From: Patescibacteria group bacterium
GTDB taxonomy: Bacteria; Patescibacteriota; Minisyncoccia; Phycocordibacterales; Zambryskibacteraceae
Direction: 5' to 3'
Assembly (NCBI GenBank): GCA_004322205.1
Contig: SCSN01000007.1
Location: forward strand, 1 to 58,823
Length of the DNA stretch: 58,823 bases
Part shown: positions 1-58,823 of the stretch, piece by piece
Position numbering within the stretch: the first letter of the stretch is position 1
Layout of the letters: every line of letters starts with the position of its first letter
The notes under the pieces: generated by a model
What the model saw: only the letters and a program-made list of their open reading frames with translations
Told to the model about the DNA's origin: nothing
Databases searched by the model: none
Translations under genes and position numbers: made by a program

Positions 1-187
1 TCAGAAAAAGCGGAGAACATTTTTTTGCGGGACACGCGAGCGGAGCGAGCGGTGGTGGGGCTGATTCATTCGTTCACCGATTTTGAAAATAGGTTCTAAC
101 TTGGTACAATAAATACACCAGAAAATTCTAACCATATACACACTGGGTCCTAGGTTCGAATCCTAGAGGGTGGACTGCTGTCAGAGG

Positions 188-2131
188 TTAAGTCTGATGC
201 TCAATGTCAAGTTTCTTTTTTGGTTGAATGCCGTGGACCACAAGAATCTTCTCGAATTCGTCGCGCTCAATGGTTTCCACTTCGACAAGCCGCGAGGCAA
301 TGGCCTTAAGCAACCTGCGGTGTTTCTTGATGGTTGAGCCGGCGCGGGAGAGAGCATCTTTGATAATTTTTGAAACTTCGGCGTCAATCTCGGCTCCAAT
401 TTTCTCTGAATAGTCTTTCTCGTCAAACCCCTTACCAAAAAGCGGTCTGCCAGCCGGAGTTTCAAGCGCCACCGGTCCGAGTTTTTCCGACATCCCGTAT
501 TTCGTCACCATGTCGCGGGCCAGGCCGGTGGCAACCTGCAAGTCACCCGACGAGCCAGTGGTAATATCGCCGAACATCATTCTCTCGGCAACGTAGCCGC
601 CAAGCCCGACGGCAATATCATCAAGGAATTCTTTCTTTGACTGAAGTTTTCGGTCTTCGATTGGAAGCTTCAGAGTATAGCCCGCCGCCCTGCCGCGCGA
701 GATGATTGAAATCTTGTGCACCGGATCAGCGTAGAGCAGCACCGAGGCAACCAAAGCGTGCCCCGACTCGTGGTAAGCAGTAATTTCTTTCTCTTTAACG
801 GAGAGAATGTGGCTTTTGCGCTCCGGACCGAGCATAACTTTCTCAATTGAGCGGATGAGGTCGTACTGGGAAATTTTACTGCGGTTTTCCCGGGCGGCAA
901 GGATTGCCCCCTCATTCATAAGCGAATAAAGATCAGCACCGGAAAAGCCGGGGGTTCTTTCAGCCACAACCTTGAGATTAACATCTTCTGCAAAAGGCTT
1001 CTGCCGAGCGTGAATTTGAAGAATTTCCTCGCGATCATTGCGATCCGGCAAATCAAGTATCACCCGCCGATCAAAACGCCCGGGGCGCAGAAGTGCCGGA
1101 TCCAAAACATCCGGGCGATTGCTCGCCGCCATAACAATCACTTTTTCGTTTGGCTCAAAGCCGTCGAGCTCAACCAGAACCTGATTGAGAGTTTGCTCTC
1201 GCTCGTCGTTGCCGCCGCCGGCGCCGAATCCCCTCACCCGCCCCACCGCATCTATTTCATCTATAAAAACAATGGCCGGCGCCGTCTTTTTGGCAATCTG
1301 AAATAGGTCGCGAACTCGGCTGGCGCCAACACCTACAAACATTTCTACAAACTCGGAGCCGGAGATGGAAAAGAAAGCCACCCCAGCTTCACCGGCGACA
1401 GCTCGCGCCAGCAAAGTTTTTCCGGTACCCGGCGCCCCCATCAGAAGCACTCCCTTAGGAATCTGGGCACCGATATCCAAAAATTTTTTGGGATTGCGCA
1501 GGAAATCAACAATTTCCATGAGCTCCTGTTTGGCTTCCTTCACCCCCGCCACATCTTTGAATGTTACTTTTTGTTTTTTGTCGTCCGGCGGAATGAGCCG
1601 TGCCTTTGACTGTCCGAAAGTAAAAGCTTGCATGCCAGCGCCACGCACCTGCCGCGAGAGATACCAGAGAAAGAAAACAATAAAGAGAATGGGTAAAATT
1701 ATAGGGGCGAGATTCAAGGTCCAGTATCCAATGCCGCTCTGCTCTTTGATTTCAATCTGCACCTTGGCGATCTGCTCGGGCTTTAAGCCGTAATTGACGA
1801 GCGTCTCGGAAAATGCCGCCCCTTCCTCTTTCTTTGATTCTTTTTTCTCTCCGCCCGCGTACTCTGCCTGCAAAGTATTGCCCTTAACCGTTACCTTTTG
1901 GACACTGCCCGCCGCGATATCAGAAGTCAGCTGGGAAAGAGAAATTTTCTCTGCCTTCTCCTGCCGCCCGGCAATAGCCGAGTAGAGCGACATGATGATA
2001 AGAAAAACGAGTAGGGCAGAGAGAAAGTTGCGCCAGAGCGAATTTGGCTGCGGCTCTTTACCGTCGAAATTCTTGCGGATGATAATCCGAAGCTGTCTTT
2101 TATCCCGATTTTTCTTGCTATCTTCAGCCAT
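188..2131 (-). CDS. ftsH: ATP-dependent zinc metalloprotease FtsH
   Basis: 647-aa ORF with N-terminal TM segments, Walker A GAPGTGKT, Walker B IVFIDEID and zinc site HESGH. Confidence 0.95.
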
Positions 2132-2179
2132 AAGTAGAACGATTATACACGAACTCTCCCATTTTGCTATTATTGCCTT

Positions 2180-2623
2180 ATGGCTCTCCTCGGGAACAAA
2201 AAGACGCGTTTTAAATATGAAATCCTCGAAACCTTTGAAGCCGGCATTGAGCTTCTGGGATTTGAGGTAAAATCCTTGCGCGCCAAACGCGGATCGCTGG
2301 AAGGAGCTTACGTTATCGTGCGCGGCGGTGAGACATTTCTTATCGGGGCTGACATTCCAGCTTATCAGCCCAAGAACGCTCCCAAAGATTACGATTCAAG
2401 ACGCAATCGTCGACTGCTGCTCACTAGGAAAGAAATTGACTCTCTTGCGGGCTTCGAATCGCGCAAGGGTTTGACAATTGTTCCCCTCTCGGTGTATAGT
2501 AAAGGGAAGAAAATCAAAATTTCAGTAGGAGTCGGCAAAGGAAAGAAAAAATACGACAAGCGAGAAACAATCAAAAAGCTAGAGAGTGAGCGTGAGGTCA
2601 GACGCTCTTTGAAATACAAATAA
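2180..2623 (+). CDS. smpB: SsrA-binding protein SmpB
   Basis: 147-aa ORF with typical SmpB sequence and a basic C-terminal tail. It lies directly upstream of the tmRNA. A TATTAT box sits 6 nt before the ATG. Confidence 0.93.
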   Translation: MALLGNKKTRFKYEILETFEAGIELLGFEVKSLRAKRGSLEGAYVIVRGGETFLIGADIPAYQPKNAPKDYDSRRNRRLLLTRKEIDSLAGFESRKGLTIVPLSVYSKGKKIKISVGVGKGKKKYDKRETIKKLESEREVRRSLKYK

Positions 2624-2672
2624 AGAGGTTTCACCCCCAGAAAAAGAACTTGAAAAATCAAATTCTTTTTCT

Positions 2673-3073
2673 GGGGGTGAACCGCTTCGACAAAAAAGTA
2701 ACGCAGAGCAACGCAAGAGGGAGCTGCAGTAACTCCTTAATCTGCTGCAAACGATAACTGCAAACAGCGTTGTCGCAAAGGCAAAGTCAATTCTTTCTCC
2801 ATTCGGAGCGAATGACCTTGCTTTCGCCACAGCTCGAGGTTAACTCGCTCTGGCGACGTCAACTCTTGTGAAGTCTGATAGCAAGATGTTGGTGTAATAT
2901 TCTCGGACTCTGAAGAATTGCGTCCCGCCTTTCTTCGAAACTGTAGGGACTCGATACTGTAAGGTTTTGTTTGCTTCCTACTTACAACATCTAGACTTCT
3001 GAAACAAACTAACTCTTGTAGAAGTTGTTAGGCGGCTTTTTTGGACGGGAGTTCGTTACTCCCCACCTCCACA
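2673..3073 (+). ncRNA. ssrA: tmRNA (SsrA), one-piece
   Basis: 5' GGGGGTG pairs with 3' CACCTCC (3064-3070), including the G3:U alanine identity pair. T-arm GGGAG-TTCGTTA-CTCCC, discriminator A. Internal candidate tag frames start GCA AAC GAT AAC (2747) or GCG AAT GAC (2808). Follows smpB. Confidence 0.85.
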
Positions 3074-3080
3074 ATAAAAA

Positions 3081-3117
3081 CTGCCCCTGCCATGGCGGGG
3101 GCAGTTTTTCTGTTTTT
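3081..3117 (+). terminator. Rho-independent terminator after ssrA
   Basis: Stem ctgcccc..ggggcag with inner gcc/ggc pairs, followed by tttttctgttttt. Confidence 0.8.
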
Positions 3118-3131
3118 AATAAAAGCATAGA

Positions 3132-3159
3132 TTGTAGAGCTATCTAATTGTGTTATGAT
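3132..3159 (+). promoter_or_regulatory. Sigma70-like promoter of the radical SAM gene
   Basis: TTGTAG, 16-nt spacer, TGtTATGAT (extended -10). GGAG lies 6 nt before the ATG at 3213. Confidence 0.5.
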
Positions 3160-3212
3160 GACAACAGAACGTACCATAACAGCTTGCGTTTTCACTTCGA
3201 CTGGAGACGGAA

Positions 3213-4181
3213 ATGACCACCATTATGGAACGGGTTGACAGAACGGCCAGGATCCCGCCCACACATCTGCGCGTGGATCCGCCGCCACCGCGCTCAATCA
3301 AGATCGAGATCACCGGCGTCTGCAACCTGCGTTGCGGCTTCTGTGCCCTCACAAAGCGACCGATCCAACCAACGAAGCCGATGGAGTGGGGACTCCTCGA
3401 GCGACTCATCCGAGAGAGTCGGGAGTTCGGAATCGAGGAAATCGGGGCTTTCTACATCGGAGAATCGTTTACGGCCACCGACGAGCTTGTCGCCACAGTC
3501 AGACTCGGGAAGGAGGTCGGTTACAAAAACCGATTCCTGACTTCAAACGCGACTATCTCGACACCGGAGCGGGTGAGAGCGGCAATCGAGGCAGGACTCA
3601 CTTCCCTCAAATGGAGTGTCAACAACGCGAACGCAAAACAATTCGCTGAGGTGACGCAGAGACCCGAGCGTCTGTTCTACATGGCGCTCGAGAACATCAA
3701 GGCGGCCCTGGCAGTTCGTGACGAAGTTTTCAGACGGACAGGGCACTGGTGCGAGCTCTCCGCCTCAAGCATCCGCTACAATGCGGAGCAGATGAGGCTC
3801 ATGCAACCGTTTCTTGAGAAGCATGTCCTGCCCTTCGTCGATCATCACTACAAGCTTCCGCCTTACACCATGGGCGGACCGCCGATCGATCAAGAGCTCC
3901 AACTCGGCATCATTCCAACAGCCGGCAATCAAGGTCGGATTGGTGCTCTTGTCGATCCAATCCCCTGCTGGGCAGTCTTCAACGAGGCGCATGTTACCTC
4001 GTCGGGCATGCTCACCGCCTGCTGCTTCGATGCCGACGGCTCATGGACAATGGCCGACCTGAAAAAGGTTCCCCTTGCGACTGGCTGGCACAGCGATGTT
4101 TTCAAGACACTGCGCCTAGCGCATCTCAAGGGCGATGTCCGAGGTACGGTCTGCGAAAGGTGCGCCCTCTACGTGGGCTAG
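3213..4181 (+). CDS. Radical SAM protein with Cys-rich C-terminal (SPASM/twitch-like) region
   Basis: 322-aa ORF with CxxxCxxC (VCNLRCGFCAL) near the N-terminus and C-terminal cysteines (CW.., TACCFD, CERC). Visibly GC-richer than its neighbours. Confidence 0.85.
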   Translation: MTTIMERVDRTARIPPTHLRVDPPPPRSIKIEITGVCNLRCGFCALTKRPIQPTKPMEWGLLERLIRESREFGIEEIGAFYIGESFTATDELVATVRLGKEVGYKNRFLTSNATISTPERVRAAIEAGLTSLKWSVNNANAKQFAEVTQRPERLFYMALENIKAALAVRDEVFRRTGHWCELSASSIRYNAEQMRLMQPFLEKHVLPFVDHHYKLPPYTMGGPPIDQELQLGIIPTAGNQGRIGALVDPIPCWAVFNEAHVTSSGMLTACCFDADGSWTMADLKKVPLATGWHSDVFKTLRLAHLKGDVRGTVCERCALYVG

Positions 4182-4202
4182 CGGGAGTAAGAACGCAAGA
4201 CA

Positions 4203-4243
4203 AACGCCGCTCTCGTTTTCACGAGAAGCGGCGTTTTCCTTTT
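4203..4243. terminator. Bidirectional hairpin terminator between convergent genes
   Basis: aacgccgctctcg / cgagaagcggcgtt stem followed by ttttcctttt. Confidence 0.75.
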
Positions 4244-4257
4244 ACCCAAAAATTCTT

Positions 4258-5967
4258 TTACTTTCCCAAGAACGGTTCTATAAAAGCCGAGATGACATTT
4301 GCCATCAAACTTCTGACATTGGCACGGAAGAAACTTGTTGGAGCGGGCTCGGAAGGAGGTGGGGTAATGTAACCTTCAGGTGGCTGATAGCCCTCCGGCG
4401 GTTGATACGACCCGCCCTGATAGTCTGGCGGAGGGGAATAGCTCGACGGGTACTGACTTCCATCAGGTGGTGGGGGAAAGGCGTCGGGCGGCGGATAACT
4501 TCCCTGATATTGTCCGGAGGGGTATTGACCTCCCGGCGGCGGGAAGCCTCCTTGTGACTCTCTGTTATATTGCGAGCGGAATTCTTCCTGACGCTCTCGC
4601 ATCATTTTCTCCATCTCTTCCCTGCTCATATTCGGCGGAAATTGCCCAATCCCCTCGCCACCGCGAAACTGCTCTGACGGAGGATGTTGGCCGACTCCCG
4701 ACTCACCTCTTCTGAGCTGGGAAGGAGGGCTTGAACCTTCCGGGGGACGGAAGCGATTGCAGACTTCGGCATTGGCGGGGTCGGAGCAGAAATTGCGGCA
4801 CTCTTCCGGAGTCTTACATCCGCCCGGACCATTCATCGTCCCCGGCCCGACACTGGGAGGGAAACTACCTTCTCCCCTAAACTCACCTTCATTCTCACCT
4901 TCTCCTCGACGAGTGCTGAAATACTGCTCAAAGCACTGGTGCATCTTCTCGCCAAGCTCTCGTGACGGAGGTCGAGCGCCGTTTTCAATCTGACTCAAAA
5001 CTTCACTGCCCACCGTGTCCTTGAGACATTGAACAACCTCCGGCGGAGCATTCGTCAAACCTTCTCGAAATTGGGACATTCCCTCTTTCATGCGCTCCCG
5101 CTCCTCCGGCGGAATAAGGTCGTGCTCTTCGGCAAATTTGAAACACTCGTCCTGATGTTCTTGACAGTAGGCTTCACACTGCTCCTTACCGCGGCAGCCG
5201 CCGGGACCCTTGCCGCCAGTTTTCCGAATCATTTCTGCTTCTTCGGGCGGGATTATTCCTGCCTCAAGCCCAAATTGAATGCACTTTTGAAGTACCTCAT
5301 CACTCTGGGGATTCTCACATTGCTCAAACTCCTTTGGGGAACGGAAGGGTGCTTTCCCCTCTTCTATCAGACGAAACATCTTCTCTGCCTTCTCTCTATC
5401 CACGTTCGGCGGCAAGAAACCAGCTTTTTCAGCAAAGGCGAAACACTCTCGAGCCACCGCTACTGTCTGCGGGTCCTCGCAAGTTGCGCGGCATGACTCC
5501 TTATTGGTACACCCGGCCGGGAGTTTCGCCCCCTGATCAAGGGCGCGAATGACCCTCTCCGCCTCTTCGAGTTCACCGCCGCTCATGAGACCGTGGTTCT
5601 TGGCATAGACAACACATTCTCGGATATTGGTTGTGGTGTTGCAGTACGTCTCGCAGCTTGCCTCTGGATTTGCCGCTCCAACGGCACACTGCCCCGGACC
5701 GCCATCCTCTAGAATCACATCAAACTTATCATCACGATCTTGAGAGACATCAAGCCCGTGCTTGGCCGCGAAGGCTTGGCAGGCGGAAATATTCGCCGGA
5801 GCGTCACAGTAAACCCTGCACTCACCTTCATTGGCGCAATTGCCAAGCTCCGGGACGGGAAAGGTGATATCAAACGGCGAGTTGGCAAAAGCACCGGAAA
5901 CGAAAAGAGTGAAAATAAAAAATGCGGTCAAAAAAACCGCACTACTCAAAAGGATTCTTGTATTCAT
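4258..5967 (-). CDS. Secreted Cys-rich modular repeat protein with Pro/Gly/Tyr/Gln-rich tail
   Basis: 569-aa ORF with an N-terminal signal/TM segment. At least 6 modules of C-x5-10-C-x3-C-x6-11-C followed by F/YA..HG/AG(L/F). C-terminal about 120 aa is low-complexity PPxGxY/Q. Confidence 0.75.
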   Translation of the reverse strand: MNTRILLSSAVFLTAFFIFTLFVSGAFANSPFDITFPVPELGNCANEGECRVYCDAPANISACQAFAAKHGLDVSQDRDDKFDVILEDGGPGQCAVGAANPEASCETYCNTTTNIRECVVYAKNHGLMSGGELEEAERVIRALDQGAKLPAGCTNKESCRATCEDPQTVAVARECFAFAEKAGFLPPNVDREKAEKMFRLIEEGKAPFRSPKEFEQCENPQSDEVLQKCIQFGLEAGIIPPEEAEMIRKTGGKGPGGCRGKEQCEAYCQEHQDECFKFAEEHDLIPPEERERMKEGMSQFREGLTNAPPEVVQCLKDTVGSEVLSQIENGARPPSRELGEKMHQCFEQYFSTRRGEGENEGEFRGEGSFPPSVGPGTMNGPGGCKTPEECRNFCSDPANAEVCNRFRPPEGSSPPSQLRRGESGVGQHPPSEQFRGGEGIGQFPPNMSREEMEKMMRERQEEFRSQYNRESQGGFPPPGGQYPSGQYQGSYPPPDAFPPPPDGSQYPSSYSPPPDYQGGSYQPPEGYQPPEGYITPPPSEPAPTSFFRANVRSLMANVISAFIEPFLGK

Positions 5968-6208
5968 TTTTGAACGGATTAGTTTTTTCGATCGGATTCA
6001 CGGGAGTGGTCACTTTATCAAGCGGATTGGCGCTTGGAGCAACGACGGAGGTTTGGCCGACCGCTTGCTCGAGCGCCGAGGAGAGATCTTGAACCGCCTC
6101 CCTCCCGCCCGCCGGTTTCCGTAAGACCGCCGCCCAGTAGACAAGAGCAATGATAACCAGCGCTGACAGGACAACGACGACAGCGATGGTTTGATTTTTA
6201 TTCATCAT
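5942..6208 (-). CDS. Small membrane-anchored protein
   Basis: 88-aa ORF with one N-terminal TM helix (IAVVVVLSALVIIALVYWAAV). Its 3' end overlaps the start of the downstream Cys-rich gene. Confidence 0.5.
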   Translation of the reverse strand: MMNKNQTIAVVVVLSALVIIALVYWAAVLRKPAGGREAVQDLSSALEQAVGQTSVVAPSANPLDKVTTPVNPIEKTNPFKNEYKNPFE

Positions 6209-6413
6209 GTTTATTTCGACGAGCGAGGAGTGCCGCGCAAACGTCCTCGTTTACATGGCGTCCGAACGAAGTCGAAACAAAGGGTTAATACTCTTTATAA
6301 TACCACCCTCAACTCCGCTTCAAGCGGTGAAATCCACAGTTGCGATAGCCTCTCGCAGTGGTCTGACGTTTTGTTTTTGGTCAAAACCCTATATACTCCT
6401 TAGCATTCAAGAA

Positions 6414-6485
6414 GCACCCTTAGCTCAGTGGTAGAGCGCTCCCTTCACACGGGAGAGGCCGTAAGTTCGATCCTTACAGGGTGCA
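6414..6485 (+). tRNA. tRNA-Val (anticodon CAC)
   Basis: Manual cloverleaf: acceptor gcaccct/agggtgc, D arm gctc-agtggta-gagc, anticodon arm ctccc-ttCACac-gggag, T arm gtaag-ttcgatc-cttac. Confidence 0.9.
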
Positions 6486-6486
6486 T

Positions 6487-6559
6487 GGGCCGTTAGTTCA
6501 GTCAGCAGAACACTCGATTCGCATTCGAGAGGTCGCCGGTGCAATTCCGGCACGGTCCA
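6487..6559 (+). tRNA. tRNA-Ala (anticodon CGC)
   Basis: Acceptor gggccgt/acggtcc with G3:U70, anticodon arm ctcga-ttCGCat-tcgag, T arm gccgg-tgcaatt-ccggc. Confidence 0.9.
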
Positions 6560-6596
6560 CTCGACCTTGCCGCATGTGGCAAAATTGACCGCCCAA

Positions 6597-6633
6597 ACAC
6601 AAAAGCCGCCTGCAGGCGGCTTTTGTGTTTTTG
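6597..6633 (+). terminator. Rho-independent terminator after the tRNA pair
   Basis: acacaaaagccgcc-tgca-ggcggcttttgtgt followed by a T run. Confidence 0.85.
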
Positions 6634-6689
6634 TGGAGCGTTTCCAGCAAGTCCGCTATAATAATTTCATTAACAATTAAGACAGCTCC

Positions 6690-7106
6690 GTGGAAACATT
6701 GATTAATTATCTGGCAGTTCTTGTAGGAGGGATTGCGGTAATTGCTATTGGAGCTCTGTGGTATTCCCCCTTGCTTTTCGGCAAACAGTGGGTGAAGCTC
6801 TCGGGCATAACCGAGGAGAAAATCAGAACCGCCAAAGCCAAGGGTATGGCCAAAGCATACATACTTCAGTTTCTTTTTGCCTTGCTCTCTGTCTATGTCC
6901 TTGCCCACCTTTCAGCCGTTCAAGGCGTCTCGACAGTAAGCGGTATCTGGTCTCTTGTCTTCTGGGTTTGGCTTGGCTTTCAAGTTCCCATCCAAATCGG
7001 CTCTGTACTCTGGGAAAATAAACCGTTTCAGCTTTTCGTCTTGAATGCCTTCCACGGACTGGTTGCGCTCCTCGGAGCGGGTATCGCACTCGTACTCATC
7101 AGGTAA
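6690..7106 (+). CDS. DUF1761-like integral membrane protein
   Basis: 138-aa ORF with 4 predicted TM helices. The N-terminus (GALWYSPLLFGKQW) resembles the DUF1761 family. GTG start. Confidence 0.6.
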   Translation: METLINYLAVLVGGIAVIAIGALWYSPLLFGKQWVKLSGITEEKIRTAKAKGMAKAYILQFLFALLSVYVLAHLSAVQGVSTVSGIWSLVFWVWLGFQVPIQIGSVLWENKPFQLFVLNAFHGLVALLGAGIALVLIR

Positions 7107-7146
7107 AAGAAAAGACCGCGCGCGCTTGGCGGCGGTCGGTACGCAA

Positions 7147-7497
7147 TCAGAACAGCGGGAGTTCATCGAGCGGGGTTCTGGGGTTACACTCAACCCGGTA
7201 CCTCAACCCTTGAAGTTGCTCACGCAATTGGGCGGTCGGCGTGGTGTTAACCAGATCTTCAACCCGCCACAGAAAAGCTTGAAGTTCTTCACGAGCGTTG
7301 AAATCCAACTCCGCTTCACATTGATGAACCTCTGCCTCGATGCTCTTGAGTGTTTTATTCACCTCATCGGCAAGGTTCAAGCTGCGAGGAATTCGACTCC
7401 TGAGCTCCTCACAAAGCTTCAGAATTCGCTTGAGGTGGTAAGGGGGACTTTCCGTGTCAACCACCGCTTCCGGCTTCTCGGTCTGGCTTGTCGACAT
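7147..7497 (-). CDS. Hypothetical protein, helical/coiled-coil-like orphan
   Basis: The ORF track gives 7147..7536. An internal ATG at 7497 is preceded by GAGGAA 5 nt upstream. No recognisable motif. Confidence 0.5.
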   Translation of the reverse strand: MSTSQTEKPEAVVDTESPPYHLKRILKLCEELRSRIPRSLNLADEVNKTLKSIEAEVHQCEAELDFNAREELQAFLWRVEDLVNTTPTAQLREQLQGLRYRVECNPRTPLDELPLF

Positions 7498-7650
7498 CTG
7501 TTCCTCTGTGAACTGGGTCCTCGGACATTCAAGCATAAAAAATTTTGAAACACAAGGGGGAGTAGAATTATGAGTAAAGGGGGCATATAGTATGCTCTGC
7601 TTGGAATCCTTATTGGATGAGGAAATTCAGAAATCTAGTAATATCCCACC

Positions 7651-8727
7651 TTGAACAGCACTCGCTGGCATTTTTATCTCAAAACCCAAGACGCCTGGCG
7701 CTCGATGAAAGAAGCGTGCTTAAATGCTCGCGCTTCCATTGACTTTGAGCAGTATATTTTTGAAGACGACGCCATTGGGAAAGAGTTCGTCGAGGTTTTT
7801 CTGAAAAAACAGAAAGAAGGGGTGAAGGTACGCATTCTCTGCGACATGGTTGGTTCGTTTTCTTTCTGGAGTTCTCCCCTGCCTCAAAGATTGCGCGCGG
7901 CAGGAGCAGAGATGCGCTTCTTCCATATTGTGAAGCCGTGGCGGATGGGAAAGATTCTCTCATGGTTCTTCCGAGATCATCGCAAAGTTCTGGTCGTTGA
8001 CAACACAATCGGATTTGTCGGAGGAGTCTGCTTCCGGGACCAGATGAGAGACTGGCGAGATACCCATCTCAAGATTTTTGGACCGGTTGTCTCTGAAATG
8101 AGAGAGGCTTTTGAAGAGCTCTGGCAAGCAGCTGCCGAAAAAAACATCTTTCGGCGACTCAAAAAAGGCAGAAAATTCGTTCGCGGTTTCTATTTCATTA
8201 CCAACTCTCCCTATTTCCGGAAGCGGTTTCTCTATCGAGAGCACCTCTCCGCTATCCGAAGCGCCAAACGCTTTATCTATTTCACCACGCCGTATTTTGT
8301 GCCTGACCACCGTATCTCCCGCGCTCTGCGGGCAGCGGCGGGGCGAGGTGTGGAGGTGAAAATTCTTCTGCCGGCAGTTTCAGACATTCCCTGGGCAGAC
8401 CGCGCTTCGCGCGCTCTCTGGGGACGATTCCTTTCTGCCGGAGTGCAGCTCTTCCGCTATCATGGCGACGTTCTTCACGCCAAAACGGCAGTTATAGACA
8501 ATTCGTGGAGCACTGTGGGCAGCTTCAATCTCGACAATATGAGCATTCTCTTCAACTACGAAGCCAACATCGTAAGCACCGAAGTTCGTTTCGCCGAAGA
8601 AGCGAAAAAGATCTTTTTAAACGATTTGGCGCGCTCACAGCCGGTTGTTCTTTCTGAATGGCTCAAGCGCCCGCTGCGACAAAAAATGCTCGAGTGGCTG
8701 ATCCTCCCCTTCCGAAAATTTCTCTAA
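7651..8727 (+). CDS. cls: Phospholipase D / cardiolipin synthase family protein
   Basis: 358-aa ORF with two HKD motifs (HRKVLVVD, HAKTAVID). TTG start 6 nt after TAATAT. Confidence 0.85.
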   Translation: MNSTRWHFYLKTQDAWRSMKEACLNARASIDFEQYIFEDDAIGKEFVEVFLKKQKEGVKVRILCDMVGSFSFWSSPLPQRLRAAGAEMRFFHIVKPWRMGKILSWFFRDHRKVLVVDNTIGFVGGVCFRDQMRDWRDTHLKIFGPVVSEMREAFEELWQAAAEKNIFRRLKKGRKFVRGFYFITNSPYFRKRFLYREHLSAIRSAKRFIYFTTPYFVPDHRISRALRAAAGRGVEVKILLPAVSDIPWADRASRALWGRFLSAGVQLFRYHGDVLHAKTAVIDNSWSTVGSFNLDNMSILFNYEANIVSTEVRFAEEAKKIFLNDLARSQPVVLSEWLKRPLRQKMLEWLILPFRKFL

Positions 8728-8819
8728 CTGACAAGCTATTCACCGCCACACCCTTCCCCTAAGCGTTGCAGGTAAAGAGAAAACGTGATATAGATTATTG
8801 TATTCTCTTTTCTCAACCG

Positions 8820-9335
8820 TTGACGAACAAAGCACGCATCAACCATCAGATTCAAGCCCGGGAAGTTCGGGTTATCGGCCCTGCCGGCGAAAACTTCGGT
8901 GTCCTGACACTGGGCGAGGCGCTCAAGGCGGCGCAGGAGCTTAATTCGGACCTCATTGAAATTTCTCCAAACGCCACACCGCCCGTAGCCAAAATCATGG
9001 ACTACGGCAAATTCCAGTACCTAGAGAACAAAAAACTTAAAGCCGCCAAAGCCAAGAGCCGCACCGCCGAAGTCAAGACTGTCCAAGTAAAAATCGGCAC
9101 AGGAGAACATGACCTTCTGCTCAAAGCCAAGAGGGCCGGGGACTGGCTTGAAGCGGGCAATCGGGTTCAGGTTGATCTCTTCCTGCGCGGGCGGGCAAAA
9201 TACCTTGATGAAAAATTTCTGCGGGGGCGAATCGAGCGAATTCTTCGCTTAATTCCCGTGGAATTCAGCGTCGCCGAACCGGCAAAAAGAAGTCCGAAAG
9301 GTTTCACTGTTCTACTCGAGCGAGGGAAGAAATAA
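8820..9335 (+). CDS. infC: Translation initiation factor IF-3
   Basis: IF-3 N- and C-domain sequence (INHQIQAREVRVIG.., KIMDYGKFQY). The ORF is open from 8766. The TTG at 8820 gives a typical length, but the start is uncertain. Confidence 0.85.
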   Translation: MTNKARINHQIQAREVRVIGPAGENFGVLTLGEALKAAQELNSDLIEISPNATPPVAKIMDYGKFQYLENKKLKAAKAKSRTAEVKTVQVKIGTGEHDLLLKAKRAGDWLEAGNRVQVDLFLRGRAKYLDEKFLRGRIERILRLIPVEFSVAEPAKRSPKGFTVLLERGKK

Positions 9336-9457
9336 CTGCAACCCGAAAGTCCAGCCGCCGTGAAGTTGTAATGCTCCGGCTACTTGAGCTGTTATTCACA
9401 TTCTCTAGGCATTTGCCTTAAAAAGAAATTCATAGTAGCCTAGTGTTTCACCTGCAC

Positions 9458-9643
9458 ATGAAGACCAACAAAGCAGTCAGAAAACGCTTCAAGATAACCA
9501 GAGGCGGGAAGATACTCGCGCGCAAGAGCGGCCAGAATCATTTCAATGCCAAAGAGTCAGGGCGCAGGCAACTTGGCAAAAGCCGCTACGGCGCCGTGAA
9601 ACTCTCCAATAAAACAAGGAGTCGTTTTTTGGTAAATTTATAA
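9458..9643 (+). CDS. rpmI: 50S ribosomal protein L35
   Basis: MKTNKAVRKRFKITRGGKI.. is typical L35. In-frame ATG at 9458 within ORF 9443..9643. Confidence 0.9.
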   Translation: MKTNKAVRKRFKITRGGKILARKSGQNHFNAKESGRRQLGKSRYGAVKLSNKTRSRFLVNL

Positions 9644-9668
9644 GGAGCGTAGCGACTATGTAAATTAC

Positions 9669-9777
9669 CACCCAGCACCATTTTTAAATATGAAATTATG
9701 TTTCATAAAAAATAATACAGTGCTAAAACAAACTTCTGGTGACCACGTAGAGTTGTTATTAAAAATGGTGCTGGGTG
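9669..9777. repeat. Family-B intergenic hairpin element (copy B3) between rpmI and rplT
   Basis: 19-bp perfect terminal inverted repeat cacccagcaccatttttaa / ttaaaaatggtgctgggtg flanking 71 nt. The CCCAGCAC core is shared with the elements at 30124 and 35791. Confidence 0.75.
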
Positions 9778-9815
9778 AAGATTTTTATATTCATTTCATT
9801 CATTAAAAATCAATC

Positions 9816-10160
9816 ATGACCCGAGTTAAAAAAGCAGTTCACGCCCTTAAAACCAGACGCAAAATTCTCCGCCAGGCAAAAGGCTATCGCTTTGCCCGCA
9901 GCAAAAAAGAGCGCGCCGCAAACGAAGCGCTTGTTCACGCCGGCAGTTACGCTTTTGCCCATCGCCGTGACAAGAAAGGTGACTTTCGGAGACTCTGGAC
10001 AGTGCGCCTGAACGCTCACCTTCGGGCGCTCGGACTCTCCTACAGCAAATTTATGGGTACGGTCAAAAAAAAGAAAATCGGACTGGACAGAAAAATCCTC
10101 GCTACACTGGCGGAAACTAAACCGGAAACTTTCAGAAAAATCGTCGAGAAAGTCTCATGA
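9816..10160 (+). CDS. rplT: 50S ribosomal protein L20
   Basis: 114-aa ORF, MTRVKKAVHALKTRRKILRQAKGYRF.. Confidence 0.95.
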   Translation: MTRVKKAVHALKTRRKILRQAKGYRFARSKKERAANEALVHAGSYAFAHRRDKKGDFRRLWTVRLNAHLRALGLSYSKFMGTVKKKKIGLDRKILATLAETKPETFRKIVEKVS

Positions 10161-10224
10161 CAAAAAATCCCCCGTTCGGTTTTTATCAAGAATTAAAGCG
10201 CTCGAGAAGCTTTTTTGCCAACTC

Positions 10225-13200
10225 CTACCAGCCCCAGCCGGGATCGATGTTCCAGGCTCGCAGACGGCCCCACCACACTGATTGGGGTATGATCGGCCCT
10301 TGATTCATGTTTCGCCCCAGCGCCATTCCATATATTGAACTCCTGTTAATTACCGTGTTCTTGATTGACATAAGTGGAACGCCGTCTATCCTGATTTCCA
10401 TAAGACCATCTGGAACATTCGTAGCAGACGATACTTTCATGTGTTCTCTGATATAATGCCACTGGCCGTTAGTAATTACGCTCCACTGAATACTTGCTGG
10501 ACCCCCCGACAGGAAGAATTGTTCATTGTCGGGCGGGCCTCCTGAATAATTTCTTCTCGGTGGATTGCCTAGCCCTTGGCTACCTACGACTAGACTGAAT
10601 CTTGATACGCTAGGATACACTCTTCCAAATAGGAATTTATAACCATTTGATGAGACTCCAGTACATTGTTGAACATAAGTTTCAAACCCGGGAGTGAATT
10701 TAAACCATCCTTCAAACCAAACTTCCTTTTCTTGTTTAGGGAATTGTATATTTCTTCCTATAGTATAATCGCGACAAAGATTTGGATCATTTGTTCGGTC
10801 TGGGAAATCGTATCGCATGCTCTTTCCTGTCATTCCTGGCGGAGTATCAGTATCAAGAGCAATCCTATTTACACCCTTATCCTCATTAGCACCACTCCAC
10901 ATTGGGTTCGGATAGGCGAGAAGATCTGCTGTTGTTGAATAATTACTAAAGTCTTCTTCTATCCAAGGTTGTACTCCTGCAGTTACCTTTATGAGAAAAT
11001 CTTCCACGCTCCAGCCGTCAGGAAGAGAGGCGTAATATATATTCCACCAATTATATCCACCTGCTGCTACTGGACCGCCTCTGACTGTGCCTTGAGCGCC
11101 CAAAGCTTGAGTCCCAAGCAGAGTGCCATTTGGCATAGCTCTGACGTTGAGGAGGTTGGCGGTGGTTTGGACAAAATCTCCAATTTGGAATTTGGTTGAA
11201 GACGGTTGTGTCACGGTTACGGTAGTGCTCTGGTTTGTGGTTCCCCCACTTCCGGTACATGCGAGAGTGTAGGTAGTTGTGACTGCGGGAGTAACTAATT
11301 GACTTCCTGATGCGCTAGTTAATGTCGTCCAAGGTGCGAAGCATGAAGTAGCATTTATTGAACTCCATGTGAGGGTTGAAGGGCCGGCTGTTATTGAGGA
11401 AGGAGAAGCAAAGAGAGTGACGATGGGAGCCGAGATACCACTATTCACCGCCGTTCGCCATCTTGCAATATAAACGTAAGCATCCTGTAAGATTGGACTT
11501 GGTGAACCGTTTGTTGGGTTCCAAGTTAATCCGCGGAAACCGGGATTGCCAGTAGGGGGAGTTATCATAATATTCTGAGCGTTTATTCTCCTAACTCCGT
11601 CAACCCACAACTCAAATGATCCATCACTTTGCCCAGGCGTTCCGGCTCGAATACGACGCTCCACCAAATACCATTTACCAAGTGGCAAAAGCGCAAACGA
11701 GGTCGAGTACTGCTGTCCCAAACCAGTGTACGCTCCACCAAATTGCGTTGCGAACCCAAATTTAAATGCGTTTGGACCGTAGAAGCCAATAAAGTGGTTC
11801 GTCAATCCATTGTTTGGATTCTGCAAATAAAATCCAAATTTCGCTCCATTATTCTGGGCTGGCTCAACATAAGCTGGGTCGTGCATTATATAGAAAGCAT
11901 CATAGACATCAGAAAACACTTGCGAATTAGCAAATTGCAAATCCACCCTGAATGGCGCCGCGCCAGCCGGAGTTCCAGCGCCATACTTTCCTTCCAAAAC
12001 TTTGGTTTGTCCCGTTGGAGACAACGGCAGACCTTTTGTCACCAAATCAGCAATCGTAAATCTTCCAGCTCCCGAAGTTATAGTCCATAGACCATTAGAG
12101 ATACTACCGGTTGGCGGGACAGTTGTATTAAATGTTTCGTCAGAAATTACCGTGTGCCCTGATGGTTGGTTCGGGAATTGTACTGGTGTCGGTGTTGGGG
12201 TTGGGGTTGGGGTTGGGGTTGGGGTAGAGCCAGACCAGCCGGGATCTTGATCCCAGGTGCGCACACGTCCCCACTGCACTCGCACAACACTGTTGGCGGT
12301 CTGCTGATTCATATTAGCTCCCAGCGACCAGCTCCAGATCTTGCCGCCCTGTGCTGAAACAATGCCAGAATCATACTGAAGCACTCCGTCAAGCCATACC
12401 TGTAAGATTCCGCTGGAACCGCGCTTGGCGTGAAATCGGAAAGTGTGCGGCTGATTATCGGCGTATTTAGCCCATGAAGGTTTATTTAAGGTGACCGGTG
12501 AAAAACCCGGAACCTCGTAGCTTGTTTGGTGCGTCTGGAAAATTCCGATCATGTTTCCGAACCGCTGTGCACCAGATGGAGGTTGGGGCGACGTGATACG
12601 CGCAAAGATATATTTGTATGCGCTGCTGCTCTTTCCTACGCACTCGGGTGCGTAGGTCTCAAAGTTCACGAGTCGCACTTCGAACTCCCCCCAGACTTCG
12701 TCCAAAGGACGGCCGGTTCCGCCCGCAACGCCCGTGCCAAAGTCCATGTTGGGACCAATTGAGTGATCTATACAATTAGCCGTAGCGCCACGTTGGAACT
12801 TGTATTCCATGTAAGCGCCGTTCGAACCGAAGCCGGGAATCCACTCTGAATCAAGACCCTTGGCAGGATCGTTGTCTATGTATTGGTAACGCAAGAAAAC
12901 ACTGTTCGGATCATCCGCAGGTTCGTTCGTCCAGACACCATTAGGATTGGAAGCGCTATAAATGTCCGAGAGCATAGCCGTCTTGGTATTCCAGCGGCTG
13001 AATTGAATATCTTGGAATGGCTGAACCGATGCAGAAGACACGCTAACCGTAGCAGATTGACTAGCACTTCCTCCCGCTCCTATACAAGTAAGAGTGTAAG
13101 TAGTGTTTACTGTCGGTGAAACTAATTGAGTTCCCGAGATTGCTTTTGTTCCTGACCATCCACTACTTGCCGTGCATGAAGTGGCATTGGTTGAGCTCCA

Positions 13201-14490
13201 AGTGAGAGTTGATGATTGGCCTGGTGTGATTGTGGTTGGTGGGGCGGTGAGGGTGACGGTAGGGGTAGGAGTCGGCGGAGAGCTGTAGACAGCACTGACT
13301 TTTGCTGCGTATGGGCAAAATCGCTTCCCCAACCATTGAGAAAGAGTGGACTCTACATAGGATGGTCTGGCATCACAAACTTCCATGAAGACCTGGCCTA
13401 GAACTATGGTGGAAGGATCAAGATGCCAGCTCCAAGGCGAATTAAATCCCCCGTTACTTGAATTAATAATACCACTGACAATCAAACTTCTTGACCCGTT
13501 AAGATCATTGAGCGCTTGTTGAACAGTGGCTGGATCAGTCATTTTAACAAGAAACGATTCATTCTGGTTGTCTATCATGACGTACTTGAAGTATTTTGCG
13601 GTAGTTTGAGTGGTGACTGTCACGGTTGCGCTCTGACTGGCTGATCCACCCGAGCCGGTGCAGGTCAGAGTGTAGGTGGTGGTAATTGTCGGAAAGAAAA
13701 TTTGGGAGCCGGAGATTGAGCGCGAGCCGCTCCAGCCATTACTTGCCGTACAACTTGTGGCATTGGTTGAGCTCCATGTGAGTGTTGATGATTGACCGGA
13801 AGTTATTGAGGAAGGAAAAGCGGAGAAGGTGAGAGTGGGTGAGGGGGTGGGAGTTGGTGAGGGAGATGGAATCTCTGAAGAAACAGTGACTGTCACGCCC
13901 CGGCTTGCAGTTCCCCCGCGGCCGGTGCAAGAGAGGGTATAGAGAGTGGTGGTGGTCGGGAAGAAAGATTGCTCGCCGGAGGTTGAACGTGACCCGTCCC
14001 ATCCGCCGGAAGCGCTACAAGAGGTGGAGTTGGTGGAGGACCAAGTCAGAGTGACAGCTTGACCTGAAGTAATAGCGGCCCGGCTAGCGCTCAAAACAAC
14101 GGACGGTTTTTCGGCTATCGGCTCTGTTCCCTTTTCAGAGGCGGTAGTGACGGTAACTGACTTTGAAACCGTACCGAAAGAAAGAGTGTAAGTGGTAGTT
14201 TGAAGAATGGGCTTGGTCACCTTGTCCCCTTTGTAATTAACAAAAAGGTTTGCAAACTGTCCGCCGTTCAATTTGCCGTCAGGACATGCGGAGCTTGCCT
14301 GCCAAGCGAGAACTACCTCCTGCCCCGCCGCGATTGAAGATGGGTTTGCAGTAAATGAGCTTATGGTGCAAAGCGATGAAGAAACTTCGGCGAGATTGCG
14401 CGAAGTGAGCGTGGAAATGAGAGTACTAATATTCTGAATAGCAAAAAGCAAAGCCGCCGCGATCGCCGCGGACAGGATTAAACGCTTCAT
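10225..14490 (-). CDS. Giant secreted multidomain surface protein
   Basis: 1421-aa ORF with a signal peptide. It has at least 6 copies of a ~90-aa Cys-pair Ig-like module (TLTWSSTNATSC..GW.GS....TTYTL.C.G.GG), an SH3b-like segment and PT linkers. Two paralogous ~260-aa jelly-roll-like modules end in WGR(V/L)R(T/A)W..DPGW, and a third related module ends YIARWRTAV. Confidence 0.85.
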   Translation of the reverse strand: MKRLILSAAIAAALLFAIQNISTLISTLTSRNLAEVSSSLCTISSFTANPSSIAAGQEVVLAWQASSACPDGKLNGGQFANLFVNYKGDKVTKPILQTTTYTLSFGTVSKSVTVTTASEKGTEPIAEKPSVVLSASRAAITSGQAVTLTWSSTNSTSCSASGGWDGSRSTSGEQSFFPTTTTLYTLSCTGRGGTASRGVTVTVSSEIPSPSPTPTPSPTLTFSAFPSSITSGQSSTLTWSSTNATSCTASNGWSGSRSISGSQIFFPTITTTYTLTCTGSGGSASQSATVTVTTQTTAKYFKYVMIDNQNESFLVKMTDPATVQQALNDLNGSRSLIVSGIINSSNGGFNSPWSWHLDPSTIVLGQVFMEVCDARPSYVESTLSQWLGKRFCPYAAKVSAVYSSPPTPTPTVTLTAPPTTITPGQSSTLTWSSTNATSCTASSGWSGTKAISGTQLVSPTVNTTYTLTCIGAGGSASQSATVSVSSASVQPFQDIQFSRWNTKTAMLSDIYSASNPNGVWTNEPADDPNSVFLRYQYIDNDPAKGLDSEWIPGFGSNGAYMEYKFQRGATANCIDHSIGPNMDFGTGVAGGTGRPLDEVWGEFEVRLVNFETYAPECVGKSSSAYKYIFARITSPQPPSGAQRFGNMIGIFQTHQTSYEVPGFSPVTLNKPSWAKYADNQPHTFRFHAKRGSSGILQVWLDGVLQYDSGIVSAQGGKIWSWSLGANMNQQTANSVVRVQWGRVRTWDQDPGWSGSTPTPTPTPTPTPTPVQFPNQPSGHTVISDETFNTTVPPTGSISNGLWTITSGAGRFTIADLVTKGLPLSPTGQTKVLEGKYGAGTPAGAAPFRVDLQFANSQVFSDVYDAFYIMHDPAYVEPAQNNGAKFGFYLQNPNNGLTNHFIGFYGPNAFKFGFATQFGGAYTGLGQQYSTSFALLPLGKWYLVERRIRAGTPGQSDGSFELWVDGVRRINAQNIMITPPTGNPGFRGLTWNPTNGSPSPILQDAYVYIARWRTAVNSGISAPIVTLFASPSSITAGPSTLTWSSINATSCFAPWTTLTSASGSQLVTPAVTTTYTLACTGSGGTTNQSTTVTVTQPSSTKFQIGDFVQTTANLLNVRAMPNGTLLGTQALGAQGTVRGGPVAAGGYNWWNIYYASLPDGWSVEDFLIKVTAGVQPWIEEDFSNYSTTADLLAYPNPMWSGANEDKGVNRIALDTDTPPGMTGKSMRYDFPDRTNDPNLCRDYTIGRNIQFPKQEKEVWFEGWFKFTPGFETYVQQCTGVSSNGYKFLFGRVYPSVSRFSLVVGSQGLGNPPRRNYSGGPPDNEQFFLSGGPASIQWSVITNGQWHYIREHMKVSSATNVPDGLMEIRIDGVPLMSIKNTVINRSSIYGMALGRNMNQGPIIPQSVWWGRLRAWNIDPGWGW
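12185..12226. repeat. Hexanucleotide microsatellite (GGKGTY)7 encoding a (PT)7 linker
   Basis: ggtgtc ggtgtt then ggggtt x4 and ggggta, in frame inside the giant ORF. Confidence 0.9.
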
Positions 14491-14562
14491 AAAAGAGAAA
14501 AGAGGTTAGCTTGTATCAAGAAGTCAACCTCGCCTTGAGATACAGTATAGGGCAAAAAAAGA

Positions 14563-15954
14563 TTAGAACAGTGGATAACTCCTCCCCCGCTCGGGGACAG
14601 TGGCTGAAATTCCCGAATAATCCCTTACTCTTTGGGCTAAAAAGAAAGATGACTTCGGCTCTCCCATAACCACAAAAACCTTCCGAAGAGTTCCCTTTGA
14701 ACTTTCGGCAAATTCAATCAAGTGCTCTGAATCCATATGAGCGGAATAACCCTCAATAATCTCAACCCGGGCTCGCACTCTGACTATCGCGTCATCAATC
14801 TTTACTTCGCGCACACCGTCCTGAATCCGCCGCCCAAGCGTTCCCGGAGCTTGGTATCCGAGAAGAAGTACAGTTGTCTTCGGGTCAGGCAAGAGATGTT
14901 TCTCGTGCTCAACAACTCGTCCGCCAGTCGACATACCCGAGCCGGCAATAATGATTTTGGGGTTTGGAACAGAAATAATGTTTTGAGATTCCGCCACTCG
15001 AGCGGTTTCCTTGAGTTTGGGGAAACGAAAAACATCGTCGCCGGCCGCCATTTCTTGGCGAATCTCGGCAGAGTAGAGCGAAGAAATTGATTCGTAAATG
15101 CGGGTGATTTTTATGGCGAGCGGCGAGTCAAGAAAAACCGGAATGGAGGGGATCTGCTTTTCTTCAACCAGGTGATTAAGCTTGTGGAGGATGGTCTGGG
15201 TTCTTTCAAGAGAGAAAGCGGGAATCAGAAGTGTGCCGCCCCGCTCGATTGCCTCCCGCACCACCGTAAGAAATTTCTCTTCTCTTTCCTCTCGCGATTC
15301 GTGATTGCGGTCGCCGTAGACACTCTCAATGACAAGATAATGGATTCCGCCCGGTGGCGCTATTTTATTTTGAAGCGTCGAGTTTGTGTTGCCAAGATCA
15401 CCAGTGAAAAGCACTCGCATAGTCTCCCCCCTCCGCCCGACAACAAACTCAAACATGCTTGAGCCGAGGACGTGACCGGCATCGCGGACTGCAACTTCCA
15501 AATCTTTGCTGAAAGAAATCTTTGCCCCGTAAGAAACTGTTTTCCACAAAGCAAATGTCTTTGCCACATCGCTCTCACCGTAGAGCGGATACACGCCCAC
15601 TTTCTCTGCTCCAGTGACAAGTAAATGCAAAGCGTCAGCAAGCATGATTTCAGAAATTTTTTTCGTCTCGGCCGTTGAATAGATGACTCCCCGGAACCCT
15701 TCCCGCACCAACTTGGGGATGCGGCCGATATGGTCAAGGTGGGCGTGAGTAACCAAGAGACAATCTATGGAAGCGGGGTCGTAGCCAAACGGCGCACGGT
15801 TTTGCCGCTCGTTTTCCGCGCCTTGAAATAAGCCGCAGTCTATAAGAACGCGGAGATGACGATACTCCAGAAGAAAATTTGCTCCGGTAACCTCGCCCAC
15901 CCCGCCGTGGAACGTGAGACGGGGACTATTTGTCTCCTGCATGTTGCGCTTCAT
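14563..15954 (-). CDS. MBL-fold / beta-CASP RNA-metabolising hydrolase
   Basis: 463-aa ORF with the HAHLDHIG metallo-beta-lactamase motif, then beta-CASP-like and C-terminal RNA-specificity regions. Confidence 0.85.
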   Translation of the reverse strand: MKRNMQETNSPRLTFHGGVGEVTGANFLLEYRHLRVLIDCGLFQGAENERQNRAPFGYDPASIDCLLVTHAHLDHIGRIPKLVREGFRGVIYSTAETKKISEIMLADALHLLVTGAEKVGVYPLYGESDVAKTFALWKTVSYGAKISFSKDLEVAVRDAGHVLGSSMFEFVVGRRGETMRVLFTGDLGNTNSTLQNKIAPPGGIHYLVIESVYGDRNHESREEREEKFLTVVREAIERGGTLLIPAFSLERTQTILHKLNHLVEEKQIPSIPVFLDSPLAIKITRIYESISSLYSAEIRQEMAAGDDVFRFPKLKETARVAESQNIISVPNPKIIIAGSGMSTGGRVVEHEKHLLPDPKTTVLLLGYQAPGTLGRRIQDGVREVKIDDAIVRVRARVEIIEGYSAHMDSEHLIEFAESSKGTLRKVFVVMGEPKSSFFLAQRVRDYSGISATVPERGRSYPLF

Positions 15955-16333
15955 TCGTTCGAAGAATAACTACATAGACCAGAGCAACGATGCCGCCCAG
16001 AGCGGTCATGACAATATCGAGCAGAGTATCAACAGTATAGCTTGAGGAAATAAATGTTACGCCAAAGAGAAATTCGAAAATCTCCCAAAAGATTGCGGCA
16101 ACAAGCGAGCTTACGATAGCCAGAAGCGTTAGTGCCTGCCAAGAAAGTTTTGCCACAATTCTGCGCACATACCAGAAGACCAGAAGCGCCACGAAAACGC
16201 CAGCCAGTGCATGCACCGGAAGATCGAACCACCAATAATTCCAAAAGAGAGAAAGCCGCAGAGCTTCAAGATAAAGCCAGATAAGAGCAAAGAGAAGCAC
16301 GACAACCGGTGCAAAGAAAATTCGTCCCGACAT
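15926..16333 (-). CDS. Small integral membrane protein (VanZ-like pattern)
   Basis: 135-aa ORF with 4 TM helices. The DLPVHALAG and WEIFEF...D..LD...ALGG patterns are reminiscent of VanZ-type proteins. Weak call. Confidence 0.5.
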   Translation of the reverse strand: MSGRIFFAPVVVLLFALIWLYLEALRLSLFWNYWWFDLPVHALAGVFVALLVFWYVRRIVAKLSWQALTLLAIVSSLVAAIFWEIFEFLFGVTFISSSYTVDTLLDIVMTALGGIVALVYVVILRTNEAQHAGDK

Positions 16334-16767
16334 AGCTCTACATCATTATGAAGTTAAACATCAAATTAAGATACCCACGTCTCCGTGGGTGCCTTAAGGG
16401 GGCTACTTGTGCATGTACCCTAGCGTAAACTAGGTGGGTGCCTGCAGGAGTGTCCGTTGGAGTCTGCTTTTGGCGGACTCGCCCCGACATTCCGATTGAG
16501 GCTCCCTGAAAAATAACTTTAATCTAGATAACATGCCAAATAACCCTATCAACATTGTAGTCCTACCGAGCAAGGAAAAAAGTGTTTATAGCGCATTAGA
16601 AAACATCGGGAAGAAAAAATAAAGTTAATAGCTGAAAATATCACGTTGACTCGGCTTTTTTCGGAAGGTCTTTTTCACTTCATGACAATTTCAAAATAGG
16701 CTTACTTGGGAGCTCGGCTCCCAAGTGCTAAAAAGTCTAACTTGGTCGGGGCTTGGCTGAAGAACCT

Positions 16768-17538
16768 TTATTCTTTGGTGAGAACTATAGGTTCGTTCTC
16801 TGTAATCGCGATGGTGTGCTCAAAATGCGCGCTGTTTTTGCCGTCGCGGGTCTTGAAAGTAAAACCGTCTTTATCAAGAACAATGTCGCCGCTGCCGAGA
16901 GTAAACATCGGCTCCACTGCAAGCACCATGCCGGGTTTCAAAAGCTCTCCCTCGCCGACCGTTCCCGTATTGGGCACGTACGGATCTTCGTGAACATCGT
17001 ATCCAACGCCGTGACCGGCGAGCCCTTCTGCTATGGAAAATCCTCGCGCTCGCGCAACAGCTTCAATTGCTGCTCCAATATCACCGACATGAGCGCCGCC
17101 GCGGGCGGCGGCGATGCCGGCCTCAAGTGCCTCTTTGGTTGCCTCAATGAGACGGCGAGCATCTGAAGAAACCTCTCCCACCGGCAAGGTCACCGCCATA
17201 TCGGTAACGAGCTCCCAATGAATAAGCCCAAGGTCTAAGCTGACAATGTCGCCCTCCGCCAAAATCTTGGGCCGCTCGTTGGGAATACCGTGGACAATCT
17301 CGTCATTCACTGAAATGCAGAGCGCCGCCGGGTACTTCCGGCGCGCTCCATCGGGACGGTAGTGGAGAAAGGCCGGAGAATCTCCGAACTCACGAACGCG
17401 CTTCTCTGCCGTCTCGTTGAGCTCGATTGTGCTCACGCCGGGCGCAATCTGACCCGCCAGCTCGGCGACAATGCGGGCATGATGTTTCCCTCCCTCGCGC
17501 AAAATTTCTATCTCCTGCGGAGTCTTATAAGTGATCAT
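16768..17538 (-). CDS. map: Methionine aminopeptidase type I
   Basis: 256-aa ORF with metal-ligand context (DIVSLDLG, HGVGYDVHE, VLAVEPM, EHT). Confidence 0.95.
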   Translation of the reverse strand: MITYKTPQEIEILREGGKHHARIVAELAGQIAPGVSTIELNETAEKRVREFGDSPAFLHYRPDGARRKYPAALCISVNDEIVHGIPNERPKILAEGDIVSLDLGLIHWELVTDMAVTLPVGEVSSDARRLIEATKEALEAGIAAARGGAHVGDIGAAIEAVARARGFSIAEGLAGHGVGYDVHEDPYVPNTGTVGEGELLKPGMVLAVEPMFTLGSGDIVLDKDGFTFKTRDGKNSAHFEHTIAITENEPIVLTKE

Positions 17539-18134
17539 CTGGAAGGAGGGGGTTCAAGCGAGACAATGATACTGCGCTGAACTGTCTCTATGGTTTGCTC
17601 TCCGTTTATTTCGTGGAAAGAGAAAAAAGGGTTGCTTTTGAAAAAATCAATTGCCGGAAGCACATCTCTATCAAACCAGTCGAGACGTTTCTCAATCTTT
17701 GATACATCAAGGTCATCGTATCGCTTCCTTGAAATGAGGTGCTTGCGCGACCACCCTCGAGAGACATCGAGATGAACAATAATTGGCTTTTCGAAATGAA
17801 AAAAACGCAAAGCAGTTTCTACAATTTTCGCCTCGGGCAATGACCGCGGGGTGCCGTTAAAAATAAGATGCTCTCTGCCATTATAGTGAGACAAGATAGT
17901 CCTGGTCCACATAAAACATGCCAGGAAATCCGGCTGCCGGTCGCCGCTTTCATAAATTGCCTTCGACAGCTTGTTCGGATATCCCTCTTCAGCAAAAAAC
18001 TTTCGAAAAGATTCGCCTTCCTCAATCAAAAGTATGGGAGTGTCGCTTTTTTGTTTTAAGAAATCAGACAAAAGCGAGATTTGAGTGTCTTTCCCGCATC
18101 CAGAGCGACCGATGAAGATAAATGCTTGTGGCAT
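17535..18134 (-). CDS. adk: Adenylate kinase-like nucleotide kinase (divergent, no Zn lid)
   Basis: P-loop GRSGCGKDTQ, FNGTPRS (compare DGFPR), a C-terminal KRL..F pattern, and the canonical secY-adk-map position. Confidence 0.75.
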   Translation of the reverse strand: MPQAFIFIGRSGCGKDTQISLLSDFLKQKSDTPILLIEEGESFRKFFAEEGYPNKLSKAIYESGDRQPDFLACFMWTRTILSHYNGREHLIFNGTPRSLPEAKIVETALRFFHFEKPIIVHLDVSRGWSRKHLISRKRYDDLDVSKIEKRLDWFDRDVLPAIDFFKSNPFFSFHEINGEQTIETVQRSIIVSLEPPPSR

Positions 18135-18239
18135 TACAACAGCTGATCAGCTTCTTAGCTTTAATTAGCTTTTTAGCTCCACTTATTATAGCCCCCTTTT
18201 TTTAATTAGCTAACCAGCTAATTAGCTGAAAGCTTGTTT

Positions 18240-19511
18240 TCAGTATTCCCTTATCGAAACCTGGGCGTCAATTTTTTTCACCAAGTCAAGAACGACAGAA
18301 ACTACGATAAGCAGAGCGGTGCCGCCGATAGAGAGGGCGGCAATGCCGGTAAAAGTTCGCATCAGAAGCGGCAGTACAGCAATAAGGCCTAAGAAGAGTG
18401 CCCCGACAAGAGTCAGTCGAGTGAGGATTTTGGCAATATGCCCTGACGTCGGCTGACCGGGGCGGACGCCGGGGATGAAGGCACCGTTTTTCTGAAGATT
18501 GGTGGCGATAACGTCAGGGTCGAATGTCACCGCCGTGTAGAAATAAGTAAAGACAAAAACAAGAGCAAAGTAGGCAATCGAGTAAAACCACTGATTCCCC
18601 ATAATACTCAGAATCACTCTCGAGACCGTTTTAAAAATATCGCTGTCCACACCAGCAAGAAAATTAAAAATCATCTGCGGGAACAGGAGAATTGAGAGTG
18701 CAAAGATAATGGGAATGACGCCAGCTTGGTTGACGCGAATCGGCAGGTAGGTGGAGATACCTCCATACATTCTCATGCCGCGCACCCGTTTGGCATAGGT
18801 CACTGGAATTGGCCGTTCCGCCTCGGTAATGACAACCACCCCAAGGACAATGAGCGCCGCCGCCGCCACAAAGGCAAGATAGAGCGGAATCTGGGCGCGG
18901 TCAAAAGTGAACAGCAGTTGGCTCAACTGACCGGGTAGCCCCGCGACGATGCCAGCAAAAATGAGAAGTGAAACTCCGTTGCCGATGCCAAATTCAGAAA
19001 TGAGCTCTCCAATCCACATCAGGAGCATGGAGCCGGCGGTGATAAGGATAACGTTGATGACAAGATCAAAAGATGAAAGTTCGAGAATAACCTGCTGGCG
19101 AGCAAGGATAGAGAGAAAACCAAAGCCCTGGAGAGCGGCGAGCGGGACAGTGAGGAGGCGCGAGTATTGGGCAAACTTTCTCCTGCCCGCCTCCCCTTCT
19201 TCCTGATAGAGCGCTTTGAGGCGCGGGAACATAATGGTGAGAAGCTGCATGATTATCGAGGCGGTAATGTAAGGACCAACGCCAAGCATAATGATAGAGA
19301 GGTTGGAGAGTCCGCCCCCGGAAAAAATATTTAAGAGCCCCAAGAACTCGCTGGACGAAAAAAATGATTCGAGCCGAGCTGTGTCAACTCCGGGAATGGG
19401 AATGGTGGCAAGAATCCGAAAGAGCACAAAAGCACCGAGGACAAAGAGAAGGCGCTTCCGGAGCGCCGGATCATGAATAATCAGACGAATTTTCTCAAGC
19501 AGTCTGCTCAT
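18240..19511 (-). CDS. secY: Preprotein translocase subunit SecY
   Basis: 423-aa, 10-TM ORF in the spc-operon position. Confidence 0.95.
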   Translation of the reverse strand: MSRLLEKIRLIIHDPALRKRLLFVLGAFVLFRILATIPIPGVDTARLESFFSSSEFLGLLNIFSGGGLSNLSIIMLGVGPYITASIIMQLLTIMFPRLKALYQEEGEAGRRKFAQYSRLLTVPLAALQGFGFLSILARQQVILELSSFDLVINVILITAGSMLLMWIGELISEFGIGNGVSLLIFAGIVAGLPGQLSQLLFTFDRAQIPLYLAFVAAAALIVLGVVVITEAERPIPVTYAKRVRGMRMYGGISTYLPIRVNQAGVIPIIFALSILLFPQMIFNFLAGVDSDIFKTVSRVILSIMGNQWFYSIAYFALVFVFTYFYTAVTFDPDVIATNLQKNGAFIPGVRPGQPTSGHIAKILTRLTLVGALFLGLIAVLPLLMRTFTGIAALSIGGTALLIVVSVVLDLVKKIDAQVSIREY

Positions 19512-19951
19512 TGGTTAATAGTCCCTCCGGCTTTTTCAATTTTCAGACGTGCGGCTGCCGAGACCAAACAGGAGCTTATAATGAGAGGTTTAGTCAGCCG
19601 ACCTTCTCCGAGAATTTTGACGCGCGGCGGTCTGCCGCCGCACAGTCTCACAACCGACTTCAGAGCGAGTGTTTTCGGCGAAACAGTTTCTCCGGCGCCA
19701 AAGATTCTATCGATAACCGAGAGATTAACAGGAGATAACTTTTCCCCAATGGAGGTCAGAACGTTTTTGCCGCGGCCGCGCAGTTTAGGCAGACGTTTGA
19801 TAATGTCGCGAAACTCCGGCCGCTTCTTTCTTCCGGCGCGGGCGCTCTGCCCCTTAGTGCCGCGCCCGGAAGTTTTACCGCGCTTGCCGCCGCGTCCGAC
19901 CTGCACCGAGTGCTTCCCCTTATGAACTCTGCGAAGAGTGTGAAACTGCAT
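19508..19951 (-). CDS. rplO: 50S ribosomal protein L15
   Basis: 147 aa, GRGGKRGKTSGRGTKGQ motif. Confidence 0.93.
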   Translation of the reverse strand: MQFHTLRRVHKGKHSVQVGRGGKRGKTSGRGTKGQSARAGRKKRPEFRDIIKRLPKLRGRGKNVLTSIGEKLSPVNLSVIDRIFGAGETVSPKTLALKSVVRLCGGRPPRVKILGEGRLTKPLIISSCLVSAAARLKIEKAGGTINQ

Positions 19952-19955
19952 ATTG

Positions 19956-20579
19956 TTATCGTTTTATAGTCCGGGAAATCGCAGCTAAGGCTTTGACTGC
20001 TGCTTTGGCGTTATTTACCGGATTTTTCGAGCCGGAGAGAATCTTAGCGTTAATTGAAGTCAGTCCCGCAAGCCCTAAGACGGCGCGAACCGAGCTTCCG
20101 GCAAGGATGCCGCGCCCGGGTGCCGGCATAATTTTCACTCGGGCGGCGCCGAACTTCGCCTCCGTCTCATGGGGGATAGACATCTCTTTGGTGACATTGA
20201 CGGTAATCATATTTTTCTTGGCATCCCGCAACGCCTTCTCTATAGCAAGAGAAGTGTCGGCCGCTTTGCCCGCCCCAACACCCACTGCTCCCTTGCGATT
20301 GCCTACTACTAGCGTGACAGAGAAGCTAAAACGCCGCCCGCCCGCCATCACCCGCGTGACGCGGCGGACGCTCACAATCTTGTGATCAAATTCGGAGCGG
20401 CTCCGCCCCTCCCGCTTGCCGCCCCTGCGGAGATTTTTCTTGCGCCCTCTCTTCTCCTCCCTTTGGTGAGACGGGACTCTCGCTGGCAGCGGCGCGAGAG
20501 GAGGAGGCGTTCCTTGGCTTCCCTTCTGCGCGGTCTCTTTAGGCACTTCTGTTTGATTTATTCTTTCCTCGTCTTTCAT
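19956..20579 (-). CDS. rpsE: 30S ribosomal protein S5 with ~45-aa basic N-terminal extension
   Basis: S5 core (VRRVTRVMAGGRRFSFSV..VGNRKG.VG.G.GKA). Only 4 nt separate it from rplO, so there is no rpmD. Confidence 0.93.
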   Translation of the reverse strand: MKDEERINQTEVPKETAQKGSQGTPPPLAPLPARVPSHQREEKRGRKKNLRRGGKREGRSRSEFDHKIVSVRRVTRVMAGGRRFSFSVTLVVGNRKGAVGVGAGKAADTSLAIEKALRDAKKNMITVNVTKEMSIPHETEAKFGAARVKIMPAPGRGILAGSSVRAVLGLAGLTSINAKILSGSKNPVNNAKAAVKALAAISRTIKR

Positions 20580-20581
20580 AT

Positions 20582-20947
20582 TTAAAATGATAATCCTCCT
20601 TCACGAGCTCCTTCGGCCAGCTCGCGAATTCCTCCAGTATAGAGAAATCTGCCGCGGTCGAAGACCACCCGCCCGACCCCCGCCGACTTTACCTGCGCAG
20701 CGATTCTCCTGCCGAGCTCCCGGGCTTTCTCGCGCCGCGTCCGGCCGGCAAGCACTTGAGTTGAGAGGGCACAGAGCGTTCTGCCGTCGTCATCGTTCAC
20801 AACTTGAGCAGAGAGAAATTTGTTCGACCGAAAGACTGAAAGGCGAGGACGCAGGGCGGTGCCTCTGACCCTTGCTCTGACTCTGCGCTGCCTCCGCAGG
20901 CGCCGCATCTTCTTAACTTTGGAGAGGTTTTTCATAACATTAGGCAA
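20582..20947 (-). CDS. rplR: 50S ribosomal protein L18
   Basis: 121 aa, RPRLSVFRSNKFLSAQV motif. Confidence 0.93.
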   Translation of the reverse strand: MPNVMKNLSKVKKMRRLRRQRRVRARVRGTALRPRLSVFRSNKFLSAQVVNDDDGRTLCALSTQVLAGRTRREKARELGRRIAAQVKSAGVGRVVFDRGRFLYTGGIRELAEGAREGGLSF

Positions 20948-21476
20948 CTGCTTTCTTGCCCTGCTTGAGTTTGATAACTTCGCCTTGGTAGCGAATGCCC
21001 TTGCCTTTATAGGGCTCCGGTTTTTTGAGAGAGCGCAGGCGTGCCGCGAATTCGGTAACGAGCTCCTTGCCGACGCCGGAGACAGTCAGAACATTTTTCT
21101 CCACCGTGATGGAGAGTCCGGCGGGAATAGGCACTTCAACCGGATGAGAGAAACCCAGGGCAAATTGAAGTTTGTCGCCCTTGAGCTCAACTCGGTACCC
21201 AATGCCTTCCACCACAAGTTTTTTGCTAAATCCTTCCGTGACACCCCTCACCATATTTGTGACGTGCGAAGCATAGGTGCCGCGCAGTATCCCCACTCCT
21301 GGGCTCTCTCCCCTCGGCTCCACCCGGAGTTGCGAGTCAGAAGCAACCACATTGAGAGACGGCGGCAGAGTACGAGAAGTTTCCCCCAGTGGCCCCTTGA
21401 CGACAACGGTATTGCCGCTCACGCTAACCGTTACTTTCTCCGGGATGACAATTATTTTTTTTCCGATTCGACTCAT
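20940..21476 (-). CDS. rplF: 50S ribosomal protein L6
   Basis: MSRIGKKIIVIPEKV.. The ATG at 21476 lies inside the longer track ORF (to 21527). TATAAT at 21483-21488 is 6 nt upstream. Confidence 0.93.
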   Translation of the reverse strand: MSRIGKKIIVIPEKVTVSVSGNTVVVKGPLGETSRTLPPSLNVVASDSQLRVEPRGESPGVGILRGTYASHVTNMVRGVTEGFSKKLVVEGIGYRVELKGDKLQFALGFSHPVEVPIPAGLSITVEKNVLTVSGVGKELVTEFAARLRSLKKPEPYKGKGIRYQGEVIKLKQGKKAVA

Positions 21477-21526
21477 GCCAATATTATACGAACGATACGA
21501 GCGAAGTGAGCAAATAAAATTGAGCA

Positions 21527-21654
21527 CCCCCCACTAACTTTTCCACTCACCAGCCTCGATTTCTCGTCCCATGGACGAAAAATCATTTTTAATACCAGCA
21601 TGATATATAAATTATTCTTCATATAAATCATTGTTCTGAAAAGTTAGTGGGGGG
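21527..21654. repeat. Family-A intergenic hairpin element (copy A1) between rpsH and rplF
   Basis: 17-bp perfect terminal inverted repeat ccccccactaacttttc / gaaaagttagtgggggg. Internal hairpin tcgtcc-cat-ggacga. Conserved aaatcattgttctgaaaagt end. Confidence 0.8.
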
Positions 21655-21705
21655 TAGAGTTTCGCAATCTCTGTTTGCTTCAGCAAGCAAACAGAGGGCG
21701 AATTC

Positions 21706-22092
21706 TCACCATATCTCAAACAACGCCTCACCGCCGACCCGAGCGGCTCGCGCCTCCTTGTCTGAAAGAATACCCTTGGGAGTGGAGAGCACAAGCATGC
21801 CGTAGCCGCGCTTCACCGCTACAATCTCCCGCACTGATTTGTAGACTCGGCGAGAGGGTCTGGAAAGACGTCTCACTCCCTGGACCCTTGGATGATTATC
21901 AACGTAGCGAAGTCCTATTTCTATCATCTTCGTCTTTTTGCCGCGCCGCGCGACTGCGCCGACAAACCCCTCTTTCTCAAGAAGTAAACAGATTTCCATC
22001 TTCACCCGGGAATACGGCAAAGTAACCGACTCTTTTCGAGCTCCGCCCCCATTCTTGATTCGAATGATGAGATCGGCAATTGGATCAGTCAT
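21706..22092 (-). CDS. rpsH: 30S ribosomal protein S8
   Basis: 128 aa, MTDPIADLIIRIKNG. Confidence 0.95.
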   Translation of the reverse strand: MTDPIADLIIRIKNGGGARKESVTLPYSRVKMEICLLLEKEGFVGAVARRGKKTKMIEIGLRYVDNHPRVQGVRRLSRPSRRVYKSVREIVAVKRGYGMLVLSTPKGILSDKEARAARVGGEALFEIW

Positions 22093-22093
22093 A

Positions 22094-22279
22094 TTACCAA
22101 GACGATTTCTTTACCCCGGGAATCTTGCCTTCGTTGGCAAGCTCACGGAAGCAGATTCGACACAAATCAAAATCTCTCATATAGCCGCGCTTCCGCCCGC
22201 AACGAAAACAGCGCCGAACCACTCTAGTTGAGAACTTCGGCTTCTTGAGCGACCTGGCAATGACTGACTTTTTTGCCAC
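22094..22279 (-). CDS. rpsZ: 30S ribosomal protein S14 type Z (zinc-binding)
   Basis: GTG at 22279 gives a 61-aa protein (V)AKKSVIARS.. with CxxC..CxxC. Confidence 0.9.
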
Positions 22280-22304
22280 AAATAAAAACCCCAAACGGGT
22301 CTTG

Positions 22305-22334
22305 ATACTAGCAAGACAAAGTAGTTAGTGTCAA
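22305..22334 (-). promoter_or_regulatory. Internal sigma70-like promoter upstream of rpsZ
   Basis: On the minus strand: TTGACA, 18 nt, TAGTAT. Same ttgcTAGTATc context as the rpsS promoter. Confidence 0.45.
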
Positions 22335-22429
22335 ACAAAAAGCTTTTCTAAATTTGGAGGTATCGCCGTGTTTTAAGAGGCCAACGTAAGAATTTAATGT
22401 TTGAGCTTCCAAGTGTATAAAACCCATCC

Positions 22430-22966
22430 TTACTCTTTCCTAAAAGGAAACTCTAAAAATTCAAAAAACGCTTTGGTCTCTTCTTTATTTTTTGCATTTG
22501 TCACAATCGTCACCGCCAACCCAAAGACATCCTTGAGTTCTTCGTCGGACGTCTCGGGGAAAATTGTGTGCTCGCGAACGCCAATGGTCAGATTCCCCAT
22601 TTCGTCAATGGCGCTCGCAGGAATGCCGCGGAAATCCTTGGTGCGCGGCAGAGCAACGTGAAGCAGTTTGTCGAGAAAATCATACATTCTTTTGCCGCGA
22701 AGGGTCACCTGCAACCCCACTGGGTCGCCCTGACGGATTTTAAACGATGCAACCGACTGCTTGGCTCCGCGGACCGACGGTTTCTGCCCCGTAATTTTTG
22801 CCAGGCGATCAAGAGCGAGGTCTCTTTTCTTAGGGTCTTTAAACGAGCCGGTGCCGGCTGAAACCACTACCTTAAGAATCCGCGGCACTTGCATGGGGTT
22901 ACTGTAGCCTAATTTGGACTTGGGCGCCGCAAAAGCCTTTCTTATTTTTTTCTGGATTGGCTCCAT
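22430..22966 (-). CDS. rplE: 50S ribosomal protein L5
   Basis: 178-aa ORF, typical L5 sequence. Confidence 0.95.
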   Translation of the reverse strand: MEPIQKKIRKAFAAPKSKLGYSNPMQVPRILKVVVSAGTGSFKDPKKRDLALDRLAKITGQKPSVRGAKQSVASFKIRQGDPVGLQVTLRGKRMYDFLDKLLHVALPRTKDFRGIPASAIDEMGNLTIGVREHTIFPETSDEELKDVFGLAVTIVTNAKNKEETKAFFEFLEFPFRKE

Positions 22967-23075
22967 GTTAGTTTATAAGTTCCGTTTCGCTCATAAGTTT
23001 AATAAGTTATTGGGGCTGCAGTTTGTATTTGAGTCTTTAACTTATAAAACTTTTGAACTTATTCAACTTCTCAAC

Positions 23076-23384
23076 CTATCCGATAACATTTCCGCTCTTC
23101 TTCGCCACCCGCACTTTCTTGCCTCCTACCTCTCGATAGCCAATACGTGTGGGTTTGCCTGTCTTGGGGTCAAGAATCATTACCGCGGCAGCCGCAATCG
23201 GTGCGGTTTTGTCAATCACTTGCCCCTTCTGACCAGCGCGCGTCGGACGGCGGTGAACTTTTTTGACATTGACGCCCTCGACAATCACTTTCAGGGTACG
23301 CGGAAGAGCCTTGAGAACTTTTCCTTTTTTCCCCTTGTCTTTGCCGGAATGTATATAGACCGTGTCTCCTTTCTTGATCTTCAT
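23076..23384 (-). CDS. rplX: 50S ribosomal protein L24
   Basis: 102 aa, MKIKKGDTVYIHSGKDKGK KOW motif. Confidence 0.95.
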   Translation of the reverse strand: MKIKKGDTVYIHSGKDKGKKGKVLKALPRTLKVIVEGVNVKKVHRRPTRAGQKGQVIDKTAPIAAAAVMILDPKTGKPTRIGYREVGGKKVRVAKKSGNVIG

Positions 23385-23450
23385 AATTTTGTTATGAGCG
23401 AAGCAAATTGGAAAATGTGCTTAAAAACATAGTCACTTCATTCCTTGTTT

Positions 23451-23822
23451 TTATACCACCTCTGGCGCCAGCGAAATAATTTGCTGAAAGCCCCGCTCCC
23501 CTAGCTCTCGCGGGACGGGACCGAAAATGCGCCCCGCCACCGGCTCACGCTTTACCTTATCAATGACTATAACAGCGTTCTCATCAAAGCGAATATAGGA
23601 GCCGTCGCTTCGGCGGAAGGGGTATTTCTGGCGCGCCACTACAGCGTACAAAATATCTTTCTTCTTGACGGGTTTGCGCGGCTGGGCTACTTGAACAGAA
23701 AGCACAACCACGTCACCGATCCGGGCGTAGCGCTTGCGCGATCCTCCGAGCACTTTGAAAACTCTCCCGATTTTTGCGCCGGAGTTATCTGCAATTTTGA
23801 CAATAGAGCGTGGTTGGATCAT
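23451..23822 (-). CDS. rplN: 50S ribosomal protein L14
   Basis: MIQPRSIVKIADNSGAK.. The ATG at 23822 lies inside the longer track ORF. TATAAT at 23829-23834 is 6 nt upstream. Confidence 0.95.
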   Translation of the reverse strand: MIQPRSIVKIADNSGAKIGRVFKVLGGSRKRYARIGDVVVLSVQVAQPRKPVKKKDILYAVVARQKYPFRRSDGSYIRFDENAVIVIDKVKREPVAGRIFGPVPRELGERGFQQIISLAPEVV

Positions 23823-23863
23823 GCCAATATTATATGAGCGAAGCGAATAATAATATTGAGCAT

Positions 23864-23990
23864 CCCCCACTTACTTTTCCCCTCAAAACAAGCGATTTTT
23901 TGTCTTGCAGACAAAAAATCATTTTCAATTCTTGCACGTAATCTAAATTAACGTTTTTGTAAATCATTGTTCTGAAAAGTAAGTGGGGGG
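23864..23990. repeat. Family-A intergenic hairpin element (copy A2) between rpsQ and rplN
   Basis: Terminal inverted repeat cccccacttacttttc / gaaaagtaagtggggg. Internal 12-bp perfect hairpin gattttttgtct-tgc-agacaaaaaatc. About 85% identical to copy A3 by eye. Confidence 0.85.
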
Positions 23991-24005
23991 TTGTGTAATT
24001 CATGG

Positions 24006-24257
24006 TCACTGCGTTTCTTGAATTACAACAAAGTGTTTGTGCTTCGAAATCGGTTTTGTCTCTTGAATCACCACCTTCTCGCCAACCTTCCGAACGTTTC
24101 CCGGATCATGCGCCTTGTATTTTTTCCGATATTCGATGTATTTGCCGTAGCGCGGATGCCTGACGTAGCGGCGCACAAGAACAACCACCGTGTCTTTCAT
24201 CTTGTCCGAGATTACCACTCCAGAAAACTTTTTCCCTTTTGTTTTTGTTTCCGCCAT
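24006..24257 (-). CDS. rpsQ: 30S ribosomal protein S17
   Basis: 83-aa ORF, typical S17. Confidence 0.95.
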   Translation of the reverse strand: MAETKTKGKKFSGVVISDKMKDTVVVLVRRYVRHPRYGKYIEYRKKYKAHDPGNVRKVGEKVVIQETKPISKHKHFVVIQETQ

Positions 24258-24262
24258 GGCGC

Positions 24263-24454
24263 TTATTTGACCTTCGTTTTTCGGCCGGAGAGCTCGGTTA
24301 GAAGCCGGGCAATATCCTTGCGCAGGGCGCGTCCTTCTTTGACATTTCTCACCTTGCTGCCAGCAACACCAAACCGAAAAGCCCGCAAGGCTTCGCGTTT
24401 CTCACGCAACATTTTCTCCAAATCCTTCTCCGTTTTGTCTTTCAAATCTTTCAC
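24263..24454 (-). CDS. rpmC: 50S ribosomal protein L29
   Basis: 63-aa ORF, GTG start. Confidence 0.9.
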   Translation of the reverse strand: MKDLKDKTEKDLEKMLREKREALRAFRFGVAGSKVRNVKEGRALRKDIARLLTELSGRKTKVK

Positions 24455-24467
24455 CTTAATGATTCGG

Positions 24468-24887
24468 TTACTGCCGAGCGATCACCCTTGTCTTAACGGG
24501 AAGTTTACTTCCAGCTTTGCGCAATGCCTCGCGAGCTCCTGACTCCGGTATCCCATCGACCTCAAACAATATCCGACCTAGTTTCACCGGTGCGCAGTAG
24601 CCGGCAATATCCCCCTTGCCTTTCCCCATCGGCACTTCGGCAGGCTTAGCGGTATATGGCATGTCGGGGAAGATTCGAATCCAAGCTTTTCCCGTTTTAC
24701 CAAGCGAGCGCGCAAGAACCTTTCGCGCCGCTTCAATCTGGTTTGAGCGAATGCGCCCGGCTTGCATCGCCTTGAGCCCAAACGAGCCGAAGTCCACGCT
24801 CGCCCCGCGCGTGGCCACACCCACGCGCTCGGGGTGTTTGCGCATGGTGTGCCACTTTCGATATTTTACTTTTTTGGGGAAAAGCAT
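24468..24887 (-). CDS. rplP: 50S ribosomal protein L16
   Basis: 139 aa, MLFPKKVKYRKWH. Confidence 0.95.
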   Translation of the reverse strand: MLFPKKVKYRKWHTMRKHPERVGVATRGASVDFGSFGLKAMQAGRIRSNQIEAARKVLARSLGKTGKAWIRIFPDMPYTAKPAEVPMGKGKGDIAGYCAPVKLGRILFEVDGIPESGAREALRKAGSKLPVKTRVIARQ

Positions 24888-24896
24888 GGTTGATTT

Positions 24897-25568
24897 TTAC
24901 AGACCTTGTTTTTTGGAAAACACTTCGCCTTTATAAACCCAGACCTTGATGCCGAGATCGCCGTACGGCAGTTTCGCTCGCTCGCGGGCAAAGTCGACAT
25001 TGGCGCGAAAAGTCTGAAGCGGAATGCGCCCAAGCTTGCGCGTCTCACTACGAGCAATAGAGGCGCCGCCGAGGCGCCCGGCAATAGTAATTTTTACTCC
25101 TCCAACGTCGCGGTTTGCCATCACTTTCTCAACCATTTGCTTGAGAACTCGGCGGTAAGGCAGCCGCTTCTCGAGACCCTCGGCAATCATCGCCGCCACA
25201 ATAGCGGCGTTGGACTCCGGCGACTTGACCTCCCTAATATCGAGCTTGACTTCGGTCTTGAGATTCCAGATGCCGCGCTTGCGCATCATAGACAAAAGGT
25301 CCTCTCGCAACTTGACCGCCCCGTCGCCGGCTCTGCCGATAATCATGCCCGGACGCGACGTCTCAATAATGACGCGCAGGGTTTTCTCGCCCCGTTCAAT
25401 GTCAATGGAGCTGACAAAAAAACCGCGCAGTTTGCGTTCAAGAAACGAGCGGATGAGAATATCGCCGCGCAGAAATTCGGTGTACTTTTTCTTCAAGCCA
25501 AACCAGCGAGATTTCCAATCTCTAATGATGCCGAGGCGGTGTGAATATGGATGGACAGTGTGGCTCAT
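24897..25568 (-). CDS. rpsC: 30S ribosomal protein S3
   Basis: 223-aa ORF with KH and S3-C regions. Confidence 0.95.
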   Translation of the reverse strand: MSHTVHPYSHRLGIIRDWKSRWFGLKKKYTEFLRGDILIRSFLERKLRGFFVSSIDIERGEKTLRVIIETSRPGMIIGRAGDGAVKLREDLLSMMRKRGIWNLKTEVKLDIREVKSPESNAAIVAAMIAEGLEKRLPYRRVLKQMVEKVMANRDVGGVKITIAGRLGGASIARSETRKLGRIPLQTFRANVDFARERAKLPYGDLGIKVWVYKGEVFSKKQGL

Positions 25569-25975
25569 AGAGCGGCTTTCAGCTTCTTAGCCTTAGATAC
25601 TTTGTCTCCTTCGGTTTTCGGATTTCGTGCTTCCGATTCAGGTAGCTTTGTTTCTAAAACCAATTTGACGTGACTTGTTCTTTTGCGCACAGGAAGGGCT
25701 CGACCGCGCGAGGCAGGGCGATTTCGGTAGAGAATATCACCGCCGTCCACTCGAATCTCTTTGATTAAAAGTTCCTTGCTGTCGAGGTTCTGTGTTTTGG
25801 CATTCGCCACCGCCGATTTAATGAGCTTGGCAATCGGAGCGCCGGCGCGCTTGGGGATAAATAAGAGGGAGGTCAGAGCTTCCTCAACTCTCTTGCCGCG
25901 CACTACATCTGCCACCAGCCTTACCTTGCGGGGAGATTGTCTGAAGTTGCGAAGCTGGGCTGTAACAGTAGCCAT
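25565..25975 (-). CDS. rplV: 50S ribosomal protein L22
   Basis: 136-aa ORF with a C-terminal basic extension. Confidence 0.93.
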   Translation of the reverse strand: MATVTAQLRNFRQSPRKVRLVADVVRGKRVEEALTSLLFIPKRAGAPIAKLIKSAVANAKTQNLDSKELLIKEIRVDGGDILYRNRPASRGRALPVRKRTSHVKLVLETKLPESEARNPKTEGDKVSKAKKLKAAL

Positions 25976-25978
25976 ATT

Positions 25979-26332
25979 TTATTTCGATTCTTGGGAACTT
26001 TGAGTGGGGGCGGCCTTGGCAGCTTGGGCGGCGGCGATCTCCGCCTCACGCTTTTGCTGCTCAAGCTCTTTCTGGATTTTCCCTCCGTGCCGAACAAACT
26101 TGCGAGTCAGAGCAAATTCTCCCAGCCGGTGCCCCACCATATCTTCCGTCACAGAGACTTCAATATGCTCCTTGCCGTTGTGCACGCCAAAAGTAAAACC
26201 GACCATCTCGGGAGCAATCTGGCTATCTCTCGCCCAAGTGCGAATCACTCCGACCTTGTCAGGCTTTTTACCCTCAATTTTTTTGAGGAGTTTTTCGTAG
26301 ACGTACGGACCTTTCTTTGACGAGCGAGTCAT
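25979..26332 (-). CDS. rpsS: 30S ribosomal protein S19 with ~25-aa C-terminal extension
   Basis: [11 protein letters not shown].. from the ATG at 26332 inside track ORF 25979..26353. Confidence 0.93.
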
Positions 26333-26393
26333 ATTGAAAAAAGAAGCTCGCAAGAGCTTCGCAAGATACTAGCAAATGAGCCCTTCTTGTCAA
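26333..26393 (-). promoter_or_regulatory. Re-initiation promoter plus 5' hairpin-U6 immediately upstream of rpsS
   Basis: Minus strand: TTGACA (26388-26393), 16 nt, TAGTAT (26366-26371). Then GAAGCTC-ttgc-GAGCTTC (26343-26360), TTTTTT, caat, ATG. Confidence 0.5.
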
Positions 26394-26400
26394 ATTCTCC

Positions 26401-26440
26401 ATGAAAATACCCCAGCGTCCGCTTATGCGGCGCGCTGGGG
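26401..26440 (-). terminator. Hairpin terminator at the 3' end of the inserted gene
   Basis: CCCCAGCG..CCGC-ataa-GCGG..CGCTGGGG followed by tattttc. It overlaps the stop codon at 26423. Confidence 0.65.
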
Positions 26441-27070
26441 TATGCGCGGGAGGAACGGCCAGACGAGCCGAACCATTCCACCCCGCACTCGGAGAGCCCA
26501 ATCTGCTTTGAGCGGAACTGGGTTGTCTCCAATCCTCCGTCCCTTCCCATCCTTGCGCCATTGAAGTATGGACCCACCTAGAGAGTCGATGACCGGGATC
26601 CGATGTTCGAAGTTCATCGAAATCCAAGTCTGCTCCATGGTGTTCCGATACGCCCTCACTCGCCAAAAAGCATCGGCGAGCAGGCGCACCAGTTCCACCC
26701 GGGCGTCGCGCAAGCGCTTCACCTTTTGTTGATCGAGCTTTCGACCAAACCACGGTGGAAAGAAGACAAAGCGCAACATGTTGTAGCGCCGCCTGTCCTT
26801 ATCCAACCTTCGCTGGAACTGTACATCGGCAAGCCACCACCCTTCTAGCTCAAGATCAGCGAGAAGTTGGCGACCGGTGACCGGTTCTGTCTCGCGAATA
26901 AACTTAACACTCTTCCATTCGCGAGATTTGCGGGTTTCTACCTCCTTCTTTGATTCGTCGGAGAGTCGCCGAATCCAACATCGCGGAACCGCCTGGTCGT
27001 TAGAGAAGCTGAACTGCAGACGAAGCTCGTCCAGCTCCTGATCGAGCATTCCGGGAAACTCCAGAGACAT
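26423..27070 (-). CDS. Hypothetical 215-aa protein inserted between rplB and rpsS
   Basis: ATG at 27070 with GGAGGAG 6 nt upstream. Arg/Trp-rich, no motif recognised. Visibly GC-richer than the flanking r-protein genes. Confidence 0.7.
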   Translation of the reverse strand: MSLEFPGMLDQELDELRLQFSFSNDQAVPRCWIRRLSDESKKEVETRKSREWKSVKFIRETEPVTGRQLLADLELEGWWLADVQFQRRLDKDRRRYNMLRFVFFPPWFGRKLDQQKVKRLRDARVELVRLLADAFWRVRAYRNTMEQTWISMNFEHRIPVIDSLGGSILQWRKDGKGRRIGDNPVPLKADWALRVRGGMVRLVWPFLPRIPQRAA

Positions 27071-27130
27071 GGTTGTCTCCTCCAAAGTTGGTGGACAATA
27101 ATGGGATTAATTTCTAGGAACTCTTCTCTA

Positions 27131-27160
27131 ATTATATCATAACATATAATAATTTGTCAA
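27131..27160 (-). promoter_or_regulatory. Near-consensus sigma70 promoter of the inserted gene
   Basis: Minus strand: TTGACA (27155-27160), 18 nt, TATAAT (27131-27136). Confidence 0.6.
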
Positions 27161-27189
27161 TACCAAAACCAGCCCCTTGTTTAGGGCTG
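27161..27189 (-). terminator. Hairpin plus U-rich tract after rplB
   Basis: CAGCCC-taaacaag-GGGCTG followed by gttttggtatt on the minus strand. Confidence 0.55.
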
Positions 27190-27235
27190 ATTGATGTTTG
27201 CAAAACCCAAAGCCAAAGACACGAAGCTTAAAGTC

Positions 27236-28075
27236 CTAGCGTTTTCTTACCGCGCGGCGTTTGATTATGAACTTGTTGGAGTATTTTTTCGCTCGGCGAG
27301 ACTTTTGCCCTTTGCCGGTGGGTTTGCCGAAGACGCTAATCGCCCGGCGGCGCCCTCGCCCAGCTCTGCCTTCTCCTCCTCCATGAGGATGATCCACCGG
27401 ATTCATGGCCGTCCCGCGCACCGTCGGGCGAATGCCGAGCCAGCGGCTGCGCCCCGCTTTGCCGAGGCGCATCAGGCGATTTTCTTCATTGGAAACTTCT
27501 CCCACCGTCGCCCAGCAATTTTCAGAAACCATCCTCACTTCAGTTGAAGGCATTTTGAGATGAGCATAGCCTCCGTCTTTGGCAACAACTTCGATATAAT
27601 TGCCGCCGGAGCGCCCGAGTCTGGCACCCCCGCCCGGTTTCAGTTCAGTGTTATAAACAAACGTCCCGACGGGAATATTTTTAAGCGGCAGACGATTGCC
27701 AGAAGCAAGCGGGGCAGTTTCTGAAACAAGATAGGTGTCGCCAACCTTTGCGCTCTTGGGAAGCAATACGTAACGCCGCGACCCGTCTTTATAAACGGCA
27801 AGACCGACAAAGCCGCTGCGATTTGGATCATATTCAATTGTCCGCACAGTAAACGGAATGTCGCGTTTATCGTATACAAAATCAACAAGTCGGTAGAGAC
27901 GCTTGTGTCCGCCCCCTTTGTGGCGCACGGTAATTCTTCCTAAGCGGTTGCGGCCAACGGCGCGCTTTCTGCCGAAAGTTAGATGCTTCACCGGCTCGCC
28001 TGCCGTCACAGCGGCGCCGTAGGAGAGGGAAGTCATCTGGCGTCGTGATGGAGTTGTTGGTTTATACTGTTTCAT
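27236..28075 (-). CDS. rplB: 50S ribosomal protein L2
   Basis: 279-aa ORF, typical L2 (..MNPVDHPHGGGEGR..). Confidence 0.96.
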   Translation of the reverse strand: MKQYKPTTPSRRQMTSLSYGAAVTAGEPVKHLTFGRKRAVGRNRLGRITVRHKGGGHKRLYRLVDFVYDKRDIPFTVRTIEYDPNRSGFVGLAVYKDGSRRYVLLPKSAKVGDTYLVSETAPLASGNRLPLKNIPVGTFVYNTELKPGGGARLGRSGGNYIEVVAKDGGYAHLKMPSTEVRMVSENCWATVGEVSNEENRLMRLGKAGRSRWLGIRPTVRGTAMNPVDHPHGGGEGRAGRGRRRAISVFGKPTGKGQKSRRAKKYSNKFIIKRRAVRKR

Positions 28076-28121
28076 GTTAGAGATTGTTAGTGAGCGAACG
28101 CGAGCTTACAAGACTCTTACA

Positions 28122-28249
28122 CCCCTCACTTACTTTTCCTCTTAAAATAAGCGATTTTTTGTCTGCAAGACAAAAAATCATTTTCAACTCTTGCGTATAA
28201 CCCAAACTAACATTTTTGTAAATCATTGTTCTGAAAAGTAAGTGGGGGG
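28122..28249. repeat. Family-A intergenic hairpin element (copy A3) between rplW and rplB
   Basis: Terminal inverted repeat cccctcacttacttttc / gaaaagtaagtgggggg (one G:T). Internal hairpin gattttttgtct-gca-agacaaaaaatc. Confidence 0.85.
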
Positions 28250-28277
28250 TTGAGTAATTTATATTCACTTCGCTACG

Positions 28278-28640
28278 TTAAATTACTTCAATCTTCTCTC
28301 CCGCTTTCAAATAGACATACGCCTTCTTGCCGCCGGCCTTCATGCCGCGTCTGCGCCTGCTAAAAATTTTCTTGCGGGGAACATAAGTTACGGCGACTTT
28401 GCGCGGCTTGACCTTGTAGACAAACTCAACCGCTTGGCAGATATCGCGCTTCGTTGCTTCGGGAGAAACTTCAAAAACATAGACATTATCGGCCGTTTTG
28501 TCGGTCGCCTTCTCCGTCACTCGCGGGCGAATGAGAATGTGATCGAGAGCGCGAGAGGGAGTAACGCTTGATTCAGCGCGCTCCGGCGCTTTCTCCTCTT
28601 TCTTCTTTTCTTCCCTCTTCTTTTTACCAAAAAGAGCCAT
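28278..28640 (-). CDS. rplW: 50S ribosomal protein L23 with N-terminal Lys/Glu-rich extension
   Basis: 120-aa ORF, L23 core ILIRPRVTEKA.. Confidence 0.93.
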   Translation of the reverse strand: MALFGKKKREEKKKEEKAPERAESSVTPSRALDHILIRPRVTEKATDKTADNVYVFEVSPEATKRDICQAVEFVYKVKPRKVAVTYVPRKKIFSRRRRGMKAGGKKAYVYLKAGEKIEVI

Positions 28641-28652
28641 GGTTCTATGGTT

Positions 28653-29417
28653 CTAAAGAGCCGCCGCGCGCGCTCTCCTCCGGCGCTCTACGCTGCGCTT
28701 CGGCTTCTTTTGTATAACCGCCGGCTCGGCTTTATCGACCGGTGTCTCAATCTTTGCTCCTTTCCTCACGGCAAGAAGAGAAAAAGAGTTCGCCGGATCA
28801 ACTACGACAATCCCCTTGTACTTGAGGAGAGTAAGCGGGCTGACATTGCGAATCTCTTCGACTTCGATGTTGCCAAAGTTGCGAAAGCCACGCTCAACTG
28901 CATCGCTCCTCTGCGGCAGAGTGAGAAGAAAGGCATTTTTCTTTCGGTTGGCAATTTCCTTGAACTCGGCAATTTTTCCGAGAGCACTGACAGCTTTCTT
29001 CGCCTCTTTCGTTTTGGGTGCCGGCAGATCAAGTTTGTCGAGGAAAATTATCTCTGCGTCGCGCCGCTTGGCGGAGAGGATAGTGAACAGTGCTTTGGTT
29101 TTCATCTTGCGGTTGACTTTGCGCTCGTAGCTCTTCTCTTTGCGCGGACCGTGCGTCACCCCGCCGCCAACCCAAATGGGCGAGCGGATGGAGCCGTGCC
29201 GCGCTCTGCCGGTTCCCTTCTGCCGCCAGGGTTTTCTGCCGCCGCCGCGGACTTCGCCGCGGGTTTTGCTGTGGGCGGTGCCTCGGCGCGCTGAAAGCGC
29301 CATCGAGCGAGCAACTTGATGCACTAGGTCGGCGTTCCATTTCACACCGAAAATATTTTCAGGCAGTTTAACCTTACCCGCCTTCTCTCCCTTTTGATTA
29401 TAGACAACTGCTTCCAT
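28653..29417 (-). CDS. rplD: 50S ribosomal protein L4 with C-terminal extension
   Basis: 254-aa ORF, GGGRKPWRQKGTGRAR motif. Confidence 0.95.
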   Translation of the reverse strand: MEAVVYNQKGEKAGKVKLPENIFGVKWNADLVHQVARSMALSARRGTAHSKTRGEVRGGGRKPWRQKGTGRARHGSIRSPIWVGGGVTHGPRKEKSYERKVNRKMKTKALFTILSAKRRDAEIIFLDKLDLPAPKTKEAKKAVSALGKIAEFKEIANRKKNAFLLTLPQRSDAVERGFRNFGNIEVEEIRNVSPLTLLKYKGIVVVDPANSFSLLAVRKGAKIETPVDKAEPAVIQKKPKRSVERRRRARAAAL

Positions 29418-29453
29418 AATTTAAATTCGAAATCCGAATATCGAAACTCGAAA

Positions 29454-30092
29454 CTAAGAGTTTTTTTGCGTTTCGCGCTTCGTGCTTCGGATTTCAACAA
29501 GCGTTCCCTTTCGACCCGGCACCGCACCCCCCACCAAAAGAAGATTTTGCTCGGGATCAACCTGTACCACGGTAAGGTTCTTGACTGTTACCCGCTCTCC
29601 ACCCATCCTGCCCGCCATCCGCATCCCTTTGGGAACTCTTGTCCGGAGCCCCCCGCCGATTGAACCGGGCTCGCGTTCCGAGTGCTTCTGACCGTGGGTG
29701 CGCGAGCCGCCGGCAAAGCCGTGCCGTCTTACCACCCCCTGAAATCCTTTTCCTTTCGAAATGGCAGAAACCGCCACGGTATCACCTGGCGAAAATATTG
29801 AGACGTCAATCTTATCGCCAACGTTCAGCTCCATTGGTTCGCCCCGGGAAGAAAACTCCTTGACCTGCGCAAAGTTTCCCAACCCTTTAAAGTGACCGCG
29901 CTCCGGCTTAGGAATCCTCTTTTCCTTACGCACCCCAAAGCCAAGCTGGACGGCAATGTAGCCGTCGCGCTCCTTGGTCTTAACCTGCGTTACCACCGAA
30001 GGGTTTGCAGAAAGAACGGTTACGGGAATCACTTTGCCTTCATCGCTGAAGACCTGGGTCATCTTTTGTTTTTTCGCCAGTAGAAACTTCAT
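29454..30092 (-). CDS. rplC: 50S ribosomal protein L3
   Basis: 212-aa ORF, typical L3. Confidence 0.95.
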   Translation of the reverse strand: MKFLLAKKQKMTQVFSDEGKVIPVTVLSANPSVVTQVKTKERDGYIAVQLGFGVRKEKRIPKPERGHFKGLGNFAQVKEFSSRGEPMELNVGDKIDVSIFSPGDTVAVSAISKGKGFQGVVRRHGFAGGSRTHGQKHSEREPGSIGGGLRTRVPKGMRMAGRMGGERVTVKNLTVVQVDPEQNLLLVGGAVPGRKGTLVEIRSTKRETQKNS

Positions 30093-30123
30093 AGATTTTC
30101 TTGAGCGGAGCGATTAGAAAATC

Positions 30124-30228
30124 GTGACCCAGCACTTACTCTTCCGAGGCGCACACTACTATATCTTTATGTTCATTCCAATCTCTGTAGTCCTGTGCGA
30201 GTGAAAATCTTCGTAAGCGCTGGGTGAC
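30124..30228. repeat. Family-B intergenic hairpin element (copy B1) between rpsJ and rplC
   Basis: Terminal inverted repeat gtgacccagcacttac / gtaagcgctgggtgac (14/16). Flanks tagaaaatcg and a(t/c)atagtctcc..ggatcctt are shared with copy B2. Confidence 0.75.
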
Positions 30229-30270
30229 TTAAAACATAGTCTCCGCCAGCTGGCGGATCCTTGTTTTAAT

Positions 30271-30636
30271 TCACATCAATTTCACGTCAATATTCACTCC
30301 CGACGGCAAATTGAGATTAGTGAGTGATTCCACGAGCTTCGGTGTGGGATTTATAATATCGATGAGCCGCTTGTGGATCCTCATTTCAAACTGCTCTCGC
30401 GCGTTTTTGTAGATGAATGAGGAGCGGTTGACCGTATATTTCTTTATCTCTGTCGGAAGCGGTATGGGGCCTTGAACCTGCGCATCGTAGCGCAGAGCGG
30501 TGTCAATAATCTGCTTCACCGAAAGATCAAGAATTTTGTACTCGTAGGCACAAACTCGAATGCGCAGTTTTGAGATCGGTTGCTCTTTCTGCGCGCCCCG
30601 TTTCCGGGGGGCTTTTTTCGTACTCTCTTTTGCCAT
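30271..30636 (-). CDS. rpsJ: 30S ribosomal protein S10 with N-terminal extension
   Basis: 121-aa ORF, S10 core [14 protein letters not shown].. Confidence 0.95.
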
Positions 30637-30724
30637 AATGTCTCAACAAACAACTCACAACCTACGACCTAAAAAACGCGCTCTGTTTTCAGTTGTTGGT
30701 TATTGACCGTTGGTTGCTAATCAA

Positions 30725-31933
30725 CTACGCGATGACCTTGGTAACAACACCTGCTCCAACAGTTTTTCCTCCTTCTCGGATAGCGAAACGCTGCTGCGCC
30801 TCGAGCGCCACCGGCGCCACCAGCTTGACTTTGACGGAGACGGTATCGCCGGGCATGACCATTTCCACTTTTTCGGGCAACGTTACATCACCGGTCACAT
30901 CGGTAGTGCGAATGTAGAACTGCGGCTTGTAGCCGGTGAAGAACGGCGTGTGCCGCCCGCCTTCCTCCTTTTTAAGAACATAGACCTCCGCCTCAAACTC
31001 AGCGTGCGGGGTAACGGAACCGGGTTTGGCAATGACCTGACCGCGAGTGACATCTTCTTTTTTGAGACCTCGTAGAAGCACGCCGGCATTGTCTCCGGCA
31101 ATACCCTCATCGAGGGATTTGTTGAACATCTCAATGCCGGTGACTGTTGTTTTTTGGGTCGGATGGAGGCCGACAACCTCTACTTCTTCGCCGACCTTAA
31201 CCTTGCCTCGCTCGATGCGCCCGGTAACCACCGTGCCGCGACCCTCGATCGAGAAGATGTCCTCAACCGGCATAAGAAAGGGCTTGTCCACTTCCCGAAC
31301 CGGAAGAGGGATATAGGAGTCGAGTGTCTCAACAAGCTCCATGGCTTTCTTGGCCCACTCGTCATCGAGAGACCTTGATTCAAGCGCCTTGAGACCCGAG
31401 CCGCGGATGATCGGCGCGGCAGCTCCGTCGTAGGAGTATTTATTGAGAAGTTCGCGGATTTCTTCTTCAACCAAATCAATGAGTTCCTTGTCAGGAACCG
31501 TATCGCACTTATTGAGGAAGACGACGATTTTGGGCACCCCAACTTGGCGGGCGAGAAGAATGTGTTCGCGGGTTTGGGGCATCACGCCGTCGGTGGCGGC
31601 GACCACCAAGACCGCCCCGTCCATCTGGGCCGCGCCGGTAATCATGTTTTTGATGTAATCAGCGTGCCCCGGTGCGTCGATGTGGGCGTAGTGGCGGTTG
31701 GGCGTCCAATACTCGGAGTGATGAAGGGCAATGGTAATGCCGCGCGCCTTCTCCTCGGGCGCATTGTCAATTTTCTCCACCCCCTCAACGCGTGCGCCGT
31801 ATCCTTTGTCCTTACTCATATCAAGAACGTGGAGAACGGCGGCAGTCAGAGTGGTCTTGCCGTGGTCAACGTGACCGATGGTGCCGACGTTAATGTGCGG
31901 CTTGGTGCGGTCGAACTTTGCAGATTCTGCCAT
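30725..31933 (-). CDS. tuf: Elongation factor Tu
   Basis: 402 aa, [18 protein letters not shown]. Confidence 0.98.
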
Positions 31934-32301
31934 GGTTAGTGGATCTTACTTTCGAAAATTCATCGCACGAGAGAGTGGTGAATTTCCAAAACTAAGTAAA
32001 TGAACTATTGATAATGTTGTTTACTATTAACAAACAAGCCACCCCATCATGCAAAGGGATGGACGCGAAAAATGCGTGGGGAATATCATAGCAAAGCAAA
32101 AAGAATAGTCAAATCGGTATTAGTCACGCCACGGCGGGGTTGTCACCGCGTCAAACTCTCCAGTTTCTATAAAAACGAAAACCCCAACGAAACATTCGCA
32201 TGAATACCCCTTGCTTGTAAACTGTCACAACTAACTCATTTAATATGTAATATCCGATCATAGCACTTCTCAAATTCATTGCGACCGCGTATAATTTGTG
32301 T

Positions 32302-32862
32302 ATGGGTGAGATTGAGAGAAAATCAGCGAGAAAACTAAAATACAAAAACATTCAGAATGCCGTTTTGGCAGTCGTAGCGACAGGTGTGTTTCTAAGTGCC
32401 GCCATTTTGGCTCCAAATGCTTTGCAAGTTTTTTCAAAACTCGGAATTACCGGAAAAAGAAAACGGGAAGGTGTAAGCCGAGCTCGCGACAGACTACTTG
32501 AAAAAGGAATGTTGAAGAAAGATGAAAAAGGATATTTGCAAATAACAAACAAAGGGCGCATCAAGCTTGGAATGAGACACGAGCTAGTGAGAAAGCCAAT
32601 GCGCTGGGACAAAAGGTGGAGAGTTCTTATATTTGATATCCCAGAAAAAAGAAAGGAGGTTAGGAATAAAATACGACAGATGTTAATTTCGGCTGGATTT
32701 CTTAGATTACAGGATAGCGTGTGGGTTTACCCGCATAATTGTGAAGACTTTGTGGCTCTTCTAAAAGCAGATCTGCACATTGGCAAAGATCTGTTGTATC
32801 TGCTTGTTGACTCAATAGAAAACGATAAGTATTTAAAAGAAGAGTTTGATTTGAAAAAATAG
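32302..32862 (+). CDS. PaaX-like / Cas2-fold (ferredoxin-like) putative regulator
   Basis: 186-aa protein. The C-terminal WDKRWRVLIFDIPEKRKEVRNKIRQMLISAGFLRLQDSVWVYP matches the PaaX C-domain/Cas2-like pattern. TATAAT (32290-32295) is 6 nt before the ATG. Confidence 0.65.
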   Translation: MGEIERKSARKLKYKNIQNAVLAVVATGVFLSAAILAPNALQVFSKLGITGKRKREGVSRARDRLLEKGMLKKDEKGYLQITNKGRIKLGMRHELVRKPMRWDKRWRVLIFDIPEKRKEVRNKIRQMLISAGFLRLQDSVWVYPHNCEDFVALLKADLHIGKDLLYLLVDSIENDKYLKEEFDLKK

Positions 32863-32903
32863 CTATCTGAATATTAACGTTTTAATAATCAATCAACTAT
32901 CTA

Positions 32904-32937
32904 CCACAATAATTGCGCCATGGCGCAATTATTGTGG
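32904..32937. terminator. 34-bp perfect palindrome, bidirectional terminator between convergent genes
   Basis: ccacaataattgcgcc-at-ggcgcaattattgtgg. Confidence 0.75.
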
Positions 32938-32959
32938 TAAAGTTTTCCCAACTTACCAA

Positions 32960-35128
32960 CTACTTTCTCGCTTCTATTATTTCTTGTGCAACATTTTCCG
33001 GGACCACCGCATAGTGATCAAATTCAATATTAGCAACGCCGCGGCCCTCCGTCATGGAACGCAGAGTGGTAATGTAACCGAAAAGCTCCGCCAGAGGAAC
33101 CTGCGCTCGTATGACCTTCATCTCACCGCGCTCTTCCATTCCCTCAACCTGGCCGCGCTTGGCAGAGAGGTTGCCCGTCACATCACCCATGAACTTCTCG
33201 GGCATAACTACTTCTACTTTCATAATCGGCTCGAGCAAAACCGGCTTGGCACGCTTAGCGGCGTCTTGAAATGCTTGTGAGCCGGCGATTTTGTAGGCGA
33301 TTTCCGAAGAGTCAACTTCATGGTATGAACCGAAAAGGAGCTCCGCGGAAATGTCGGTCATTTTGTAGCCGGCAATCACCCCGCGCTCCATTGCTTCTCT
33401 AATCCCCTTCTCAACTGCCGGAATAAACTCCTGCGGGATAACGCCGCCTTTAATTGAGTTAATAAATTCAAATCCCTCATAGACAGAAACATTCTTGGGG
33501 ATTTTGGCCTGCGGGTCGCGCTTCTCCAGAGGTTTGATGTTGATTTTGACATGTCCGTACTGCCCGTGGCCGCCTGTCTGGCGAATATATTTGGCTTCCG
33601 CTTCAGCCGGGGCAGTAATTGTCTCTTTATAGGCAACTTGGGGCTTGCCGACATTTGCTTCAACGCTAAATTCACGCTTCATCCGATCAACAATGATTTC
33701 CAAGTGAAGCTCGCCCATACCCATGATGACTGTCTCACCTGTTTCCTGATCACTTTTGATTTTAAAAGTCGGGTCTTCATCGGAGAGACGTTTGAGCGCC
33801 AAGCCCATTTTCTCCTGGTCGGCTTTGGTTTTGGGCTCAATGCGAAGTGAGATGACCGGCTCGGGAAAGGCAATAGCTTCAAGCACTATGGGATTCTCTT
33901 CGTCGCAGAAGGTGTGCGAAGTCTTTGCGCTCTTAAGCCCAACCGCCGCGGCGATTTCTCCGGCAAAAACTTTTTTCACCTCTTCGCGGCGGTTCGCCTG
34001 CAGGCGGACAATGCGTCCCAGGCGCTCTTTTTCCCCGGTGGTGGAATTATAGATATAACTTCCCGCCTCCACCGTCCCCGAATAGACACGGAAGAAAGTG
34101 AGTTGCCCGACAAAGGGATCAGCTTGAAGTTTGAAGGCTAGAGCTGAAAACGGCTCGTCGTCGGAAGCGTGGCGAAAGATTTCTTCGCCCGTTCGCGGGT
34201 CAATACCTCTAATTGGCGGAACATCGAGAGGGGAAGGCAGATAGTCAGCCACCGCATCAAGGATAAGTTGTACTCCTTTATTTTTAAGAGCAGAACCGGC
34301 AAGCACCGGAAAAATTTTGTTTTCAATGGTGGCGTTCCTTAGAGCTCGCTTAAGGTCCGCTAGAGCAATTTCTTTTCCTTCGAGATATTGGTGTGTTAGT
34401 GTCTCGTCGGTTTCAGCGATTTTTTCGACGAGATCGTGGTGATAACGCCGCGCCTCCGCCTTGAGATTGTCAGGAATTTCTTTCTCAACAACTTCCTCAC
34501 CGAGCTTGCCTTCAAAGTGATACATTTTCATTCGCAGAAGATCAATCACTCCCTCGTGTTTTTCTTCCTCGCCGACGGGTAGCTGCAAACGCAGAGCGTT
34601 TTTCGAGAGGCGGGCAAGGATTGACTTGAAAGAGCGCTCGAAGGAGGCACCGGTGCGGTCAAGCTTATTTATGAAGCAGATTCGCGGTACTCGCGCCTCT
34701 TCAGCGTATCGCCAATTGGTCTCTGACTGCGGCTCCACGCCGGCAACACCGTCGAAAACAACAACTGCGCCATCGAGTACGCGAAGAGAGCGTTTCACTT
34801 CAACCGTAAAATCAATGTGTCCCGGAGTATCAATAATGTTAAAACGGTATTTATTTTCCTTGCCCGACGCAGTCTTGGCGAAGTCGGGTCCTCTTTGTAA
34901 GTAAGTTGGCGCCCAAAAGCAAGTAATTGCGGCGGCAGTAATGGTAATGCCGCGCTCACGCTCCTGCTCCATCCAGTCGGTGGTGGTATCACCCTCGTGG
35001 ACCTCGCCTATCTTGTGCTGGGCGCCGGTGTAATACAAAACGCGCTCGGATGTCGTTGTTTTCCCGGCGTCAATGTGGGCGATGATACCAAAGTTCCTGA
35101 CACGCTCGAGTGGATAGTCGCGTTCCAT
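32960..35128 (-). CDS. fusA: Elongation factor G
   Basis: [25 protein letters not shown].. from the ATG at 35128. The track ORF extends spuriously to 35296. Confidence 0.97.
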
Positions 35129-35173
35129 AAAATTTAAAGTTAAGTAATTTTTGTATTTCCGTCTAAGCGAAGA

Positions 35174-35266
35174 TTGTTTTTGAAAAAGTCTTGCGCGGCC
35201 GCGCCATGGCGGGGCGAGCAGAGCAATCCCGCAGTAGCGGGATATGCGTGCTCTTTTCAAAAATAA
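35174..35266. repeat. Imperfect long inverted repeat in the rpsG-fusA spacer
   Basis: ttgtttttgaaaaagtcttgcgc / gcgtgctcttttcaaaaataa arms enclose GC-rich sub-hairpins (atcccgc-agta-gcgggat). Confidence 0.55.
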
Positions 35267-35276
35267 TCTGAGCGAC

Positions 35277-35747
35277 TCACCATGCGAAGTGGGCAAAGGC
35301 TTTATTGGCTTCCGCCATCTTGTGAGTGTTTTCCCTTTTCTTTACCGCCTCGCCCTCGTTCTTGGCTGCGAGCATAATTTCGTCAGCAAGCTTGGCATGC
35401 ATGGGGGCGCCCTTGCGGCGGCGTGCCGCTTCAACAATCCACTTCATGCCGAGAGCCGAGCGGCGCTCCGGCCGCACCTCGCGCGGAATCTGATAGTTCG
35501 CGCCGCCGACGCGGCGGGAGCGAACTTCCATATTGGGAGAAGTATTTTTGAGCGCCGTGTCGAGAACTTCGAGAGGACTGTCGGTCTTCCCTTTTTCCTT
35601 GATGATCTCGAGAGCGCCGAAAATAATTTTTCTAGCTGTGTTTTTCTTGCCTTCGCGCATTACATAGTTCACGAGCTTTGTCACCTTGGTAGAGTTATAG
35701 ATAGAGTCGGGGAAAATTTCTTTCTTATTCTTGATTTTTCTTCGCAT
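35277..35747 (-). CDS. rpsG: 30S ribosomal protein S7
   Basis: 156-aa ORF, typical S7. Confidence 0.96.
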
Positions 35748-35790
35748 GGCTGATTTTCTTAACGAGCTTGGCGAGTTTTAGAAAATCGCC

Positions 35791-35888
35791 ACCCAGCACT
35801 TACAAAAAGTGAACTAATTAAAGAGGTCCTTATAGATTTTCCAAAATGGTCTGATTGCATAATGTATATATTGATGTAAGTGCTGGGT
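35791..35888. repeat. Family-B intergenic hairpin element (copy B2) between rpsL and rpsG
   Basis: 14-bp perfect terminal inverted repeat acccagcacttaca / tgtaagtgctgggt. Confidence 0.75.
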
Positions 35889-35931
35889 TGTGAAAAATAT
35901 AGTCTCCTGTAGCCGCGGGATCCTTATTTTT

Positions 35932-36342
35932 CTACGACTTTGGTTTCTTTGCACCGTACTGGCTACGCGCCTGTTTACGCCCTTCGACTCCAGTGGCATC
36001 GAGCACTCCGCGGACAATTTGGTAGCGAAGACCGACATCCTTCACTCGACCGCCGCGAACTAGTACCACCGAATGCTCCTGCAGTTGATGCCCAATACCG
36101 GGAACATAGGCAGTAATTTCCATGCCGTTGGTGAGACGAACGCGGGCGATTTTGCGAATGGCAGAGTTTGGCTTCTTGGGAGTTTTAGTCATAACCTTGA
36201 CGCAAACACCTCGCTTGAGAGGAGAACAGTAGTGCGCCGGGCGGTTTTTAAGAACGTTGAAACCGCGAGTCAAAGCCGCCGACTTTGACTTCCGTCGGGT
36301 TTTCTTTCTCTTTCGCTTTACCAATTGATGAATAGTCGGCAT
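35932..36342 (-). CDS. rpsL: 30S ribosomal protein S12
   Basis: 136 aa, [12 protein letters not shown].. PKKPNSA. Confidence 0.97.
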
Positions 36343-36524
36343 TTACCCCTTCAAATTTCCTTGATAATTACTTCTCGCTTTTGAATCACAACTACACACT
36401 CCCGCTGATTCTACCAAAAGACAATATCCCTTGGAAAAATTTGCTGGGGTGAAGACAAAAGTGGGACTAATGTAATACAAAAACCTAAAACATGCAACCC
36501 GTACGCCAACTCACGAGCCGGATC

Positions 36525-37130
36525 CTACGACAACCCTGTGACAAGGTGAAAAAGATACGAGACAAGAGGAAATACAACCCGCCAGAGAACAAAAATGAAA
36601 AGAAACACCAAAATCAATCCATATCTCTCGAGAAATACCCGCGCCCCCGAACGAAACGGCAGAAACGAGAAAAGAATTTTTGAGCCGTCGAGCGGCGGTA
36701 TCGGAACGAGATTAAAAACCGCCAGCAGGATATTAATGAACACAATGACTGCTGCGATGTCAACAAACGACTGCGGGAGAGTGAAAGGTAAAAATCGAAT
36801 CATCAAACCGAAAATTAGAGCGACAGCAATGTTGGCAAGCGGTCCAGCCGCGGCGACAATTGCCTCTCCGGAGCGTTGATTGCGGAGATTGTAGGGGTTA
36901 AACGGCACCGGCTTCGCCCAACCGATAATAAAACCTCCCAAGATATAGGAGAGCAGAGGAATGAGAAGCGAACCGACGGGGTCGAGATGGCGTAGAGGAT
37001 TCAGTGTCAGTCGCCCCTGATAAAACGCCGTTCTGTCACCTAAAAGCAGAGCGGCATAACCATGCGAGACTTCGTGGATGACAACAGAAAAAATGAGAAT
37101 TGCTATTTGAAAAATGAATGTCAGTTCCAT
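36525..37130 (-). CDS. Site-2 protease family (peptidase M50) membrane metalloprotease
   Basis: HEVSHG zinc motif in a TM helix; polytopic. The ORF is open to a GTG at 37148, and ATG 37130 is preferred. Confidence 0.8.
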   Translation of the reverse strand: MELTFIFQIAILIFSVVIHEVSHGYAALLLGDRTAFYQGRLTLNPLRHLDPVGSLLIPLLSYILGGFIIGWAKPVPFNPYNLRNQRSGEAIVAAAGPLANIAVALIFGLMIRFLPFTLPQSFVDIAAVIVFINILLAVFNLVPIPPLDGSKILFSFLPFRSGARVFLERYGLILVFLFIFVLWRVVFPLVSYLFHLVTGLS

Positions 37131-37248
37131 CCCGTTAAATTTTAGCACATGTCGCTCCCGGCTTTTCTTGCATAACTTCTATGTTGTGTTACTATTGCAT
37201 TTCGCGAAATGTGTTTGCGCTACATGCTTTGAGTTTGACGCTAGATTT

Positions 37249-37491
37249 ATGGCTAAAGTCTGTCCAGTTACAAAAAAGGGTTCTCGCATCGGCGGTGGCT
37301 ACAGTAATCGAACGCGCGCCACGCAGTTTAACCCTACCGGCAAATCCCGCAAGTATCCCAATCTCCAAAAAAAGCGCATTTACATCCCGGAACTTAAGCG
37401 GAGCATCACTCTAACCCTCTCCGCCAAAGGCATAAAAACGCTTCAAAAACAAGGCGTCTATAGGACGCTCAAGAAAGCCGGTGTGATTTAG
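37249..37491 (+). CDS. rpmB: 50S ribosomal protein L28
   Basis: MAKVCPVTKKGSRIGGGYSNRTRATQ.. inside track ORF 37114..37491. Confidence 0.9.
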   Translation: MAKVCPVTKKGSRIGGGYSNRTRATQFNPTGKSRKYPNLQKKRIYIPELKRSITLTLSAKGIKTLQKQGVYRTLKKAGVI

Positions 37492-37658
37492 AATACCTAA
37501 TTCATTCAACTCCGACCGGCGGATGCGGGGCGGGGGCGTTCAGACCAAGGGGGCAGAAGTAATCTAAATTGTCAATGGGATTTGGGGGGTTTTTCCTTTG
37601 ACAGGGGGCTTGCCCAGCGAGACACTTGAAAGGCACGCTCTTTAAACAAGGAGCAAGT

Positions 37659-37973
37659 ATGACGGCAGTATCATCTCCACCGCTGGATGCGAGGTCTGGT
37701 TCCGATCATAGAGAATATCTCGTCAGGCTAGACAATGCCTGGCAGATCACACTCTCCGTTTTAAATAGCAAGCGCTACATTGACGCAACGCTTGCTCGAG
37801 ACGAGGGAGTGGCATCTTCCATCGCCCGGGAGATATTCTCCATCGAAGGAATAGATTCCTTGGTCATCGAGGCAGGTGGGAACATCCGCGTCGATTTGCT
37901 CAAGGGGTACTCCTTCGATGACGGGGTCGGGCCAAAGGTCCTCGCAGTCATCAAGCGCCACCTTGGTTCCTGA
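37659..37973 (+). CDS. Small orphan protein with Nfu_N-like C-terminal pattern
   Basis: ATG at 37659 preceded by AAGGAG 5 nt upstream. SSIAREIFSIEGIDSLVIEAGGNIRVDL...KVLAVIKRHL resembles the Nfu/NifU N-terminal scaffold domain. GC-richer. Confidence 0.55.
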   Translation: MTAVSSPPLDARSGSDHREYLVRLDNAWQITLSVLNSKRYIDATLARDEGVASSIAREIFSIEGIDSLVIEAGGNIRVDLLKGYSFDDGVGPKVLAVIKRHLGS

Positions 37974-37987
37974 CCGGGGTGGCGTCT

Positions 37988-38845
37988 TTACTTTACAGAT
38001 ATTGTTTGCCCGTCCGACTTTATTCTGATCGTTCCATTCTCTGCAGTCTTTAAAATCTTCACATCCGCTTGAGACAAAATATCCAGCACTTCTTTGTGCG
38101 GGTGGCCGTATGAGTTTCCTTCGCCGGAAGAGATCACAACCACACTTGGAGAAACAGCTGAAACAAAAATATCTCCTGTGGAAGTTCGTGAACCGTGGTG
38201 CCCGGCTTTCAGAACGTCGCACTTGAGTTTGTTGTCATAGACGCTCACCAAATATTCCTCGATTTTTGTCGGCGAGTCTCCGGTGAAAAGAAAACAGCTG
38301 CCGCCAAATATATACTTGGCAACAATTGAAGCGTCATTGGTATCCATTCCCGAGGGGTCTCTGTCAGGGAAAAGAATTTGCACGAGCGAGCCGTCGCCCA
38401 TATCAAGAATCATTCCCGCCCGCGCAAGAAAAACGGGGATGTTTTTCTCCTTCACTCGACGATGGAGCTCGTCGTCAATTCTGTTGTCTGACTCGACACC
38501 CGGTTCAAAAAACGCGCCGACTGTATAGCGGTTCACCACTTCCGGCAGCCCGCCGATATGATCCTTGTCCGGGTGAGTCTCAATAACAACATCAAGAAAG
38601 CGGTCGAAAGGGGGCATCGCTCTGGAAAGCTCTCTCAAAACTCGCCTATTAGGCCCGCCGTCAATGAGAATCTGGCTGCGATTGGCAGATTCGACAAGAA
38701 TGGCGTCTCCCTGCCCGACATCAAGAAACGAGACTTGAACAAAGTCTCTCGGTCGAACCCCGGCGGCCGCCGTCCAGATCGCAAGGTTTGCTAAAGCAAG
38801 TCCGACAAGCACGATAAGTTTCCAATACTGCCCCACCTTTCCCAT
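37988..38845 (-). CDS. comEC: ComEC-type metallo-beta-lactamase domain protein (stand-alone, TM-anchored)
   Basis: 285 aa, N-terminal TM helix, VSFLDVGQGDAILVE and HPDKDHIGG MBL motifs typical of the ComEC C-terminal domain. Confidence 0.8.
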   Translation of the reverse strand: MGKVGQYWKLIVLVGLALANLAIWTAAAGVRPRDFVQVSFLDVGQGDAILVESANRSQILIDGGPNRRVLRELSRAMPPFDRFLDVVIETHPDKDHIGGLPEVVNRYTVGAFFEPGVESDNRIDDELHRRVKEKNIPVFLARAGMILDMGDGSLVQILFPDRDPSGMDTNDASIVAKYIFGGSCFLFTGDSPTKIEEYLVSVYDNKLKCDVLKAGHHGSRTSTGDIFVSAVSPSVVVISSGEGNSYGHPHKEVLDILSQADVKILKTAENGTIRIKSDGQTISVK

Positions 38846-38893
38846 TCTTCTATTATAACGGGTGGCGCGGTGTATAATAGAGATTCATACACC

Positions 38894-39490
38894 ATGAAAC
38901 AGTTTGCCGAACAAAAATTTAATATCCCGGCGCTCAAGGGAATTTCCGCCAAAAATATTGAGGAGCATTTAAAGCTCTACGCGGGCTATGTCAAAAACGC
39001 CAATGCGGTTTTAGAGAAAATCGAAGAGTATAGGAAAGATTCGGAAAGGAACACTTTGGCGTTAGCGGAGCTTCAGAGACGTTTTGCTTTTGAATTCGAC
39101 GGCATGAGAAACCACGAATACTACTTCCGCTCGCTTGAAGGCGGCTCGACACCGCTCGCCACAGGCGGAGTATTACAAAAGGTAATTGAAGAGGAGTGGG
39201 GTTCGTTTGATAAGTGGCTTGCGATATTTAAATCAATTGCTCTAACGCGCGGCATCGGCTGGGCAGTGCTCTACTGGGATCCACAGACAAAGCAGCTACT
39301 CCGTCAGTGGATTGACGAACAGCATTTGGGGCATCTAAACGGCTTACCATGGATTTTGGGAATTGATATGTGGGAGCACGCTTTCGTTTACGATTATCAA
39401 CCGAGCGGCAAGAAAAATTATATCGAGGACTTCTTCCAAAATTTAAATTGGGGCGTTATTGAGAGAAACTTCACAGAAGCAACAAAGTAG
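38894..39490 (+). CDS. Fe/Mn superoxide dismutase family protein
   Basis: All four metal-ligand positions are present by alignment to E. coli FeSOD (IEEH, RNHEYYF, DMWEHAFVY). Confidence 0.8.
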   Translation: MKQFAEQKFNIPALKGISAKNIEEHLKLYAGYVKNANAVLEKIEEYRKDSERNTLALAELQRRFAFEFDGMRNHEYYFRSLEGGSTPLATGGVLQKVIEEEWGSFDKWLAIFKSIALTRGIGWAVLYWDPQTKQLLRQWIDEQHLGHLNGLPWILGIDMWEHAFVYDYQPSGKKNYIEDFFQNLNWGVIERNFTEATK

Positions 39491-39501
39491 AGTCCAAAAC
39501 G

Positions 39502-41028
39502 TCAGGATAAAAGAACTTGCGCCTGGCGCGCTCTTTTATTTTTGTAAATTCTCCAAAGCATAAATCCATACAGGGCAAAGATAAACCACATAAGAGCGGC
39601 GGGGAAAAAAGTAAGAGAAACCGCAGCAAAAGGAAGAGAGGAAAACCATTCAACAACTTTCAGAACGTAAGTGAGCAAAAATTGCGCAATGATCGCGAAA
39701 GGAAAGGCAAGAAAGCCAGCGAGAAAACCGAGAAGACCGGCAAAAAATCCAAAGAACATTATGACAGGGACAATCGGCAGAACCAAAAGATTGACGGGAA
39801 GCGAAACAACTGAAAATAAACCGGTCTTGTACAAAAGAAGCGGCAGAACGAAAAGCTGGGTGGCTACTGTGTCGGAGACAATTGTTCGCAAGGCGAACTT
39901 CTCTGTAATACGCGAAAATTTTTCACCTAAGAGAGGCGCAATCCAGATGAGAGCAACGGTGGCAAGAAATGAAAGTTCAAAGCCCGTGTCAAAGACAAGT
40001 ACTTTTGGATTCCAGAGCACCATGGCGCAGGCTGCGATGACAAGCCCGCGCGCCACATGGTAGGTTCTGCCCGTGGCGCGAGCGAGTAGCACCAGAATCG
40101 CCATAAGCGAAGCTCGAACGACAGAGGGCGCGCCGCCGACCATAATGGCAAAGAGAACAATGCCAAGGGCAGAGGCGGCCAATGACACTCTGCGCGAGAG
40201 AAAACAGAGGCGAGAGAGAAGCCAGAGGATAGAACTCGCCACCAGTGTTATGTTGTAGCCGGAAAGCACCACGATATGGATGATGCCGGTCGTCCGAAAA
40301 GTTTGCTCCAAATCCTTGCCAAGCGAGCTTTCCGTGCCGAGGATAATCCCGGAGAGAAGCGATGAGGCCGGCTCGGTAATTCTTCTCTCAAAATTCCCAA
40401 TGAAGCGGAACTTGACAGTCAGAAGCGCCCGTTTGACTGGGCTGCCCCCACCTTCCGCAACAAGTTCGCCCGAGGCGAAAGAAAGAATGAGGTAGATATC
40501 GTCTTTGGCAAGGTAAGCGGCGTAGTCAAAAATGCGGCCGCCTTCTTCAATGGCCCCCGGCCGGTCGAGTCTGCCGGAAAATTTCACTTCGTCACCGTAG
40601 TCAAACTGCGGATACAGCTCTGCTCTAACTAGAATCTTCTCGCCGTCGAATTCAGATGCCCTAATAATGTAGAGTTCATAGGTCTCGCGATGCTCCGGCT
40701 CCTCGACAACGACTCCCGTGACAGAGGCGCGTTCTCCAACCCGCTCGAGAAGCGCCGGATGGGGAGCGGAGAGATCTTTGACTTCGTAGCGCGCCACTCC
40801 GACCGCGAAAAACAAAAGCGTAAGAGCAATGATTTTGAAAATTCTCTGCGTCTCCGCCTCTGCGACTTTTAGCCATCTATAGAGAAACAACAGAGCAGAA
40901 AGGAAGACAAAAAAGATCGCCGTGCTGAAGCTGAAATTGGAAAACGAAGAGATAAAAACACCAAAGAGAAAGGTTCCGGAAGCAAGAAGAAAGATATTTC
41001 TGCCTAGGAGCGCAATTCCTTTTTCCAT
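39502..41028 (-). CDS. comEC: ComEC/Rec2 DNA-uptake channel (DUF4131 plus competence TM domain), lacking the MBL domain
   Basis: 508-aa polytopic ORF with the OB-like segment (ERASVTGVVVEEPE..) followed by about 10 TM helices. Confidence 0.8.
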   Translation of the reverse strand: MEKGIALLGRNIFLLASGTFLFGVFISSFSNFSFSTAIFFVFLSALLFLYRWLKVAEAETQRIFKIIALTLLFFAVGVARYEVKDLSAPHPALLERVGERASVTGVVVEEPEHRETYELYIIRASEFDGEKILVRAELYPQFDYGDEVKFSGRLDRPGAIEEGGRIFDYAAYLAKDDIYLILSFASGELVAEGGGSPVKRALLTVKFRFIGNFERRITEPASSLLSGIILGTESSLGKDLEQTFRTTGIIHIVVLSGYNITLVASSILWLLSRLCFLSRRVSLAASALGIVLFAIMVGGAPSVVRASLMAILVLLARATGRTYHVARGLVIAACAMVLWNPKVLVFDTGFELSFLATVALIWIAPLLGEKFSRITEKFALRTIVSDTVATQLFVLPLLLYKTGLFSVVSLPVNLLVLPIVPVIMFFGFFAGLLGFLAGFLAFPFAIIAQFLLTYVLKVVEWFSSLPFAAVSLTFFPAALMWFIFALYGFMLWRIYKNKRARQAQVLLS

Positions 41029-41786
41029 GTTTCAATAGTATCGTTCTCCTCCTCAAGAGAAAAAGTTTTTTTGAATTTTGCACCGGAGACGCCTTTTACC
41101 CTCTTCTCGCACTCTGCCCAGGTTTTGTAAGTTTTAATGATTCCGTTAACCAAACTAACGTAAGAATAAGCTTTTTTCGTAGATCGTGGAGCGTGGAACG
41201 TGGAGCGTTTGAGGATGGTGGAGGCCGAAATATCTATTCCGTATTTCTTAAGAAAACCAGAATAGAGTTTTGATCTCTTGCCGCCTGCCCTGCCGGCAGG
41301 CAGGTCCGCGAACATTGTGGCAATCTCGTCGCATCGCTCATTTGCGGCAATTCCAGAGTGTCCGGGCAACAATTTCCATTCGATCTTCAGACCTTTGCTT
41401 ACCTTCAAGAACCTTCTCCACAAATCTTGGTTCTCCACCTTCTTCTTTGTCTTTGTTTTCCATTTACTTTTTACCCACCCGTGAACCCACGTCCCGGCGC
41501 CGTTTAGAACATAGCTAGAATCCAGATAAACTTTTAACCTATAACTTTTAACTTGCAACTTTTTTACAAATTCAAGCGCCTTTATTAGCGCCGTCAGTTC
41601 CATCCGGTTGTTGGTTGTTCTTTCAACTCCGCTCCCTAATTCCTGAACCCATTCCTGATTCTTTATTCTTAATTCTTTATTCCGCATTGTAATTTTGCCC
41701 GCTGGCAAAATTACAATGCTTCCCCACCCTCCCGGTCCGGGATTACCACGTGAAGCACCATCAGTAAAAATAGTTATCTTCTGCAT
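41004..41786 (-). CDS. rnhA: Ribonuclease HI fused to a C-terminal hybrid-binding (viroplasmin-like) domain
   Basis: FTDGASRGNPG, NNRMELTA, YLDSSYV, GHSG..NERCDEIA. The C-terminal YSYVSLVNGIIKTYKTWAECEKRVKGVSGAKFKKF resembles the RNase H1 HBD. Confidence 0.85.
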   Translation of the reverse strand: MQKITIFTDGASRGNPGPGGWGSIVILPAGKITMRNKELRIKNQEWVQELGSGVERTTNNRMELTALIKALEFVKKLQVKSYRLKVYLDSSYVLNGAGTWVHGWVKSKWKTKTKKKVENQDLWRRFLKVSKGLKIEWKLLPGHSGIAANERCDEIATMFADLPAGRAGGKRSKLYSGFLKKYGIDISASTILKRSTFHAPRSTKKAYSYVSLVNGIIKTYKTWAECEKRVKGVSGAKFKKTFSLEEENDTIETWKKELRS

Positions 41787-41803
41787 GCGAGAAGTCTAGC
41801 ACA

Positions 41804-41836
41804 TGAAAAACGCCAGGCACCGTCCGGTGCCTGGCG
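41804..41836 (-). terminator. Rho-independent terminator just upstream of rnhA
   Basis: cgccaggcacc-gtcc-ggtgcctggcg followed by ttttt on the minus strand. Confidence 0.85.
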
Positions 41837-41898
41837 GGAAAGACCCAAGGTTCAAAGTTTCAGGAACTTGCCTGCCCCGTGGCAGAGCTTCGCTCTGC

Positions 41899-42050
41899 TT
41901 ACAGGGCGCGGACAGCCGCGGGGTAATCCCGGCCCCGGGCGTCAAAGAGCCAGCGCCAGCTCGCGATCACCCGCTCGCCGTGCCAGACGAGACACGCCAC
42001 GCACCGGCCGTAGCCGCCGGTGACTATTCCCCTACCACCGCTTGTATAGT
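41899..42050 (-). pseudogene. Orphan C-terminal fragment paralogous to the 3' end of the 42146..42762 gene
   Basis: The translation ..GGYGRCVACLVWHGERVIASWRWLFDARGRDYPAAVRAL* aligns with ..GGDRFVASLVWSDEWVIVSWHWLEFDWNRSNPAAVRASS*. It lies downstream of a strong terminator and has no convincing start. Confidence 0.55.
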
Positions 42051-42051
42051 A

Positions 42052-42088
42052 GCACGAAAACCGCCCAGCGCGCGTGCGCGCTGGGCGG
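42052..42088 (-). terminator. Strong GC-rich rho-independent terminator
   Basis: 12-bp perfect stem ccgcccagcgcg-cacg-cgcgctgggcgg followed by ttttcgtgc (minus strand). Confidence 0.85.
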
Positions 42089-42145
42089 AGGATCGAGTCC
42101 CAAAGGATCCAAGTACAAGATCCAAGAGACTCAAGGTCAAAAGTT

Positions 42146-42762
42146 CTAGGAACTTGCACGGACAGCCGCGGGATTGCTCCGATTCCAGTCGAACTCAAGC
42201 CAGTGCCAGCTCACGATCACCCACTCGTCGCTCCAGACAAGAGAGGCGACGAAGCGGTCACCGCCACGGTCCCGAACGCTTCTCCAAAGGAAAACGTTCT
42301 TACCCTTGAACTCTTCCGGGTAGGTGTCGGGTTCGCTAGCCAGCCCTTGACTTCTTCGTCCTTGAGCGAGAGACAGCGGTTGATGATACCCGTCTCGCGG
42401 AGGTGCTTCTCGAGATCATAACCCTTGATCAGGCCGCCCTCTTTTTGTTTGGGGTGGAAGTAGAGCTTGATCCCTGTCGTCTTCGGCTCGGTTTCGGTAA
42501 GAGTCTGTTCTGCTGTCGAATAGCCGCACACGGGACAGCTCAACTTCTTATCCAAAACCTCGAGAAATGACCCGCAGTTCGGGCATTCGCTTCGAGGTAC
42601 AACGTGGGCTCTCTTCGGAATAGGAACCCAGCACGGCTCACGGCGAAGAAATCTCTTCGCCTCCTCTGTCCACCTTGTTGAATCGTTGCCTAGAAGGCAA
42701 TCCTCGAACTGGTCGCGTAGTCCGCGAATATCGCGGAGTTTCGCTCTGAGCGTGTTGTCCAC
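42146..42762 (-). pseudogene. Zn-ribbon protein of unknown function, reading frame broken by a 1-nt frame change near 42329-42331
   Basis: GTG at 42762 with AAGGAG 6 nt upstream; CPNC..CPVC ribbon. Frame A stops at 42217. From about 42330 another frame reads ..PDTYPEEFKGKNVFLWRSVRDRGGDRFVASLVWSDEWVIVSWHWLEFDW.. to the stop at 42146. Confidence 0.6.
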
Positions 42763-42817
42763 GGTCAGCTCCTTTTTTGAGGTACTGGCGGCTACTATCT
42801 TTCACCGCTCTGGTACT

Positions 42818-42845
42818 ACTATATCAAAAACTCCGTAATTGTCAA
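42818..42845 (-). promoter_or_regulatory. Near-consensus sigma70 promoter of the Zn-ribbon gene
   Basis: Minus strand: TTGACA (42840-42845), 16 nt, TATAGT (42818-42823). Confidence 0.55.
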
Positions 42846-42896
42846 GACCGGGTCATTCAAATAACCGCAAAAAGCAAGAGTGTTAAAACTTCTTTG

Positions 42897-42936
42897 GACT
42901 TCCTTAGTGTATCATATATGATACACTAAGGAAGTC
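42897..42936. promoter_or_regulatory. 40-bp perfect palindrome containing the 26-bp core TTAGTGTATCATATATGATACACTAA
   Basis: gacttccttagtgtatcata|tatgatacactaaggaagtc, verified base by base. Same core as 45686-45711. Confidence 0.7.
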
Positions 42937-42964
42937 TGTTTTTGGGTCTAAATACTCAAAACAA

Positions 42965-44683
42965 TCAAACGATGTCAACTATCCGCAGACGCAGTTCCGG
43001 ATAATTTCTAAAGTTGGATTTTTCAAATGAGGCTATGAGGTCAACGGGCATGCCGACTTGTGGCTTTTTTTCAAAACTCTTTGGCTTTGAAAAAAAGCTG
43101 ATAGCTCTAATATTTTTTTCAGATCCGTTCTCAAAGACAAGTTCCATGTGATTTCCTTCCTTGCCGAACTGACGGACTGTCTTGGGTGAAACATTTTCAA
43201 AAAGAAAAACCGGTTTTGGATTCCCCACCCCAAACGGCGCGAGTTTCTCAATCTCCCTGTAGGTATCCCAGTTCACACCAGAAAGAGAAAGTCTGGAATC
43301 AATCCATTGCCCCGAATCCGCCTCGGCTGATTCGGGGGATGATTTTACTTCTTCGTACGCACGGTTCAGTTCTTCTTCCAGCCTATGAATTTTTTCATGC
43401 GAAACTTCAAATCCGCCAGCAAGTTTGTGTCCGCCGAATTGAATAAAGGTGTCTTTGACCTTCTCCATCAACGCCACGAGATTAACGCTGCCGTCGGAGC
43501 GGCAAGAGCCCTTTAATTCTCTCTCACCGTTTCTGCCCCAAAGAAAAATTGGCCGAGAAAAATCATCAAGCAAGGAGTTGGCCGCCAGCCCCAGAAGCGC
43601 CGGTTTCCAGGAAGGATTGCCGAGCACTAAAACATTCGGCAAACTTGAGAGTTCCCGAATATGCTTTTTAATTTCTTTGACAATACTTGCCACCACACCC
43701 TTGCGCTCGTCGTTTAGGCGATTGAGATAATCGCTTAGCTGATCTGCTTCCGTCTCGTCTTTCGTTGACAGCAGGCGAAAAGCATCCATCGGATGCCCCA
43801 TGCGAGAAGCGGCATTAATGCGAGGTGAGAGGGTAAAACCAACATCGTCCTCCGAAAGATTCTTCGGATCCAGATTGAGTTTCCGCCAGAGTTTCTGCAG
43901 ACCCGGGCGGGGGGACTTTTGAAGAACTTTGAGCCCGTAGTGGGCAAGAGCGCGATTCTCTCCCGTGAGCGGCACCATGTCGGAGAGAGTGGCGATGCCG
44001 ACGAGATCAAGAAACCATTTTTCTTGACCATCTTTAAGATTGAAACGGTTTCTAGAAAGAATTGCCTGAATAAGTTTGAAGACAACCCCCGAGCCGCAGA
44101 GAATTTTTTCTGGATACGGACAATTTTCCTGTTTGGGATTTAAAATGGCGTGTGCTTCAGGCAAGAAACCATTTGCTTCATGGTGGTCTGTGACAATAAC
44201 GTCAATGCCGAGAGCTTTGGCCCGCGCAATTTGCTCAAAGTCAACCGTGCCGCAATCAACGGTAATGAGAAGATTCACTCCTTCGCCGCCAAAGTTCTCC
44301 ACCGCTTCCAAATGAAGCCCGTAGCCCTCATCATGACGATCGGGAATGTAATTCTCGACATTTGCGTGTCCGATTTTCTCAAAAAATTCCCGCAGAACCA
44401 CGGCGCCCGGAATGCCGTCAGCATCATAATCGCTATAGATGAGAATTTTCTCTTTATCCTCTACCGCTTGAAGGATTCGCCCCACAGCCCGCTCCATATC
44501 CCTCATAAGATATGGGTCATGAAGGTGGGTATTATAGTCGGGGTTAAGAAACTGCTCTGCCTCTTCGCGAGACCGAATCCCGCGGTAGTAAAGAAGTTTG
44601 CGAGTTGTTGCGGGGTAAGAGGTCAGTTCTTCGTCGATTCTTTTAGGAATATCTTCTCTCAAGCGGTACTCTTTCTTCGCCAT
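42965..44683 (-). CDS. recJ: Single-stranded-DNA-specific exonuclease RecJ
   Basis: 572 aa, DHH motifs (SDYDADGI, TVDCG, VTDHH) and a DHHA1 region. Confidence 0.92.
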   Translation of the reverse strand: MAKKEYRLREDIPKRIDEELTSYPATTRKLLYYRGIRSREEAEQFLNPDYNTHLHDPYLMRDMERAVGRILQAVEDKEKILIYSDYDADGIPGAVVLREFFEKIGHANVENYIPDRHDEGYGLHLEAVENFGGEGVNLLITVDCGTVDFEQIARAKALGIDVIVTDHHEANGFLPEAHAILNPKQENCPYPEKILCGSGVVFKLIQAILSRNRFNLKDGQEKWFLDLVGIATLSDMVPLTGENRALAHYGLKVLQKSPRPGLQKLWRKLNLDPKNLSEDDVGFTLSPRINAASRMGHPMDAFRLLSTKDETEADQLSDYLNRLNDERKGVVASIVKEIKKHIRELSSLPNVLVLGNPSWKPALLGLAANSLLDDFSRPIFLWGRNGERELKGSCRSDGSVNLVALMEKVKDTFIQFGGHKLAGGFEVSHEKIHRLEEELNRAYEEVKSSPESAEADSGQWIDSRLSLSGVNWDTYREIEKLAPFGVGNPKPVFLFENVSPKTVRQFGKEGNHMELVFENGSEKNIRAISFFSKPKSFEKKPQVGMPVDLIASFEKSNFRNYPELRLRIVDIV

Positions 44684-44706
44684 GAAGCCTATTGTATCAT
44701 GAGTCT

Positions 44707-45081
44707 ATGAACGACCCCGCTTGCATTTTTTGCAAAATTACCAAAAAAGAAATTCCGGCGGAAATCGTGTACGAGGACGAGAACTTTTTAGCTTTTCTCG
44801 ATATCAAACCAGAGTCCCCCGGGCACGCACAGGTAATACCCAAAGAACATTTCCGCTATGTCTGGGACGTGCCAAACGCGGGTGGATTTTTCGAGGTTGT
44901 CAAAAAAATCGCCCGGGCTCAAAGAAAATCATTCGAAACAGACTGGATACTTTCAAAAATCATCGGTGATGAAATAGAGCATGCTCATATTTGGGTCTAT
45001 CCGGGTAACCCCGCGAGGGGAGATAAAAATAATCTCAAGGAAAACGCCGAAAAAATCCGCCAGGTGCTAAGCAACTTATAG
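44707..45081 (+). CDS. HIT (histidine triad) family protein
   Basis: CIFCKI.., triad variant HAHIWVYP. ATG at 44707, 6 nt after TATCAT. Confidence 0.85.
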   Translation: MNDPACIFCKITKKEIPAEIVYEDENFLAFLDIKPESPGHAQVIPKEHFRYVWDVPNAGGFFEVVKKIARAQRKSFETDWILSKIIGDEIEHAHIWVYPGNPARGDKNNLKENAEKIRQVLSNL

Positions 45082-45139
45082 TTATAGATAGTCTTAGCTA
45101 GCAAAAAAGAGTCAAATCAAAATCCCGCCAAAGCCAGCT

Positions 45140-45167
45140 CTTAATGTATCATATATGATATATTAAG
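45140..45167. promoter_or_regulatory. Degenerate copy of the TGTATCATATATGATA palindrome
   Basis: cttaatgtatcata|tatgatatattaag, one mismatch between the arms. Confidence 0.5.
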
Positions 45168-45253
45168 GCAGTTTCTTCAGTTAAGTTCCTTCAGTTAAAA
45201 GTTAAACTTTTATTAATTAAACATTCACTTAACTAGACCTCCGCTTCATACTC

Positions 45254-45658
45254 TCACTTCCTTGAATAAAGAAATTTCCAGCGACCTCTCCCCGCCTTAG
45301 GCGGCAAGCCGGCCCTAAGAATTTTTTCTAGCGCATCCCAAATACTCTCATCGAGTTCTTTCATTGCTCGATTCAAAAAGGAGTATTTGCCTGCCTCACT
45401 CTTAAGTGACATTCTGTAAATTGTTGCCGGACTCATACGAAGTGCCTCGGCAATGTAGGAGACCGGCAAGCCGCGAGAGAGAAGATAAATGACGGAAAAT
45501 CTTTTTGCCAACATTATCTTTTCAGTTTGGGTAAGAAATTCATTCAAGAATTTTATCGTCGCAGACTTTTTGCCAGTTTTCTCCAATGAAAAAACTAACC
45601 TCCGGTATAGATGAGCAAGATGATCCTTTTTCAGTTTTTTGTTTGATACATGCGGCAT
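45254..45658 (-). CDS. TrpR/YerC-like helix-turn-helix protein
   Basis: 134 aa. LTQTEKIMLAKRFSVIYLLSRGLPVSYIAEALRMSPATIYRM matches the Trp-repressor-like HTH pattern. Confidence 0.7.
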   Translation of the reverse strand: MPHVSNKKLKKDHLAHLYRRLVFSLEKTGKKSATIKFLNEFLTQTEKIMLAKRFSVIYLLSRGLPVSYIAEALRMSPATIYRMSLKSEAGKYSFLNRAMKELDESIWDALEKILRAGLPPKAGRGRWKFLYSRK

Positions 45659-45685
45659 ACATTCCTGTTATTTTTTAACACTTAT

Positions 45686-45711
45686 TTAGTGTATCATATA
45701 TGATACACTAA
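45686..45711. promoter_or_regulatory. 26-bp perfect palindrome (candidate operator) 28 nt upstream of the TrpR-like start codon
   Basis: ttagtgtatcatatatgatacactaa, followed at 45737-45778 by three 14-nt direct repeats (ctgtgtatgaagac / ctgtgtacgaacac / caatgtatgaccgc). Confidence 0.6.
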
Positions 45712-45805
45712 CGAAAGTGATTGTCTCACTGATCGCCTGTGTATGAAGACCTGTGTACGAACACCAATGTATGACCGCCCATTACAATCACCCAAGAACT
45801 GCTCA

Positions 45806-46915
45806 CTATTTTAGAGCTTCAATCCCGGACAGAGTCTCATTTGCAAGATACTCAAGCATCGCGCCGCCGGCGGTTGAAACAAAAGTGAACTTGTCTTCGA
45901 GCTTAAGTTCAGCAATCGAAGCAACGGTATCACCTCCGCCAACAATCGTAATGGCCTTGCTCTGGGCAATGGCGCGAGCCAGTGAAAGAGTGCCCTTCCG
46001 AAAACCCATTTCATAATTTCCCAACGGCCCGTTCCACAAGATGAATCGTGAGCTGTCTATCGTTGAACGCAGGGCATTGATAGATTGCGGACCGACGTCA
46101 ACAATCGTATCACCGCTTGTCACATCATCAACAACTTTGAGCTCGATGCCAGAAGCGTTTTTGACAAGAACATCAAGGGGCAGGATAAGTTTTTCCGTGA
46201 AAAATTCTTTGAGATCGAGCTTGCCCTCGGAGAGAATAGAGCGGCCGACATTTTTGCCTTGGGCTTTGAGAAAATCGTTGGCCAGCGCCCCGCCGACAAA
46301 AACACGGTCAGCCAATGAGAAAAACTTCCTGACCAGGGGCATTTTGGTTTCAAACTTGGCTCCGCCGAGCGCGAAGAGAAAAGGATACTCCGGATGAAAG
46401 GCTCGCGAGAGATTTTTCATCTCCTCCTCGAAAACAAAACCTGCAAAGCCAGGCAAAAACTTGGGGACACCAATAATAGAAGCATGCGGGCGGTGGGAGG
46501 CAGAGAATGCTTCGTTGACATAGTAGTCCCCCAGAGACGCCAAGTGCCGAGCAAAATCTTCATCATTACTCCTCTCTTCCGGATAGAAGCGCAGATTTTC
46601 AAGCAAAACAAGTTTTCCTGCACTCAAGTCGCGGCTAAGACCCTCCGGCAGGTCGGGGTAATACTCTTCAATAAACGAAACTGGATAATTCTTTCGCAAA
46701 TAAGTGCAAACGGGCGCCAGGCTGGAGTCGTCTGGGTCGCTGTGACTTGCGAGAATTACCTGAGCCCCCCGCGCGCGCAAAAAATTAATAAGCGGCAAGG
46801 TCTTTCGGATGCGGAAATCATCTGCCACTTCATTGCCCAAAGTGGGAACATTGAAATCAACCCGCACAAAAACTTTTTTCCCGACCAAATCGCCAATGTC
46901 TCGGACGGAGCGCAT
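45806..46915 (-). CDS. pgk: Phosphoglycerate kinase
   Basis: MRSVRDIGDLVGKKVFVRVDFNVP.. from the ATG at 46915. The track ORF extends to 46999, into tpiA. Confidence 0.93.
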   Translation of the reverse strand: MRSVRDIGDLVGKKVFVRVDFNVPTLGNEVADDFRIRKTLPLINFLRARGAQVILASHSDPDDSSLAPVCTYLRKNYPVSFIEEYYPDLPEGLSRDLSAGKLVLLENLRFYPEERSNDEDFARHLASLGDYYVNEAFSASHRPHASIIGVPKFLPGFAGFVFEEEMKNLSRAFHPEYPFLFALGGAKFETKMPLVRKFFSLADRVFVGGALANDFLKAQGKNVGRSILSEGKLDLKEFFTEKLILPLDVLVKNASGIELKVVDDVTSGDTIVDVGPQSINALRSTIDSSRFILWNGPLGNYEMGFRKGTLSLARAIAQSKAITIVGGGDTVASIAELKLEDKFTFVSTAGGAMLEYLANETLSGIEALK

Positions 46916-46919
46916 AACT

Positions 46920-47678
46920 TTATAACCTGCCAACCGCTCGGAGTATTTCCCGAAAGCCGCGCGAGAGGCTGGCGTGCCCGACCAGAAAACCGGAAACATT
47001 CCCCTCCCGAATCAGCTCCGCGGCATTATTCGCCTCGACAGAGCCGCCGTAAACTATTCTCACCGTATCCGCCGCTCTTCTGCCGTACAAGTCGTTGAGA
47101 GTTTTTTGAATAAAGAGAGTGGTTTCATGCAAACCTCGGGCGGAAAGAGCGTCGCGTGCGGTTTTGCCGATTGCCCAGACCGGCTCGTAGGCAACAATAA
47201 TCCCGGGGATGCCGTTTTTCGTGAGTCCTGCGAGTGAGCGTCTTATTTGACCTGCCAGAGCATGAAGATAAGCACCGTGCTCATCACGCTCACCCTCACC
47301 CACGCAGAGAATTGGGGTCAGGCCGGCGGAAAGCGCCGCCGAAACTTTGCGAGAGACAATCTCATCGCTCTCCCCCAGAGCGCGGCGCTCCGAGTGGCCA
47401 ACAATAACATAGCGCACGCCAAGCGAAGCTAACATGGCAGGACTCACCTCTCCGGTCACGGCGCCGCGCGACTGCCAGAAGACATCTTGAGCACCGAGCC
47501 GTACATTTTTGTAACGCTTTCCTGCAAATAGAGAAAGGAAAGGCACAGGTGGAGCAATGACCACTTCAACAGAGCGGAGGGCGCGGGCGGCTGCTCTGGT
47601 CGAAGCAAAGAGACGCTTTGCTTCGACGGGCGAGGCGGGGTTCATCTTCCAGTTTGCAATTACGATATTGCGTGCCAT
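46920..47678 (-). CDS. tpiA: Triosephosphate isomerase
   Basis: 252 aa, IANWKMN, VGHSERR, AYEPVWAIGT-like motifs. Confidence 0.95.
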   Translation of the reverse strand: MARNIVIANWKMNPASPVEAKRLFASTRAAARALRSVEVVIAPPVPFLSLFAGKRYKNVRLGAQDVFWQSRGAVTGEVSPAMLASLGVRYVIVGHSERRALGESDEIVSRKVSAALSAGLTPILCVGEGERDEHGAYLHALAGQIRRSLAGLTKNGIPGIIVAYEPVWAIGKTARDALSARGLHETTLFIQKTLNDLYGRRAADTVRIVYGGSVEANNAAELIREGNVSGFLVGHASLSRGFREILRAVGRL

Positions 47679-47693
47679 TTCGTGTACTATTTC

Positions 47694-49448
47694 TTATTCA
47701 ACCTCGTTCCAAGATAGTATATCCCATCCGCCGGAGGGGCCACTCGAGAAATTTACATTTACCAATCCAGTTTCGTAGGTAATTGTTGCATTGTTTTCCA
47801 GCTCCATTTTGTAAGCGACAGCTTCCTTTGCGCTGGCATTGTTTTCAAATTCGATAGCGCCTCGCTGAGCATTTAATATAACCGCCCCTGCGTTGTTTGA
47901 AATATCAATAGCCCTGGCACCACCGCACGATGAGCTTATCGGACAATCGCTTGTGGTAAGCACCATGATATAACTTCCCAGCTGACCTGACCCCGAAAAG
48001 ACAGTGTTGTTGGAGATTAACACCCGGCCGTCCGTAACAACAACACCGCTGTTGCTACCGTAAGAGGAGAAAAGTTTCACTTGAGCATTATTCGAAACAT
48101 TGATGTTGCCCGCCACCCAGACGGTGCCGGCAACGGTCAGCACTGCTCCGTTTGTAACCGTCAGATTGCCGGTGATTTTGACCGGACCGATGGCGCTGGT
48201 GGTGGCGGTGAAATCGCCGTTAATTACCCCGCCGCCAGAAGCTTCCTCCTTCCACTGGGTAATATTGCCGTCGGAGACGGGAAACTGCTGCGGCGAGGGG
48301 TCGGGCTTACTGGTATTACAGGGCTTGTTGTTGCCCGAGCCAGTCTGGCAGTAGAGATTGCCGCCGATGGTCGAATTGTTGACGGTATGCGCCCAAGCGT
48401 CGCCGCTCACCCCCGTACCCACTGTCACTCCGCTAATGGTCGCAGAAAGTCCGCCCAGAGAGATGGTGAAATAGATATCAAGCGGCGACGGAGTCGGATC
48501 GCTCCAGCTGCCGCCGTACTGACCAACCTTGGCATCACCGTTTGAATAGGCGACATTGGCACCAATGACAAAATAGTTGCTTGACGACTGCGTCGAGCTA
48601 TCTATGACAAGCCAGTAGTCGGTCCCGGCGGCGAGTTGAGGATTGGAAGTAAACACCACGTCAACGAGGGAGTAGTTTGCCGTCACTTGCGAAGCGGAGA
48701 GAGTGCCCGATGCCAGCTTGGTGTTGCTCGGATTATTGCCGTCGGTGCTGGTAACGATTCGCACGGTCGCATTCGAGGGACTGCCGACTTTCTTGATGTA
48801 GAACTGGGCTTTGTTTACGAGAGAAGTAGTTGAAACCTGGAACTTTTGCGCGACATCCTGGCTAGCCGAAGAATTTCGGAAATTAATCCAGTTGGGCGGA
48901 GGAGTCGGAGTGATATTAGACTGATCGAGAGTTAAAGGAATACTGTTGGCGGCAATGGCGTCGCCGGTGACATAGGTGCCGCTCTGACCGGAAATATTAC
49001 CGTTGGCATAGATACTGCCGATGACGCCGGAATTGTTCTCCATTTCAAAACCGCCGTTGCCGACTTGAACCCCGTAGTTAAACGACACCCCGACGCCGGT
49101 GGTGAGCCGCGTCTCAACTTTGCGAATTCGTCCACTCCAGTTAGCGGTTGCCGTTACCACCTTCTCGCCCGCAGAGTCGACGGTATCAACGGCGGCGCTC
49201 TGACCGGAGATAGTCAGCATCTGACCGGAGGAAGAAACTGGGAGCCGATTTTTGAGCCGGTAGACAACATCTTCCATCCCTGCCTCTGCAAGAAAATAGC
49301 TCTCCCGGGAATTAAGCAGATCGGAGACAATTTTCACCTGTCGCAAAACAGGACCGGATATCCCCAAGAGAATAGCAAGAGAGATAAAAACAAAGAAGAG
49401 GACGGCTAGAATCATCGCCTGCCCCGTTTCAACTTTGCGGTTACCCAA
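47694..49448 (-). CDS. Large PilX-like type IV pilus-associated protein with beta-helix-like repeats
   Basis: Hydrophobic N-terminus GQAMILAVLFFVFISLAILLG.. then an Asn/Gly/Thr/Val-rich repetitive body. The ORF is open to 49625, and the TTG at 49448 is preferred. Start uncertain. Confidence 0.65.
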   Translation of the reverse strand: MGNRKVETGQAMILAVLFFVFISLAILLGISGPVLRQVKIVSDLLNSRESYFLAEAGMEDVVYRLKNRLPVSSSGQMLTISGQSAAVDTVDSAGEKVVTATANWSGRIRKVETRLTTGVGVSFNYGVQVGNGGFEMENNSGVIGSIYANGNISGQSGTYVTGDAIAANSIPLTLDQSNITPTPPPNWINFRNSSASQDVAQKFQVSTTSLVNKAQFYIKKVGSPSNATVRIVTSTDGNNPSNTKLASGTLSASQVTANYSLVDVVFTSNPQLAAGTDYWLVIDSSTQSSSNYFVIGANVAYSNGDAKVGQYGGSWSDPTPSPLDIYFTISLGGLSATISGVTVGTGVSGDAWAHTVNNSTIGGNLYCQTGSGNNKPCNTSKPDPSPQQFPVSDGNITQWKEEASGGGVINGDFTATTSAIGPVKITGNLTVTNGAVLTVAGTVWVAGNINVSNNAQVKLFSSYGSNSGVVVTDGRVLISNNTVFSGSGQLGSYIMVLTTSDCPISSSCGGARAIDISNNAGAVILNAQRGAIEFENNASAKEAVAYKMELENNATITYETGLVNVNFSSGPSGGWDILSWNEVE

Positions 49449-49645
49449 CCATGCGAAGCGCGAGTGGCGAATAGCCACATCTCGATTCGGGGCGCAGCGC
49501 TTCGCCCATAAAGGGGAGCACCTATTCGGTGCACGCACTGCGCTCGTATATCTGTGGCAAAGTTGATACGGGGCCTGCCCGGAGGACAAATTTGGCATTG
49601 CTTTTTTTCTATTGCGTTCCATCATCTACGTTAAAAGATCGACGT

Positions 49646-50182
49646 TCAATACGAATTCCTTAAAATAGCGGTACCGTAGAAATTCCTCGAGGCCAGAGAC
49701 GGCCCGCTGCCCGCTTCGACCGTCATTTCAACTTTCAGCGCGGCAGAATTCGGAGTCGATAGCAAGCTAAAGACGAGACTCGTCACCCGAGCTTGCGAGG
49801 GAGTGAGCGGCCCAAGGTCAATGCCGCTCTCTTTCACCCGCAAGATGCTGCCGCTAACAGAGAACTCGACTGTTCGCGGCGCTCCTCCGAGGTCAGTGGT
49901 ATCAAGTACGAGCACTCCCGGGTTAGTTCCAAGGACACTAGCCGGATTAATACTTTTTGCCCTGCGTATTTCCCGAATCATTCGCTCAAAGCCGAAGATG
50001 GCTGAATTCTCAACTTGTTTAGAGGCCTTGAGCCGGCGCTGCGACCCGCCAAGCCCGGAGAGAAGCGCCACCACCACTCCCAAGATGAGAGTAAGGATGC
50101 CGATATAGACAAGGGTCTCCACCAGAGACAGACCACTTGTTGAACTGCGCCGCCGCGTGCATTTTTGAGCAATGCTTATCAT
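49646..50182 (-). CDS. Prepilin-type minor (pseudo)pilin
   Basis: N-terminal ..TSG|LSLVETLVYIGILTL with Glu+5. Confidence 0.75.
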   Translation of the reverse strand: MISIAQKCTRRRSSTSGLSLVETLVYIGILTLILGVVVALLSGLGGSQRRLKASKQVENSAIFGFERMIREIRRAKSINPASVLGTNPGVLVLDTTDLGGAPRTVEFSVSGSILRVKESGIDLGPLTPSQARVTSLVFSLLSTPNSAALKVEMTVEAGSGPSLASRNFYGTAILRNSY

Positions 50183-50673
50183 TAGTTATTGAACAGATTA
50201 GTAATGTAAGTTGAAACCGTCTTGGTGGAAGTGGCGCCATGCTCAAACCAAGAAACGGAAACCACAATCTTGCGGCTGCCCGGATCAAGCGAGCCGCCGC
50301 TCTCCACAATATCGCTTGCCGAGTCACGAAAGACTGACGAGAGAACAAATGTTCTGTCGAAGATGTTATCAATAAGCTGGCGGCTAGTCGTTGCAGTCCA
50401 TGACGAGCCGCTGAAAGCTAGATAGTACAATGTATCGACGGAAAGTGGGACGATATTCCCGTTCCACGAGCTGTCTCGGATGAGCTTAACGGCTTCAATG
50501 CCCTCCTCGGCAAGAAAAGTGGCCTGCACCTTACGAACATTTCCCAAGGAAAGCCGCAGATAGAGATTATAAGCGGCGACCAGAGAGACCAGAAACACCA
50601 AAATAAGCGAGGTGGCAATAATCACTTCCACCAATCCAAACCCTCTGATTTTTCGAAAGGTCAAGATGCTCAC
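50182..50673 (-). CDS. Prepilin-type minor (pseudo)pilin
   Basis: ..KIRG|FGLVEVIIATSL with Glu+5; GTG start. Confidence 0.75.
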   Translation of the reverse strand: MSILTFRKIRGFGLVEVIIATSLILVFLVSLVAAYNLYLRLSLGNVRKVQATFLAEEGIEAVKLIRDSSWNGNIVPLSVDTLYYLAFSGSSWTATTSRQLIDNIFDRTFVLSSVFRDSASDIVESGGSLDPGSRKIVVSVSWFEHGATSTKTVSTYITNLFNN

Positions 50674-50700
50674 AGAAAGTTATTCCATTATTATACCCCC

Positions 50701-51231
50701 TCACTTGACTTCGGTGATACCGGTGGCAAAAATTACCACCGACTTTGTTTGACCGGCGTCCGACTTGAGCGAGAGCGTGGTGGTACCGCTCTCTCCCGTT
50801 GTCCCGGTCAGCCGCTCAAAGACTACCTCCGAACCGCCGCCGGTGAGATTGATTGCAGAAATTACCACCCGATCATGAAGCGGCACAGTTTTGTTTTGGG
50901 GGTCGGTAGACGAATATGAAAAACCTCGGAAAAGCACGACTTGCGCTGTCTCGAAATGCACCCCGTACTGACTCGCCCCCTCTGAAGCCAAAGTGAGAGA
51001 GCGCGCTTCATTTAGGATAGAGACGACTTGCAGAGCCTCTTTATCGAGAACTTCTCTTTTTCCAAGATTGGCAAACGAGGCATAGGTTAAAGTAAGCACC
51101 AGTGCCATAATCCCGATGATAACCACCAGTTCCGCAACCGTAAACCCCGCACGGACCCCGACGTGACGTCGGGGCTGTGACGGGATAAAACCTCCTAGAT
51201 GCCGGATCTTCATAAGATTAAATTTTCTCAA
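50701..51231 (-). CDS. Prepilin-type pilin (GspH/FimT-like)
   Basis: ..VRAG|FTVAELVVIIGIMALV with Glu+5. The start may be the internal ATG at 51213. Confidence 0.75.
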   Translation of the reverse strand: MRKFNLMKIRHLGGFIPSQPRRHVGVRAGFTVAELVVIIGIMALVLTLTYASFANLGKREVLDKEALQVVSILNEARSLTLASEGASQYGVHFETAQVVLFRGFSYSSTDPQNKTVPLHDRVVISAINLTGGGSEVVFERLTGTTGESGTTTLSLKSDAGQTKSVVIFATGITEVK

Positions 51232-52435
51232 CCAGTGAGTAGGTCGGGGCTAGCATTGAGATGGCAAAGATTCCCACCACCAGCCCAATGAAAATCATTA
51301 AGAGCGGCTCGATTAATGTTGACATGTCTTTGGTCTTCTGATCGACTGTCTCTTCGTAAAAATTTGCCACATTGAGAAGCATCTCCGCCATTTTGCCTGT
51401 CTCCTCTCCGACACTCATCATTTCTGCGACAAACGGCGGATAGAGGCGGTCGTAGGCGGTAAAAATAGATGACATTGGATCGCCCCGCTCGACAGCAGCC
51501 AGCGCCGTCGCCAAAACTTTCTTGAAGTGTGAGTTCTGGATAACCTCTTGCGTTACTCCCATGGCTACAACCACGTCAACCCCGGACGAAAGAAGGGAAG
51601 AAAGGGTGCGAGCTGTCCGCGCCGAATTTATTTCTTTTACCATTTCTCTAATAATGGGAATAGAAAGAAGAAGACTGTCGAAAAAGCGTCTGCCGCGCGA
51701 ACTGCGCCGAAACCATAAGAATCCAGCGACAACGACTAGAACGGCGAGACCAACAAGGCTTACTTGATTGCGTAAGAAATTGCTTATGGCAATAATTACT
51801 CGGGTCGAGAGGGGCAGTTCAACGCCAATTCCCTGGAAGGTTGCAGTCAAAGTCGGCACCATGTAGATCATCATAAGCACTCCGATGACAATTATGAGCG
51901 TCACGATGATGGCGGGATAGATCATTGCTCCCCGCACTTTTCTTGTAAGGTTGTAAGTCTTTTCCAGCTGAAGCCCGATAATCCGGAGAGACTCGGCTAA
52001 ATTACCGCTCTCCTCGCCGGCCTTGACCATGGAAACAAAGAGAGTAGAGAAGATGTTGGAAAACTCTTTCATCGACTCACTTAAGGTCTTGCCGCGGCTG
52101 ACGCTATCTAGCAAAGTGGAGAGAACGGCTTTGAGTTTTTTGTTTTTTGTCTGCCGCTCCATGACACCGAGCGCTCGAGTCAGCGGCAACCCGGCCGAGA
52201 TCATGGCGCCGAGGTTCTTGGCAAGATTGATTCGGTCAACGGCGCTAACCTTGCCGAAGAAGGAGCGAAAGTGAGCGAGAATTCTGGCCTTGGCGGCAAA
52301 CTCTTCTCTGACAAAAAGAATGCTCTGGCCGTCAGCCTTAACCTTACGATAGACAACAAAACGGTCCGGCGCTTCCATCCGCCCTTCAACTGTTTGTCCG
52401 TCCACCGCTACTGCTTTGTAAAAAAACATTGCCAT
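51218..52435 (-). CDS. pilC: Type IV pilus / T2SS platform protein PilC (GspF family)
   Basis: About 405 aa with two GspF repeats and 3 TM segments. MAMFFYKAV.. start preferred over 52462. Confidence 0.9.
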   Translation of the reverse strand: MAMFFYKAVAVDGQTVEGRMEAPDRFVVYRKVKADGQSILFVREEFAAKARILAHFRSFFGKVSAVDRINLAKNLGAMISAGLPLTRALGVMERQTKNKKLKAVLSTLLDSVSRGKTLSESMKEFSNIFSTLFVSMVKAGEESGNLAESLRIIGLQLEKTYNLTRKVRGAMIYPAIIVTLIIVIGVLMMIYMVPTLTATFQGIGVELPLSTRVIIAISNFLRNQVSLVGLAVLVVVAGFLWFRRSSRGRRFFDSLLLSIPIIREMVKEINSARTARTLSSLLSSGVDVVVAMGVTQEVIQNSHFKKVLATALAAVERGDPMSSIFTAYDRLYPPFVAEMMSVGEETGKMAEMLLNVANFYEETVDQKTKDMSTLIEPLLMIFIGLVVGIFAISMLAPTYSLVEKI

Positions 52436-52491
52436 GATTATCAACCGACAACCGGCAACCAAAAGCTGATGACTTTTGTATTATTCGCAGA

Positions 52492-52522
52492 CATTCGTAT
52501 CATTCGCACTATTCGTATATTC
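52492..52522. repeat. 31-nt element cattcgtatcattcgcaYtattcgtatattc (copy 1), between pilB and pilC
   Basis: 30/31 identical to 58653-58683. Both copies lie 50-57 nt upstream of a minus-strand start codon. Confidence 0.7.
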
Positions 52523-52525
52523 ATT

Positions 52526-54307
52526 CTAAATCTCCGATGTTACAACTCTTAAGACTTCCTCAATCGAGGTAATGCCCTGCACAGCCTTAAAAACGCCGTC
52601 TTCTGTCATGGTAAGCATCCCCTCCTTCTTCGCCCGCTCTTCTATTTGCTCTGTTGTCGCTCCTCTCATCACAAGCTCTTTGATGGCCGAGGTCATCTGA
52701 AGCACTTCATGAATGCCGATGCGGCTCTTGTACCCGTCATCCGAATCGCCCGACGGTTTTGGTTTGTAAAAAGCAATTTTGTCCCAGTTGGCGCTTTTAT
52801 CAACTATCTTCTCCTCTTTGAGGGAGAGCAGGACCCGATTCATGTCCGCCATCTTCTCGAGCGCATCGAATTCGTTCTTGGAGAGATAGTATTTCTCTTT
52901 GGTCTCGGTCAGACGGCGAATGAGTCTTTGAGCGACAGCAACCGAAAGCGTTGAGACGAGAAGAAACGGTTCGGCTTTCATGTCGAGAAGCCGTGCAATG
53001 GATCCCGCCGCTGAATTGGTGTGAAGCGAGGAGAGCACCAGATGACCGGTGAGCGCGGCGTTGACCGCAAGCGAGGCAGTCTCGGTGTCGCGGATCTCGC
53101 CGACCATAATGATGTCGGGGTCTTGGCGCACCAGAGTGCGCAGTCCGGTGGCAAAACTGAATCCGATTTCCGGCTTGACTTGGGTTTGGTTGACGCGCTT
53201 GAGCTGATACTCGATGGGGTCCTCGATGGTTGAAATATTGACGTCGGGAGTGTTTAAAATATCGAGTAGGGTGTAGAGGGTGGTGGTCTTGCCCGAGCCG
53301 GTCGGACCGGTGGTGAGAATCATGCCGACCGCAAGTTTGGTGGCTCGGTGAAGCTTCTCAATACCTTCGCCGTGAAACCCAAGGCCCTCGAGAGTAAAGC
53401 CCGAAACGTTTTCCGGCAGGAGACGCAAAGCAGTCTTTTCTCCGTAATAGATTGGAAGTGTCGAGACGCGGAAAGAGACTCGCTGGCCACTCATGTCAAT
53501 TTTGAACCGCCCGTCTTGAGGCATGCGCTTCTCATCAAGCTTCATTCCCGAGAGCACTTTGACGCGAGCGGTGATCGCCCCGGCAACATTTTTGGGAAGG
53601 ACCATGGCGTCACGTAAGAGCCCGTCAATGCGGTAGCGCACCAAGACTTGGTTCTCCATCGGCTCGATATGAATGTCGGAAGCATCCTGGAGAATGGCGT
53701 GCTTAAGAAGCGTATCAAGAATCCGCACAACCGGAATATCTTCCGCCAATTTCTTGAGATCGTCTTCGCTCACTTCCTCTTCTCCTTTCTCGGAAACTGC
53801 CTTGAGGGTGTCCGCCTCTTTCTGAATAATGTCGCCGAATTCCGCTTTGAGACTCTTTTGGTAGTTGAGCAGGGCGCTCTTCATCGATTCGGAGTCGGTC
53901 AGGCGCGGCAGAATTTTGAGTCCCGTTTTTTTACGGATAAAGTCAATGGCGGCAAGGTCTTCGGTGTCAAGCATTGCCACCTCGAGAGAATCACCCGTCT
54001 TGCGGAAGGCAACAATGTTGTGGTTGCGGGCAATGGGCTCGGGAATGAGAGAGAGCACTTCAAAGTCAAGCCGCTGACCCCTTAGGTCAACAAAAGGAAT
54101 GCCAAGGACATAGGCTTGCATCCGCCGCAAATCATCATCAGTGAGACTGCCCTTGCCCACCAGAATTTTGCCGACGGAGATTTTCTTTTTTTCCGCTTCC
54201 CGCTCCGCCTTCTCCAGATCGGCCCGGGAGACCAGCCCCGAATCGAGAATAAATTCCTTGAGTTGTTTTTCTTCGATGTGCACGGAGATAGCTGCGACCA
54301 ACAACAA
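52526..54307 (-). CDS. pilB: Type IV pilus assembly ATPase PilB (GspE family)
   Basis: 593 aa, Walker A GPTGSGKTT, Asp/His boxes, N-terminal GSPII domain. The exact start (TTG/GTG) is uncertain. Confidence 0.92.
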   Translation of the reverse strand: MLLVAAISVHIEEKQLKEFILDSGLVSRADLEKAEREAEKKKISVGKILVGKGSLTDDDLRRMQAYVLGIPFVDLRGQRLDFEVLSLIPEPIARNHNIVAFRKTGDSLEVAMLDTEDLAAIDFIRKKTGLKILPRLTDSESMKSALLNYQKSLKAEFGDIIQKEADTLKAVSEKGEEEVSEDDLKKLAEDIPVVRILDTLLKHAILQDASDIHIEPMENQVLVRYRIDGLLRDAMVLPKNVAGAITARVKVLSGMKLDEKRMPQDGRFKIDMSGQRVSFRVSTLPIYYGEKTALRLLPENVSGFTLEGLGFHGEGIEKLHRATKLAVGMILTTGPTGSGKTTTLYTLLDILNTPDVNISTIEDPIEYQLKRVNQTQVKPEIGFSFATGLRTLVRQDPDIIMVGEIRDTETASLAVNAALTGHLVLSSLHTNSAAGSIARLLDMKAEPFLLVSTLSVAVAQRLIRRLTETKEKYYLSKNEFDALEKMADMNRVLLSLKEEKIVDKSANWDKIAFYKPKPSGDSDDGYKSRIGIHEVLQMTSAIKELVMRGATTEQIEERAKKEGMLTMTEDGVFKAVQGITSIEEVLRVVTSEI

Positions 54308-54331
54308 ACGACTTACGACAAATTATACACC

Positions 54332-54363
54332 AAAAACCTTCTGCCGACGCAGAAGGTTTTTTT
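54332..54363. terminator. Bidirectional terminator upstream of pilB
   Basis: aaaaa-ccttctgc-cgac-gcagaagg-ttttttt. Confidence 0.8.
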
Positions 54364-54542
54364 ATTCCTTTTGAATTACGCAGTTGTAGGTTGTTAGTCG
54401 TTGGTCGCAGGTTGTCAGTTAATCTCTCCACATTCATCTCCGTAGCAGAGATACAGAGATGAATGCGGAGAGAGAGGGAAGGGGGTCGGGGAAACGGGAG
54501 TTTCCCCGTGGCGGAGAGCAGCCCCGCTAGAGGTGGGGCGTT

Positions 54543-54600
54543 GAGAACGGAAGAGTTCTCAAAATAAATCTCCTCGCCCCAAGGGGCGAGGAGATTTATT
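54543..54600 (-). terminator. Tandem hairpins after the 1135-aa gene
   Basis: aataaatctcctcgcccc/ggggcgaggagatttatt plus gagaac-ggaaga-gttctc. Confidence 0.7.
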
Positions 54601-57600
54601 CAAAACTCCTGAAACTTTGGTTTGACTTGGACTTGCACCGTGCCGATTCCGTTCACTCCGCCGGAGCAGGAAGTGGTCTGGCTGTTGAAGAGATCGGTCA
54701 CCAAGACGTCGGCGGTCTTGAGTCCGGTTGTTTGGTAGGTGATGAAGTAAGGATTAGTAGAGGGAGCCGGTGACGCCGGAATATCCGTGCCTGACCATGA
54801 ATAGCTGAAGGGTCCCGTGCCGCCGGAGAGAATCGCATCCCAGCGGACTTGCTGACCGACTTGCGCCGGTGACGGCGAGGCGACGCAGGAGACGGAAAGC
54901 GAGGGCGGCGCGCTGACATTCACCGTGAAAGAGGTAACGTCGTCGCCGGGCGTTGCCGTAGAGGGCGAGCCCGAGACAGTTACCGTGTAAATCCCCGGAG
55001 TAGCCGAGCCCGAAACAGCTACATCCACATAACCAGTGCAGGTCGGCGTGCAACTTTGATTCGGATATCCGGAGATACTCACTCCCTGCCCCGATGGACT
55101 AACTGACGCAGAAAGTGTGACACTCTGTGCCGAGCCCGAGGTCAGAGTTTTCGCAATAGCGCATTGAACCGTCGCCCCTTGCGGAGTCGAGAGAGCGCAG
55201 GTATTTGTGAGCTGGTAATCAAACACCGGCACAGCAGTGTAGGTGAGAGTAAATTGCTTGGTCTGCCCCGGAATTAAATTCATCGTTGAGCCGGAGCCGT
55301 CAGAGTTTGAGATAGTCGGCGGAAAGTTGTAGCCGCCAACGCTTCCCGGCGAGATGGTGTAGCTTGTGCCGCCCGGCGCCGCCGCAGGATTGACTGTATG
55401 CAAGACATTTGTGCCCGAACCGCTGACGCTCCCGGGATTAATAGTCCAAGTCGCCGAGACATTTGAGACCACGTTGATGGTTGCCTGTGAACTTAGGTTG
55501 ACTGTGGCGGTTCCCCGAGTGGTTCCTCCGAGGCCAGTGCAGTCCAGATAGAATGAAGTTGAGCTGTTAATAGGACCGACTCCGCTTTGACTGCCCGATG
55601 CAACTGGTGTTTTTGACCCGCTCCAGTTGGCGATCAAACTGCTGTTGGATGCCGTGCATGACGCGGCGTTGGTGGAAGTCCATGAAAGAGTGGTTGTGCC
55701 CCCGCTTAAAACAGTTGTCGGATTAGCGGTGAGAGTAACAGTCGGCGCAACATTTACCGCAAAACTGTCATTAGTCGTGCCGTTGGTGTTTGAACAGGAA
55801 AGTGTATAGGTGGTGTTGGCGGTCACTGGTCCGATGTTTGTCTGGTTGTGTGTGCCGTTAGTTGCCGTCTTTGCTCCTGACCAACCCCCCGATGCGCTGC
55901 AACTTGTCGCGCCTGACACTGCCCACTGCAGATCAATTCTGCTTCCAGAACTGACGCCGAGCGGTCCCTGTCCGTATGAGCCAGAGCTTGAGAGCCGACC
56001 GGTGAGGTCAACTGTCGGCCCGGCGCAGGCCGCCGAAGCCGCGGCGCTTGCTTGGCTGGAGTTTGCCGAGCCGCCGTTGGCGTTGAAGGTGCGGACTACA
56101 TAGTAGTAAGTTACCCCCGGTGTCAGAGCAGAGTCCTGATATGTCGTAGTCGTCAACCCAGAGACAACAGTCGTGCCGTACGGTCCGCCTGATGCGGTGC
56201 CGCGATAGACCGTGTAACTTGTAGCGTTAGCCGAGGCATTCCAAGACAAGTTGATCCGCCCCCCGCAAGTTGGTGAAGTTACAGCAGAAAGCCCGCTCGG
56301 GACTTGCGGTGTGGTTACTATTGTTACAGAGTCGTTTGCTGTTCCACCTGCACCGGTGCAAGAGATGGAGTAAGTGTTGCTCCCTGCAGTCAGAGCTCCG
56401 GTTGAAACACCGGTTGAATTGTTTGCCGCTCCGCCGGTTGAGAAATTGGTGCCGGTGCAGCTCGTGGCATTGGTGGAAGACCAGCGCAGGGTGGCGGACG
56501 CACCGTAGGCAACGGTGATCGGCCCTTGAGAGCTGTTGGCGGTAATGTCTGCGGTCGGGACAGCACAAGCGCTCGGCGCTGTCCCATTCACTGCGGGAGA
56601 GGACTGTGCTGAGGAACCAGCACTGTTAGTGGCTCTCACTGTGTAGCTGTAGGAGGCAGCAGCAGTAAGTCCCGTATCTATAAAAGAGGTCCCCGGTCCG
56701 CTATAAATTTGTGTCCCCCCCCTAAACAACTGATAGCTTGTGGCACCACTCGAGGTGTTCCAGGAAAGCGTAATCTGACCTGTGCCACACGCGCCGGGAG
56801 TTGCAGTCAGACCAGTTGGGGTGGGTGGTGGAACAACGCACGCGGCCGAGGCTACTGCCGAGACAGTGTTTGAATCGAGTGAATCAATCGTTCCATTCGT
56901 AGTGCGGACAGTGTATGAATAACTTGTGCTCGGAGTTAGCCCAGTATCGGTATACGAAGTTCCTGAAACTTGGATAACAAAAGTTCCGTTTCTGTAAATT
57001 TTATATCCGGTCGCGCCGGAAACAGAATTCCACGATAAATCAACCTGCCCTCCGCAAGAAGTGCCAGTGGTAGCAATCAGCGTCGGAGCAGGCAATACAT
57101 TTACCGTTACAAAATCGATTGCTGGGCCTGCATTGCCGGAACAGCTTATTGAATAAGCAGTATTTGAAGTAACAGGACCTATTCCTAACTGGGTGTAAGT
57201 GCCGTCGGGAGTAAATGTCTTTGACCCTGACCAGCCGCCGGAAGCGCTGCAGCTTGTCGCCTGGAAACTTGACCAGGACAAATCAACATTACTGCCGGAG
57301 GGAATAGTAATTGGCCCGTTACCATACGAACCGCTTCCGGCCAATCTCACCTTAAGATCAACAGATACTTGCGGGGGTGGAGGAGGTGGAGCACATTGAA
57401 TATCAAACACTTGCGCACTACCCGGGAAAAGAGTGAGCGACGATCCTCCGCCGAGAGAGTTGGTGATCGTGGGGCTACTGCATCCGGACACGCTGATTGT
57501 ATAGAGAGTCCCGATGCTATCAGGGCGTGTGTTATAAGGACCGCCCGAAGTCCCGGACCCGGAAGCAATAGTTATACCACCGGCAACAATCGTCCATGAG

Positions 57601-58007
57601 GCGGAAGAATCATTTGAGGTGACGCTAAGAGTTGCATCGCAGTCAGAAGTTGTGAAAGTTCCCTGAAACGAGCCGGGAAGCCAAATGTCACTTTCCGGGA
57701 AAGCGTAATAGGTATAGGAAGTATTGTCTGGCAAAGGATAGTCATAGTGTCGGAAGGGGAGTGGCTGAATATTACCCACCAACAAAGGTCCCGGATATGG
57801 TCTATAGAGGTCATAGTATGTCGCCGGCTGGTTGAAGCGGTCGTTGCCCTGCGGCCAACTTAAAAACATGCCGGCTTGCGCGGAGGGTCCGCCAGAACAA
57901 TAAGGCGATCCCGACATTGCGCTCTGCGCGTAGGCGCTTGAGGACAGAAGAAGAGAAAGTGAAGCGGCGAAGATGGAAAGAAAGTACAGTTTTGATTTTT
58001 GACTCAT
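54600..58007 (-). CDS. Giant secreted surface protein (Ig-like, FN3-like and PKD-like repeats)
   Basis: 1135 aa with a signal peptide ..SSSAYA. FN3-like repeats (LSWNSVSGATGYKIYRNG..YSYTVR). The same Cys-pair module as in 10225..14490 (W.S..ATSC.ASGGWSG....Y.L.C). C-terminal PKD-like segment. Confidence 0.85.
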   Translation of the reverse strand: MSQKSKLYFLSIFAASLSLLLSSSAYAQSAMSGSPYCSGGPSAQAGMFLSWPQGNDRFNQPATYYDLYRPYPGPLLVGNIQPLPFRHYDYPLPDNTSYTYYAFPESDIWLPGSFQGTFTTSDCDATLSVTSNDSSASWTIVAGGITIASGSGTSGGPYNTRPDSIGTLYTISVSGCSSPTITNSLGGGSSLTLFPGSAQVFDIQCAPPPPPPQVSVDLKVRLAGSGSYGNGPITIPSGSNVDLSWSSFQATSCSASGGWSGSKTFTPDGTYTQLGIGPVTSNTAYSISCSGNAGPAIDFVTVNVLPAPTLIATTGTSCGGQVDLSWNSVSGATGYKIYRNGTFVIQVSGTSYTDTGLTPSTSYSYTVRTTNGTIDSLDSNTVSAVASAACVVPPPTPTGLTATPGACGTGQITLSWNTSSGATSYQLFRGGTQIYSGPGTSFIDTGLTAAASYSYTVRATNSAGSSAQSSPAVNGTAPSACAVPTADITANSSQGPITVAYGASATLRWSSTNATSCTGTNFSTGGAANNSTGVSTGALTAGSNTYSISCTGAGGTANDSVTIVTTPQVPSGLSAVTSPTCGGRINLSWNASANATSYTVYRGTASGGPYGTTVVSGLTTTTYQDSALTPGVTYYYVVRTFNANGGSANSSQASAAASAACAGPTVDLTGRLSSSGSYGQGPLGVSSGSRIDLQWAVSGATSCSASGGWSGAKTATNGTHNQTNIGPVTANTTYTLSCSNTNGTTNDSFAVNVAPTVTLTANPTTVLSGGTTTLSWTSTNAASCTASNSSLIANWSGSKTPVASGSQSGVGPINSSTSFYLDCTGLGGTTRGTATVNLSSQATINVVSNVSATWTINPGSVSGSGTNVLHTVNPAAAPGGTSYTISPGSVGGYNFPPTISNSDGSGSTMNLIPGQTKQFTLTYTAVPVFDYQLTNTCALSTPQGATVQCAIAKTLTSGSAQSVTLSASVSPSGQGVSISGYPNQSCTPTCTGYVDVAVSGSATPGIYTVTVSGSPSTATPGDDVTSFTVNVSAPPSLSVSCVASPSPAQVGQQVRWDAILSGGTGPFSYSWSGTDIPASPAPSTNPYFITYQTTGLKTADVLVTDLFNSQTTSCSGGVNGIGTVQVQVKPKFQEF

Positions 58008-58039
58008 GGTACTTACAGAAATTTATGCAAGTCTTCCCT

Positions 58040-58603
58040 TTACTGCTTGGCAAGATAGCTCAACTGAACATACGTTTTTCCTTCAACGCTCTTGATGAGA
58101 ATAAGGAGGCTATTCTCCGACTTGGTTCCGTATAGAATACCCTCTTTTTCATTCTTACCGTCCGTACCAAATGAAAATCCGTCCTTTATCATAAAGTCGG
58201 CATATTCCTTGAATTTTTCTGCGGGAGATTTTGCTGTCTTGTAGCTCACGGTGTATTGAGTAACGCCGCGGTCATTGTAATCCATCCGATAGCTCTCAAA
58301 GGCGTCTTTGGTCTCGACGGGAATGTTGCTCGGGAAACCCGCGGGCAGCCGCTCCGCTTCTGTTTTGGCAGTGGCAAGATTAATGTTCTGAATGCTCACA
58401 TTCTCCTTAGTTACGGGGAAAGAAGGTTGTTTTTGGGTAGTCGGAACAGAATATGACGAATGCATCATAAAGTAGGCAACGCCGACAAGGATAATTGCAA
58501 AAACTACCAGCACAGCAACACTCTTGTTGGCTTGCCCGGGGCTTGCTTGTGGTGAGCTTGTCGAACCAGTCGAAGGGCCGCTTGAATAGTTTTCTGGAGG
58601 CAT
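58040..58603 (-). CDS. Membrane-anchored extracytoplasmic protein, unknown function
   Basis: 187 aa with a Ser/Pro-rich N-terminus, one TM helix (VAVLVVFAIILVGVAYFMM) and a globular C-terminal domain. Confidence 0.6.
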   Translation of the reverse strand: MPPENYSSGPSTGSTSSPQASPGQANKSVAVLVVFAIILVGVAYFMMHSSYSVPTTQKQPSFPVTKENVSIQNINLATAKTEAERLPAGFPSNIPVETKDAFESYRMDYNDRGVTQYTVSYKTAKSPAEKFKEYADFMIKDGFSFGTDGKNEKEGILYGTKSENSLLILIKSVEGKTYVQLSYLAKQ

Positions 58604-58652
58604 GATGATGTAAATAACTTATAAAATGAGCTTTTTAAAGAATATTCGTAGC

Positions 58653-58683
58653 CATTCGTATCATTCGCATTATTCGTATATTC
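58653..58683. repeat. 31-nt element cattcgtatcattcgcaYtattcgtatattc (copy 2)
   Basis: See 52492-52522. Embedded in further ATTCGTA-type words. Confidence 0.7.
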
Positions 58684-58823
58684 GTATATCAACGTATGTC
58701 AACTCCAAAAATTATAGCACGAAAATAAGGCTTGAATGGTGGTTGTGCACAACCTGTTCATAATCTGGGTACAGCTCCTTGTAAGAGTGGAAGTTTTATT
58801 GTACAATCCCCCCAGAAGCTCTT

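Follow-up and report, generated by a model that had tools for sequence, protein, structure and literature searches.

In a groundwater Parcubacteria/Paceibacterota (CPR) bacterium of Zambryskibacteria-like affiliation, represented by a window of 58,823 nucleotides that is the whole contig, and in its relatives, a sharply placed canonical Shine-Dalgarno (SD) motif is almost exclusive to species-specific genes of unassigned function, which at the level of sequence amounts to a clade-wide split in translation start signals. Probably, the SD marks a fast-turnover class of self-contained accessory genes in an otherwise SD-independent lineage. The clade comparison comprised 80 related Parcubacteria loci (RplB 63-77% identical), all anchored at the ribosomal-protein cluster, so that the association between SD and ORFans covers that region; ORF starts in the relatives were set by a first-ATG rule.

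The clearest manifestation of this split is the positional distribution of AGGAG/GGAGG, which peaks at -14 to -9 with 67 matches among the 347 ORFs seen in at most two loci, against about 0.7 per position elsewhere. The sharp peak, placed relative to the first ATG, is observed for rare ORFs only, while conserved ORFs have about 10 matches in 20 upstream positions when about 60 are expected. Strong SD motifs precede 15.7% of singleton ORFs and 0.2% of the ORFs present in at least 20 loci (p=1.7e-22). The difference persists where the upstream spacer is at least 60 nt (19.2% of singletons vs 0.3-1.3% of conserved genes, OR 42, p=3e-21). Far from being equally frequent at native genes, a strong SD was found at 4 of 900 alignment-anchored conserved starts, and three of those four correspond to the rpsL leader hairpin. 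The SD context reaches AAGGAGGT, which is complementary to the canonical tail ACCUCCUU. Across relatives the rplB-rpsS gap measures between 59 and 9,699 bp, and unrelated SD-led ORFs come after rplB in more than 20 species.

Within the window, the original prediction had assigned canonical SDs to five orphan genes, and all five motifs were verified. Three of them are strong, that is, contain the 5-mer AGGAG or GGAGG at a spacing of 3-10 nt: orph3 (GGAGGAG, N6), orph4 (AAGGAG, N5) and orph5 (AAGGAG, N6). The GGAG of rSAM and the GAGG of orph2 are 4-mers only; the background for such matches is 6.6-7.7% per site and, therefore, these two motifs are no more than chance. The accompanying claim that housekeeping genes lack an SD was borne out, since a 4-mer at 4-10 nt precedes just one of the 58 other genes (hyp138, a weak AGGA), and SD-like runs at wrong spacing occur at secY, rpsE, comEC and rpsL (12-21 nt; GAAGGGG at 3 nt for rpsL). 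The division into two classes of start signals likewise stands and holds across the 80 related loci, the SD class being formed by accessory genes with raised GC3. For native genes, sequence features predict leaderless starts, leaders with a hairpin and U-run, or operon coupling. In seven genes (0.33 expected), exactly 6-7 nt separate a -10-like hexamer from the start codon: 6 nt in rplF, rplN, hyp204, MBL and HIT and 7 nt in recJ and rpsE. The leadered type is exemplified by rpsS, whose 5' hairpin is followed by a U-run and the ATG, and rpsN has the same build (Table 1). In many relatives, the same succession of promoter, hairpin and U-run is found ahead of rpsS and rpsL, with covarying stems.

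Table 1. Positions of the five orphan genes and of representative native start signals in the window
Feature	Positions	Strand	Elements
rSAM, radical SAM/SPASM, 322 aa	3203..4181	+	GGAG 3203-3206, 6 nt, ATG 3213
orph2, 116-aa ORF	7147..7506	-	GAGG 7506-7503, N5, ATG 7497
orph3 cassette, between rplB and rpsS	26423..27192	-	rplB terminator hairpin 27192-27167; promoter TTGACA (27160-27155)-18-TATAAT (27136-27131); leader; SD GGAGGAG 27083-27077; ATG 27070; 215-aa ORF, end 26423
orph4, 104-aa ORF	37648..37985	+	SD AAGGAG 37648-37653; ATG 37659; end 37973; terminator hairpin 37955-37985
orph5	42146..42845	-	promoter TTGACA 42845-42840, TATAGT 42823-42818, 16-nt spacing; SD AAGGAG 42774-42769; GTG 42762; called ORF end 42217; ancestral stop 42146
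Partial second orph5 3' end	41899..41988	-	reads ...VWHGERVIASWRWLFDARGRDYPAAVRAL, then stop
rplF, leaderless example	21476..21488	-	TATAAT ends 6 nt before ATG
rplN, leaderless geometry	23834-23822		
hyp204, leaderless geometry	32290-32302		
MBL gene, leaderless geometry	38857-38845		
HIT, leaderless geometry	44695-44707		
recJ, leaderless geometry	44696-44683		
rpsS, leadered, SD-less example	26332..26393	-	TTGACA-16-TAGTAT promoter; hairpin 26360-26343; U-run; ATG 26332
rpsN, same build as rpsS	22334-22279		

An assembly check indicated that the orphans sit integrally in the genome in two samples. The rSAM gene, located after the tmRNA terminator and with an extended -10 TGTTATGAT about 53 nt upstream, contains the cluster motif CNLRCGFC (CxxxCxxC) and matches PF04055 (40.2 bits, cut-off 29.5) and PF13186 (34.3, cut-off 21.5); it reached no NCBIfam equivalog at its cut-off, had no close relative in JGI metagenome contigs and matched no PDB entry by sequence. 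The coding status of orph2 is doubtful: its codon-model margin over other frames is just 0.027 per codon, and its library matches are itself and two marginal ones (E about 1e-4). In orph3 the terminator hairpin of rplB stands ahead of a promoter matching the consensus at 12 of 12 positions, followed by a leader of about 50 nt and an ORF with a coding-frame score of +25; both junctions of the cassette are spanned at even depth by contigs from two groundwater runs. Its protein matched only itself in 5.8 billion proteins and was found in none of the 80 relatives. Likewise, orph4, whose neighbours are rpmB and the comEC-associated MBL gene, matched only itself in the protein-library search, and in relatives its slot lacks the gene and forms a gap of 1 to 3840 nt. 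Altogether, searches of libraries of 5.8 billion and 1.8 billion proteins returned for orph2, orph3 and orph4 either no homologue or marginal coiled-coil matches only.

The case of orph5 is different in that relatives exist. The gene has been frameshifted by the loss of 1 nt from a Pro codon (within 42336-42320), and three-frame translation recovers the ancestral reading; the reconstituted protein (205 aa) aligns with 12 proteins, over as much as 100% of its length. The family is small, and all contigs on which it was found here are Parcubacteria-like; where the context is visible, gene order is of the Parcubacteria type. An AAGGAG-like SD at 5-7 nt precedes nearly every member, whereas core neighbours lack it, and the block AAAGGAGCTGACC is invariant in five loci. 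One relative (L081) carries a syntenic orthologue at the same position between recJ and rnhA, whose SD and spacer are identical to those of orph5 despite a protein identity of only 34-51%. Because of this syntenic orthologue with identical SD and spacer, sequence comparison supports the conclusion that orph5 is vertically inherited and that its SD has been maintained within the lineage itself. The partial second copy of the 3' end includes a similar 3' UTR and terminator, and contig depth there is about 260x vs about 180x in the flanks.

Could the dichotomy be illusory, the five motifs being chance matches aided by the choice among alternative starts? The window data taken by themselves leave room for it: 6 of 63 genes score under the 4-mer criterion, a proportion equal to background, the 5-mer criterion gives three genes vs 0.92 expected (P=0.064, borderline), and orph2 has an earlier ATG at 7536 (129 aa) without an SD. 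All three strong-SD genes are orphans (Fisher p=2.5e-4), with the orphan label assigned post hoc, and strong significance is reached only once the related genomes are added to the window data. In four of the five, however, the start that follows the SD is the first ATG of the ORF or its first possible start codon; the SD is invariant across the orph5 family, and the positional peak and rare-ORF association recur in 80 independent genomes (p about 1e-21), which refutes chance at the clade level. As a general account it is thus very improbable, while for rSAM and orph2 individually it is the likeliest one. It is equally improbable that the SD-led ORFs are non-functional, that is, spurious frames in non-coding or decaying mobile DNA of higher GC, whose SDs would be fossils from another source. 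Such an account would fit the lack of a Pfam family in 48 of 51 SD-led ORFans, the frameshift and partial duplication of orph5, the low-confidence AlphaFold models (pLDDT 59 and 43) and the near absence of coding signal in orph2. Against it, GC3 exceeds that of core genes by 0.075 in SD-led ORFans and by 0.006 in ORFans without an SD; since SD-less singletons, which would include spurious ORFs, lack the excess, it is specific to the SD class. The sharp placement of the SD relative to the first ATG, the clear native-frame coding scores of orph3, orph4, orph5 and rSAM, and the intact orph5 relatives with conserved residues in other genomes are also at odds with decay.

A further possibility, put forward in the original prediction, is that the five genes were acquired together or from one type of SD-using donor, such as a host, and kept its SDs and composition, perhaps as one functional set. 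It would be in line with the absence of orph3 and orph4 from the syntenic sites of all relatives covering them (those of rSAM and orph2 being covered by no relative), with the self-contained architecture of the units, which all bring a promoter, an SD and a terminator of their own, and with the raised GC3 of the five genes (0.63 vs 0.55, Mann-Whitney p=0.002) and of SD-led ORFans clade-wide. The description of the five as compositionally odd was nevertheless only partly right: synonymous codon usage falls inside the native range in four of them (z -0.3 to -1.2; orph4 outlies at z=-3.3), with the native codon model the highest-scoring frame is in each of the five cases the gene's own, and the genes that deviate most (big1427, rnhA, hyp204 and sodA) all lack an SD. 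Among these, hyp204, the most deviant inserted gene (GC 0.39), is leaderless. Near-consensus TTGACA promoters, expected at three of the five, are clear at orph3 and orph5, orph4 having TTGACA alone, and they also occur at native rpsS and rpsN. A shared foreign origin was not supported either, given the vertical inheritance of orph5 and the native codon frames. No homologue in a candidate donor lineage was recovered for orph2 to orph5, the orph5 relatives lying on Parcubacteria-like contigs, and the results for orph2, orph3 and orph4 preclude naming a donor. Nor was a functional relationship among the five substantiated: the other four are absent from every contig carrying an orph5 relative, the flanks of the five contain no shared repeats, and family searches gave no family common to the five. 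As regards mobility, no integrase or target duplications were found, no mobile-element family was matched by the five, and there was no phage or defence-family signal. A common donor is improbable. Slightly less so, by analogy with Bacteroidia, would be a regulatory scheme in which the anti-SD tail is usually unavailable and SD-bearing mRNAs are translated by a ribosome sub-population or under particular conditions. In Flavobacterium johnsoniae, three ribosomal proteins (bS21, bS18 and bS6) sequester the anti-SD, and rpsU, which bears an SD, has a higher translation rate on ribosomes that lack bS21 (PMC7797042, PMC9976891). None of the genes for these three proteins lies in the window. This precedent, the strict SD conservation in the orph5 family and the depletion, rather than mere absence, of SD-like motifs ahead of core starts would suit such a scheme, although AT-rich upstream regions could also yield depletion. 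The SD would then be a conditional-expression tag on accessory genes, compatible as an added layer with the accessory-class explanation favoured here. Bacteroidia resemble the present clade in that core genes lack an SD and depend on other features upstream, and that very few genes keep a strong, conserved SD (PMC7797042, PMC9976891, PMC13000453). In Flavobacterium, however, the SD gene is the ribosomal protein gene rpsU, with autoregulation and demonstrated sequestration, whereas the SD-led genes here are species-specific ORFans, compared by analogy, and leaderless promoters are common here.

Under the accessory-class explanation, core genes would start without SD pairing, with SD-like motifs depleted ahead of their starts: operon-first genes would often be leaderless, with the -10 box 6-7 nt before the ATG, the remaining ones would carry a 5' hairpin and a U/A-rich tract in a short leader, and operon-internal genes would combine close spacing with A/U-rich upstream sequence. 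The canonical-SD minority would consist mostly of small, species-specific, function-unassigned genes (orph3, orph4 and orph5, possibly rSAM and orph2), each a putatively self-contained unit in which its own promoter of sigma-70 type is followed by a leader of 25-55 nt, an SD with the consensus AAGGAGG(T) placed 4-9 nt ahead of the start codon, the ORF and finally a terminator. These units appear to occupy permissive intergenic slots that differ between species, such as rplB/rpsS and rpmB/MBL, and may constitute a flexible, fast-turnover part of the genome, through a within-clade mobile gene pool or very rapid divergence. The ribosome of the Parcubacteria themselves would read the SD and hence would have kept an anti-SD tail of the canonical type. 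Leadered monocistronic mRNAs may depend on the SD for want of the 5'-proximal or coupled start that core genes have.

It is important to remark that the SD could not work as proposed if the clade lacks the CCTCCT motif, which Tsurumaki et al. (2022) detected in just 48% of Parcubacteria 16S genes (PMC9297842). That study, on the same phylum-level group, described less frequent detection of the anti-SD motif in a Parcubacteria subgroup and is an independent indication that core translation can dispense with SD pairing (PMC9297842). It examined 16S tails, whereas the present analysis examined mRNA-side signals. The conserved, correctly spaced SDs described here would argue for a usable anti-SD in this clade; neither the window nor any of the 100 related loci retrieved contains an rRNA gene. 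Phage "morons" and integron cassettes are likewise small function-unassigned genes that bring expression signals of their own, have been inserted among unrelated genes and differ between close relatives. In mixed-signal genomes of the GeneMarkS-2 model, the SD reportedly serves ordinary operon-internal genes; here, operon-internal core genes lack it and the SD is confined to accessory ORFans. Leaderless genes, whose -10 box lies about 6-7 nt ahead of the start codon, nonetheless coexist with SD-led ones in those genomes as they do here (PMC6028130). Compared with morons and integrons, no prophage context, integrase or attC-type flanking repeats were found around the present units, and, unlike most integron cassettes, each unit has its own promoter.

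Two classes of translation start signals are real in these bacteria and characterise the lineage, although the window taken alone makes a weak statistical case, with two of the five motifs near chance. In a table of 63 genes, whose starts were set by homology wherever this could be done, all five Shine-Dalgarno (SD) motifs of the original prediction were recovered at the positions claimed for them, and native genes, as it stated for nearly all housekeeping genes, have no SD at usable spacing. GGAGG-like runs at secY, rpsE and comEC lie 12-21 nt upstream, within the preceding gene, rpsL carries GAAGGGG just 3 nt upstream of its start, and the AGGA of hyp138, at 4 nt, is weak. A 4-mer SD at 4-10 nt is found in 6 of the 63 genes, against a background of 6.6-7.7% of arbitrary positions or ATGs. 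This is chance level, and therefore the GGAG of the radical SAM gene (rSAM) and the GAGG of orph2 carry no weight. For 5-mers, three were observed and 0.92 expected (P=0.064). The five genes, described as compositionally odd, are only modestly so: their GC3 is higher (0.63 vs 0.55, p=0.002), and their synonymous codon usage is unremarkable except in orph4. The truly deviant genes are big1427, rnhA, hyp204 (GC 0.39) and sodA, all of them devoid of SD. Under a native codon model the five genes of the prediction all score best in their own frame, orph2 only marginally.

The decisive evidence is the positional profile obtained from 80 loci around rplB of related species, in which ORFs were taken mechanically and classed by the number of loci with a homologue. 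Rare ORFs peak sharply at -14..-9, and conserved ORFs are almost empty over the 20 nt 5' of the start. In these loci a strong SD (AGGAG or GGAGG, 3-10 nt 5' of the first ATG) precedes 15.7% of singletons, 5.8% of ORFs present in 2-4 loci, 1.1% of those in 5-19 loci and 0.2% of those in at least 20 (p=1.7e-22). The contrast persists when only ORFs with an upstream spacer of at least 60 nt are counted (19.2% of singletons vs 0.3-1.3% of conserved ORFs; OR 42, p=3e-21), and operon position is consequently not the explanation. With starts anchored by alignment, a strong SD remains in only 4 of 900 conserved genes. Three of these four belong to the rpsL leader, where the GGAG pairs with CUCC as one arm of a hairpin that covaries between species; its sequence varies by species, and the rpsL motif of relatives was accordingly rejected as an instance of SD use by a core gene. 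The sites of rare ORFs extend around the GGAG core to AAGGAGGT, the sequence that pairing with ...ACCUCCUU would predict. Relative to the core genes of their own locus, SD-led ORFans are shifted in GC3 by +0.075 and SD-less ORFans by +0.006. No Pfam family was found for 48 of the 51 SD-led ORFans, none of the 51 bears a phage signature (PHROGs matches were limited to one ClpP-like, one transposase-like and one PG-binding protein), and a PADLOC defence search gave nothing significant.

Native genes start in other ways. A -10-like hexamer stands exactly 6-7 nt 5' of the start at rplF, rplN, hyp204, the MBL gene, HIT, recJ and rpsE (seven cases vs 0.33 expected), a spacing that, judged from sequence, is the geometry of leaderless mRNA. 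At rpsS and rpsN a 5' hairpin and a U-run separate a TTGACA/TAGTAT promoter from the start, a layout that recurs at rpsS and rpsL of relatives, and the other native genes show tight spacing within operons and A/U-rich sequence upstream. In the rpsL leaders of relatives (L017, L026, L032, L033, L039, L046, L076, L077 and others) a -10 box and a short hairpin precede a U-run abutting the start. The stems are often UCUCC...GGAGA/G and elsewhere GGCAGG or GCAA, and since they covary the leader is a conserved structure and not an SD; it may be autoregulatory or stabilising. A structured intergenic element of ~200 nt is found three times in the ribosomal-protein cluster, with 70-85% identity between copies and a 17-bp outer stem (CCCCCCACTTACTTTTC / GAAAAGTAAGTGGGGGG) around a perfect AT-rich hairpin; one copy has a predicted fold of -44.9 kcal/mol (z=-5.9), and downstream of the copies at rplF and rplN comes a TATAAT placed 6 nt from the ATG. 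Among the small genes of the window, hyp204 (GC3 0.37), an insertion between tuf and fusA that encodes a PaaX_M (Cas2-like) domain, deviates most in composition. Even so, the spacing of its TATAAT, 6 nt 5' of the ATG, predicts a leaderless mRNA, and homologues exist in a few relatives.

Features of the window, with the SD motif where one leads the gene
Feature	Position	Strand	Remarks
smpB	2180-2623	+	directly 5' of tmRNA
tmRNA	2673-3074	+	Rfam, 100.9 bits; overlooked by ARAGORN
rSAM	3213-4181	+	GGAG; after the tmRNA terminator
orph2	start 7497 (ATG)	-	GAGG
Ser/Thr-rich protein	10225-14490	-	1421 aa
antisense ORF	19368-19925	+	vs rplO
antisense ORF	20808-21509	+	vs rplF
~200-nt element	21470-21700	-	upstream of rplF
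~200-nt element	23816-24030	-	upstream of rplN
orph3	start 27070 (ATG)	-	GGAGGAG
~200-nt element	28069-28290	-	upstream of rplB
hyp204	32302-32862	+	no SD
orph4	start 37659 (ATG)	+	AAGGAG
antisense ORF	41800-42309	+	vs orph5
partial copy of orph5 3' end	41988-41899		downstream of orph5
1-nt deletion in orph5	42336-42320		in a Pro codon
orph5	start 42762 (GTG)	-	AAGGAG
palindrome	42897-42936		upstream of orph5 promoter
palindrome	45135-45172		after HIT
TrpR-like HTH gene	45254-45658
palindrome	45680-45715		before TrpR-like HTH gene
Ser/Thr-rich protein	54600-58007	-	1135 aa

Among the SD-led genes, orph3 is a model case of an autonomous unit. Located between rplB and rpsS, it comprises a terminator, a perfect TTGACA-18-TATAAT promoter, a leader of ~50 nt, the SD and the ORF; no homologue was found among 5.8 billion proteins, and its AlphaFold model (pLDDT 43) is too poor for a fold search. 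The rplB-rpsS junction is normally tight in bacteria. In this clade it is a variable slot, 59-9,699 bp wide, occupied by rplJ-rplL in many species, a MazEF-like pair, membrane proteins and 92 singleton ORFs. In more than 20 species an unrelated SD-led ORF lies directly 3' of rplB, and the region is illustrated by loci L016, L029, L031, L035, L036, L044, L054, L056 and L076. A subset of these ORFs forms a weak family of ~90-130 aa with a C-terminal AWE(Y/H)Y-type motif; a single family for all of them was rejected, the motif being weak and confined to that subset, from which orph3 is absent. A second variable slot, rpmB|MBL (gap of 1-3840 nt in relatives), contains orph4, for which no homologue was found, and in some relatives it also holds small SD-led ORFs. 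The rSAM product is a radical SAM/SPASM protein of no assigned subfamily, with no close relative in the metagenome scan and no PDB match by sequence. As for orph2, it has a weak coding signal and no real homologues, and is possibly a coiled-coil ORF.

More can be said about orph5, whose called ORF is cut short by the deletion. With the frame restored, its product resembles 12 proteins of 127-213 aa. This family has the conserved motif ...VKGWLANPxTYPEEFKGKxVFLW..., is absent from IMG/VR and gave an AlphaFold model (pLDDT 59) too poor for a fold search. One member occupies the same position between recJ and rnhA of a related contig, with flanking proteins 35-66% identical and an identical AAAGGAGCTGACC 5' of the start; others sit in the interval from rpsJ to rplC, 5' of rpsN, or as tandem pairs. 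Almost all members carry an AAGGAG-type SD, and none of their core neighbours does. Word-depth reaches ~260x over 41600-42927, which includes the partial duplicate, vs ~180x in the flanks, suggesting extra copies, either at another place in the genome or in strains that co-occur. A 1-nt deletion variant is seen at 41884 in one run. The similar segments 42260-42130 and 42010-41860 were considered as DGR template/variable repeats and rejected, for their differences are not adenine-specific, no reverse transcriptase is nearby and they represent a partial gene duplication. A palindrome of 36-40 nt (GACTTCCTTAGTGTATCATATATGATACACTAAGGAAGTC), present three times in this part of the contig, is a candidate operator or bidirectional promoter.

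The original prediction attributed the five genes to a shared foreign origin. What stands of that interpretation is that the SD class is the flexible genome, missing at the same sites in relatives and shifted in GC3. The foreign origin itself finds no backing, since there are no donor homologues, orph5 is inherited vertically, in synteny and with its SD conserved, and the five genes neither co-occur nor share marks of mobility. SD-led units may either move within a Parcubacteria gene pool or diverge in place beyond recognition. Turnover is favoured by the unrelated protein types found in the same slot, and some units do persist, as seen for the orph5 orthologue and the weak AWE(Y/H)Y-motif family 3' of rplB.

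Neither the window nor any of 100 related loci contained an rRNA motif, and when viral_contigs were scanned for the 16S 3' region, the sole match was an unrelated GC-rich organism whose tail is canonical. According to the literature, just 48% of the 16S genes of Parcubacteria had a recognisable CCTCCT motif (PMC9297842), and our results bear on reports that some Parcubacteria are without an anti-SD motif. SDs that are conserved, correctly spaced and correctly extended argue that the clade would have a usable anti-SD tail. The nearest studied analogue is Bacteroidia, a group with a sequestered anti-SD, in which a strong SD is essentially limited to rpsU. A broader reading, which we regard as rather improbable, is that in this clade SD/anti-SD pairing is kept almost exclusively for the flexible genome, the SD acting as the common expression signal of fast-turnover, GC3-rich ORFan cassettes in fixed intergenic slots, even within the ribosomal-protein cluster, and being avoided by the core. 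If this were true, core and accessory genes would have separable mechanisms of translation, with regulation perhaps separate too, by analogy with the bS21 switch of Bacteroidia. Lineages poor in SD are already known, as are genomes that mix start signals. The reverse arrangement, an SD found essentially at species-specific ORFans alone and avoided by the core, was not found described in the literature searched. Should it hold genome-wide, a simple sequence feature would be enough to mark the flexible genes of CPR bacteria. It also suggests that these reduced bacteria may be capable of controlling the translation of accessory genes independently of that of core genes. It is a warning, too, that gene callers trained on a single ribosome-binding-site model will place starts wrongly here.

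The 58.8-kb window is a complete public contig. It is present in two groundwater metagenome runs, at depths of ~180x and ~8x, and contigs of both span the orphan genes without differences, so these are not assembly artefacts. The closest RplB proteins among GTDB species representatives belong to Zambryskibacteria-like Parcubacteria/Paceibacterota MAGs (63-77% identity). Besides ftsH, smpB and tmRNA, the window carries infC, rpmI and rplT, the str, S10 and spc ribosomal-protein clusters as far as secY, adk and map, as well as comEC, sodA, rnhA, recJ, pgk, tpiA and a type IV pilus set; the gene table shows no uL30 between rpsE and rplO. Long antisense ORFs of 170-234 codons, most likely by-products of codon bias, run opposite rplO, rplF and orph5 and show that ORF length by itself is no evidence of a gene in this genome. 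Finally, two very large Ser/Thr-rich proteins, one of them adjoining the pilus genes, have signal-peptide-like N-termini and common internal repeat modules (motif ...TLTWSSTNATSC.ASGGWSG...), and are probably surface proteins.

Follow-up and report, generated by a model that had tools for sequence, protein, structure and literature searches.

Among described systems, the closest to the element reported here are the REP, BIME and REPIN repeats of Proteobacteria with their RAYT transposases (definitions from PMC3337134 and PMC3733652). The likeness lies in the short extragenic palindromic units of ∼30–40 nt, in the larger hairpin that an inverted pair of units forms around a spacer, and in the modular mosaics, which sit in transcribed spacers inside operons and occur in multiple copies with subfamilies within a genome. 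In the terms of those definitions, our element has imperfect extragenic palindromes of 20–40 nt and two inverted units around a spacer. It differs in having a conserved loop on variable stems, whereas typical REPs show the reverse. A REP palindrome also ends in a conserved GTAG or CGTC tetranucleotide (PMC3733652); no such terminal tag was seen by inspection, GTAG occurring in some 5′ modules only (B1, L037, A3 and L209; see below), inside the loop and not at the stem foot. Further differences are the strict polarity of the element, its abutting of a start codon, its host (CPR, with a reduced genome) and the number of copies detected, about a dozen, where REP families run to tens or hundreds and flank a single-copy RAYT gene; neither RAYT nor transposase was found among the 10 selected window ORFs scanned.

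Correia/NEMIS (Neisseria), ERIC/IRU (enterobacteria), bcr1 and RUP/BOX are likewise nonautonomous elements of 100–200 bp with inverted termini, and they too lie between co-transcribed genes and form long RNA hairpins in mRNA. RNase III cleaves the Correia hairpins, and ERIC has an effect on how stable an mRNA is. Our element has no sequence similarity to these families, shows no clean target-site duplication, be it TA or another, is built of three hairpins in which the module loops complement each other, and occurs in one orientation, whereas the known families occur in both. As an analogy of mechanism only, the intercistronic RNase III sites of phage T7 are hairpins that sit precisely at the junctions between cistrons in a long polycistronic mRNA, and the stems of our element reach 19–24 bp, a length suited to RNase III; the T7 sites, however, are conserved single sites, not repeats, and have a proven function, whereas ours are polymorphic repeats with putative processing. 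The rpsL–rpsG spacer of E. coli is the S7 autoregulatory site, a position that matches one of our three initial copies, but that operator has no Rfam or sequence relation to the element, which is unconserved in relatives and found at many other spacers.

Anatomy of the element

The 59-kb window (the whole stretch of DNA analysed, 58,823 nt) contains hairpins with CCCAGCAC/GTGCTGGG arms, one each in the rpmI|rplT, rpsJ|rplC and rpsL|rpsG spacers (denoted B1–B3). The arms pair perfectly over 19 bp in B1 (9669–9687/9759–9777) and over 14 bp in B3 (35791–35804/35875–35888); in B2 (30124–30139/30213–30228), 14 of 16 positions are paired, one mismatch being a G·U on the sense RNA. The CCCAGCAC 8-mer, for which 1.12 occurrences are expected in the window, is present seven times, a count reached in 0 of 100 shuffles, and the folds are far better than those of shuffled sequences (z = −6.39, −4.64 and −3.69 for B1, B2 and B3), the antisense strand folding as well as the sense strand. 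The three elements with inverted-repeat arms on a common core, as given in a preliminary description, are thus real, though details needed amending: their length had been put at 98–109 bp, and the element in fact measures ∼172–184 nt and fills the entire spacer. The flanks said to be common to the two S10/str copies were both seen, one being an 8-bp hairpin, GATTTTCT/AGAAAATC, that ends 1 nt upstream of the rplC ATG and 4 nt upstream of the rpsG ATG, the other AyATAGTCTCC-N10-GGATCCTTrTTTT, found at rpsJ|rplC and at rpsL|rpsG.

Along the direction of transcription, the element is composed of a 5′ module hairpin right after the stop codon (loop about AAGGAGCGAAGCGAC), a large hairpin whose base is ACCC...GGGU and whose tip is replaceable, and a 3′ module hairpin with AT-rich arms (loop about TAGTCGCTTCGCTC), which ends 0–5 nt before the next ATG in every copy. 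The module hairpins are 30–38 nt long, all intergenic, with a covarying 9-bp helix. In the 3′ module the loop TCGCTTCGCTC is conserved and the stems covary: 92% of helix cells are paired (67% in shuffles), and nine of nine pairs show changes on both sides. The orthologous rpsJ|rplC hairpin changes from CCCATC..GATGGG to CCCGTC..GACGGG. No Shine-Dalgarno sequence was seen for the genes that follow 3′ modules. The 5′ and 3′ modules are related to each other in inverted orientation, as structure model R1 matches 5′ modules on the antisense strand, and GAGCGAAGCGACTAT of the former is the reverse complement of ATAGTCGCTTCGCTC of the latter, making the pair terminal inverted repeats; the A-run and T-run arms of the pair are not mirrored.

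On the forward strand, the 5′ module of B1 (GTAAATTTATAAGGAGCGTAGCGACTATGTAAATTAC; 9632–9668) overlaps the rpmI stop (9641–9643), with an antisense R1 match at 9632–9669 (28.4 bits). It is followed by the large hairpin (9669–9777; arms CACCCAGCACCATTTTTAA/TTAAAAATGGTGCTGGGTG, AT-rich 71-nt interior) and the 3′ module (9780–9815; R1 48.6 bits), in which GATTTTTA/TAAAAATC enclose TATTCATTTCATTCAT and AATC leads to the rplT ATG at 9816. B2, on the reverse strand, begins beside the rpsJ stop (30271–30273) with the 5′ module TTAAAACAAGGATCC-GCCAGCTGGC-GGAGACTATGTTTTAA (30229–30270; inner GC hairpin at 30242–30257), continues with a large hairpin whose interior is itself partly palindromic (30124–30228; arms GTCACCCAGCGCTTAC/GTAAGTGCTGGGTCAC), and ends with a 3′ module (30094–30123; R1 42.6 bits) in which GATTTTCT/AGAAAATC surround AATCGCTCCGCTCA, leaving 1 nt to the rplC ATG (30092–30090). 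B3, also on the reverse strand, has its 5′ module AAAAATAAGGATCC-CGCGGCTACA-GGAGACTATATTTTT (35890–35931) beside the rpsL stop (35932–35934), a large hairpin at 35789–35889 (arms ACCCAGCACTTACA/TGTAAGTGCTGGGT, AT-rich 70-nt interior), and a 3′ module at 35752–35787 with GATTTTCTaa/ttAAGAAAATC around AACTCGCCAAGCTCG, then AGCC and the rpsG ATG (35747–35745).

Further copies and orientation

The window holds seven copies in all (three B, three of a family A and one short copy), every one within translation operons. The family A large hairpins lie on the reverse strand. The one at 21526–21655 (arms ACCCCCCACTAACTTTTC) is flanked by 5′ and 3′ modules of the same kind, the 3′ module reading CAATTTTAT..ATAATATTGGC up to the rplF ATG; at 23864–23989, the 3′ module (CAATATTAT/ATAATATTGG around TATTCGCTTCGCTCAT; R1 48.5 bits) abuts the rplN ATG; and at 28121–28250, in the rplW|rplB spacer, it reads AGAGTCTTGT..ACAATCTCT-AAC-ATG. 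The short version, at rplN|rplX (23386–23450, reverse strand), lacks the large hairpin and has its 5′ module fused to the 3′ module (AAACAAGGAATGAAGTGACTATGTTTTTAAG + CACATTTTCCAATTTGCTTCGCTCATAACAAAATT-ATG).

We sought extra copies in depth-matched (172–206×) contigs of the source metagenome run X1. These added at least three B-armed copies, one A copy carrying the B2 5′ module, which is joined there to a family A arm in a single contig, and one short copy (contig of 4261 nt). The B1 3′ module has at least two more copies (∼88% identical) in the depth-matched contigs, and the B2 3′ module two more (∼90% identical) in contigs of 2343 and 1507 nt. Modules and hairpins have been recombined among copies. 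Independent Logan contigs returned identical sequence at 173–180× depth, one of 4147 nt spanning the B3 large hairpin contiguously. The genome carries several dispersed copies, as expected of a MITE (seven in the window and at least five more in X1): ∼12 copies were seen. The extra copies further exclude chance as the source of the common core, a possibility that the preliminary description had allowed for.

The rpmI|rplT copy had been described as lying in the opposite orientation relative to transcription. Leave-one-out models place all three in one polarity (17.6 + 17.6 bits for the rpmI|rplT copy in sense, 0.9 + 17.6 bits in antisense), and its right flank, GATTTTTA..TAAAAATC-AATC-ATG, is the 3′ module of the B2 and B3 sites. 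The copy looked flipped because of the inverted relationship between its two modules. Across roughly 18 copies there is a single polarity relative to transcription, the 3′ module always adjoining the start codon. Such strict polarity and start-codon placement is more orderly than a neutral selfish insert would require and points to selection on, or a function of, the RNA.

Filled and empty sites in relatives

We compared the window's own copies only with relatives at 77%–80% S7 identity, all of which proved empty: in these closest S7 relatives, with the same synteny, the rpsL|rpsG spacer is 5, 12 or 84 nt long and has no modules. The same spacer measures 0–40 nt in most of 80 Paceibacteria. 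Homologous elements are patchy in other Paceibacteria (L010, L018, L055, L037, L209 and L273), and in L209 one 3′ module precedes a non-ribosomal gene. L010 has the same 5′ and 3′ modules, its rpsG|fusA element showing 15/15- and 13/13-nt matches to B3. The L010 arms ACCCAGTTAAATGA/..TTTAACCGGGT have the ACCCAG base seen in B, with the distal part altered on both arms, and an A·C mismatch on the sense strand.

Filled and empty sites could be set side by side among close strains (L010 and L273 vs. L207 and L272; S7 99%–100% identical, DNA 88%–96%). The rpsL|rpsG spacer is 205 nt in L010 and 11–12 nt in L207 and L272, rplW|rplB is 432 nt in L273 and 8 nt in L272, and tuf|rpsJ is either filled (142 nt) or occupied by 76 nt of unrelated sequence. 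The homologous elements at these three spacers thus show the insertion polymorphism typical of MITEs. As candidate target-site duplications that are not clean, two filled sites are flanked by direct repeats of 7–11 nt, AAAATAA/AAAAACTAA (empty site AAAAATAA) and GAAAATAA/TAAAATCAA (empty site AAAATTATC), both A-rich, of low complexity and in part overlapping the 3′ hairpin arm. L272 also has an IS30-like gene with no visible link to the element.

Origin and possible roles

The B hairpins are copies of a repeated and probably mobile palindromic DNA element. We regard it as the probable reading, held with some reserve, that each CCCAGCAC-armed hairpin forms the middle stem-loop of a composite repeat, quasi-palindromic and nonautonomous, of the MITE/REPIN/BIME kind. 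The element is multi-copy and lineage-specific, the closest relatives lack it, and its homologues turn over at identical spacers between close strains. On the other side stand the single polarity, the lack of a clean target-site duplication and the failure to find a transposase or RAYT among the 10 selected window ORFs. The mobile behaviour proposed at the outset therefore gains support, and the original interpretation stands in part.

A reading that we consider possible, if doubtful, is that the element works first of all as a cis-acting RNA device within the operon mRNA, with mobility secondary. The complementary module loops GAGCGAAGCGAC and GTCGCTTCGCTC could kiss, bracket the large hairpin and join stop and start for SD-independent re-initiation; alternatively, the long stems could be RNase III processing or stabilising sites, or hairpin plus U-run a weak attenuator. 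Such a device fits the strict polarity, which holds even for B1, although B2 and B3 lie on the other DNA strand, and comes with a GC skew of unchanged sign, as well as the 0–5 nt before ATG in all copies at genes lacking a Shine-Dalgarno sequence, the conserved loop on covarying stems, a matched change in B2 (GCGGAG in the 5′ module, CTCCGC in the 3′ loop), the 3′ module before a non-ribosomal gene and the G·U pair of the B2 arms on the sense strand. The closest relatives, however, manage with spacers of 5–40 nt without the element, and even near-identical strains differ in whether they have it; neither the B1 subfamily (TTCATTTCATTC) nor B3 retains complementary loops, both strands fold equally well, the L010 arms carry their A·C mismatch on the sense strand, and the large hairpins fail terminator criteria (loops of at least 70 nt, with the U-run starting 2–6 nt past the stem, so that no intrinsic terminator was called). 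The only terminator-like part is the small GC hairpin of the B2 5′ module, on both strands. An unlikely but more specific proposal is that the composite serves as a portable intercistronic expression cassette of SD-poor CPR: complementary 12–16-nt loops would kiss, clamp a disposable central hairpin and bring the downstream ATG beside the upstream stop, allowing re-initiation across a 180–430-nt insert, or else a dedicated protein would read the conserved loop. Being both mobile and self-compensating, such a cassette would explain the strict polarity and the exact stop-to-start placement.

It is quite improbable that the interiors encode small peptides, independent small RNAs or guide-like variable inserts between processing stems. 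They do vary from copy to copy, unlike the conserved arms, one frame is open in two of three family A copies, and several 5′ modules resemble AAGGAG-N10-ATG; but about half of the 5′ modules have ATA instead of ATG, a stop interrupts the frame in copy A1, the bias across codon positions is weak (5/9/13), the B interiors match nothing in 1.5 Mb of related DNA, and the L010 and L273 interiors differ by simple nested insertions. Still less credible is a set of r-protein autoregulatory operators (S7 at rpsL|rpsG, L20 near rpmI|rplT, an S10-operon regulator), captured or mimicking rRNA. Position alone speaks for it; against it, the same element stands at 10 or more spacers, upstream of unrelated protein genes, orthologous spacers of relatives lack it, and Rfam gives no leader match even with a cutoff as loose as E ≤ 10. 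The capture of an S7 regulatory spacer suggested earlier is accordingly unsupported, the relatives' spacers being short and empty and the element occurring at many unrelated spacers, with no sign of an operator specific to S7, and the Rfam comparison proposed alongside it returned no leader match: at the gathering threshold no B or A module was hit, and at E ≤ 10 no B element. The sole match on an element at E ≤ 10 linked one family A copy (21528–21652) to the sxy 5′ UTR, which is no r-protein leader (26 bits vs. a gathering threshold of 70; E = 1.4). The element is neither conserved at the orthologous spacer nor operon-specific, unlike the r-protein leader class of Rfam. Integron attC sites (RYYYAAC ... 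GTTRRRY) were also considered and rejected; the arms are CACCCAGCAC/GTGCTGGGTG, and the neighbours are core ribosomal genes, not cassettes. A chance palindrome or assembly artefact has a next to negligible probability: it could appeal to a common core of only 8 nt and nothing beyond, but it conflicts with the 8-mer count (7 vs. 1.1 expected), fold z-scores down to −6.4, identical independent Logan contigs at 173–180×, and the further copies and homologues in other genomes.

As a nonautonomous palindromic repeat, the element would spread either by being transposed in trans or through recombination between common modules, landing where densely packed and highly transcribed operons have their short A-rich spacers. 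We infer any role at the RNA level: the insert would be transcribed within the operon mRNA and fold back on itself as a whole, holding the upstream stop and downstream start close, so that it might be tolerated there. Secondarily, the hairpins may act in RNase III-type processing or stabilisation. Nested indels at the tip of the hairpin may account for the variable interiors.

Significance

The small, compact genomes of CPR/Patescibacteria are usually regarded as repeat-poor. In this groundwater CPR bacterium (Paceibacteria), a modular palindromic repeat has expanded in the most conserved, highly expressed operons (S10/spc, str, infC-rpmI-rplT), turning spacers of 5–40 nt into structured inserts of 170–430 nt that vary between strains with identical S7 protein. 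Its modules break the assembly graph at copy sites and may contribute to the poor assembly and binning of ribosomal-protein operons, and the copies are strain-level markers for uncultured organisms. The repeat also offers a natural system for studying how downstream cistrons stay translated without Shine-Dalgarno sequences across long structured spacers. If its polarity and loop complementarity are functional, it would represent a new type of intercistronic RNA device.

Hairpin elements in ribosomal operon spacers

The preliminary description placed three hairpins with related arms (B1, B2, and B3; family B) in the rpmI|rplT, rpsJ|rplC, and rpsL|rpsG spacers, and their positions, arms, and gene context were borne out. 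The arms of B1 (9669–9687 / 9759–9777; between rpmI, 9443–9643, and rplT, 9816–10160, plus strand) form 19 bp without a mismatch, those of B2 (30124–30139 / 30213–30228; between rpsJ, 30271–30636, and rplC, 29454–30092, minus strand) pair at 14 of 16 positions, one mismatch being a G·U pair in the sense RNA, and those of B3 (35791–35804 / 35875–35888; between rpsL, 35932–36342, and rpsG, 35277–35747, minus strand) form 14 perfect bp. Fold z-scores were −6.4, −4.6, and −3.7, respectively, and none of 200 shuffles equaled the native fold in any of the three cases. The arm motif CCCAGCAC occurs seven times in the 58.8-kb window versus 1.12 expected, a number attained by no shuffle, and a relaxed arm pattern returned exactly B1, B2, and B3 as paired sites.

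The three spacers (172, 178, and 184 nt) are each occupied end to end by one three-part structure, ordered along transcription as a 5′ module, the large hairpin, and a 3′ module. The 5′ module begins 0–6 nt past the stop codon and reads TAAGGAGCGTAGCGACTATGTAAATTAC in B1 and AAGGATCC-N10-GGAGACTATrTTTT in B2 and B3; the large hairpin is closed by the base ACCCAG...CUGGGU. In the 3′ module, an AT-rich hairpin, the 3′ arm stops 1–4 nt short of the ATG (arms GATTTTCT/AGAAAATC in B2 and B3, GATTTTTA/TAAAAATC in B1). The flanks previously noted as common to B2 and B3 are present at both sites. The rplN|rplX spacer (23386–23450) holds a 65-nt version that has both modules without a large hairpin.

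A second family of large hairpins, family A, lies on the minus strand at 21526–21655 (rpsH|rplF), 23864–23989 (rpsQ|rplN), and 28121–28250 (rplW|rplB), with arms ACCCCCCACTTACTTTTC, a conserved 94-nt interior containing an inner hairpin (GATTTTTTGTCT..AGACAAAAAATC), and the same kinds of flanking modules as family B. One reading frame is open in two of the three copies (59 and 63 aa, GTG start); we rejected family A as a gene because the third copy has an in-frame TAA and the codon-position signal is weak. An Rfam sxy 5′ UTR match to one copy (21528–21652; 26 bits versus a gathering score of 70, E = 1.4) was attributed to chance.

Covariation and palindromic organization

The loop of the 3′ module is conserved, (T)TCGCTTCGCTC with variants CTCACTTCGCTC, TCGCTCCGCTC, and TTCATTTCATTC, while its stems vary yet stay complementary: besides the B1 and B2/B3 pairs, we observed CAATATTAT/ATAATATTG, AGAGTCTTGT/ACAATCTCT, and AAGGTTTTT/AAAAACCTT. 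A covariance model of this hairpin (R1) had 19 matches; 92.4% of cells in the alignment were paired versus 66.9% in shuffles, and both-sided changes occurred in nine of nine pairs, a signal that collapsed when partner columns were slid, in an alignment that was fitted to the model itself and includes a few weak matches later judged false. Weak R1 matches that proved on inspection to be false positives were L050, L068, L041, L053:7846, and L040. A looser scan for hairpins with the loop motif was too noisy for counts.

R1 also matched 5′ modules on the antisense strand, in the window (9632–9669, 28252–28288, and 23423–23454) and in the related loci L037, L209, and L010, so the 5′ module is an inverted relative of the 3′ module, and the whole spacer thus forms one long imperfect palindrome. 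The cleanest form is the tuf|rpsJ spacer of L010, in which the 5′ GAGCGAAGCGACTAT and the 3′ ATAGTCGCTTCGCTC are exact reverse complements. The element is a multi-copy, modular, quasi-palindromic repeat.

This palindromy accounts for the earlier impression that B1 is inverted relative to transcription, which did not hold up. When reverse-complemented, the right flanks of B2 and B3 look like the left flank of B1. The composite is not perfectly symmetric. Using models trained without B1, the sense reading scored 17.6 bits on the left flank and 17.6 bits on the right, versus 0.9 and 17.6 bits for the antisense reading. The sense-strand order is constant (A-run, loop, T-run; large hairpin; T-run, loop, A-run-ATG), and the element is always bounded by a stop codon on one side and a start codon on the other, with a single polarity: ∼18 copies share it (seven in the window, four on metagenomic contigs, three in L010, those in L018 and L055, and two in L209), and no independent antisense copy was seen beside them. 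The DNA strand that carries B1 is opposite to that of B2 and B3, and the GC skew keeps its sign between them, which argues, as far as a weak skew allows, that polarity tracks transcription and not replication.

Additional copies in the source metagenome

Window DNA was present at a depth of ∼173–190× in the source groundwater metagenome run (X1), and an independent contig (L081, from SRR8426596) carries B3 unchanged. We compared X1 contigs with the three spacers at 80% likeness and examined those of matching depth. A 2343-nt contig (205.6×) has B-type arms 218 nt apart and the 3′ module GATTTTCTAATCACTTTGCTCAAGAAAATC-TATC-ATG; a 1507-nt contig (172.6×) has a B2-like 5′ module at one end and a B-type 3′ module and arm 932 nt on; a 1375-nt contig (179.1×) has GTGCTGGGTG and a B1-type 3′ module, aligned as far as the ATG; a 4261-nt contig (178.2×) has a short version in which GGAGCGACTAT runs straight into a B1-type 3′ module; and in a 120-nt contig (192.1×) the B2 5′ module is joined to a family A arm. 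There are thus at least six B-armed copies, with modules and hairpins reassorted among copies, the contigs being assigned to the same genome by depth only. The 1507-nt contig also explains a joint from 30267 back 177 nt to 30091, which we rejected as a tandem or circular form.

X1 contigs at 2–3× over 35744–35799 match the B3 3′ module and rpsG start at 80%–95% identity and then run into different hairpin arms; related low-abundance strains thus carry this module with other hairpins. Metagenome-wide matches to CCCAGCRCN{70,100}GYGCTGGG were set aside as chance: they fell in high-GC contigs without arm extension, and the pattern is too unspecific. The 61 viral-contig matches to the loop 15-mer ATAGTCGCTTCGCTC were likewise judged unrelated; none sat in an AT-stem hairpin, and in many the opposite strand reads GGAGCGAAGCGACTATG, resembling a ribosome-binding site plus ATG.

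Distribution among relatives

EF-G assigned the organism to Patescibacteria/Paceibacteria, close to Zambryskibacteria (82% identity). In most of 80 related loci, the rpsL|rpsG spacer measures 0–40 nt, and none of the 80 has CCCAGCAC-type arms. Across the whole protein collection, the nearest relatives by S7 reach just 77%–80% identity, and no closer sister genome of the window organism is present (top S7 identity 80%). In the relatives that share its synteny, rpsL|rpsG measures 5, 12, and 84 nt and element modules are absent; rpsJ|rplC is 34 nt in L203, the only such locus reaching that spacer. The element is lineage-specific in the window organism.

Homologous composites are patchy in other Paceibacteria. 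In L010 they occupy rpsL|rpsG, rpsG|fusA, tuf|rpsJ, and rpsJ|rplC and also occur after rplW, with modules near-identical to those of B3 (GACTATATTTTTC, GATTTTCTAAAACTC, and GTTAAGAAAATCA) and arms ACCCAGTTAAATGA/..TTTAACCGGGT that have the ACCCAG base in common with family B and differ from it distally on both arms. Others occur in L018 (before rplC), L055 (before rplJ), L037, and L209 (one ahead of rpsS, one ahead of a VTT/DedA gene).

These homologues are insertion-polymorphic between close strains (S7 proteins 99%–100% identical, DNA identity 88%–96%). The rpsL|rpsG spacer is filled in L010 (205 nt) and empty in L207 (11 nt) and L272 (12 nt); tuf|rpsJ is filled in L010 and L273 (142 nt), with 76 nt of unrelated sequence in L207 and L272; and rplW|rplB is filled in L273 (432 nt; also started in L010) and empty in L272 (8 nt). 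The orthologous rpsJ|rplC hairpin shows a compensated change (CCCATC..GATGGG in L010 versus CCCGTC..GACGGG in L207). Where copies share their arms, they are distinguished by blocks inserted at the tip of the hairpin (L010 rpsL|rpsG versus tuf|rpsJ; L273), which would explain why the B1, B2, and B3 interiors are unrelated. A-rich direct repeats of 7–11 nt flank two filled sites, compatible with target duplication but low in complexity and overlapping the 3′ arm.

The str-operon neighborhood is an insertion hotspot in this clade: in L273, a 23S_rRNA_IVP-family ORF (10511–10855) has been inserted into the rpsG|fusA spacer, and L272 has an IS30-like transposase (HTH_38 + rve; 7557–8501) between an M50 peptidase gene and rpsL. 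A different long hairpin in the rpsG|fusA spacer of three Paceibacteria (L208:10472–10662, L209:10472–10729, and L210:10472–10657), with strongly covarying stems and a conserved apical TCGCAGTACTAnnTGTACAGCT, is possibly an unrelated structured fusA leader.

Other features of the window

The 1-kb gap separating tuf from fusA contains, in antisense orientation, a 188-aa ORF (32296–32862, plus strand) that encodes a PaaX_M (Cas2-like) domain (E = 4e-21); the domain family also occurs near the str operon in the relatives L201, L202, and L208. Strong sigma-70-like promoter matches at 27160–27131, 26393–26366, and 22334–22305 (minus strand), comprising a 12/12 TTGACA-18-TATAAT and two 10/12 matches that carry a TG extension, suggest internal promoters in the long S10/spc operon. 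GACTATGT was rejected on inspection as a −10 box, having no −35 partner. A candidate mRNA-processing enzyme, an RNase J-like beta-CASP/metallo-beta-lactamase protein (14563–15954, minus strand; Beta-Casp E = 1e-34, RMMBL domain), is encoded near the ribosomal operons. The 292-nt spacer (54292–54600) upstream of a 1135-aa ORF (54600–58007) contains several more strong hairpins (28-nt arms at 54292/54383, 22-nt at 54423/54452, and 18-nt at 54563/54583; −132.7 kcal/mol) unrelated in sequence to families A and B.

Nature of the element

We give very little weight to an S7/L20-type operator, a coding sequence, or chance. Rfam gave only tmRNA and two tRNAs in the window at gathering score, and nothing on the B elements or any 5′ or 3′ module even at E ≤ 10. 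The large hairpins do not qualify as terminators; only a small GC hairpin within the B2 5′ module is terminator-like, on both strands. The window locus had no match in any of the RNA runs. That the element is primarily a functional RNA device seems to us unlikely; we keep this reading alive because the strict polarity, the exact abutment on the ATG, the conserved 3′ module loop, and the complementary loops of the two modules represent more order than a neutral passenger needs.

A mobile repeat is, in our judgment, the probable primary explanation. Palindromic extragenic repeats and transcribed MITEs are already well known as a kind, and literature searches turned up no account of elements like the present one in CPR bacteria. 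A scan of 10 selected window ORFs revealed no transposase. The element is probably nonautonomous, a mobile or recombining repeat of the MITE/REPIN/BIME-like type that inserts into short A-rich spacers within operons. It would be cotranscribed and fold into three hairpins, the insert presumably being tolerated because folding keeps the stop and start codons near each other in hosts whose genes show no Shine–Dalgarno sequence, and its 19–24-bp stems could serve as RNase III substrates.

Follow-up and report, generated by a model that had tools for sequence, protein, structure and literature searches.

Probable MITE-like inserts with sense open reading frames in the translation-operon junctions of a Paceibacteria genome

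Introduction

Precedents exist for MITEs at the 3' ends of genes and for RNase III cleavage of Correia stems at their terminal inverted repeats (TIRs) (PMC10969869, PMC5896051). The effect of an ERIC element on the flanking mRNA depends on its orientation (PMC10969869). QMITE2 of Coxiella burnetii, 150-190 bp long with TIRs, is found chiefly at ORF 3' ends, reaches 1-10 bp into the final codons and can lengthen the C-terminus of the host protein (PMC5896051). Translational coupling weakens as the distance from stop to start grows, and RNA that is not translated provokes Rho polarity (PMC12548453).

Here we examine inserts in a 58.8-kb stretch of Patescibacteria DNA, called the window throughout. 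A first-pass annotation had reported three copies of an element, Family A, in its ribosomal-protein operon spacers and had offered three candidate roles: MITE-like mobile DNA, RNase III or stability hairpins, or a terminator joined to a promoter. Mobile DNA is the best supported of these, and the terminator-plus-promoter role is not supported. We conclude that the three copies, A1-A3, are probably the cores of non-autonomous, palindromic MITE-like elements that sit in translation-operon junctions of a Paceibacteria (CPR) genome, would be co-transcribed with the operons and would be tolerated in a form that keeps a relay ORF. On our best reading the family is new.

Results

Three cores in ribosomal-protein junctions

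All three copies are present where they had been reported, with a slight adjustment of A2:

21527-21654, minus strand: A1 core, 128 nt, rpsH-rplF spacer; TIR arms 21526-21543 and 21638-21655; inner hairpin 21558-21584; covariance model score 148 bits
23863-23990, minus strand: A2 core, rpsQ-rplN spacer; TIR arms 23864-23879 and 23974-23989; inner hairpin 23894-23920; covariance model score 154 bits
28122-28249, minus strand: A3 core, rplW-rplB spacer; TIR arms 28121-28138 and 28233-28250; inner hairpin 28153-28179; covariance model score 151 bits

The flanking genes (S8 and L6, S17 and L14, L23 and L2) are all on the minus strand, and the copies share one orientation, sense to the operon, as the annotation had it. 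Their repeats of 16-18 bp are 94-100% complementary (18/18, 16/16 and 17/18 bp in A1, A2 and A3), with 94 nt between the arms in each. The 21-mer TAAATCATTGTTCTGAAAAGT occurs three times against 0.00 expected. Ungapped over 128 nt, A2 and A3 are 87.5% identical, close to the 85% judged by eye, while A1 matches A2 at 75% and A3 at 70%. The perfect inner hairpin followed by AAAATCATTTT is also there, with a stem of 12 bp, and the block said to be shared downstream of two copies is an identical 15-mer, TATAATATTGGCATG, after A1 and A2; in both, TATAAT stands 6 nt before the ATG.

Homology among the three reaches past the TIRs into a 162-nt repeat family with flanking hairpins. A1-A3 are the best-conserved cores (128 nt) of larger palindromic insertions that occupy entire junctions (183-229 nt) and contain only short ORFs, to which no family matches; in size (MITEs span about 50-500 bp) and in having no transposase gene they are MITE-like. 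The flanking hairpins are as follows:

23995-24026, minus strand: A2 upstream hairpin H1, GTAATTCA / TGAATTAC; its loop motif ACGCAGTGA provides the rpsQ stop codon
28254-28286, minus strand: A3 upstream hairpin H1, GTAATTTA / TAAATTAC; homologous to A2 H1 and overlapping the rplW stop codon
21669-21696, minus strand: A1 upstream hairpin, a perfect 12-bp stem unlike H1 of A2 and A3 in sequence, directly after the rpsH stop
23825-23858, minus strand: A2 downstream hairpin H3, CAATATTAT / ATAATATTG, loop TATTCGCTTCGCTCAT; its end is separated from the rplN ATG by 2 nt
21479-21523, minus strand: A1 downstream hairpin H3, CAATTTTAT / ATAATATTG, 8/9 pairs, loop carrying CTCACTTCGCTCG; read from the sequence

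At A2 the C-terminus of S17 is lengthened to ..VVIQETQ, and the 'TATAAT' of A2 is the 3' arm of H3, a 9-bp hairpin. The H3 stem of A1 is not drawn in the minimum-free-energy fold.

Fold z-scores of the Family A elements run from -4.9 to -8.6, with perfect 17-bp stems predicted. Three pairs are compensatory among A1-A3, and 97.7% of cells are paired compared with 50-64% when the partners are slid. Judged from these models, an RNase III or stability role for the stems is plausible. Pairing over the start regions is no stronger than in control genes (0.52 versus 0.47, p 0.12).

Sense reading frames through the spacers

Contrary to the claim that the elements carry no ORF, A1, A2 and A3 have sense ORFs of 52, 57 and 49-63 codons:

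21473-21631, minus strand: A1 sense ORF, 52 codons; ATG 6 nt inside the left TIR, TGA stop overlapping the rplF ATG (ATGA); shuffle P 0.018
23830-24003, minus strand: A2 sense ORF, 57 codons; ATG 2 nt after the rpsQ stop, or overlapping GTG at 24009; TAA 7 nt before the rplN ATG; P 0.005
28077-28268, minus strand: A3 sense ORF, 63 codons from GTG or 49 from the ATG at 28226; TAA 1 nt before the rplB ATG; P 0.003-0.008

Their stop-to-start gaps (-4, 7 and 1 nt) lie within the roughly 20 nt taken to define coupled ORFs. Fifteen composites were examined at about 10 distinct types of junction, and all 15 are sense to the operon. An ATG-initiated ORF of at least 30 codons is found on the sense strand of 12 of the 15 and on the antisense strand of one; ORFs of at least 30 codons ending no more than 26 nt from the next start number 11/15 and 0/15 (Wilcoxon p about 0.0004-0.0009), figures to be read with thresholds that were set after the first cases had been seen and composites that are partly non-independent. 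Shuffling element by element gives P of 0.005-0.05 for the sense ORFs; the longest open frame taken alone is not significant. The relay ORF is weak or missing in four composites: rpsJ-rplC of the window, L14-L24 and rpsQ-rplN of locus L011 (the latter with two split ORFs) and S10-L3 of locus L013.

Related elements in the window

The family proves wider than three copies. At least three similarly built elements lie elsewhere in the window, with kin of the cores at 9668-9778, 35786-35893 and 30124-30228, and one further spacer holds an outer module:

9644-9815, plus strand: rpmI-rplT composite, the entire spacer palindromic; TIR CACCCAGCACCATTTTTAA at 9668-9687 and 9759-9778; covariance model 28.7 bits, E 0.0013
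35748-35931, minus strand: rpsL-rpsG composite; TIR at 35786-35804 and 35875-35893
30093-30270, minus strand: rpsJ-rplC composite, more decayed; TIR GTGACCCAGCACTTAC at 30124-30139 and 30213-30228
23385-23450, minus strand: rplN-rplX spacer, the outer module alone (H1-like hairpin and TTCGCTCA leader) without the TIR core

The palindrome arms at rpmI-rplT are 52 nt long and 75% complementary, and a 38-codon sense ORF runs through the composite at 9690-9806. At rpsL-rpsG a 33-codon sense ORF (35759-35860; shuffle P 0.024) stops 11 nt before the rpsG ATG; the rpsJ-rplC frame is limited to 21 codons from a GTG; and the 12-codon ORF of the rplN-rplX spacer stops 7 nt before the rplX ATG. The window holds three Family A copies within 7 kb, its three related elements lie as far as 26 kb from them, and all six composites are in translation operons, with none elsewhere in the 58.8 kb.

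The same junctions in relatives

The statement that these spacers are normally a few nucleotides long holds, since orthologous junctions in relatives measure 1-8 nt. The rpsQ-rplN spacer is 1-4 nt in L009, L027, L029 and L030 and 183 nt in the window; rplW-rplB is 2 nt in L013 and L029 and 202 nt in the window; rpsH-rplF is 8 nt in L027 and 229 nt in the window. Between L009 and L011, the orthologous rpsH-rplF spacers differ by one TIR element. Presence/absence polymorphism thus occurs at orthologous sites, where the junctions of relatives are empty, and related Paceibacteria have similar elements at other junctions (for example L14-L24, L22-S3 and S3-L16). At rpsQ-rplN the window and L013 have their flanks in common, including an S17 extension ..VVIQET ending in Q or K; the cores differ and the arms are still complementary. 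Because occupancy varies freely among close relatives, many of which have no element, the junction modules are dispensable.

Termini shared beyond Family A

Elsewhere in Patescibacteria the termini CCCSCACTWACTTTTC enclose unrelated interiors, some with 6-bp target duplications. A search for both termini with a gap between them (gap patterns up to 600 nt) gave eight genome loci and 12 metagenome loci, where by our own estimate chance would give fewer than one. At these loci, most of them in Patescibacteria, the repeats run past the search pattern (CCCGCACTAACTTTTCA). Perfect 6-bp direct repeats flank L004 (ATCCAT) and L005 (GTCAAC), and five of six positions match at L003, L008 and L024. The same termini recur, with target duplications, in promoters and downstream of genes as unrelated as mutM and dnaG. 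A single element, present as L023 and L026, follows two different genes, the dnaG stop codon of L026 lies inside the TIR, and at L001 the element is placed exactly between the Shine-Dalgarno sequence and the ATG. Bin-329 has two elements on separate contigs. Scored with a covariance model of A1-A3, L006 reaches 47 bits and L005 46 bits, and the model also recovers 9668-9778 of the window. Orientation relative to neighbouring genes is mixed in this wider CCCGCACTAACTTTTC family.

An E-value search of the elements against Rfam, ribosomal-protein leaders included, returned chance-level hits only (sxy, at 26 bits where the gathering score is 70), and over the whole window nothing but tmRNA and two tRNAs passed the gathering threshold. 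The Family A interior was absent from any second genome, with zero matches in a 24-mer metagenome scan; blastn against 5,426 E. coli genomes and searches of plasmids and phages gave no match, and viral contigs scanned for the termini gave none either. No target-site duplication was found in the flanks of A1-A3, nor, with gap patterns of up to 600 nt, an autonomous element or transposase partner with Family A termini.

Discussion

Empty orthologous junctions, the same termini on unrelated interiors and the 6-bp duplications of relatives argue for MITE-like elements; against them stand the lack of duplications at A1-A3 and of a transposase partner. Could the inserts instead be RNA modules selected by the host and not mobile at present? 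Their hairpins would then segment the long ribosomal-protein transcript through RNase III or stability and so control neighbouring-gene stoichiometry, and the palindrome in the DNA would be no more than a template. Very stable stems with compensatory changes fit such modules, as do the sense orientation without exception at all junctions, the confinement of the six window composites to translation operons, the rpsQ-rplN arms of the window and L013 that remain complementary around different cores, and the missing target duplications. We nevertheless consider them unlikely, given junctions whose occupancy varies freely between close relatives, termini that recur behind mutM and dnaG, in promoters and with target duplications, an unconserved interior and no match in Rfam.

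A cassette in which the inner hairpin terminates transcription and TATAAT-N6-ATG starts a leaderless mRNA, uncoupling the downstream gene, is very unlikely. Such a cassette would show a G+C-rich stem with a sense U-tract, then -35 and -10 hexamers spaced 16-18 nt. In A2 and A3 the inner hairpin does run into CUUGUUUUGA or CUUAUUUUAA, listed as terminator-like, and TATAAT 6 nt from the ATG in A1 and A2 has the geometry of a leaderless start. But A1, read in sense, lacks a U-tail, G-C pairs make up only 3 of 13 in the AU-rich hairpin, and TATAAT, itself the 3' arm of the 9-bp hairpin, is absent from A3 and the other composites. Nor did the consensus scan call a -35/-10 pair there, whereas it called canonical promoters at other places in the operon, 27160-27131, 26393-26366 and 22334-22305; the real promoters of this genome read TTGACA-N16-18-TGnTAGTAT.

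That the spacers encode real small proteins of 38-57 aa, cargo of tiny transposon-like units, is very unlikely: although the ORFs are specific to the sense strand, four divergent ones are each exactly 38 codons long and a gene caller picked up two in L013, the peptides are unconserved (pN about equal to pS, differences without third-position bias), largely encoded by the inverted repeats themselves, unmatched in Pfam and without a homologue among 5.8 billion proteins, and a search of 1.84 billion representatives matched only long repetitive proteins.

Since the spacer peptides show no selection, a relay ORF that preserves translational coupling is suggested, and it is in this form that MITE-like elements would be tolerated. 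Read in the sense direction, each insert begins with a hairpin that overlaps or follows the upstream stop codon. Next comes a long stem, which the 17-bp terminal repeats close and whose AT-rich interior contains the 12-bp inner hairpin, and last a second hairpin ending at the downstream start codon. The elements would be co-transcribed with the ribosomal-protein operon and tolerated only in an orientation and form that keeps a translatable sense ORF, open from the inside edge of the element until 0-13 nt short of the next start. The message would thereby keep its ribosomes and escape polarity, and the ribosomes would melt the stems and begin anew at the gene downstream; when untranslated, the 17-bp stem would be a likely RNase III substrate.

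It is possible, and we propose it tentatively, that the junction elements are 'translation-transparent' mobile DNA, whose own relay ORF restores coupling and guards against polarity over some 200 nt of highly structured RNA. This ORF would begin directly after the upstream stop or just inside the left repeat. A relay frame ending at the next gene's start may explain how insertions in essential operons are tolerated; if so, translation transparency would let a streamlined CPR genome tolerate many one-orientation insertions in its most essential operons. In the wider family, as at L001, the terminal stem, by closing fully, could extrude the insert from the RNA and so rejoin host signals. Because the flanks of A1-A3 are homologous and mosaic, spread within the operon may have gone by recombination or gene conversion, not transposition.

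How do these elements compare with known systems? The Correia elements of Neisseria (CREE/NEMIS) are similarly non-coding units of 100-150 bp with long TIRs, often within operons and co-transcribed. Unlike Family A, they duplicate a TA target, have TIRs of 26 bp and carry both an IHF site and promoters that point outward; the two share no sequence similarity, and no sense ORF spanning a junction has been described for Correia. ERIC (enterobacterial repetitive intergenic consensus), likewise an imperfect palindrome, measures about 127 bp and occupies intergenic regions that are transcribed as part of operons; it belongs to a different phylum and occurs in both orientations, whereas the window copies are sense only. 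REP/BIME of enterobacteria are also built as mosaics, with short palindromic modules placed in the spacers of operons, and in both cases hairpins after stop codons could protect the upstream mRNA; REP units, however, are about 35 bp and mobilised by RAYT transposases, while the cores described here are 100-130 nt with true terminal repeats and show neither a REP motif nor a RAYT gene. The RPE of Rickettsia is likewise palindromic, about 100-150 bp long, open in one frame and tolerated in or next to essential genes, but it lies in frame inside a host ORF and becomes part of the host protein, whereas a Family A ORF is separate, has its own ATG and stops just before the next gene. QMITE2, compared here by description only, differs in its direct repeats of 7-11 nt, and a Paracoxiella locus (L002) fits the terminal pattern with different, longer repeats. 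The habit of QMITE2 of settling on gene ends is nevertheless echoed here, in the QETQ gained by S17 and in the dnaG stop codon within the TIR of L026.

Results

Three copies of one element between ribosomal-protein genes

Sequence reading of three spacers, with the flanking genes identified by Pfam, confirms a 128-nt core bounded by terminal inverted repeats (TIRs).

A1, 21527-21654, between minus-strand genes for S8 and L6 (rpsH/rplF)
A2, 23863-23990, between minus-strand genes for S17 and L14 (rpsQ/rplN)
A3, 28122-28249, between minus-strand genes for L23 and L2 (rplW/rplB)

The copies are real and lie where the first-pass annotation had put them, except that A2 starts at 23863 rather than 23864. 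Because the flanking genes are all on the minus strand, the copies are all oriented the same way with respect to transcription, as had been claimed. The TIRs, described as 16-17 bp, measure 16-18 bp (18/18, 16/16 and 17/18 in A1, A2 and A3), with arms exactly 94 nt apart. Gapless alignment gives 87.5% identity for A2-A3, judged by eye at about 85%, 75% for A1-A2 and 70% for A1-A3. A 21-mer adjoining the right end is found three times (0.00 expected). The termini are written CCCCCCACTWACTTTTC, and the terminal sequences also as CCCSCACTWACTTTTC; they share ACTTACT with the inverted repeat of IS1, presumably by coincidence.

Both strands fold into structures far more stable than those of shuffled sequences (z -4.9 to -8.6). 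Pairing was scored on a named structure, the 17-bp terminal stem plus a 12-bp inner hairpin, the internal hairpin noted earlier. On it 97.7% of cells are paired; sliding the partners lowers this to 50-64%. Both partners differ between copies in three pairs: the terminal stem has one such change, U-A to A-U, and the inner hairpin has two, both U-A to C-G. Drawn from three sequences, these compensatory changes are suggestive only. G-U versus C-A mismatches were uninformative as a strand indicator, with one case each way.

The family is not limited to three copies. A covariance model built from A1-A3, together with an inverted-repeat scan, located further elements, all between translation genes.

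9644-9815, plus strand, rpmI/rplT element in sense orientation
30093-30270, rpsJ/rplC element of the same build
35748-35931, rpsL/rpsG element of the same build
23385-23450, rplN/rplX spacer, outer hairpin-plus-leader module without the core

The first three have related termini (CACCCAGCAC...), and the entire rpmI/rplT spacer is palindromic with arms of 52 nt. By the same two methods the rest of the 58.8-kb window holds no such element. At least six palindromic insertions lie in the S10-spc, str and infC-rpmI-rplT operons, at positions that vary among close relatives.

Other repeats in the window were recorded separately. The 1026-nt fusA/tuf spacer (31934-32959) has an opposite-strand 188-aa ORF (32296-32862) and a 38-nt perfect palindrome (32902-32939). 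A perfect palindrome of 36-40 nt, ACTTCCTTAGTGTATCATATATGATACACTAAGGAA, occurs at 42897-42936, 45135-45170 and 45680-45715 and could be an operator or terminator. Two intergenic regions share TATTCGCAGACATTCGTATCATTCGCACTATTCGTATATTC, a direct repeat of 41 nt at 93% identity (52482-52522 and 58643-58683). On the plus strand, Rfam finds a tmRNA gene at 2673-3074 (101 bits) that ARAGORN does not report; the 3' arm of a near-perfect 24-nt hairpin (2630-2681) overlaps its first bases. Two very large secreted-type proteins, of 1421 aa with a BP74_N domain (10225-14490) and 1135 aa with fn3 domains (54600-58007), have internally repeated segments in common (direct-repeat families D2-D5).

Insertion of a larger unit

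Homologues of L14, the best of them 85-89% identical, assign the organism to the Paceibacteria/Parcubacteria, near Zambryskibacteria. We compared the operon from seven relatives, labelled here by locus (L-numbers).

Spacer lengths (nt) in the window and in relatives
rpsQ/rplN: window 183; short in L009 (1), L027 (1), L029 (4) and L030 (1); long in L011 (176) and L013 (162)
rplW/rplB: window 202; short in L013 (2) and L029 (2); long in L011 (214 by the called rplB start, 175 to a corrected start at 1668)
rpsH/rplF: window 229; short in L027 (8)

The relatives' 1-8 nt bear out the remark that these spacers are normally a few nucleotides long. Occupied junctions in L011, L013 and L009 have the same build with other termini, for example CCCCCCATCATTTTTAA and CCCGCTCTATTTTTAA, and these loci also carry elements at junctions that are tight in the window (L14/L24, L22/S3 and S3/L16). 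The orthologous rpsH/rplF spacers of L009 and L011 differ by one TIR element and a 16-nt tail. At the level of sequence, these comparisons show a history of insertion. Insertion also alters the predicted host proteins. S17 ends in ..FVIVK* at an empty junction, in ..FVVIQETQ* in the window and in ..FVVIQETK* in L013; at the occupied junction its stop codon lies inside a hairpin loop motif. A gene of the 23S_rRNA_IVP family sits inside the ribosomal-protein cluster of L011, between rpsC and rplP (8399-8767).

A direct-repeat search returned a 162-nt family in which the aligned flanks are homologous outside the TIRs; judged by this homology, the insertion unit is larger than the 128-bp element first described. 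In the sense direction, the first part is a hairpin that lies at the upstream stop or overlaps it. The core comes next, then a second hairpin, whose 3' arm finishes 2 nt 5' of the start codon. The upstream hairpin lies at 23995-24026 in A2, at 28254-28286 in A3 and, with a different sequence, at 21669-21696 in A1. Flanking sequence is mosaic, with the upstream hairpin common to A2 and A3 and the downstream one to A1 and A2.

The second hairpin of A2 (arms CAATATTAT and ATAATATTG, loop TATTCGCTTCGCTCAT) identifies the block noted earlier as TCGCTTCGCTC..TATAAT-N6-ATG as loop plus 3' arm. The block is present; as a promoter it fails, having no -35 box and its TATAAT within a hairpin arm, and a consensus promoter scan called none at the site. 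The proposal of terminator-plus-promoter modules is not supported. Nor does the downstream hairpin appear to sequester the start codon, as pairing in the start region is no stronger than in control genes. The same scan called TTGACA-N16-18-TGnTAGTAT before rpsS and before rpsN, and a canonical TTGACA-18-TATAAT elsewhere in the cluster (27160-27131). The latter, a perfect match, lies with a terminator-like hairpin (27192-27167) 5' of a 220-aa ORF between rplB and rpsS (26423-27192) that has no Pfam match. At this junction L009, L013, L029 and L030 have different unannotated genes (73-180 aa), and L011 has four genes, including a MYG1 exonuclease.

Sense ORFs across the inserted spacers

The copies had been said to carry no ORF. 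Sense ORFs of 52, 57 and 49-63 codons in fact cross A1, A2 and A3. The distance from stop to downstream ATG is -4 nt in A1 (an ATGA overlap), 7 nt in A2 and 1 nt in A3. The A2 ORF begins 2 nt past the rpsQ stop, and the invariant 21-mer includes an ATG common to all three. Shuffled sequences gave an ATG ORF this long with its stop within 20 nt of the start codon at P = 0.018 (A1), 0.005 (A2) and 0.008 (A3). In four other composites (whole junction insertions, hairpins included) P was 0.02-0.05, and in composites examined after the idea had formed, 0.024-0.044. The longest open frame alone was not significant against shuffles.

The sense strand has an ORF of 30 codons or more in 12 of 15 composites, the antisense strand in one; requiring the stop to fall no more than 26 nt from the next start leaves 11 and none. 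The contrast is significant (Wilcoxon p about 0.0004-0.0009), at thresholds picked post hoc and with homologous copies bringing the effective n nearer 10 than 15. Four composites have no good ORF. An 88-nt outer-only spacer of L011 is a single 30-codon ORF running from TAATG to ATGA.

We reject a functional peptide, since the ORF products show no selection. In A1-A3 pN/pS is 0.25-0.49, with no difference between the ORF frame and its mirrored antisense frame, and the excess of third-position differences falls short of significance (p 0.13-0.24). Four ORFs with DNA identity of only 43-61% are all exactly 38 codons long, and in this group pN about equals pS. Protein searches with the ORF products returned nothing or repetitive proteins only, and Pfam gave no match. 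What is kept is openness and position, not sequence.

A wider terminal-repeat family

A scan of species-representative genomes and metagenomes for two termini separated by 79-109 nt found 8 genome and 12 metagenome loci (less than one expected by chance, by our own estimate). Most are from Patescibacteria (Paceibacterota, Moraniibacteriota), with one from Bdellovibrionales and one from Paracoxiella. The repeats reach past the search pattern to a common CCCGCACTAACTTTTCA, and the interiors are unrelated. L006 and L005 score 46-47 bits with the A1-A3 model, about 12 bits above the other strand, which indicates some interior similarity. No consistent orientation rule was found in this wider CCCGCACTAACTTTTC family.

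Direct repeats of 6 bp surround L004 (ATCCAT) and L005 (GTCAAC), with a 5/6 match at L003, L008 and L024. A single element recurs at L023 and L026, behind mutM in the former and dnaG in the latter, and in L026 the repeat provides the last codons and stop of dnaG. The elements of L005 (1677-1805) and L024 (3931-4048) are unrelated apart from their termini; each sits in the -35 box of a promoter, flanked by GTCAAC (GTTGAC gene-wise), which at L005 is the -35 box of TTGACA-17-TAATAT. The family may prefer GTCAAC as a target. In L001 the element (830-946) lies exactly between a Shine-Dalgarno sequence (AAGGA plus 5 nt) and the next ATG; closure of the terminal stem would return the SD and AUG to their original spacing in the RNA. 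In L016 (12491-13460; the DNA of L007, L021 and L022, Moraniibacteriota), two TIR elements, each about 125 nt and arranged head to tail, adjoin a 67-nt tandem array of 4.7 copies, each unit starting with the terminal motif CCCCGCACTAACTTTTC.

Empty junctions in relatives and shared termini elsewhere favor the suggestion of MITE-like mobile DNA; against it count the lack of target duplications at A1-A3 and the failure to find an autonomous partner. The terminal-repeat patterns had 0 matches in viral contigs, the A2 composite had no blastn match among plasmids, phages and E. coli genomes, and an exact Family A 24-mer had 0 matches in JGI metagenomes. Rfam, searched by E-value and gathering threshold, returned no relevant known family. 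In a full-text search for MITEs in Patescibacteria/CPR, the phrase 'miniature inverted-repeat' was absent from the Patescibacteria papers listed.

Discussion

How might a palindromic element persist in such operons? Coupling efficiency drops fast as the stop-start distance grows, and stretches of operon RNA that are not translated are prone to Rho-dependent polarity (PMC12548453). We propose that a mobile element inserts into a 1-8-nt junction and that the only survivors would be insertions whose sense strand is translatable across nearly the whole interval between the upstream stop and the downstream start. Such survival would account for the ORFs and for the single orientation. While the message is untranslated the stems would form, and would then be likely nuclease targets; we infer co-transcription, ORF translation and stem cleavage. 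Spread by recombination is allowed by the homologous mosaic flanks and the lack of duplications in the window.

A host-selected processing module is a live rival. In its favor, the rpsQ/rplN junctions of the window and L013 have common flanks around cores that differ yet are still complementary.

CPR/Patescibacteria genomes are regarded as extremely streamlined. If the sense ORFs relay ribosomes, they would show how selfish DNA can survive in tightly coupled essential operons and leave them working, and these junctions would be a natural test bed for models of polarity and of translational coupling (termination-reinitiation versus RNA unfolding). The elements also change gene calls, through spurious small genes and altered C-termini in S17 and other proteins, and provide variable markers with which to type strains of uncultured Paceibacteria.

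Among known systems, the stems of Correia elements are cut by RNase III, and MITEs often lie on the 3' ends of genes (PMC10969869, PMC5896051). The most suitable classification for the element described here is a new MITE-like family in Patescibacteria. Its unusual feature is a putative junction-spanning relay ORF, a sense ORF that crosses the inserted spacer and ends near the next start codon. To our knowledge, no such ORF has been described for the known families.

Follow-up and report, generated by a model that had tools for sequence, protein, structure and literature searches.

A stand-alone gene between rplB and rpsS in a Zambryskibacteria-like genome represents a protein family not described before

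The adjacency of rplB and rpsS, the genes for ribosomal proteins L2 and S19, is among the most conserved in bacteria. In a 58,823-nucleotide stretch of DNA from a Patescibacteria group bacterium (contig SCSN01000007.1; the window), these two genes are separated by 903 nt, stop to start, a gap that an initial annotation had put at about 860 bp. That annotation, made from the sequence alone, read the insert as a foreign, laterally acquired gene that is autonomously expressed. Where, then, did the gene in this gap come from, how is it likely to be expressed, and what might its product do?

Layout and expression signals of the locus

All features described here lie on the minus strand. The rplB gene (27236–28075), a 279-aa open reading frame (ORF) whose product is 63–77% identical to L2 of 80 relatives, closes the first half of the S10 cluster, and rpsS (25979–26332), whose product is 86% identical to S19 of the relative L138, opens the downstream transcription unit. 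The 215-aa ORF between them was borne out at 26423–27070, with its ATG at 27070 (gene X), and the ORF listing contains no other ORF in the spacer.

Promoters and terminators at this locus were identified as consensus matches only. 3′ of rplB, a terminator-like hairpin with a 10-bp stem and a U-rich tail is present at 27167–27192 (ΔG about −16 kcal/mol, z = −4.2), as the initial annotation had indicated. The gene X promoter it had described was likewise found at 27131–27160: a sigma-70-type site, TTGACA-18-TATAAT with a TG extension, that matches the consensus at 12 of 12 positions and is the top site of a 10-kb scan. A Shine–Dalgarno sequence, GGAGGAG (27077–27083), is located 6 nt upstream of the ATG, also as described. 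GGAGG is rare in the window (about 5 of 51 genes), consistent with the earlier remark that neighbouring genes lack such a site. Structure was looked for in the gene X 5′ UTR, and none was found (z = 0.45). At the other end, the hairpin terminator proposed for gene X proved to be strong (11+4-bp stem and U tract at 26404–26443, hairpin at 26407–26443; ΔG −29.9 kcal/mol, z = −4.5), with the TAA stop codon within the loop and UUUU following. The rpsS gene has a promoter of its own, TTGACA-16-TAGTAT (26366–26393). Between this promoter and the rpsS ATG we observed one further element, a leader hairpin (GAAGCUC-UUGC-GAGCUUC) with a U6 tract at 26337–26360, ending 4 nt before the ATG.

From its promoter, Shine–Dalgarno sequence and terminator, we infer that gene X is expressed alone, in a monocistronic unit. 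By these consensus signals it is not co-transcribed with the ribosomal protein genes, as hairpins lie on both sides and it has its own promoter; the terminators that set gene X apart from the ribosomal protein transcripts argue against its being produced in stoichiometric amounts with ribosomal proteins. The description of the insert as self-contained and autonomously expressed holds, and the same layout proved to characterise the entire family to which gene X belongs.

A protein family recovered by exhaustive search

When a word-index homology search was performed with the gene X protein, the sole match was the protein itself. The resulting orphan appearance was misleading, as an exhaustive phmmer/HMMER scan recovered at least 319 homologue clusters (clustered at 50% identity) at E ≤ 1e-3, of which 136 were found at E ≤ 1e-10, with lengths of about 190–246 aa. 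The window ORF matches the HMM of this family (family X) with E = 3.7e-62, and residues 5–207 align with the homologue P0002 with E = 2.6e-36. Source names are all Paceibacteria/CPR-type groups or unnamed metagenome contigs, and in every source the annotation is ‘hypothetical protein’. No match to the gene X protein was found among Pfam, NCBIfam, PHROGs or PADLOC models, and 57 family members gave nothing consistent in Pfam, PADLOC or PHROGs. PDB sequences gave no match to the protein alone or to the family profile (0 matches), and literature searches found no description of the family. An apparent orphan ORF defines a sizeable family for which these four collections hold no model, a practical warning that word-index searches can miss hundreds of relatives found by exhaustive search.

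Family alignments are marked by the motifs LQFSFSN, Y.MVRF.F, A.WRVRA..NP, S.NLEAR.P and DG.P..W.KD..G.R.G..P.P, by an invariant W136 and by six near-invariant arginines. E39 is the sole acidic residue conserved at ≥ 90%, and there is no conserved set of Cys, His or Asp typical of enzymes. The gene X protein carries the conserved residues Q19, E39, R47, R88, R100, F103, W136, R137, R139, N143, N153, R157, P159, G165, W171, G181 and P184; the one departure is at P144 of the ‘NP’ motif, which is substituted (RNT), and the loop that follows has about nine residues fewer, a feature shared with P0003, P0005 and P0009. Values of dN/dS in the family range from 0.11 to 0.30, indicating purifying, not diversifying, selection. 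Gene X does encode a protein, and its product is one of a hitherto undescribed family of soluble proteins about 200 aa long; what had been described as a foreign-looking ORF with no nameable motif belongs to a large conserved family. That it might be a spurious ORF in a non-coding spacer, a reading for which the self-match of the word-index search could be cited, is refuted by the homologue clusters, purifying selection, a confident fold prediction and native codon usage, and its probability is negligible.

The expression layout of gene X recurs throughout the family. A promoter lies upstream of 23/42 family X genes, compared with 46/271 other genes of the same loci; strong Shine–Dalgarno sequences precede 22/42 and 24/271, respectively, and terminators follow 24/45 and 59/265. 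Such family-wide signals suggest high, constitutive, stand-alone expression wherever the gene is placed in the genome, and suggest that family X ranks with the more strongly expressed of the stand-alone genes in Paceibacteria.

Genomic contexts of the family are many and different. The heterogeneous neighbours include the genes for S1, S2, L2/S19, AlaRS, AspRS, a HisRS-like protein, TsaD and Map, and homologues were also found beside those for RpoB and UvrA/B. Only about one neighbour in four is translation-related, hardly more than would be expected by chance in a small CPR genome; this enrichment, suggestive as it is, was therefore not used as evidence. No conserved partner gene and no shared small ORF was found beside family X across contexts. 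Synteny is stable within lineages (beside S1, AlaRS and AspRS), and within each context family X genes co-diverge with their neighbours (Spearman up to 0.91), evolving fast relative to them. Each locus has a single copy, two tandem pairs excepted, and copies in different contexts are 30–45% identical, which gives no sign of recent spread.

One pair of contigs stood out. Over 6 kb, L110 and L119 show differences at just 5 positions, followed by 170 within 600 bp, with the boundary inside X. L119 and L120 both end just past X, and the X of L119 resembles that of L121. The apparent hypervariability of X may equally well reflect recombination at this boundary or chimerism in the assembly.

The rplB–rpsS slot in relatives

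The adjacency on which the initial annotation had built its case does not hold in this clade. In a comparison of 80 Zambryskibacteria-like relatives, the median length of the rplB–rpsS spacer is 888 nt, whereas the neighbouring junctions have median spacers of 16 nt and 9 nt; the long spacer of the window is typical of this lineage. Spacers exceed 200 nt in 46/55 loci, and 18 more loci have no rpsS within 1–6 kb; the break is thus present in 64 of 73 informative loci, with a slot of 52 nt to > 6 kb. Literature searches found no description of it. Cargo in the slot is varied, and includes L10 and L7/L12 (as an operon in one subclade), L19, MazEF and a LAGLIDADG protein, along with numerous singleton ORFs.

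The two closest homologues of gene X occupy the same slot. P0002 (41% identical to the gene X protein) lies directly after rplB in L138/L139, and P0003 (42% identical) directly after rplB in L148/L149, both between rplB and rpsS and both in the order seen in the window, namely a hairpin, a TTGAC(A/T)...TA(T/A)(A/G)AT promoter, X and a terminator. L2 of the L138 and L148 lineages is only 72–74% identical. Remnants were also found: the slot of L009 contains a degenerate copy of X (FRIGFVF, YWNVRVWRN; hhalign E = 1e-3), and that of L005 a 50-aa N-terminal fragment. Other slot ORFs (L021, L025, L053, L016 and others) were tested as hidden homologues, and only L009 gave a signal, a weak one.

TTGACA-16/17-TAGTAT precedes rpsS in L001, L014 and L015, where the slot is empty, and the promoter and hairpin are both present in spacers of just 101–143 nt. 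The second promoter noted by the initial annotation is real; it is ancestral, and did not arise to restart rpsS after an insertion. The leader hairpin lies at the same position relative to rpsS in many relatives, with different stems (AAGCUC/GAGCUU, CAAGCG/CGCUUU and GUCCCGC/GCGGGAC). In a neighbour-joining tree of four proteins, drawn without support values, X-bearing and decayed-X lineages fall into one clade, together with relatives whose slots are empty. Independent insertion of X into the same slot appears unlikely.

We consider it probable that X is an ancestral, not a recent, occupant of a lineage-specific operon break, and a separately expressed gene of family X. This reading draws on the slot and layout shared by the closest homologues, the remnants, the clade-wide long spacer and the rpsS promoter in empty slots. 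The S10 cluster of the Zambryskibacteria-like clade would have been split into two transcription units at the rplB–rpsS junction, rplB ending at a terminator and rpsS starting from its own promoter and leader hairpin. This slot would tolerate cargo that turns over quickly. X would be ancestral in the slot of one subclade, kept in three lineages or more (the window, L138/L139 and L148/L149), decayed in some relatives and lost in several; loss in several relatives would make it dispensable. A break that runs through almost a whole CPR clade, and whose cargo slot is flanked by a terminator and the ancestral promoter of rpsS, bears on operon evolution as well as on the use of ribosomal protein synteny in the binning and curation of CPR genomes.

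Candidate functions and origins, and known systems

A structural comparison, as suggested in the initial annotation, was performed with a model of the gene X protein. AF2 with 57 sequences gave pLDDT 93.2 and pTM 0.88, while prediction from the single sequence gave a pLDDT of only 43 and was unusable. Foldseek of the confident model returned no significant match in PDB or BFVD (best PDB E = 0.27, TM ≤ 0.15), folds that bind RNA or DNA included, and neither Foldseek nor the PDB profile search revealed similarity to proteins in solved ribosome structures. The protein lacks transmembrane segments (maximum KD19 = 0.64), and its pI is 10.6, at the upper end of the family range of 4.9–10.6 (median 8.6). 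Residues 54–143 are predicted to form beta-alpha-beta-beta-alpha-beta, with conserved arginines alternating along the strands and four more strands towards the C-terminus.

From the near-invariant arginines, the single well-conserved acidic residue, the lack of transmembrane segments and the high pI of this member, the gene X protein can tentatively be proposed to be abundant and to bind nucleic acid (RNA or the ribosome) or phosphate groups. The binding face would be the side of the beta-sheet bearing the conserved R88, R100, R137, R139 and R157 together with Q19, N143 and N153, and enzymatic activity through a classical acid/His catalytic site would not be expected. Nucleic-acid binding itself is a low-confidence guess, weakened by the spread of pI across the family. 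Doubtful, too, is the more specific proposal of an abundant, Paceibacteria-specific RNA- or ribosome-binding protein of new fold, be it ribosomal, a ribosome-hibernation factor or an RNA chaperone. If it were true, such a protein would complement the reduced translation apparatus of CPR bacteria, and the slot, along with the S1, S2 and tRNA synthetase neighbours, would be a trace of its role in translation.

It is also possible, at rather less than even chances, that the locus has the history set out above and the product binds no nucleic acid, being an abundant stress, structural or small-molecule-binding protein (with a phosphorylated ligand) or an enzyme with an unconventional site. The spread of pI, the lack of a match to nucleic-acid-binding folds, consensus signals that separate X from the ribosomal protein genes and the heterogeneity of neighbours are consistent with such a protein, and the conserved clusters of Arg, Asn and Gln would also fit phosphate or nucleotide ligands. 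Nothing specific speaks against it beyond the missing enzyme-typical set of conserved Cys, His and Asp.

An unlikely function is that of a toxin or a single-gene anti-phage defence in a variable island at rplB–rpsS. MazEF in the slot of relatives, two small putative HicAB-like ORFs in the L148 slot, fast evolution of X relative to its neighbours, its dispensability and the sharp divergence boundary inside X in one contig pair would all fit. However, dN/dS indicates purifying selection, synteny beside S1, AlaRS and AspRS is stable within lineages, no conserved antitoxin or effector lies beside X, and no nuclease, NTPase or pore motif is recognisable. PADLOC gave 0 matches for X and, among the 57 members, three different one-member matches with E ≥ 0.003. 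A lone toxin with a consensus promoter and a strong Shine–Dalgarno sequence would, moreover, be lethal. No result of the analysis favours a toxin or a defence role.

Recent lateral acquisition, the origin first proposed, would make X a foreign cassette in an otherwise intact S10 operon. Its own promoter, Shine–Dalgarno sequence (atypical for this genome) and terminators would be expected of such a cassette, as would slot content that differs between genomes and the many contexts in which the family is found. Composition, however, is native. Gene X has GC 0.56 and GC3 0.63, compared with 0.55/0.54 for rplB and 0.52/0.57 for rpsS; other window genes reach 0.58/0.69, so the insert does not stand out as GC-rich, and its codon usage ranks 12 of 51 window genes (z = −0.97). 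No target-site duplication and no terminal, direct or inverted repeats bound the insert, no integrase, transposase or tRNA gene lies at the site (the window tRNAs are found only at 6414–6560), and family X has no match in IMG/VR (motif scan), INPHARED phages or PLSDB plasmids. The closest homologues lie between the same two genes in lineages with divergent L2, decayed copies persist in other relatives, X co-diverges with its neighbours and the rpsS promoter is older than the insert. Recent acquisition is thus largely refuted and must be considered very improbable, leaving ancestral occupancy of the break as the preferred reading.

Equally self-contained cassettes are known elsewhere: free-standing homing endonuclease genes, such as the seg and mob genes of phage T4, sit between conserved genes as compact units with promoter and terminator, much as X does. 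A selfish element of this kind, targeting conserved housekeeping genes, would explain why X is flanked by highly conserved genes at every site (L2/S19, S1, S2, AlaRS, AspRS, RpoB, UvrA/B), and LAGLIDADG ORFs do occur in the slot of relatives. This origin is nevertheless highly implausible. Pfam detected no GIY-YIG, HNH, LAGLIDADG or PD-(D/E)XK signature in any of 57 members, and E39 is the only well-conserved acidic residue. Unlike the T4 genes, X shows vertical co-divergence, purifying selection and no recent copies, identity between contexts being low and each locus, two tandem pairs apart, having one copy; as CPR genes are mostly housekeeping genes, such neighbours are expected by chance.

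The lineage-specific break has a parallel in what is known of the S10-spc-alpha ribosomal protein cluster, in whose evolution breaks and internal promoters occur. As here, the cluster is cut into units by a terminator and a new promoter; the present break differs in lying at rplB–rpsS inside the S10 operon, in being almost clade-wide and in forming a slot with fast-turnover cargo. As for the fold, residues 54–143 share the order of secondary-structure elements, and only that, with ferredoxin-like/RRM-type domains, a lead for which membership is not supported, given no significant Foldseek match and four extra C-terminal strands. The size of the family, its confidently predicted fold unmatched in PDB and BFVD and its strong expression signals make it a sensible structural and biochemical target for CPR biology. 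Like the CPR-enriched families of Meheust et al. (2019; PMC6744442), family X is CPR-type, conserved across many genomes and without functional annotation. It may be one of theirs, and differs in having defined motifs, a confident predicted fold that matches nothing in PDB or BFVD, and a characteristic stand-alone layout.

Gene X and its expression signals

Gene X (26423-27070, minus strand) is one long ORF of 215 aa, lying in the ribosomal protein cluster between rplB (27236-28075, minus strand) and rpsS (25979-26332, minus strand). All of the signals listed for this interval in the initial annotation, namely the rplB hairpin, both promoters, the GGAGGAG and the terminator hairpin, are present in the window. 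Directly 3' of rplB is a hairpin with a U-rich tail (27167-27192; dG about -16 kcal/mol, z = -4.2 versus shuffled sequences). The X promoter match, TTGACA-18-TATAAT (27160-27131), is a 12/12 match and was the top site of a 10-kb scan, and a Shine-Dalgarno sequence, GGAGGAG (27083-27077), lies 6 nt 5' of the ATG at 27070. X ends in a very stable hairpin (26407-26443; dG -29.9, z = -4.5) that carries the TAA stop in its loop and is followed by UUUU. Upstream of rpsS is a TTGACA-16-TAGTAT promoter match (26393-26366), and between it and the rpsS ATG we found a 7-bp leader hairpin with U6 (26337-26360) that was absent from the original list. The neighbouring genes had been said to lack a Shine-Dalgarno sequence, and an upstream GGAGG was indeed seen in only about 5 of 51 window genes. 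No direct or inverted repeats bounding the insert were found.

The insert had also been described as GC-richer than its flanks. Values for X (GC 0.56, GC3 0.63) do not bear this out when set beside those of rplB (0.55, 0.54), rpsS (0.52, 0.57) and other window genes (up to 0.58 and 0.69), and codon usage is not deviant (z = -0.97, rank 12 of 51 genes when synonymous codon choice was tested leave-one-out). The composition of X is native. Genuinely deviant codon usage was found elsewhere in the window, at 10225-14490 (z = -11) and 41004-41786 (z = -5.2). The former, on the minus strand, is a 1421-aa ORF with internal repeats of ~50-120 nt and is the most foreign-looking gene of the window; the latter, together with 38870-39490 (z = -3.0), combines atypical codon usage with a low GC of 0.44-0.45.

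An AT-rich element whose core measures ~135-160 nt is present in three minus-strand copies (28105-28255, 23846-23996 and 21510-21660), which sit in the ribosomal protein spacers rplW|rplB, rpsQ|rplN and rpsH|rplF. The element is closed by an 18-bp stem (ACCCCCCACUUACUUUUC / GGAAAAGUAAGUGGGGGGU) with a 12-bp hairpin inside, and the copies show compensatory changes at four pairs. Rfam gave no match to it, and none of the fetched loci carried a copy; it may be either a MITE-like repeat or a structured RNA. The 59-63-aa ORF found in two of the copies (23830-24009 and 28077-28268) is probably spurious. The window also carries a tmRNA gene (2673-3074, plus strand, 100.9 bits), adjoining tRNA-Val(CAC) and tRNA-Ala(CGC) genes (6414-6560, plus strand), and a 41-nt direct repeat of TATTCG-like units, 93% identical, whose two copies lie in intergenic regions separated by 6.1 kb (52482-52522 and 58643-58683).

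A clade-wide break between rplB and rpsS

Spacer lengths were compared across 80 loci taken from GTDB representatives. Their L2 shares 63-77% identity with that of the window, and they are labelled Zambryskibacteria, Parcubacteria, Paceibacterota, Minisyncoccia or generic 'Saccharibacteria'. Median spacers were 16 nt at rplW|rplB (80 loci) and 9 nt at rpsS|rplV (52 loci), with one spacer above 200 nt at each junction. At rplB|rpsS (55 loci) the median was 888 nt (range 52-5729) and 46 spacers exceeded 200 nt; a further 18 loci had no rpsS in the 1-6 kb of downstream DNA after rplB. The operon break is clade-wide. The gap noted earlier in the window is real; the gene adjacency against which it had been judged is not conserved in this clade.

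Genes found within this interval, or slot, differ between subclades. L10 and L7/L12 occupy it in about 21 relatives, along with an MscS-type membrane protein and a protein of 185 aa. In 10 loci rplB is followed by L19; MazE/MazF and a LAGLIDADG ORF occur elsewhere, as do 131 singleton ORFs. In four loci of another subclade (L031, L035, L044 and L056) the slot holds ORFs of 88-149 aa with a weak C-terminal motif (AWE.YQK-like), which may represent a second fast-evolving, slot-specific family.

A promoter-like site of its own precedes rpsS in 30 of 58 loci, including loci with spacers of 101-143 nt. Three relatives with empty slots (L001, L014 and L015) have TTGACA-16/17-TAGTAT, then AAGCTC-loop-GAGCTT and a U-rich tract, near-identical to the window sequence; the 'restart' promoter of rpsS, previously credited to the insert, is therefore ancestral. 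Other subclades have a leader hairpin at the equivalent position with a different stem sequence. In order, this conserved rpsS leader (26337-26393 in the window; also in L001, L014, L015, L138 and others) has a promoter, a hairpin of short length and a U-rich tract that stops a few nucleotides 5' of the ATG; the hairpin holds its place throughout the clade. The leader may serve as an attenuator, as a 5' stabiliser or in ribosomal protein autoregulation. The S10 cluster of the clade would thus consist of two transcription units split at rplB|rpsS, and the space from the rplB terminator to the rpsS promoter may be one where genes come and go without polar effects.

The closest relatives of X have slot and signal layout in common. 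The best homologue (P0002, 41% identical) occupies the rplB|rpsS slot on contigs L138 and L139, within a complete S10-spc cluster. There the rplB stop is followed by a hairpin (AAAAAGCCCCAGAAATGGGGCTTTTT), a TTGACA...TATAAT promoter, X, a second hairpin (ACACCAGGACTAAGTCCTGGTGTTTTT), a TTGACA...TAAGAT promoter, and a hairpin with U-rich tract before the rpsS ATG, the same layout as in the window. Identities between window and L138 are 74% for L2, 86% for S19, 62% for L22, 51% for L23 and 41% for X. The second-best homologue (P0003, 42% identical) lies directly 3' of rplB in L148 and L149, preceded by a hairpin, a TTGACT-17-TAAGAT promoter and GGAGG. The gene was called too short: its true start codon, a TTG farther upstream, restores the motif LQFSFSQ. 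Two small ORFs 3' of X in L148 look HicAB-like, and a Pfam scan of one of them gave nothing.

Among GTDB relatives, L009 stands closest to L138 (78% identity across L3+L4+L23+L2); the 180-aa ORF in its slot shows the family motifs in degenerate form, as FRIGFVF and YWNVRVWRN (hhalign E = 1e-3, probability 22%), and in the interval of L005 only ~50 N-terminal codons of X are left. A neighbour-joining tree of L3+L4+L23+L2, indicative only because it carries no support values, groups the window with L138, L148 and L009, in a clade that also takes in the empty-slot loci L001, L014 and L015 (101-143 nt) and L004, L019, L021 and L006, whose slots hold other cargo. On the simplest reading, the ancestor of this clade already carried X in the slot, and X was later lost or replaced several times.

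An undescribed protein family

X had no match in Pfam, NCBIfam, PHROGs, PADLOC or PDB sequences, and a word-index search across 5.8 billion proteins recovered nothing but X itself. X is no orphan: when 1.84 billion cluster representatives were scanned exhaustively with HMMER, 319 proteins were found at E <= 1e-3 (136 at E <= 1e-10), nearly all of 190-246 aa and aligning end to end. dN/dS was 0.11-0.30 for the least saturated homologue pairs; the family is therefore under purifying selection. X is a real gene, and the large family to which it belongs is undescribed: all members go by 'hypothetical protein' in their sources, precomputed Pfam domains and fused domains are lacking throughout, and we found no papers on the family in the literature and no model in the four libraries searched. 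It may correspond to one of the unnamed CPR-enriched families of Meheust et al. 2019 (PMC6744442). Members come from sources recorded as Liptonbacteria, Minisyncoccales, 'bacterium' and, for one MAG, Pacearchaeota.

Alignments revealed the motifs LQFSFSN, E-T, R-K, GY.LVDA..Q.R, Y.MVRF.F, A.WRVRA..NP, S.NLEAR.P and DG.P..W.KD..G.R.G..P.P. W136 is invariant in 150 aligned sequences, and R47, R88, R100, R137, R139, R157, Q19, N143 and N153 are near-invariant; E39 is the only acidic residue conserved at >= 90%. In the window protein only the Pro of the 'NP' motif is missing from this set. No hydrophobic segment was detected in X (maximum KD19 = 0.64).

Genomic contexts were taken from 52 metagenome loci and 19 loci from exact-protein look-ups. 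X lies between an NYN-domain gene and ribosomal protein S1 in 11 loci and in the arrangement FtsK ... X | AlaRS in 8; PBP2 | X | AspRS and X | S2 also occur, and elsewhere X adjoins a HisRS-like gene, TsaD, RpoB, UvrA, UvrB, SMC, Map/RuvX, thioredoxin reductase or UppS. Tandem pairs occur in two loci. No partner gene common to the different contexts was found. Translation-related neighbours are frequent, yet not clearly above expectation for a small CPR genome, and we set neighbour enrichment aside as functional evidence. Within a context, divergence of X tracks that of its neighbours (Spearman 0.35-0.91) but is much faster (for example, AlaRS 80% versus X 56% identity; S1 79% versus X 40%). 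Contig L110 differs from L119/L120 at 5 positions over 6 kb and then at 170 over 600 bp (~6110-6700), with the change setting in near codon 42 of the X homologue. L119 and L120 both terminate shortly after X, and the boundary reflects either recombination inside X or a chimeric assembly.

Expression layout is the clearest trait across the family. Set against other genes of those loci, with one longest-ORF rule applied to both, X more often had a promoter match of at least 10/12 within 200 nt upstream (23/42 versus 46/271), a GGAGG-type Shine-Dalgarno sequence (22/42 versus 24/271) and a hairpin with T-tract after the stop (24/45 versus 59/265). The promoter matches are mostly TTGACA-17-TATAAT-like, ~40-60 nt 5' of the start. 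A self-contained cassette is thus how the family is built everywhere, rather than a sign of foreign origin; the initial annotation was right that X is self-contained, but native composition and the same slot in relatives argue against its being foreign.

Predicted structure and possible roles of X

AF2 gave a pLDDT of 43 without an alignment, and 93.2 (pTM 0.88) with a 57-sequence alignment. The latter model predicts beta 15-22, alpha 41-49, beta 54-65, alpha 69-75, beta 79-89, beta 95-104, alpha 114-132, beta 134-143, beta 149-159 and four short strands within 169-203. Foldseek found no significant match in the PDB (best E = 0.27, TM <= 0.15) or BFVD (best E = 0.048), and the family profile matched no PDB sequence; the confidently predicted fold is new in the sense of having no match in PDB or BFVD. 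Predicted residues 54-143 form beta-alpha-beta-beta-alpha-beta, reminiscent of ferredoxin-like or RRM-type domains, a likeness taken from the DSSP string that does not support membership.

Judging from its signals, X would have a transcript of its own, driven by a strong promoter and efficiently translated, and so is probably abundant. It also appears to be dispensable, because several close relatives have lost it. Tentatively, X may bind nucleic acid (RNA or the ribosome) or phosphate groups through an arginine-rich sheet face. In favour are its conserved Arg, Asn and Gln residues and the fact that no catalytic set of Asp, His or Cys is conserved; the wide pI range of the family (10.6 for X; median 8.6, range 4.9-10.6) and the complete want of a structural match speak against it. 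A role unconnected with nucleic acid seems to us equally possible. That X is a defence or toxin gene is unlikely, recent transfer is less likely still, and a homing-type selfish gene is marginally less probable again. Searches yielded no evidence from phages, plasmids or defence models. We consider a spurious ORF scarcely credible.

The family deserves structural and biochemical follow-up, and the rplB|rpsS break bears on operon evolution in CPR bacteria. A lineage-specific conserved hypothetical gene within an operon break is familiar in kind. What is unfamiliar lies in the particulars: a clade-shared break inside the S10 operon, at rplB|rpsS, that serves as a cargo slot, and a family that combines a confident, unmatched predicted fold with unusually strong stand-alone expression signals.
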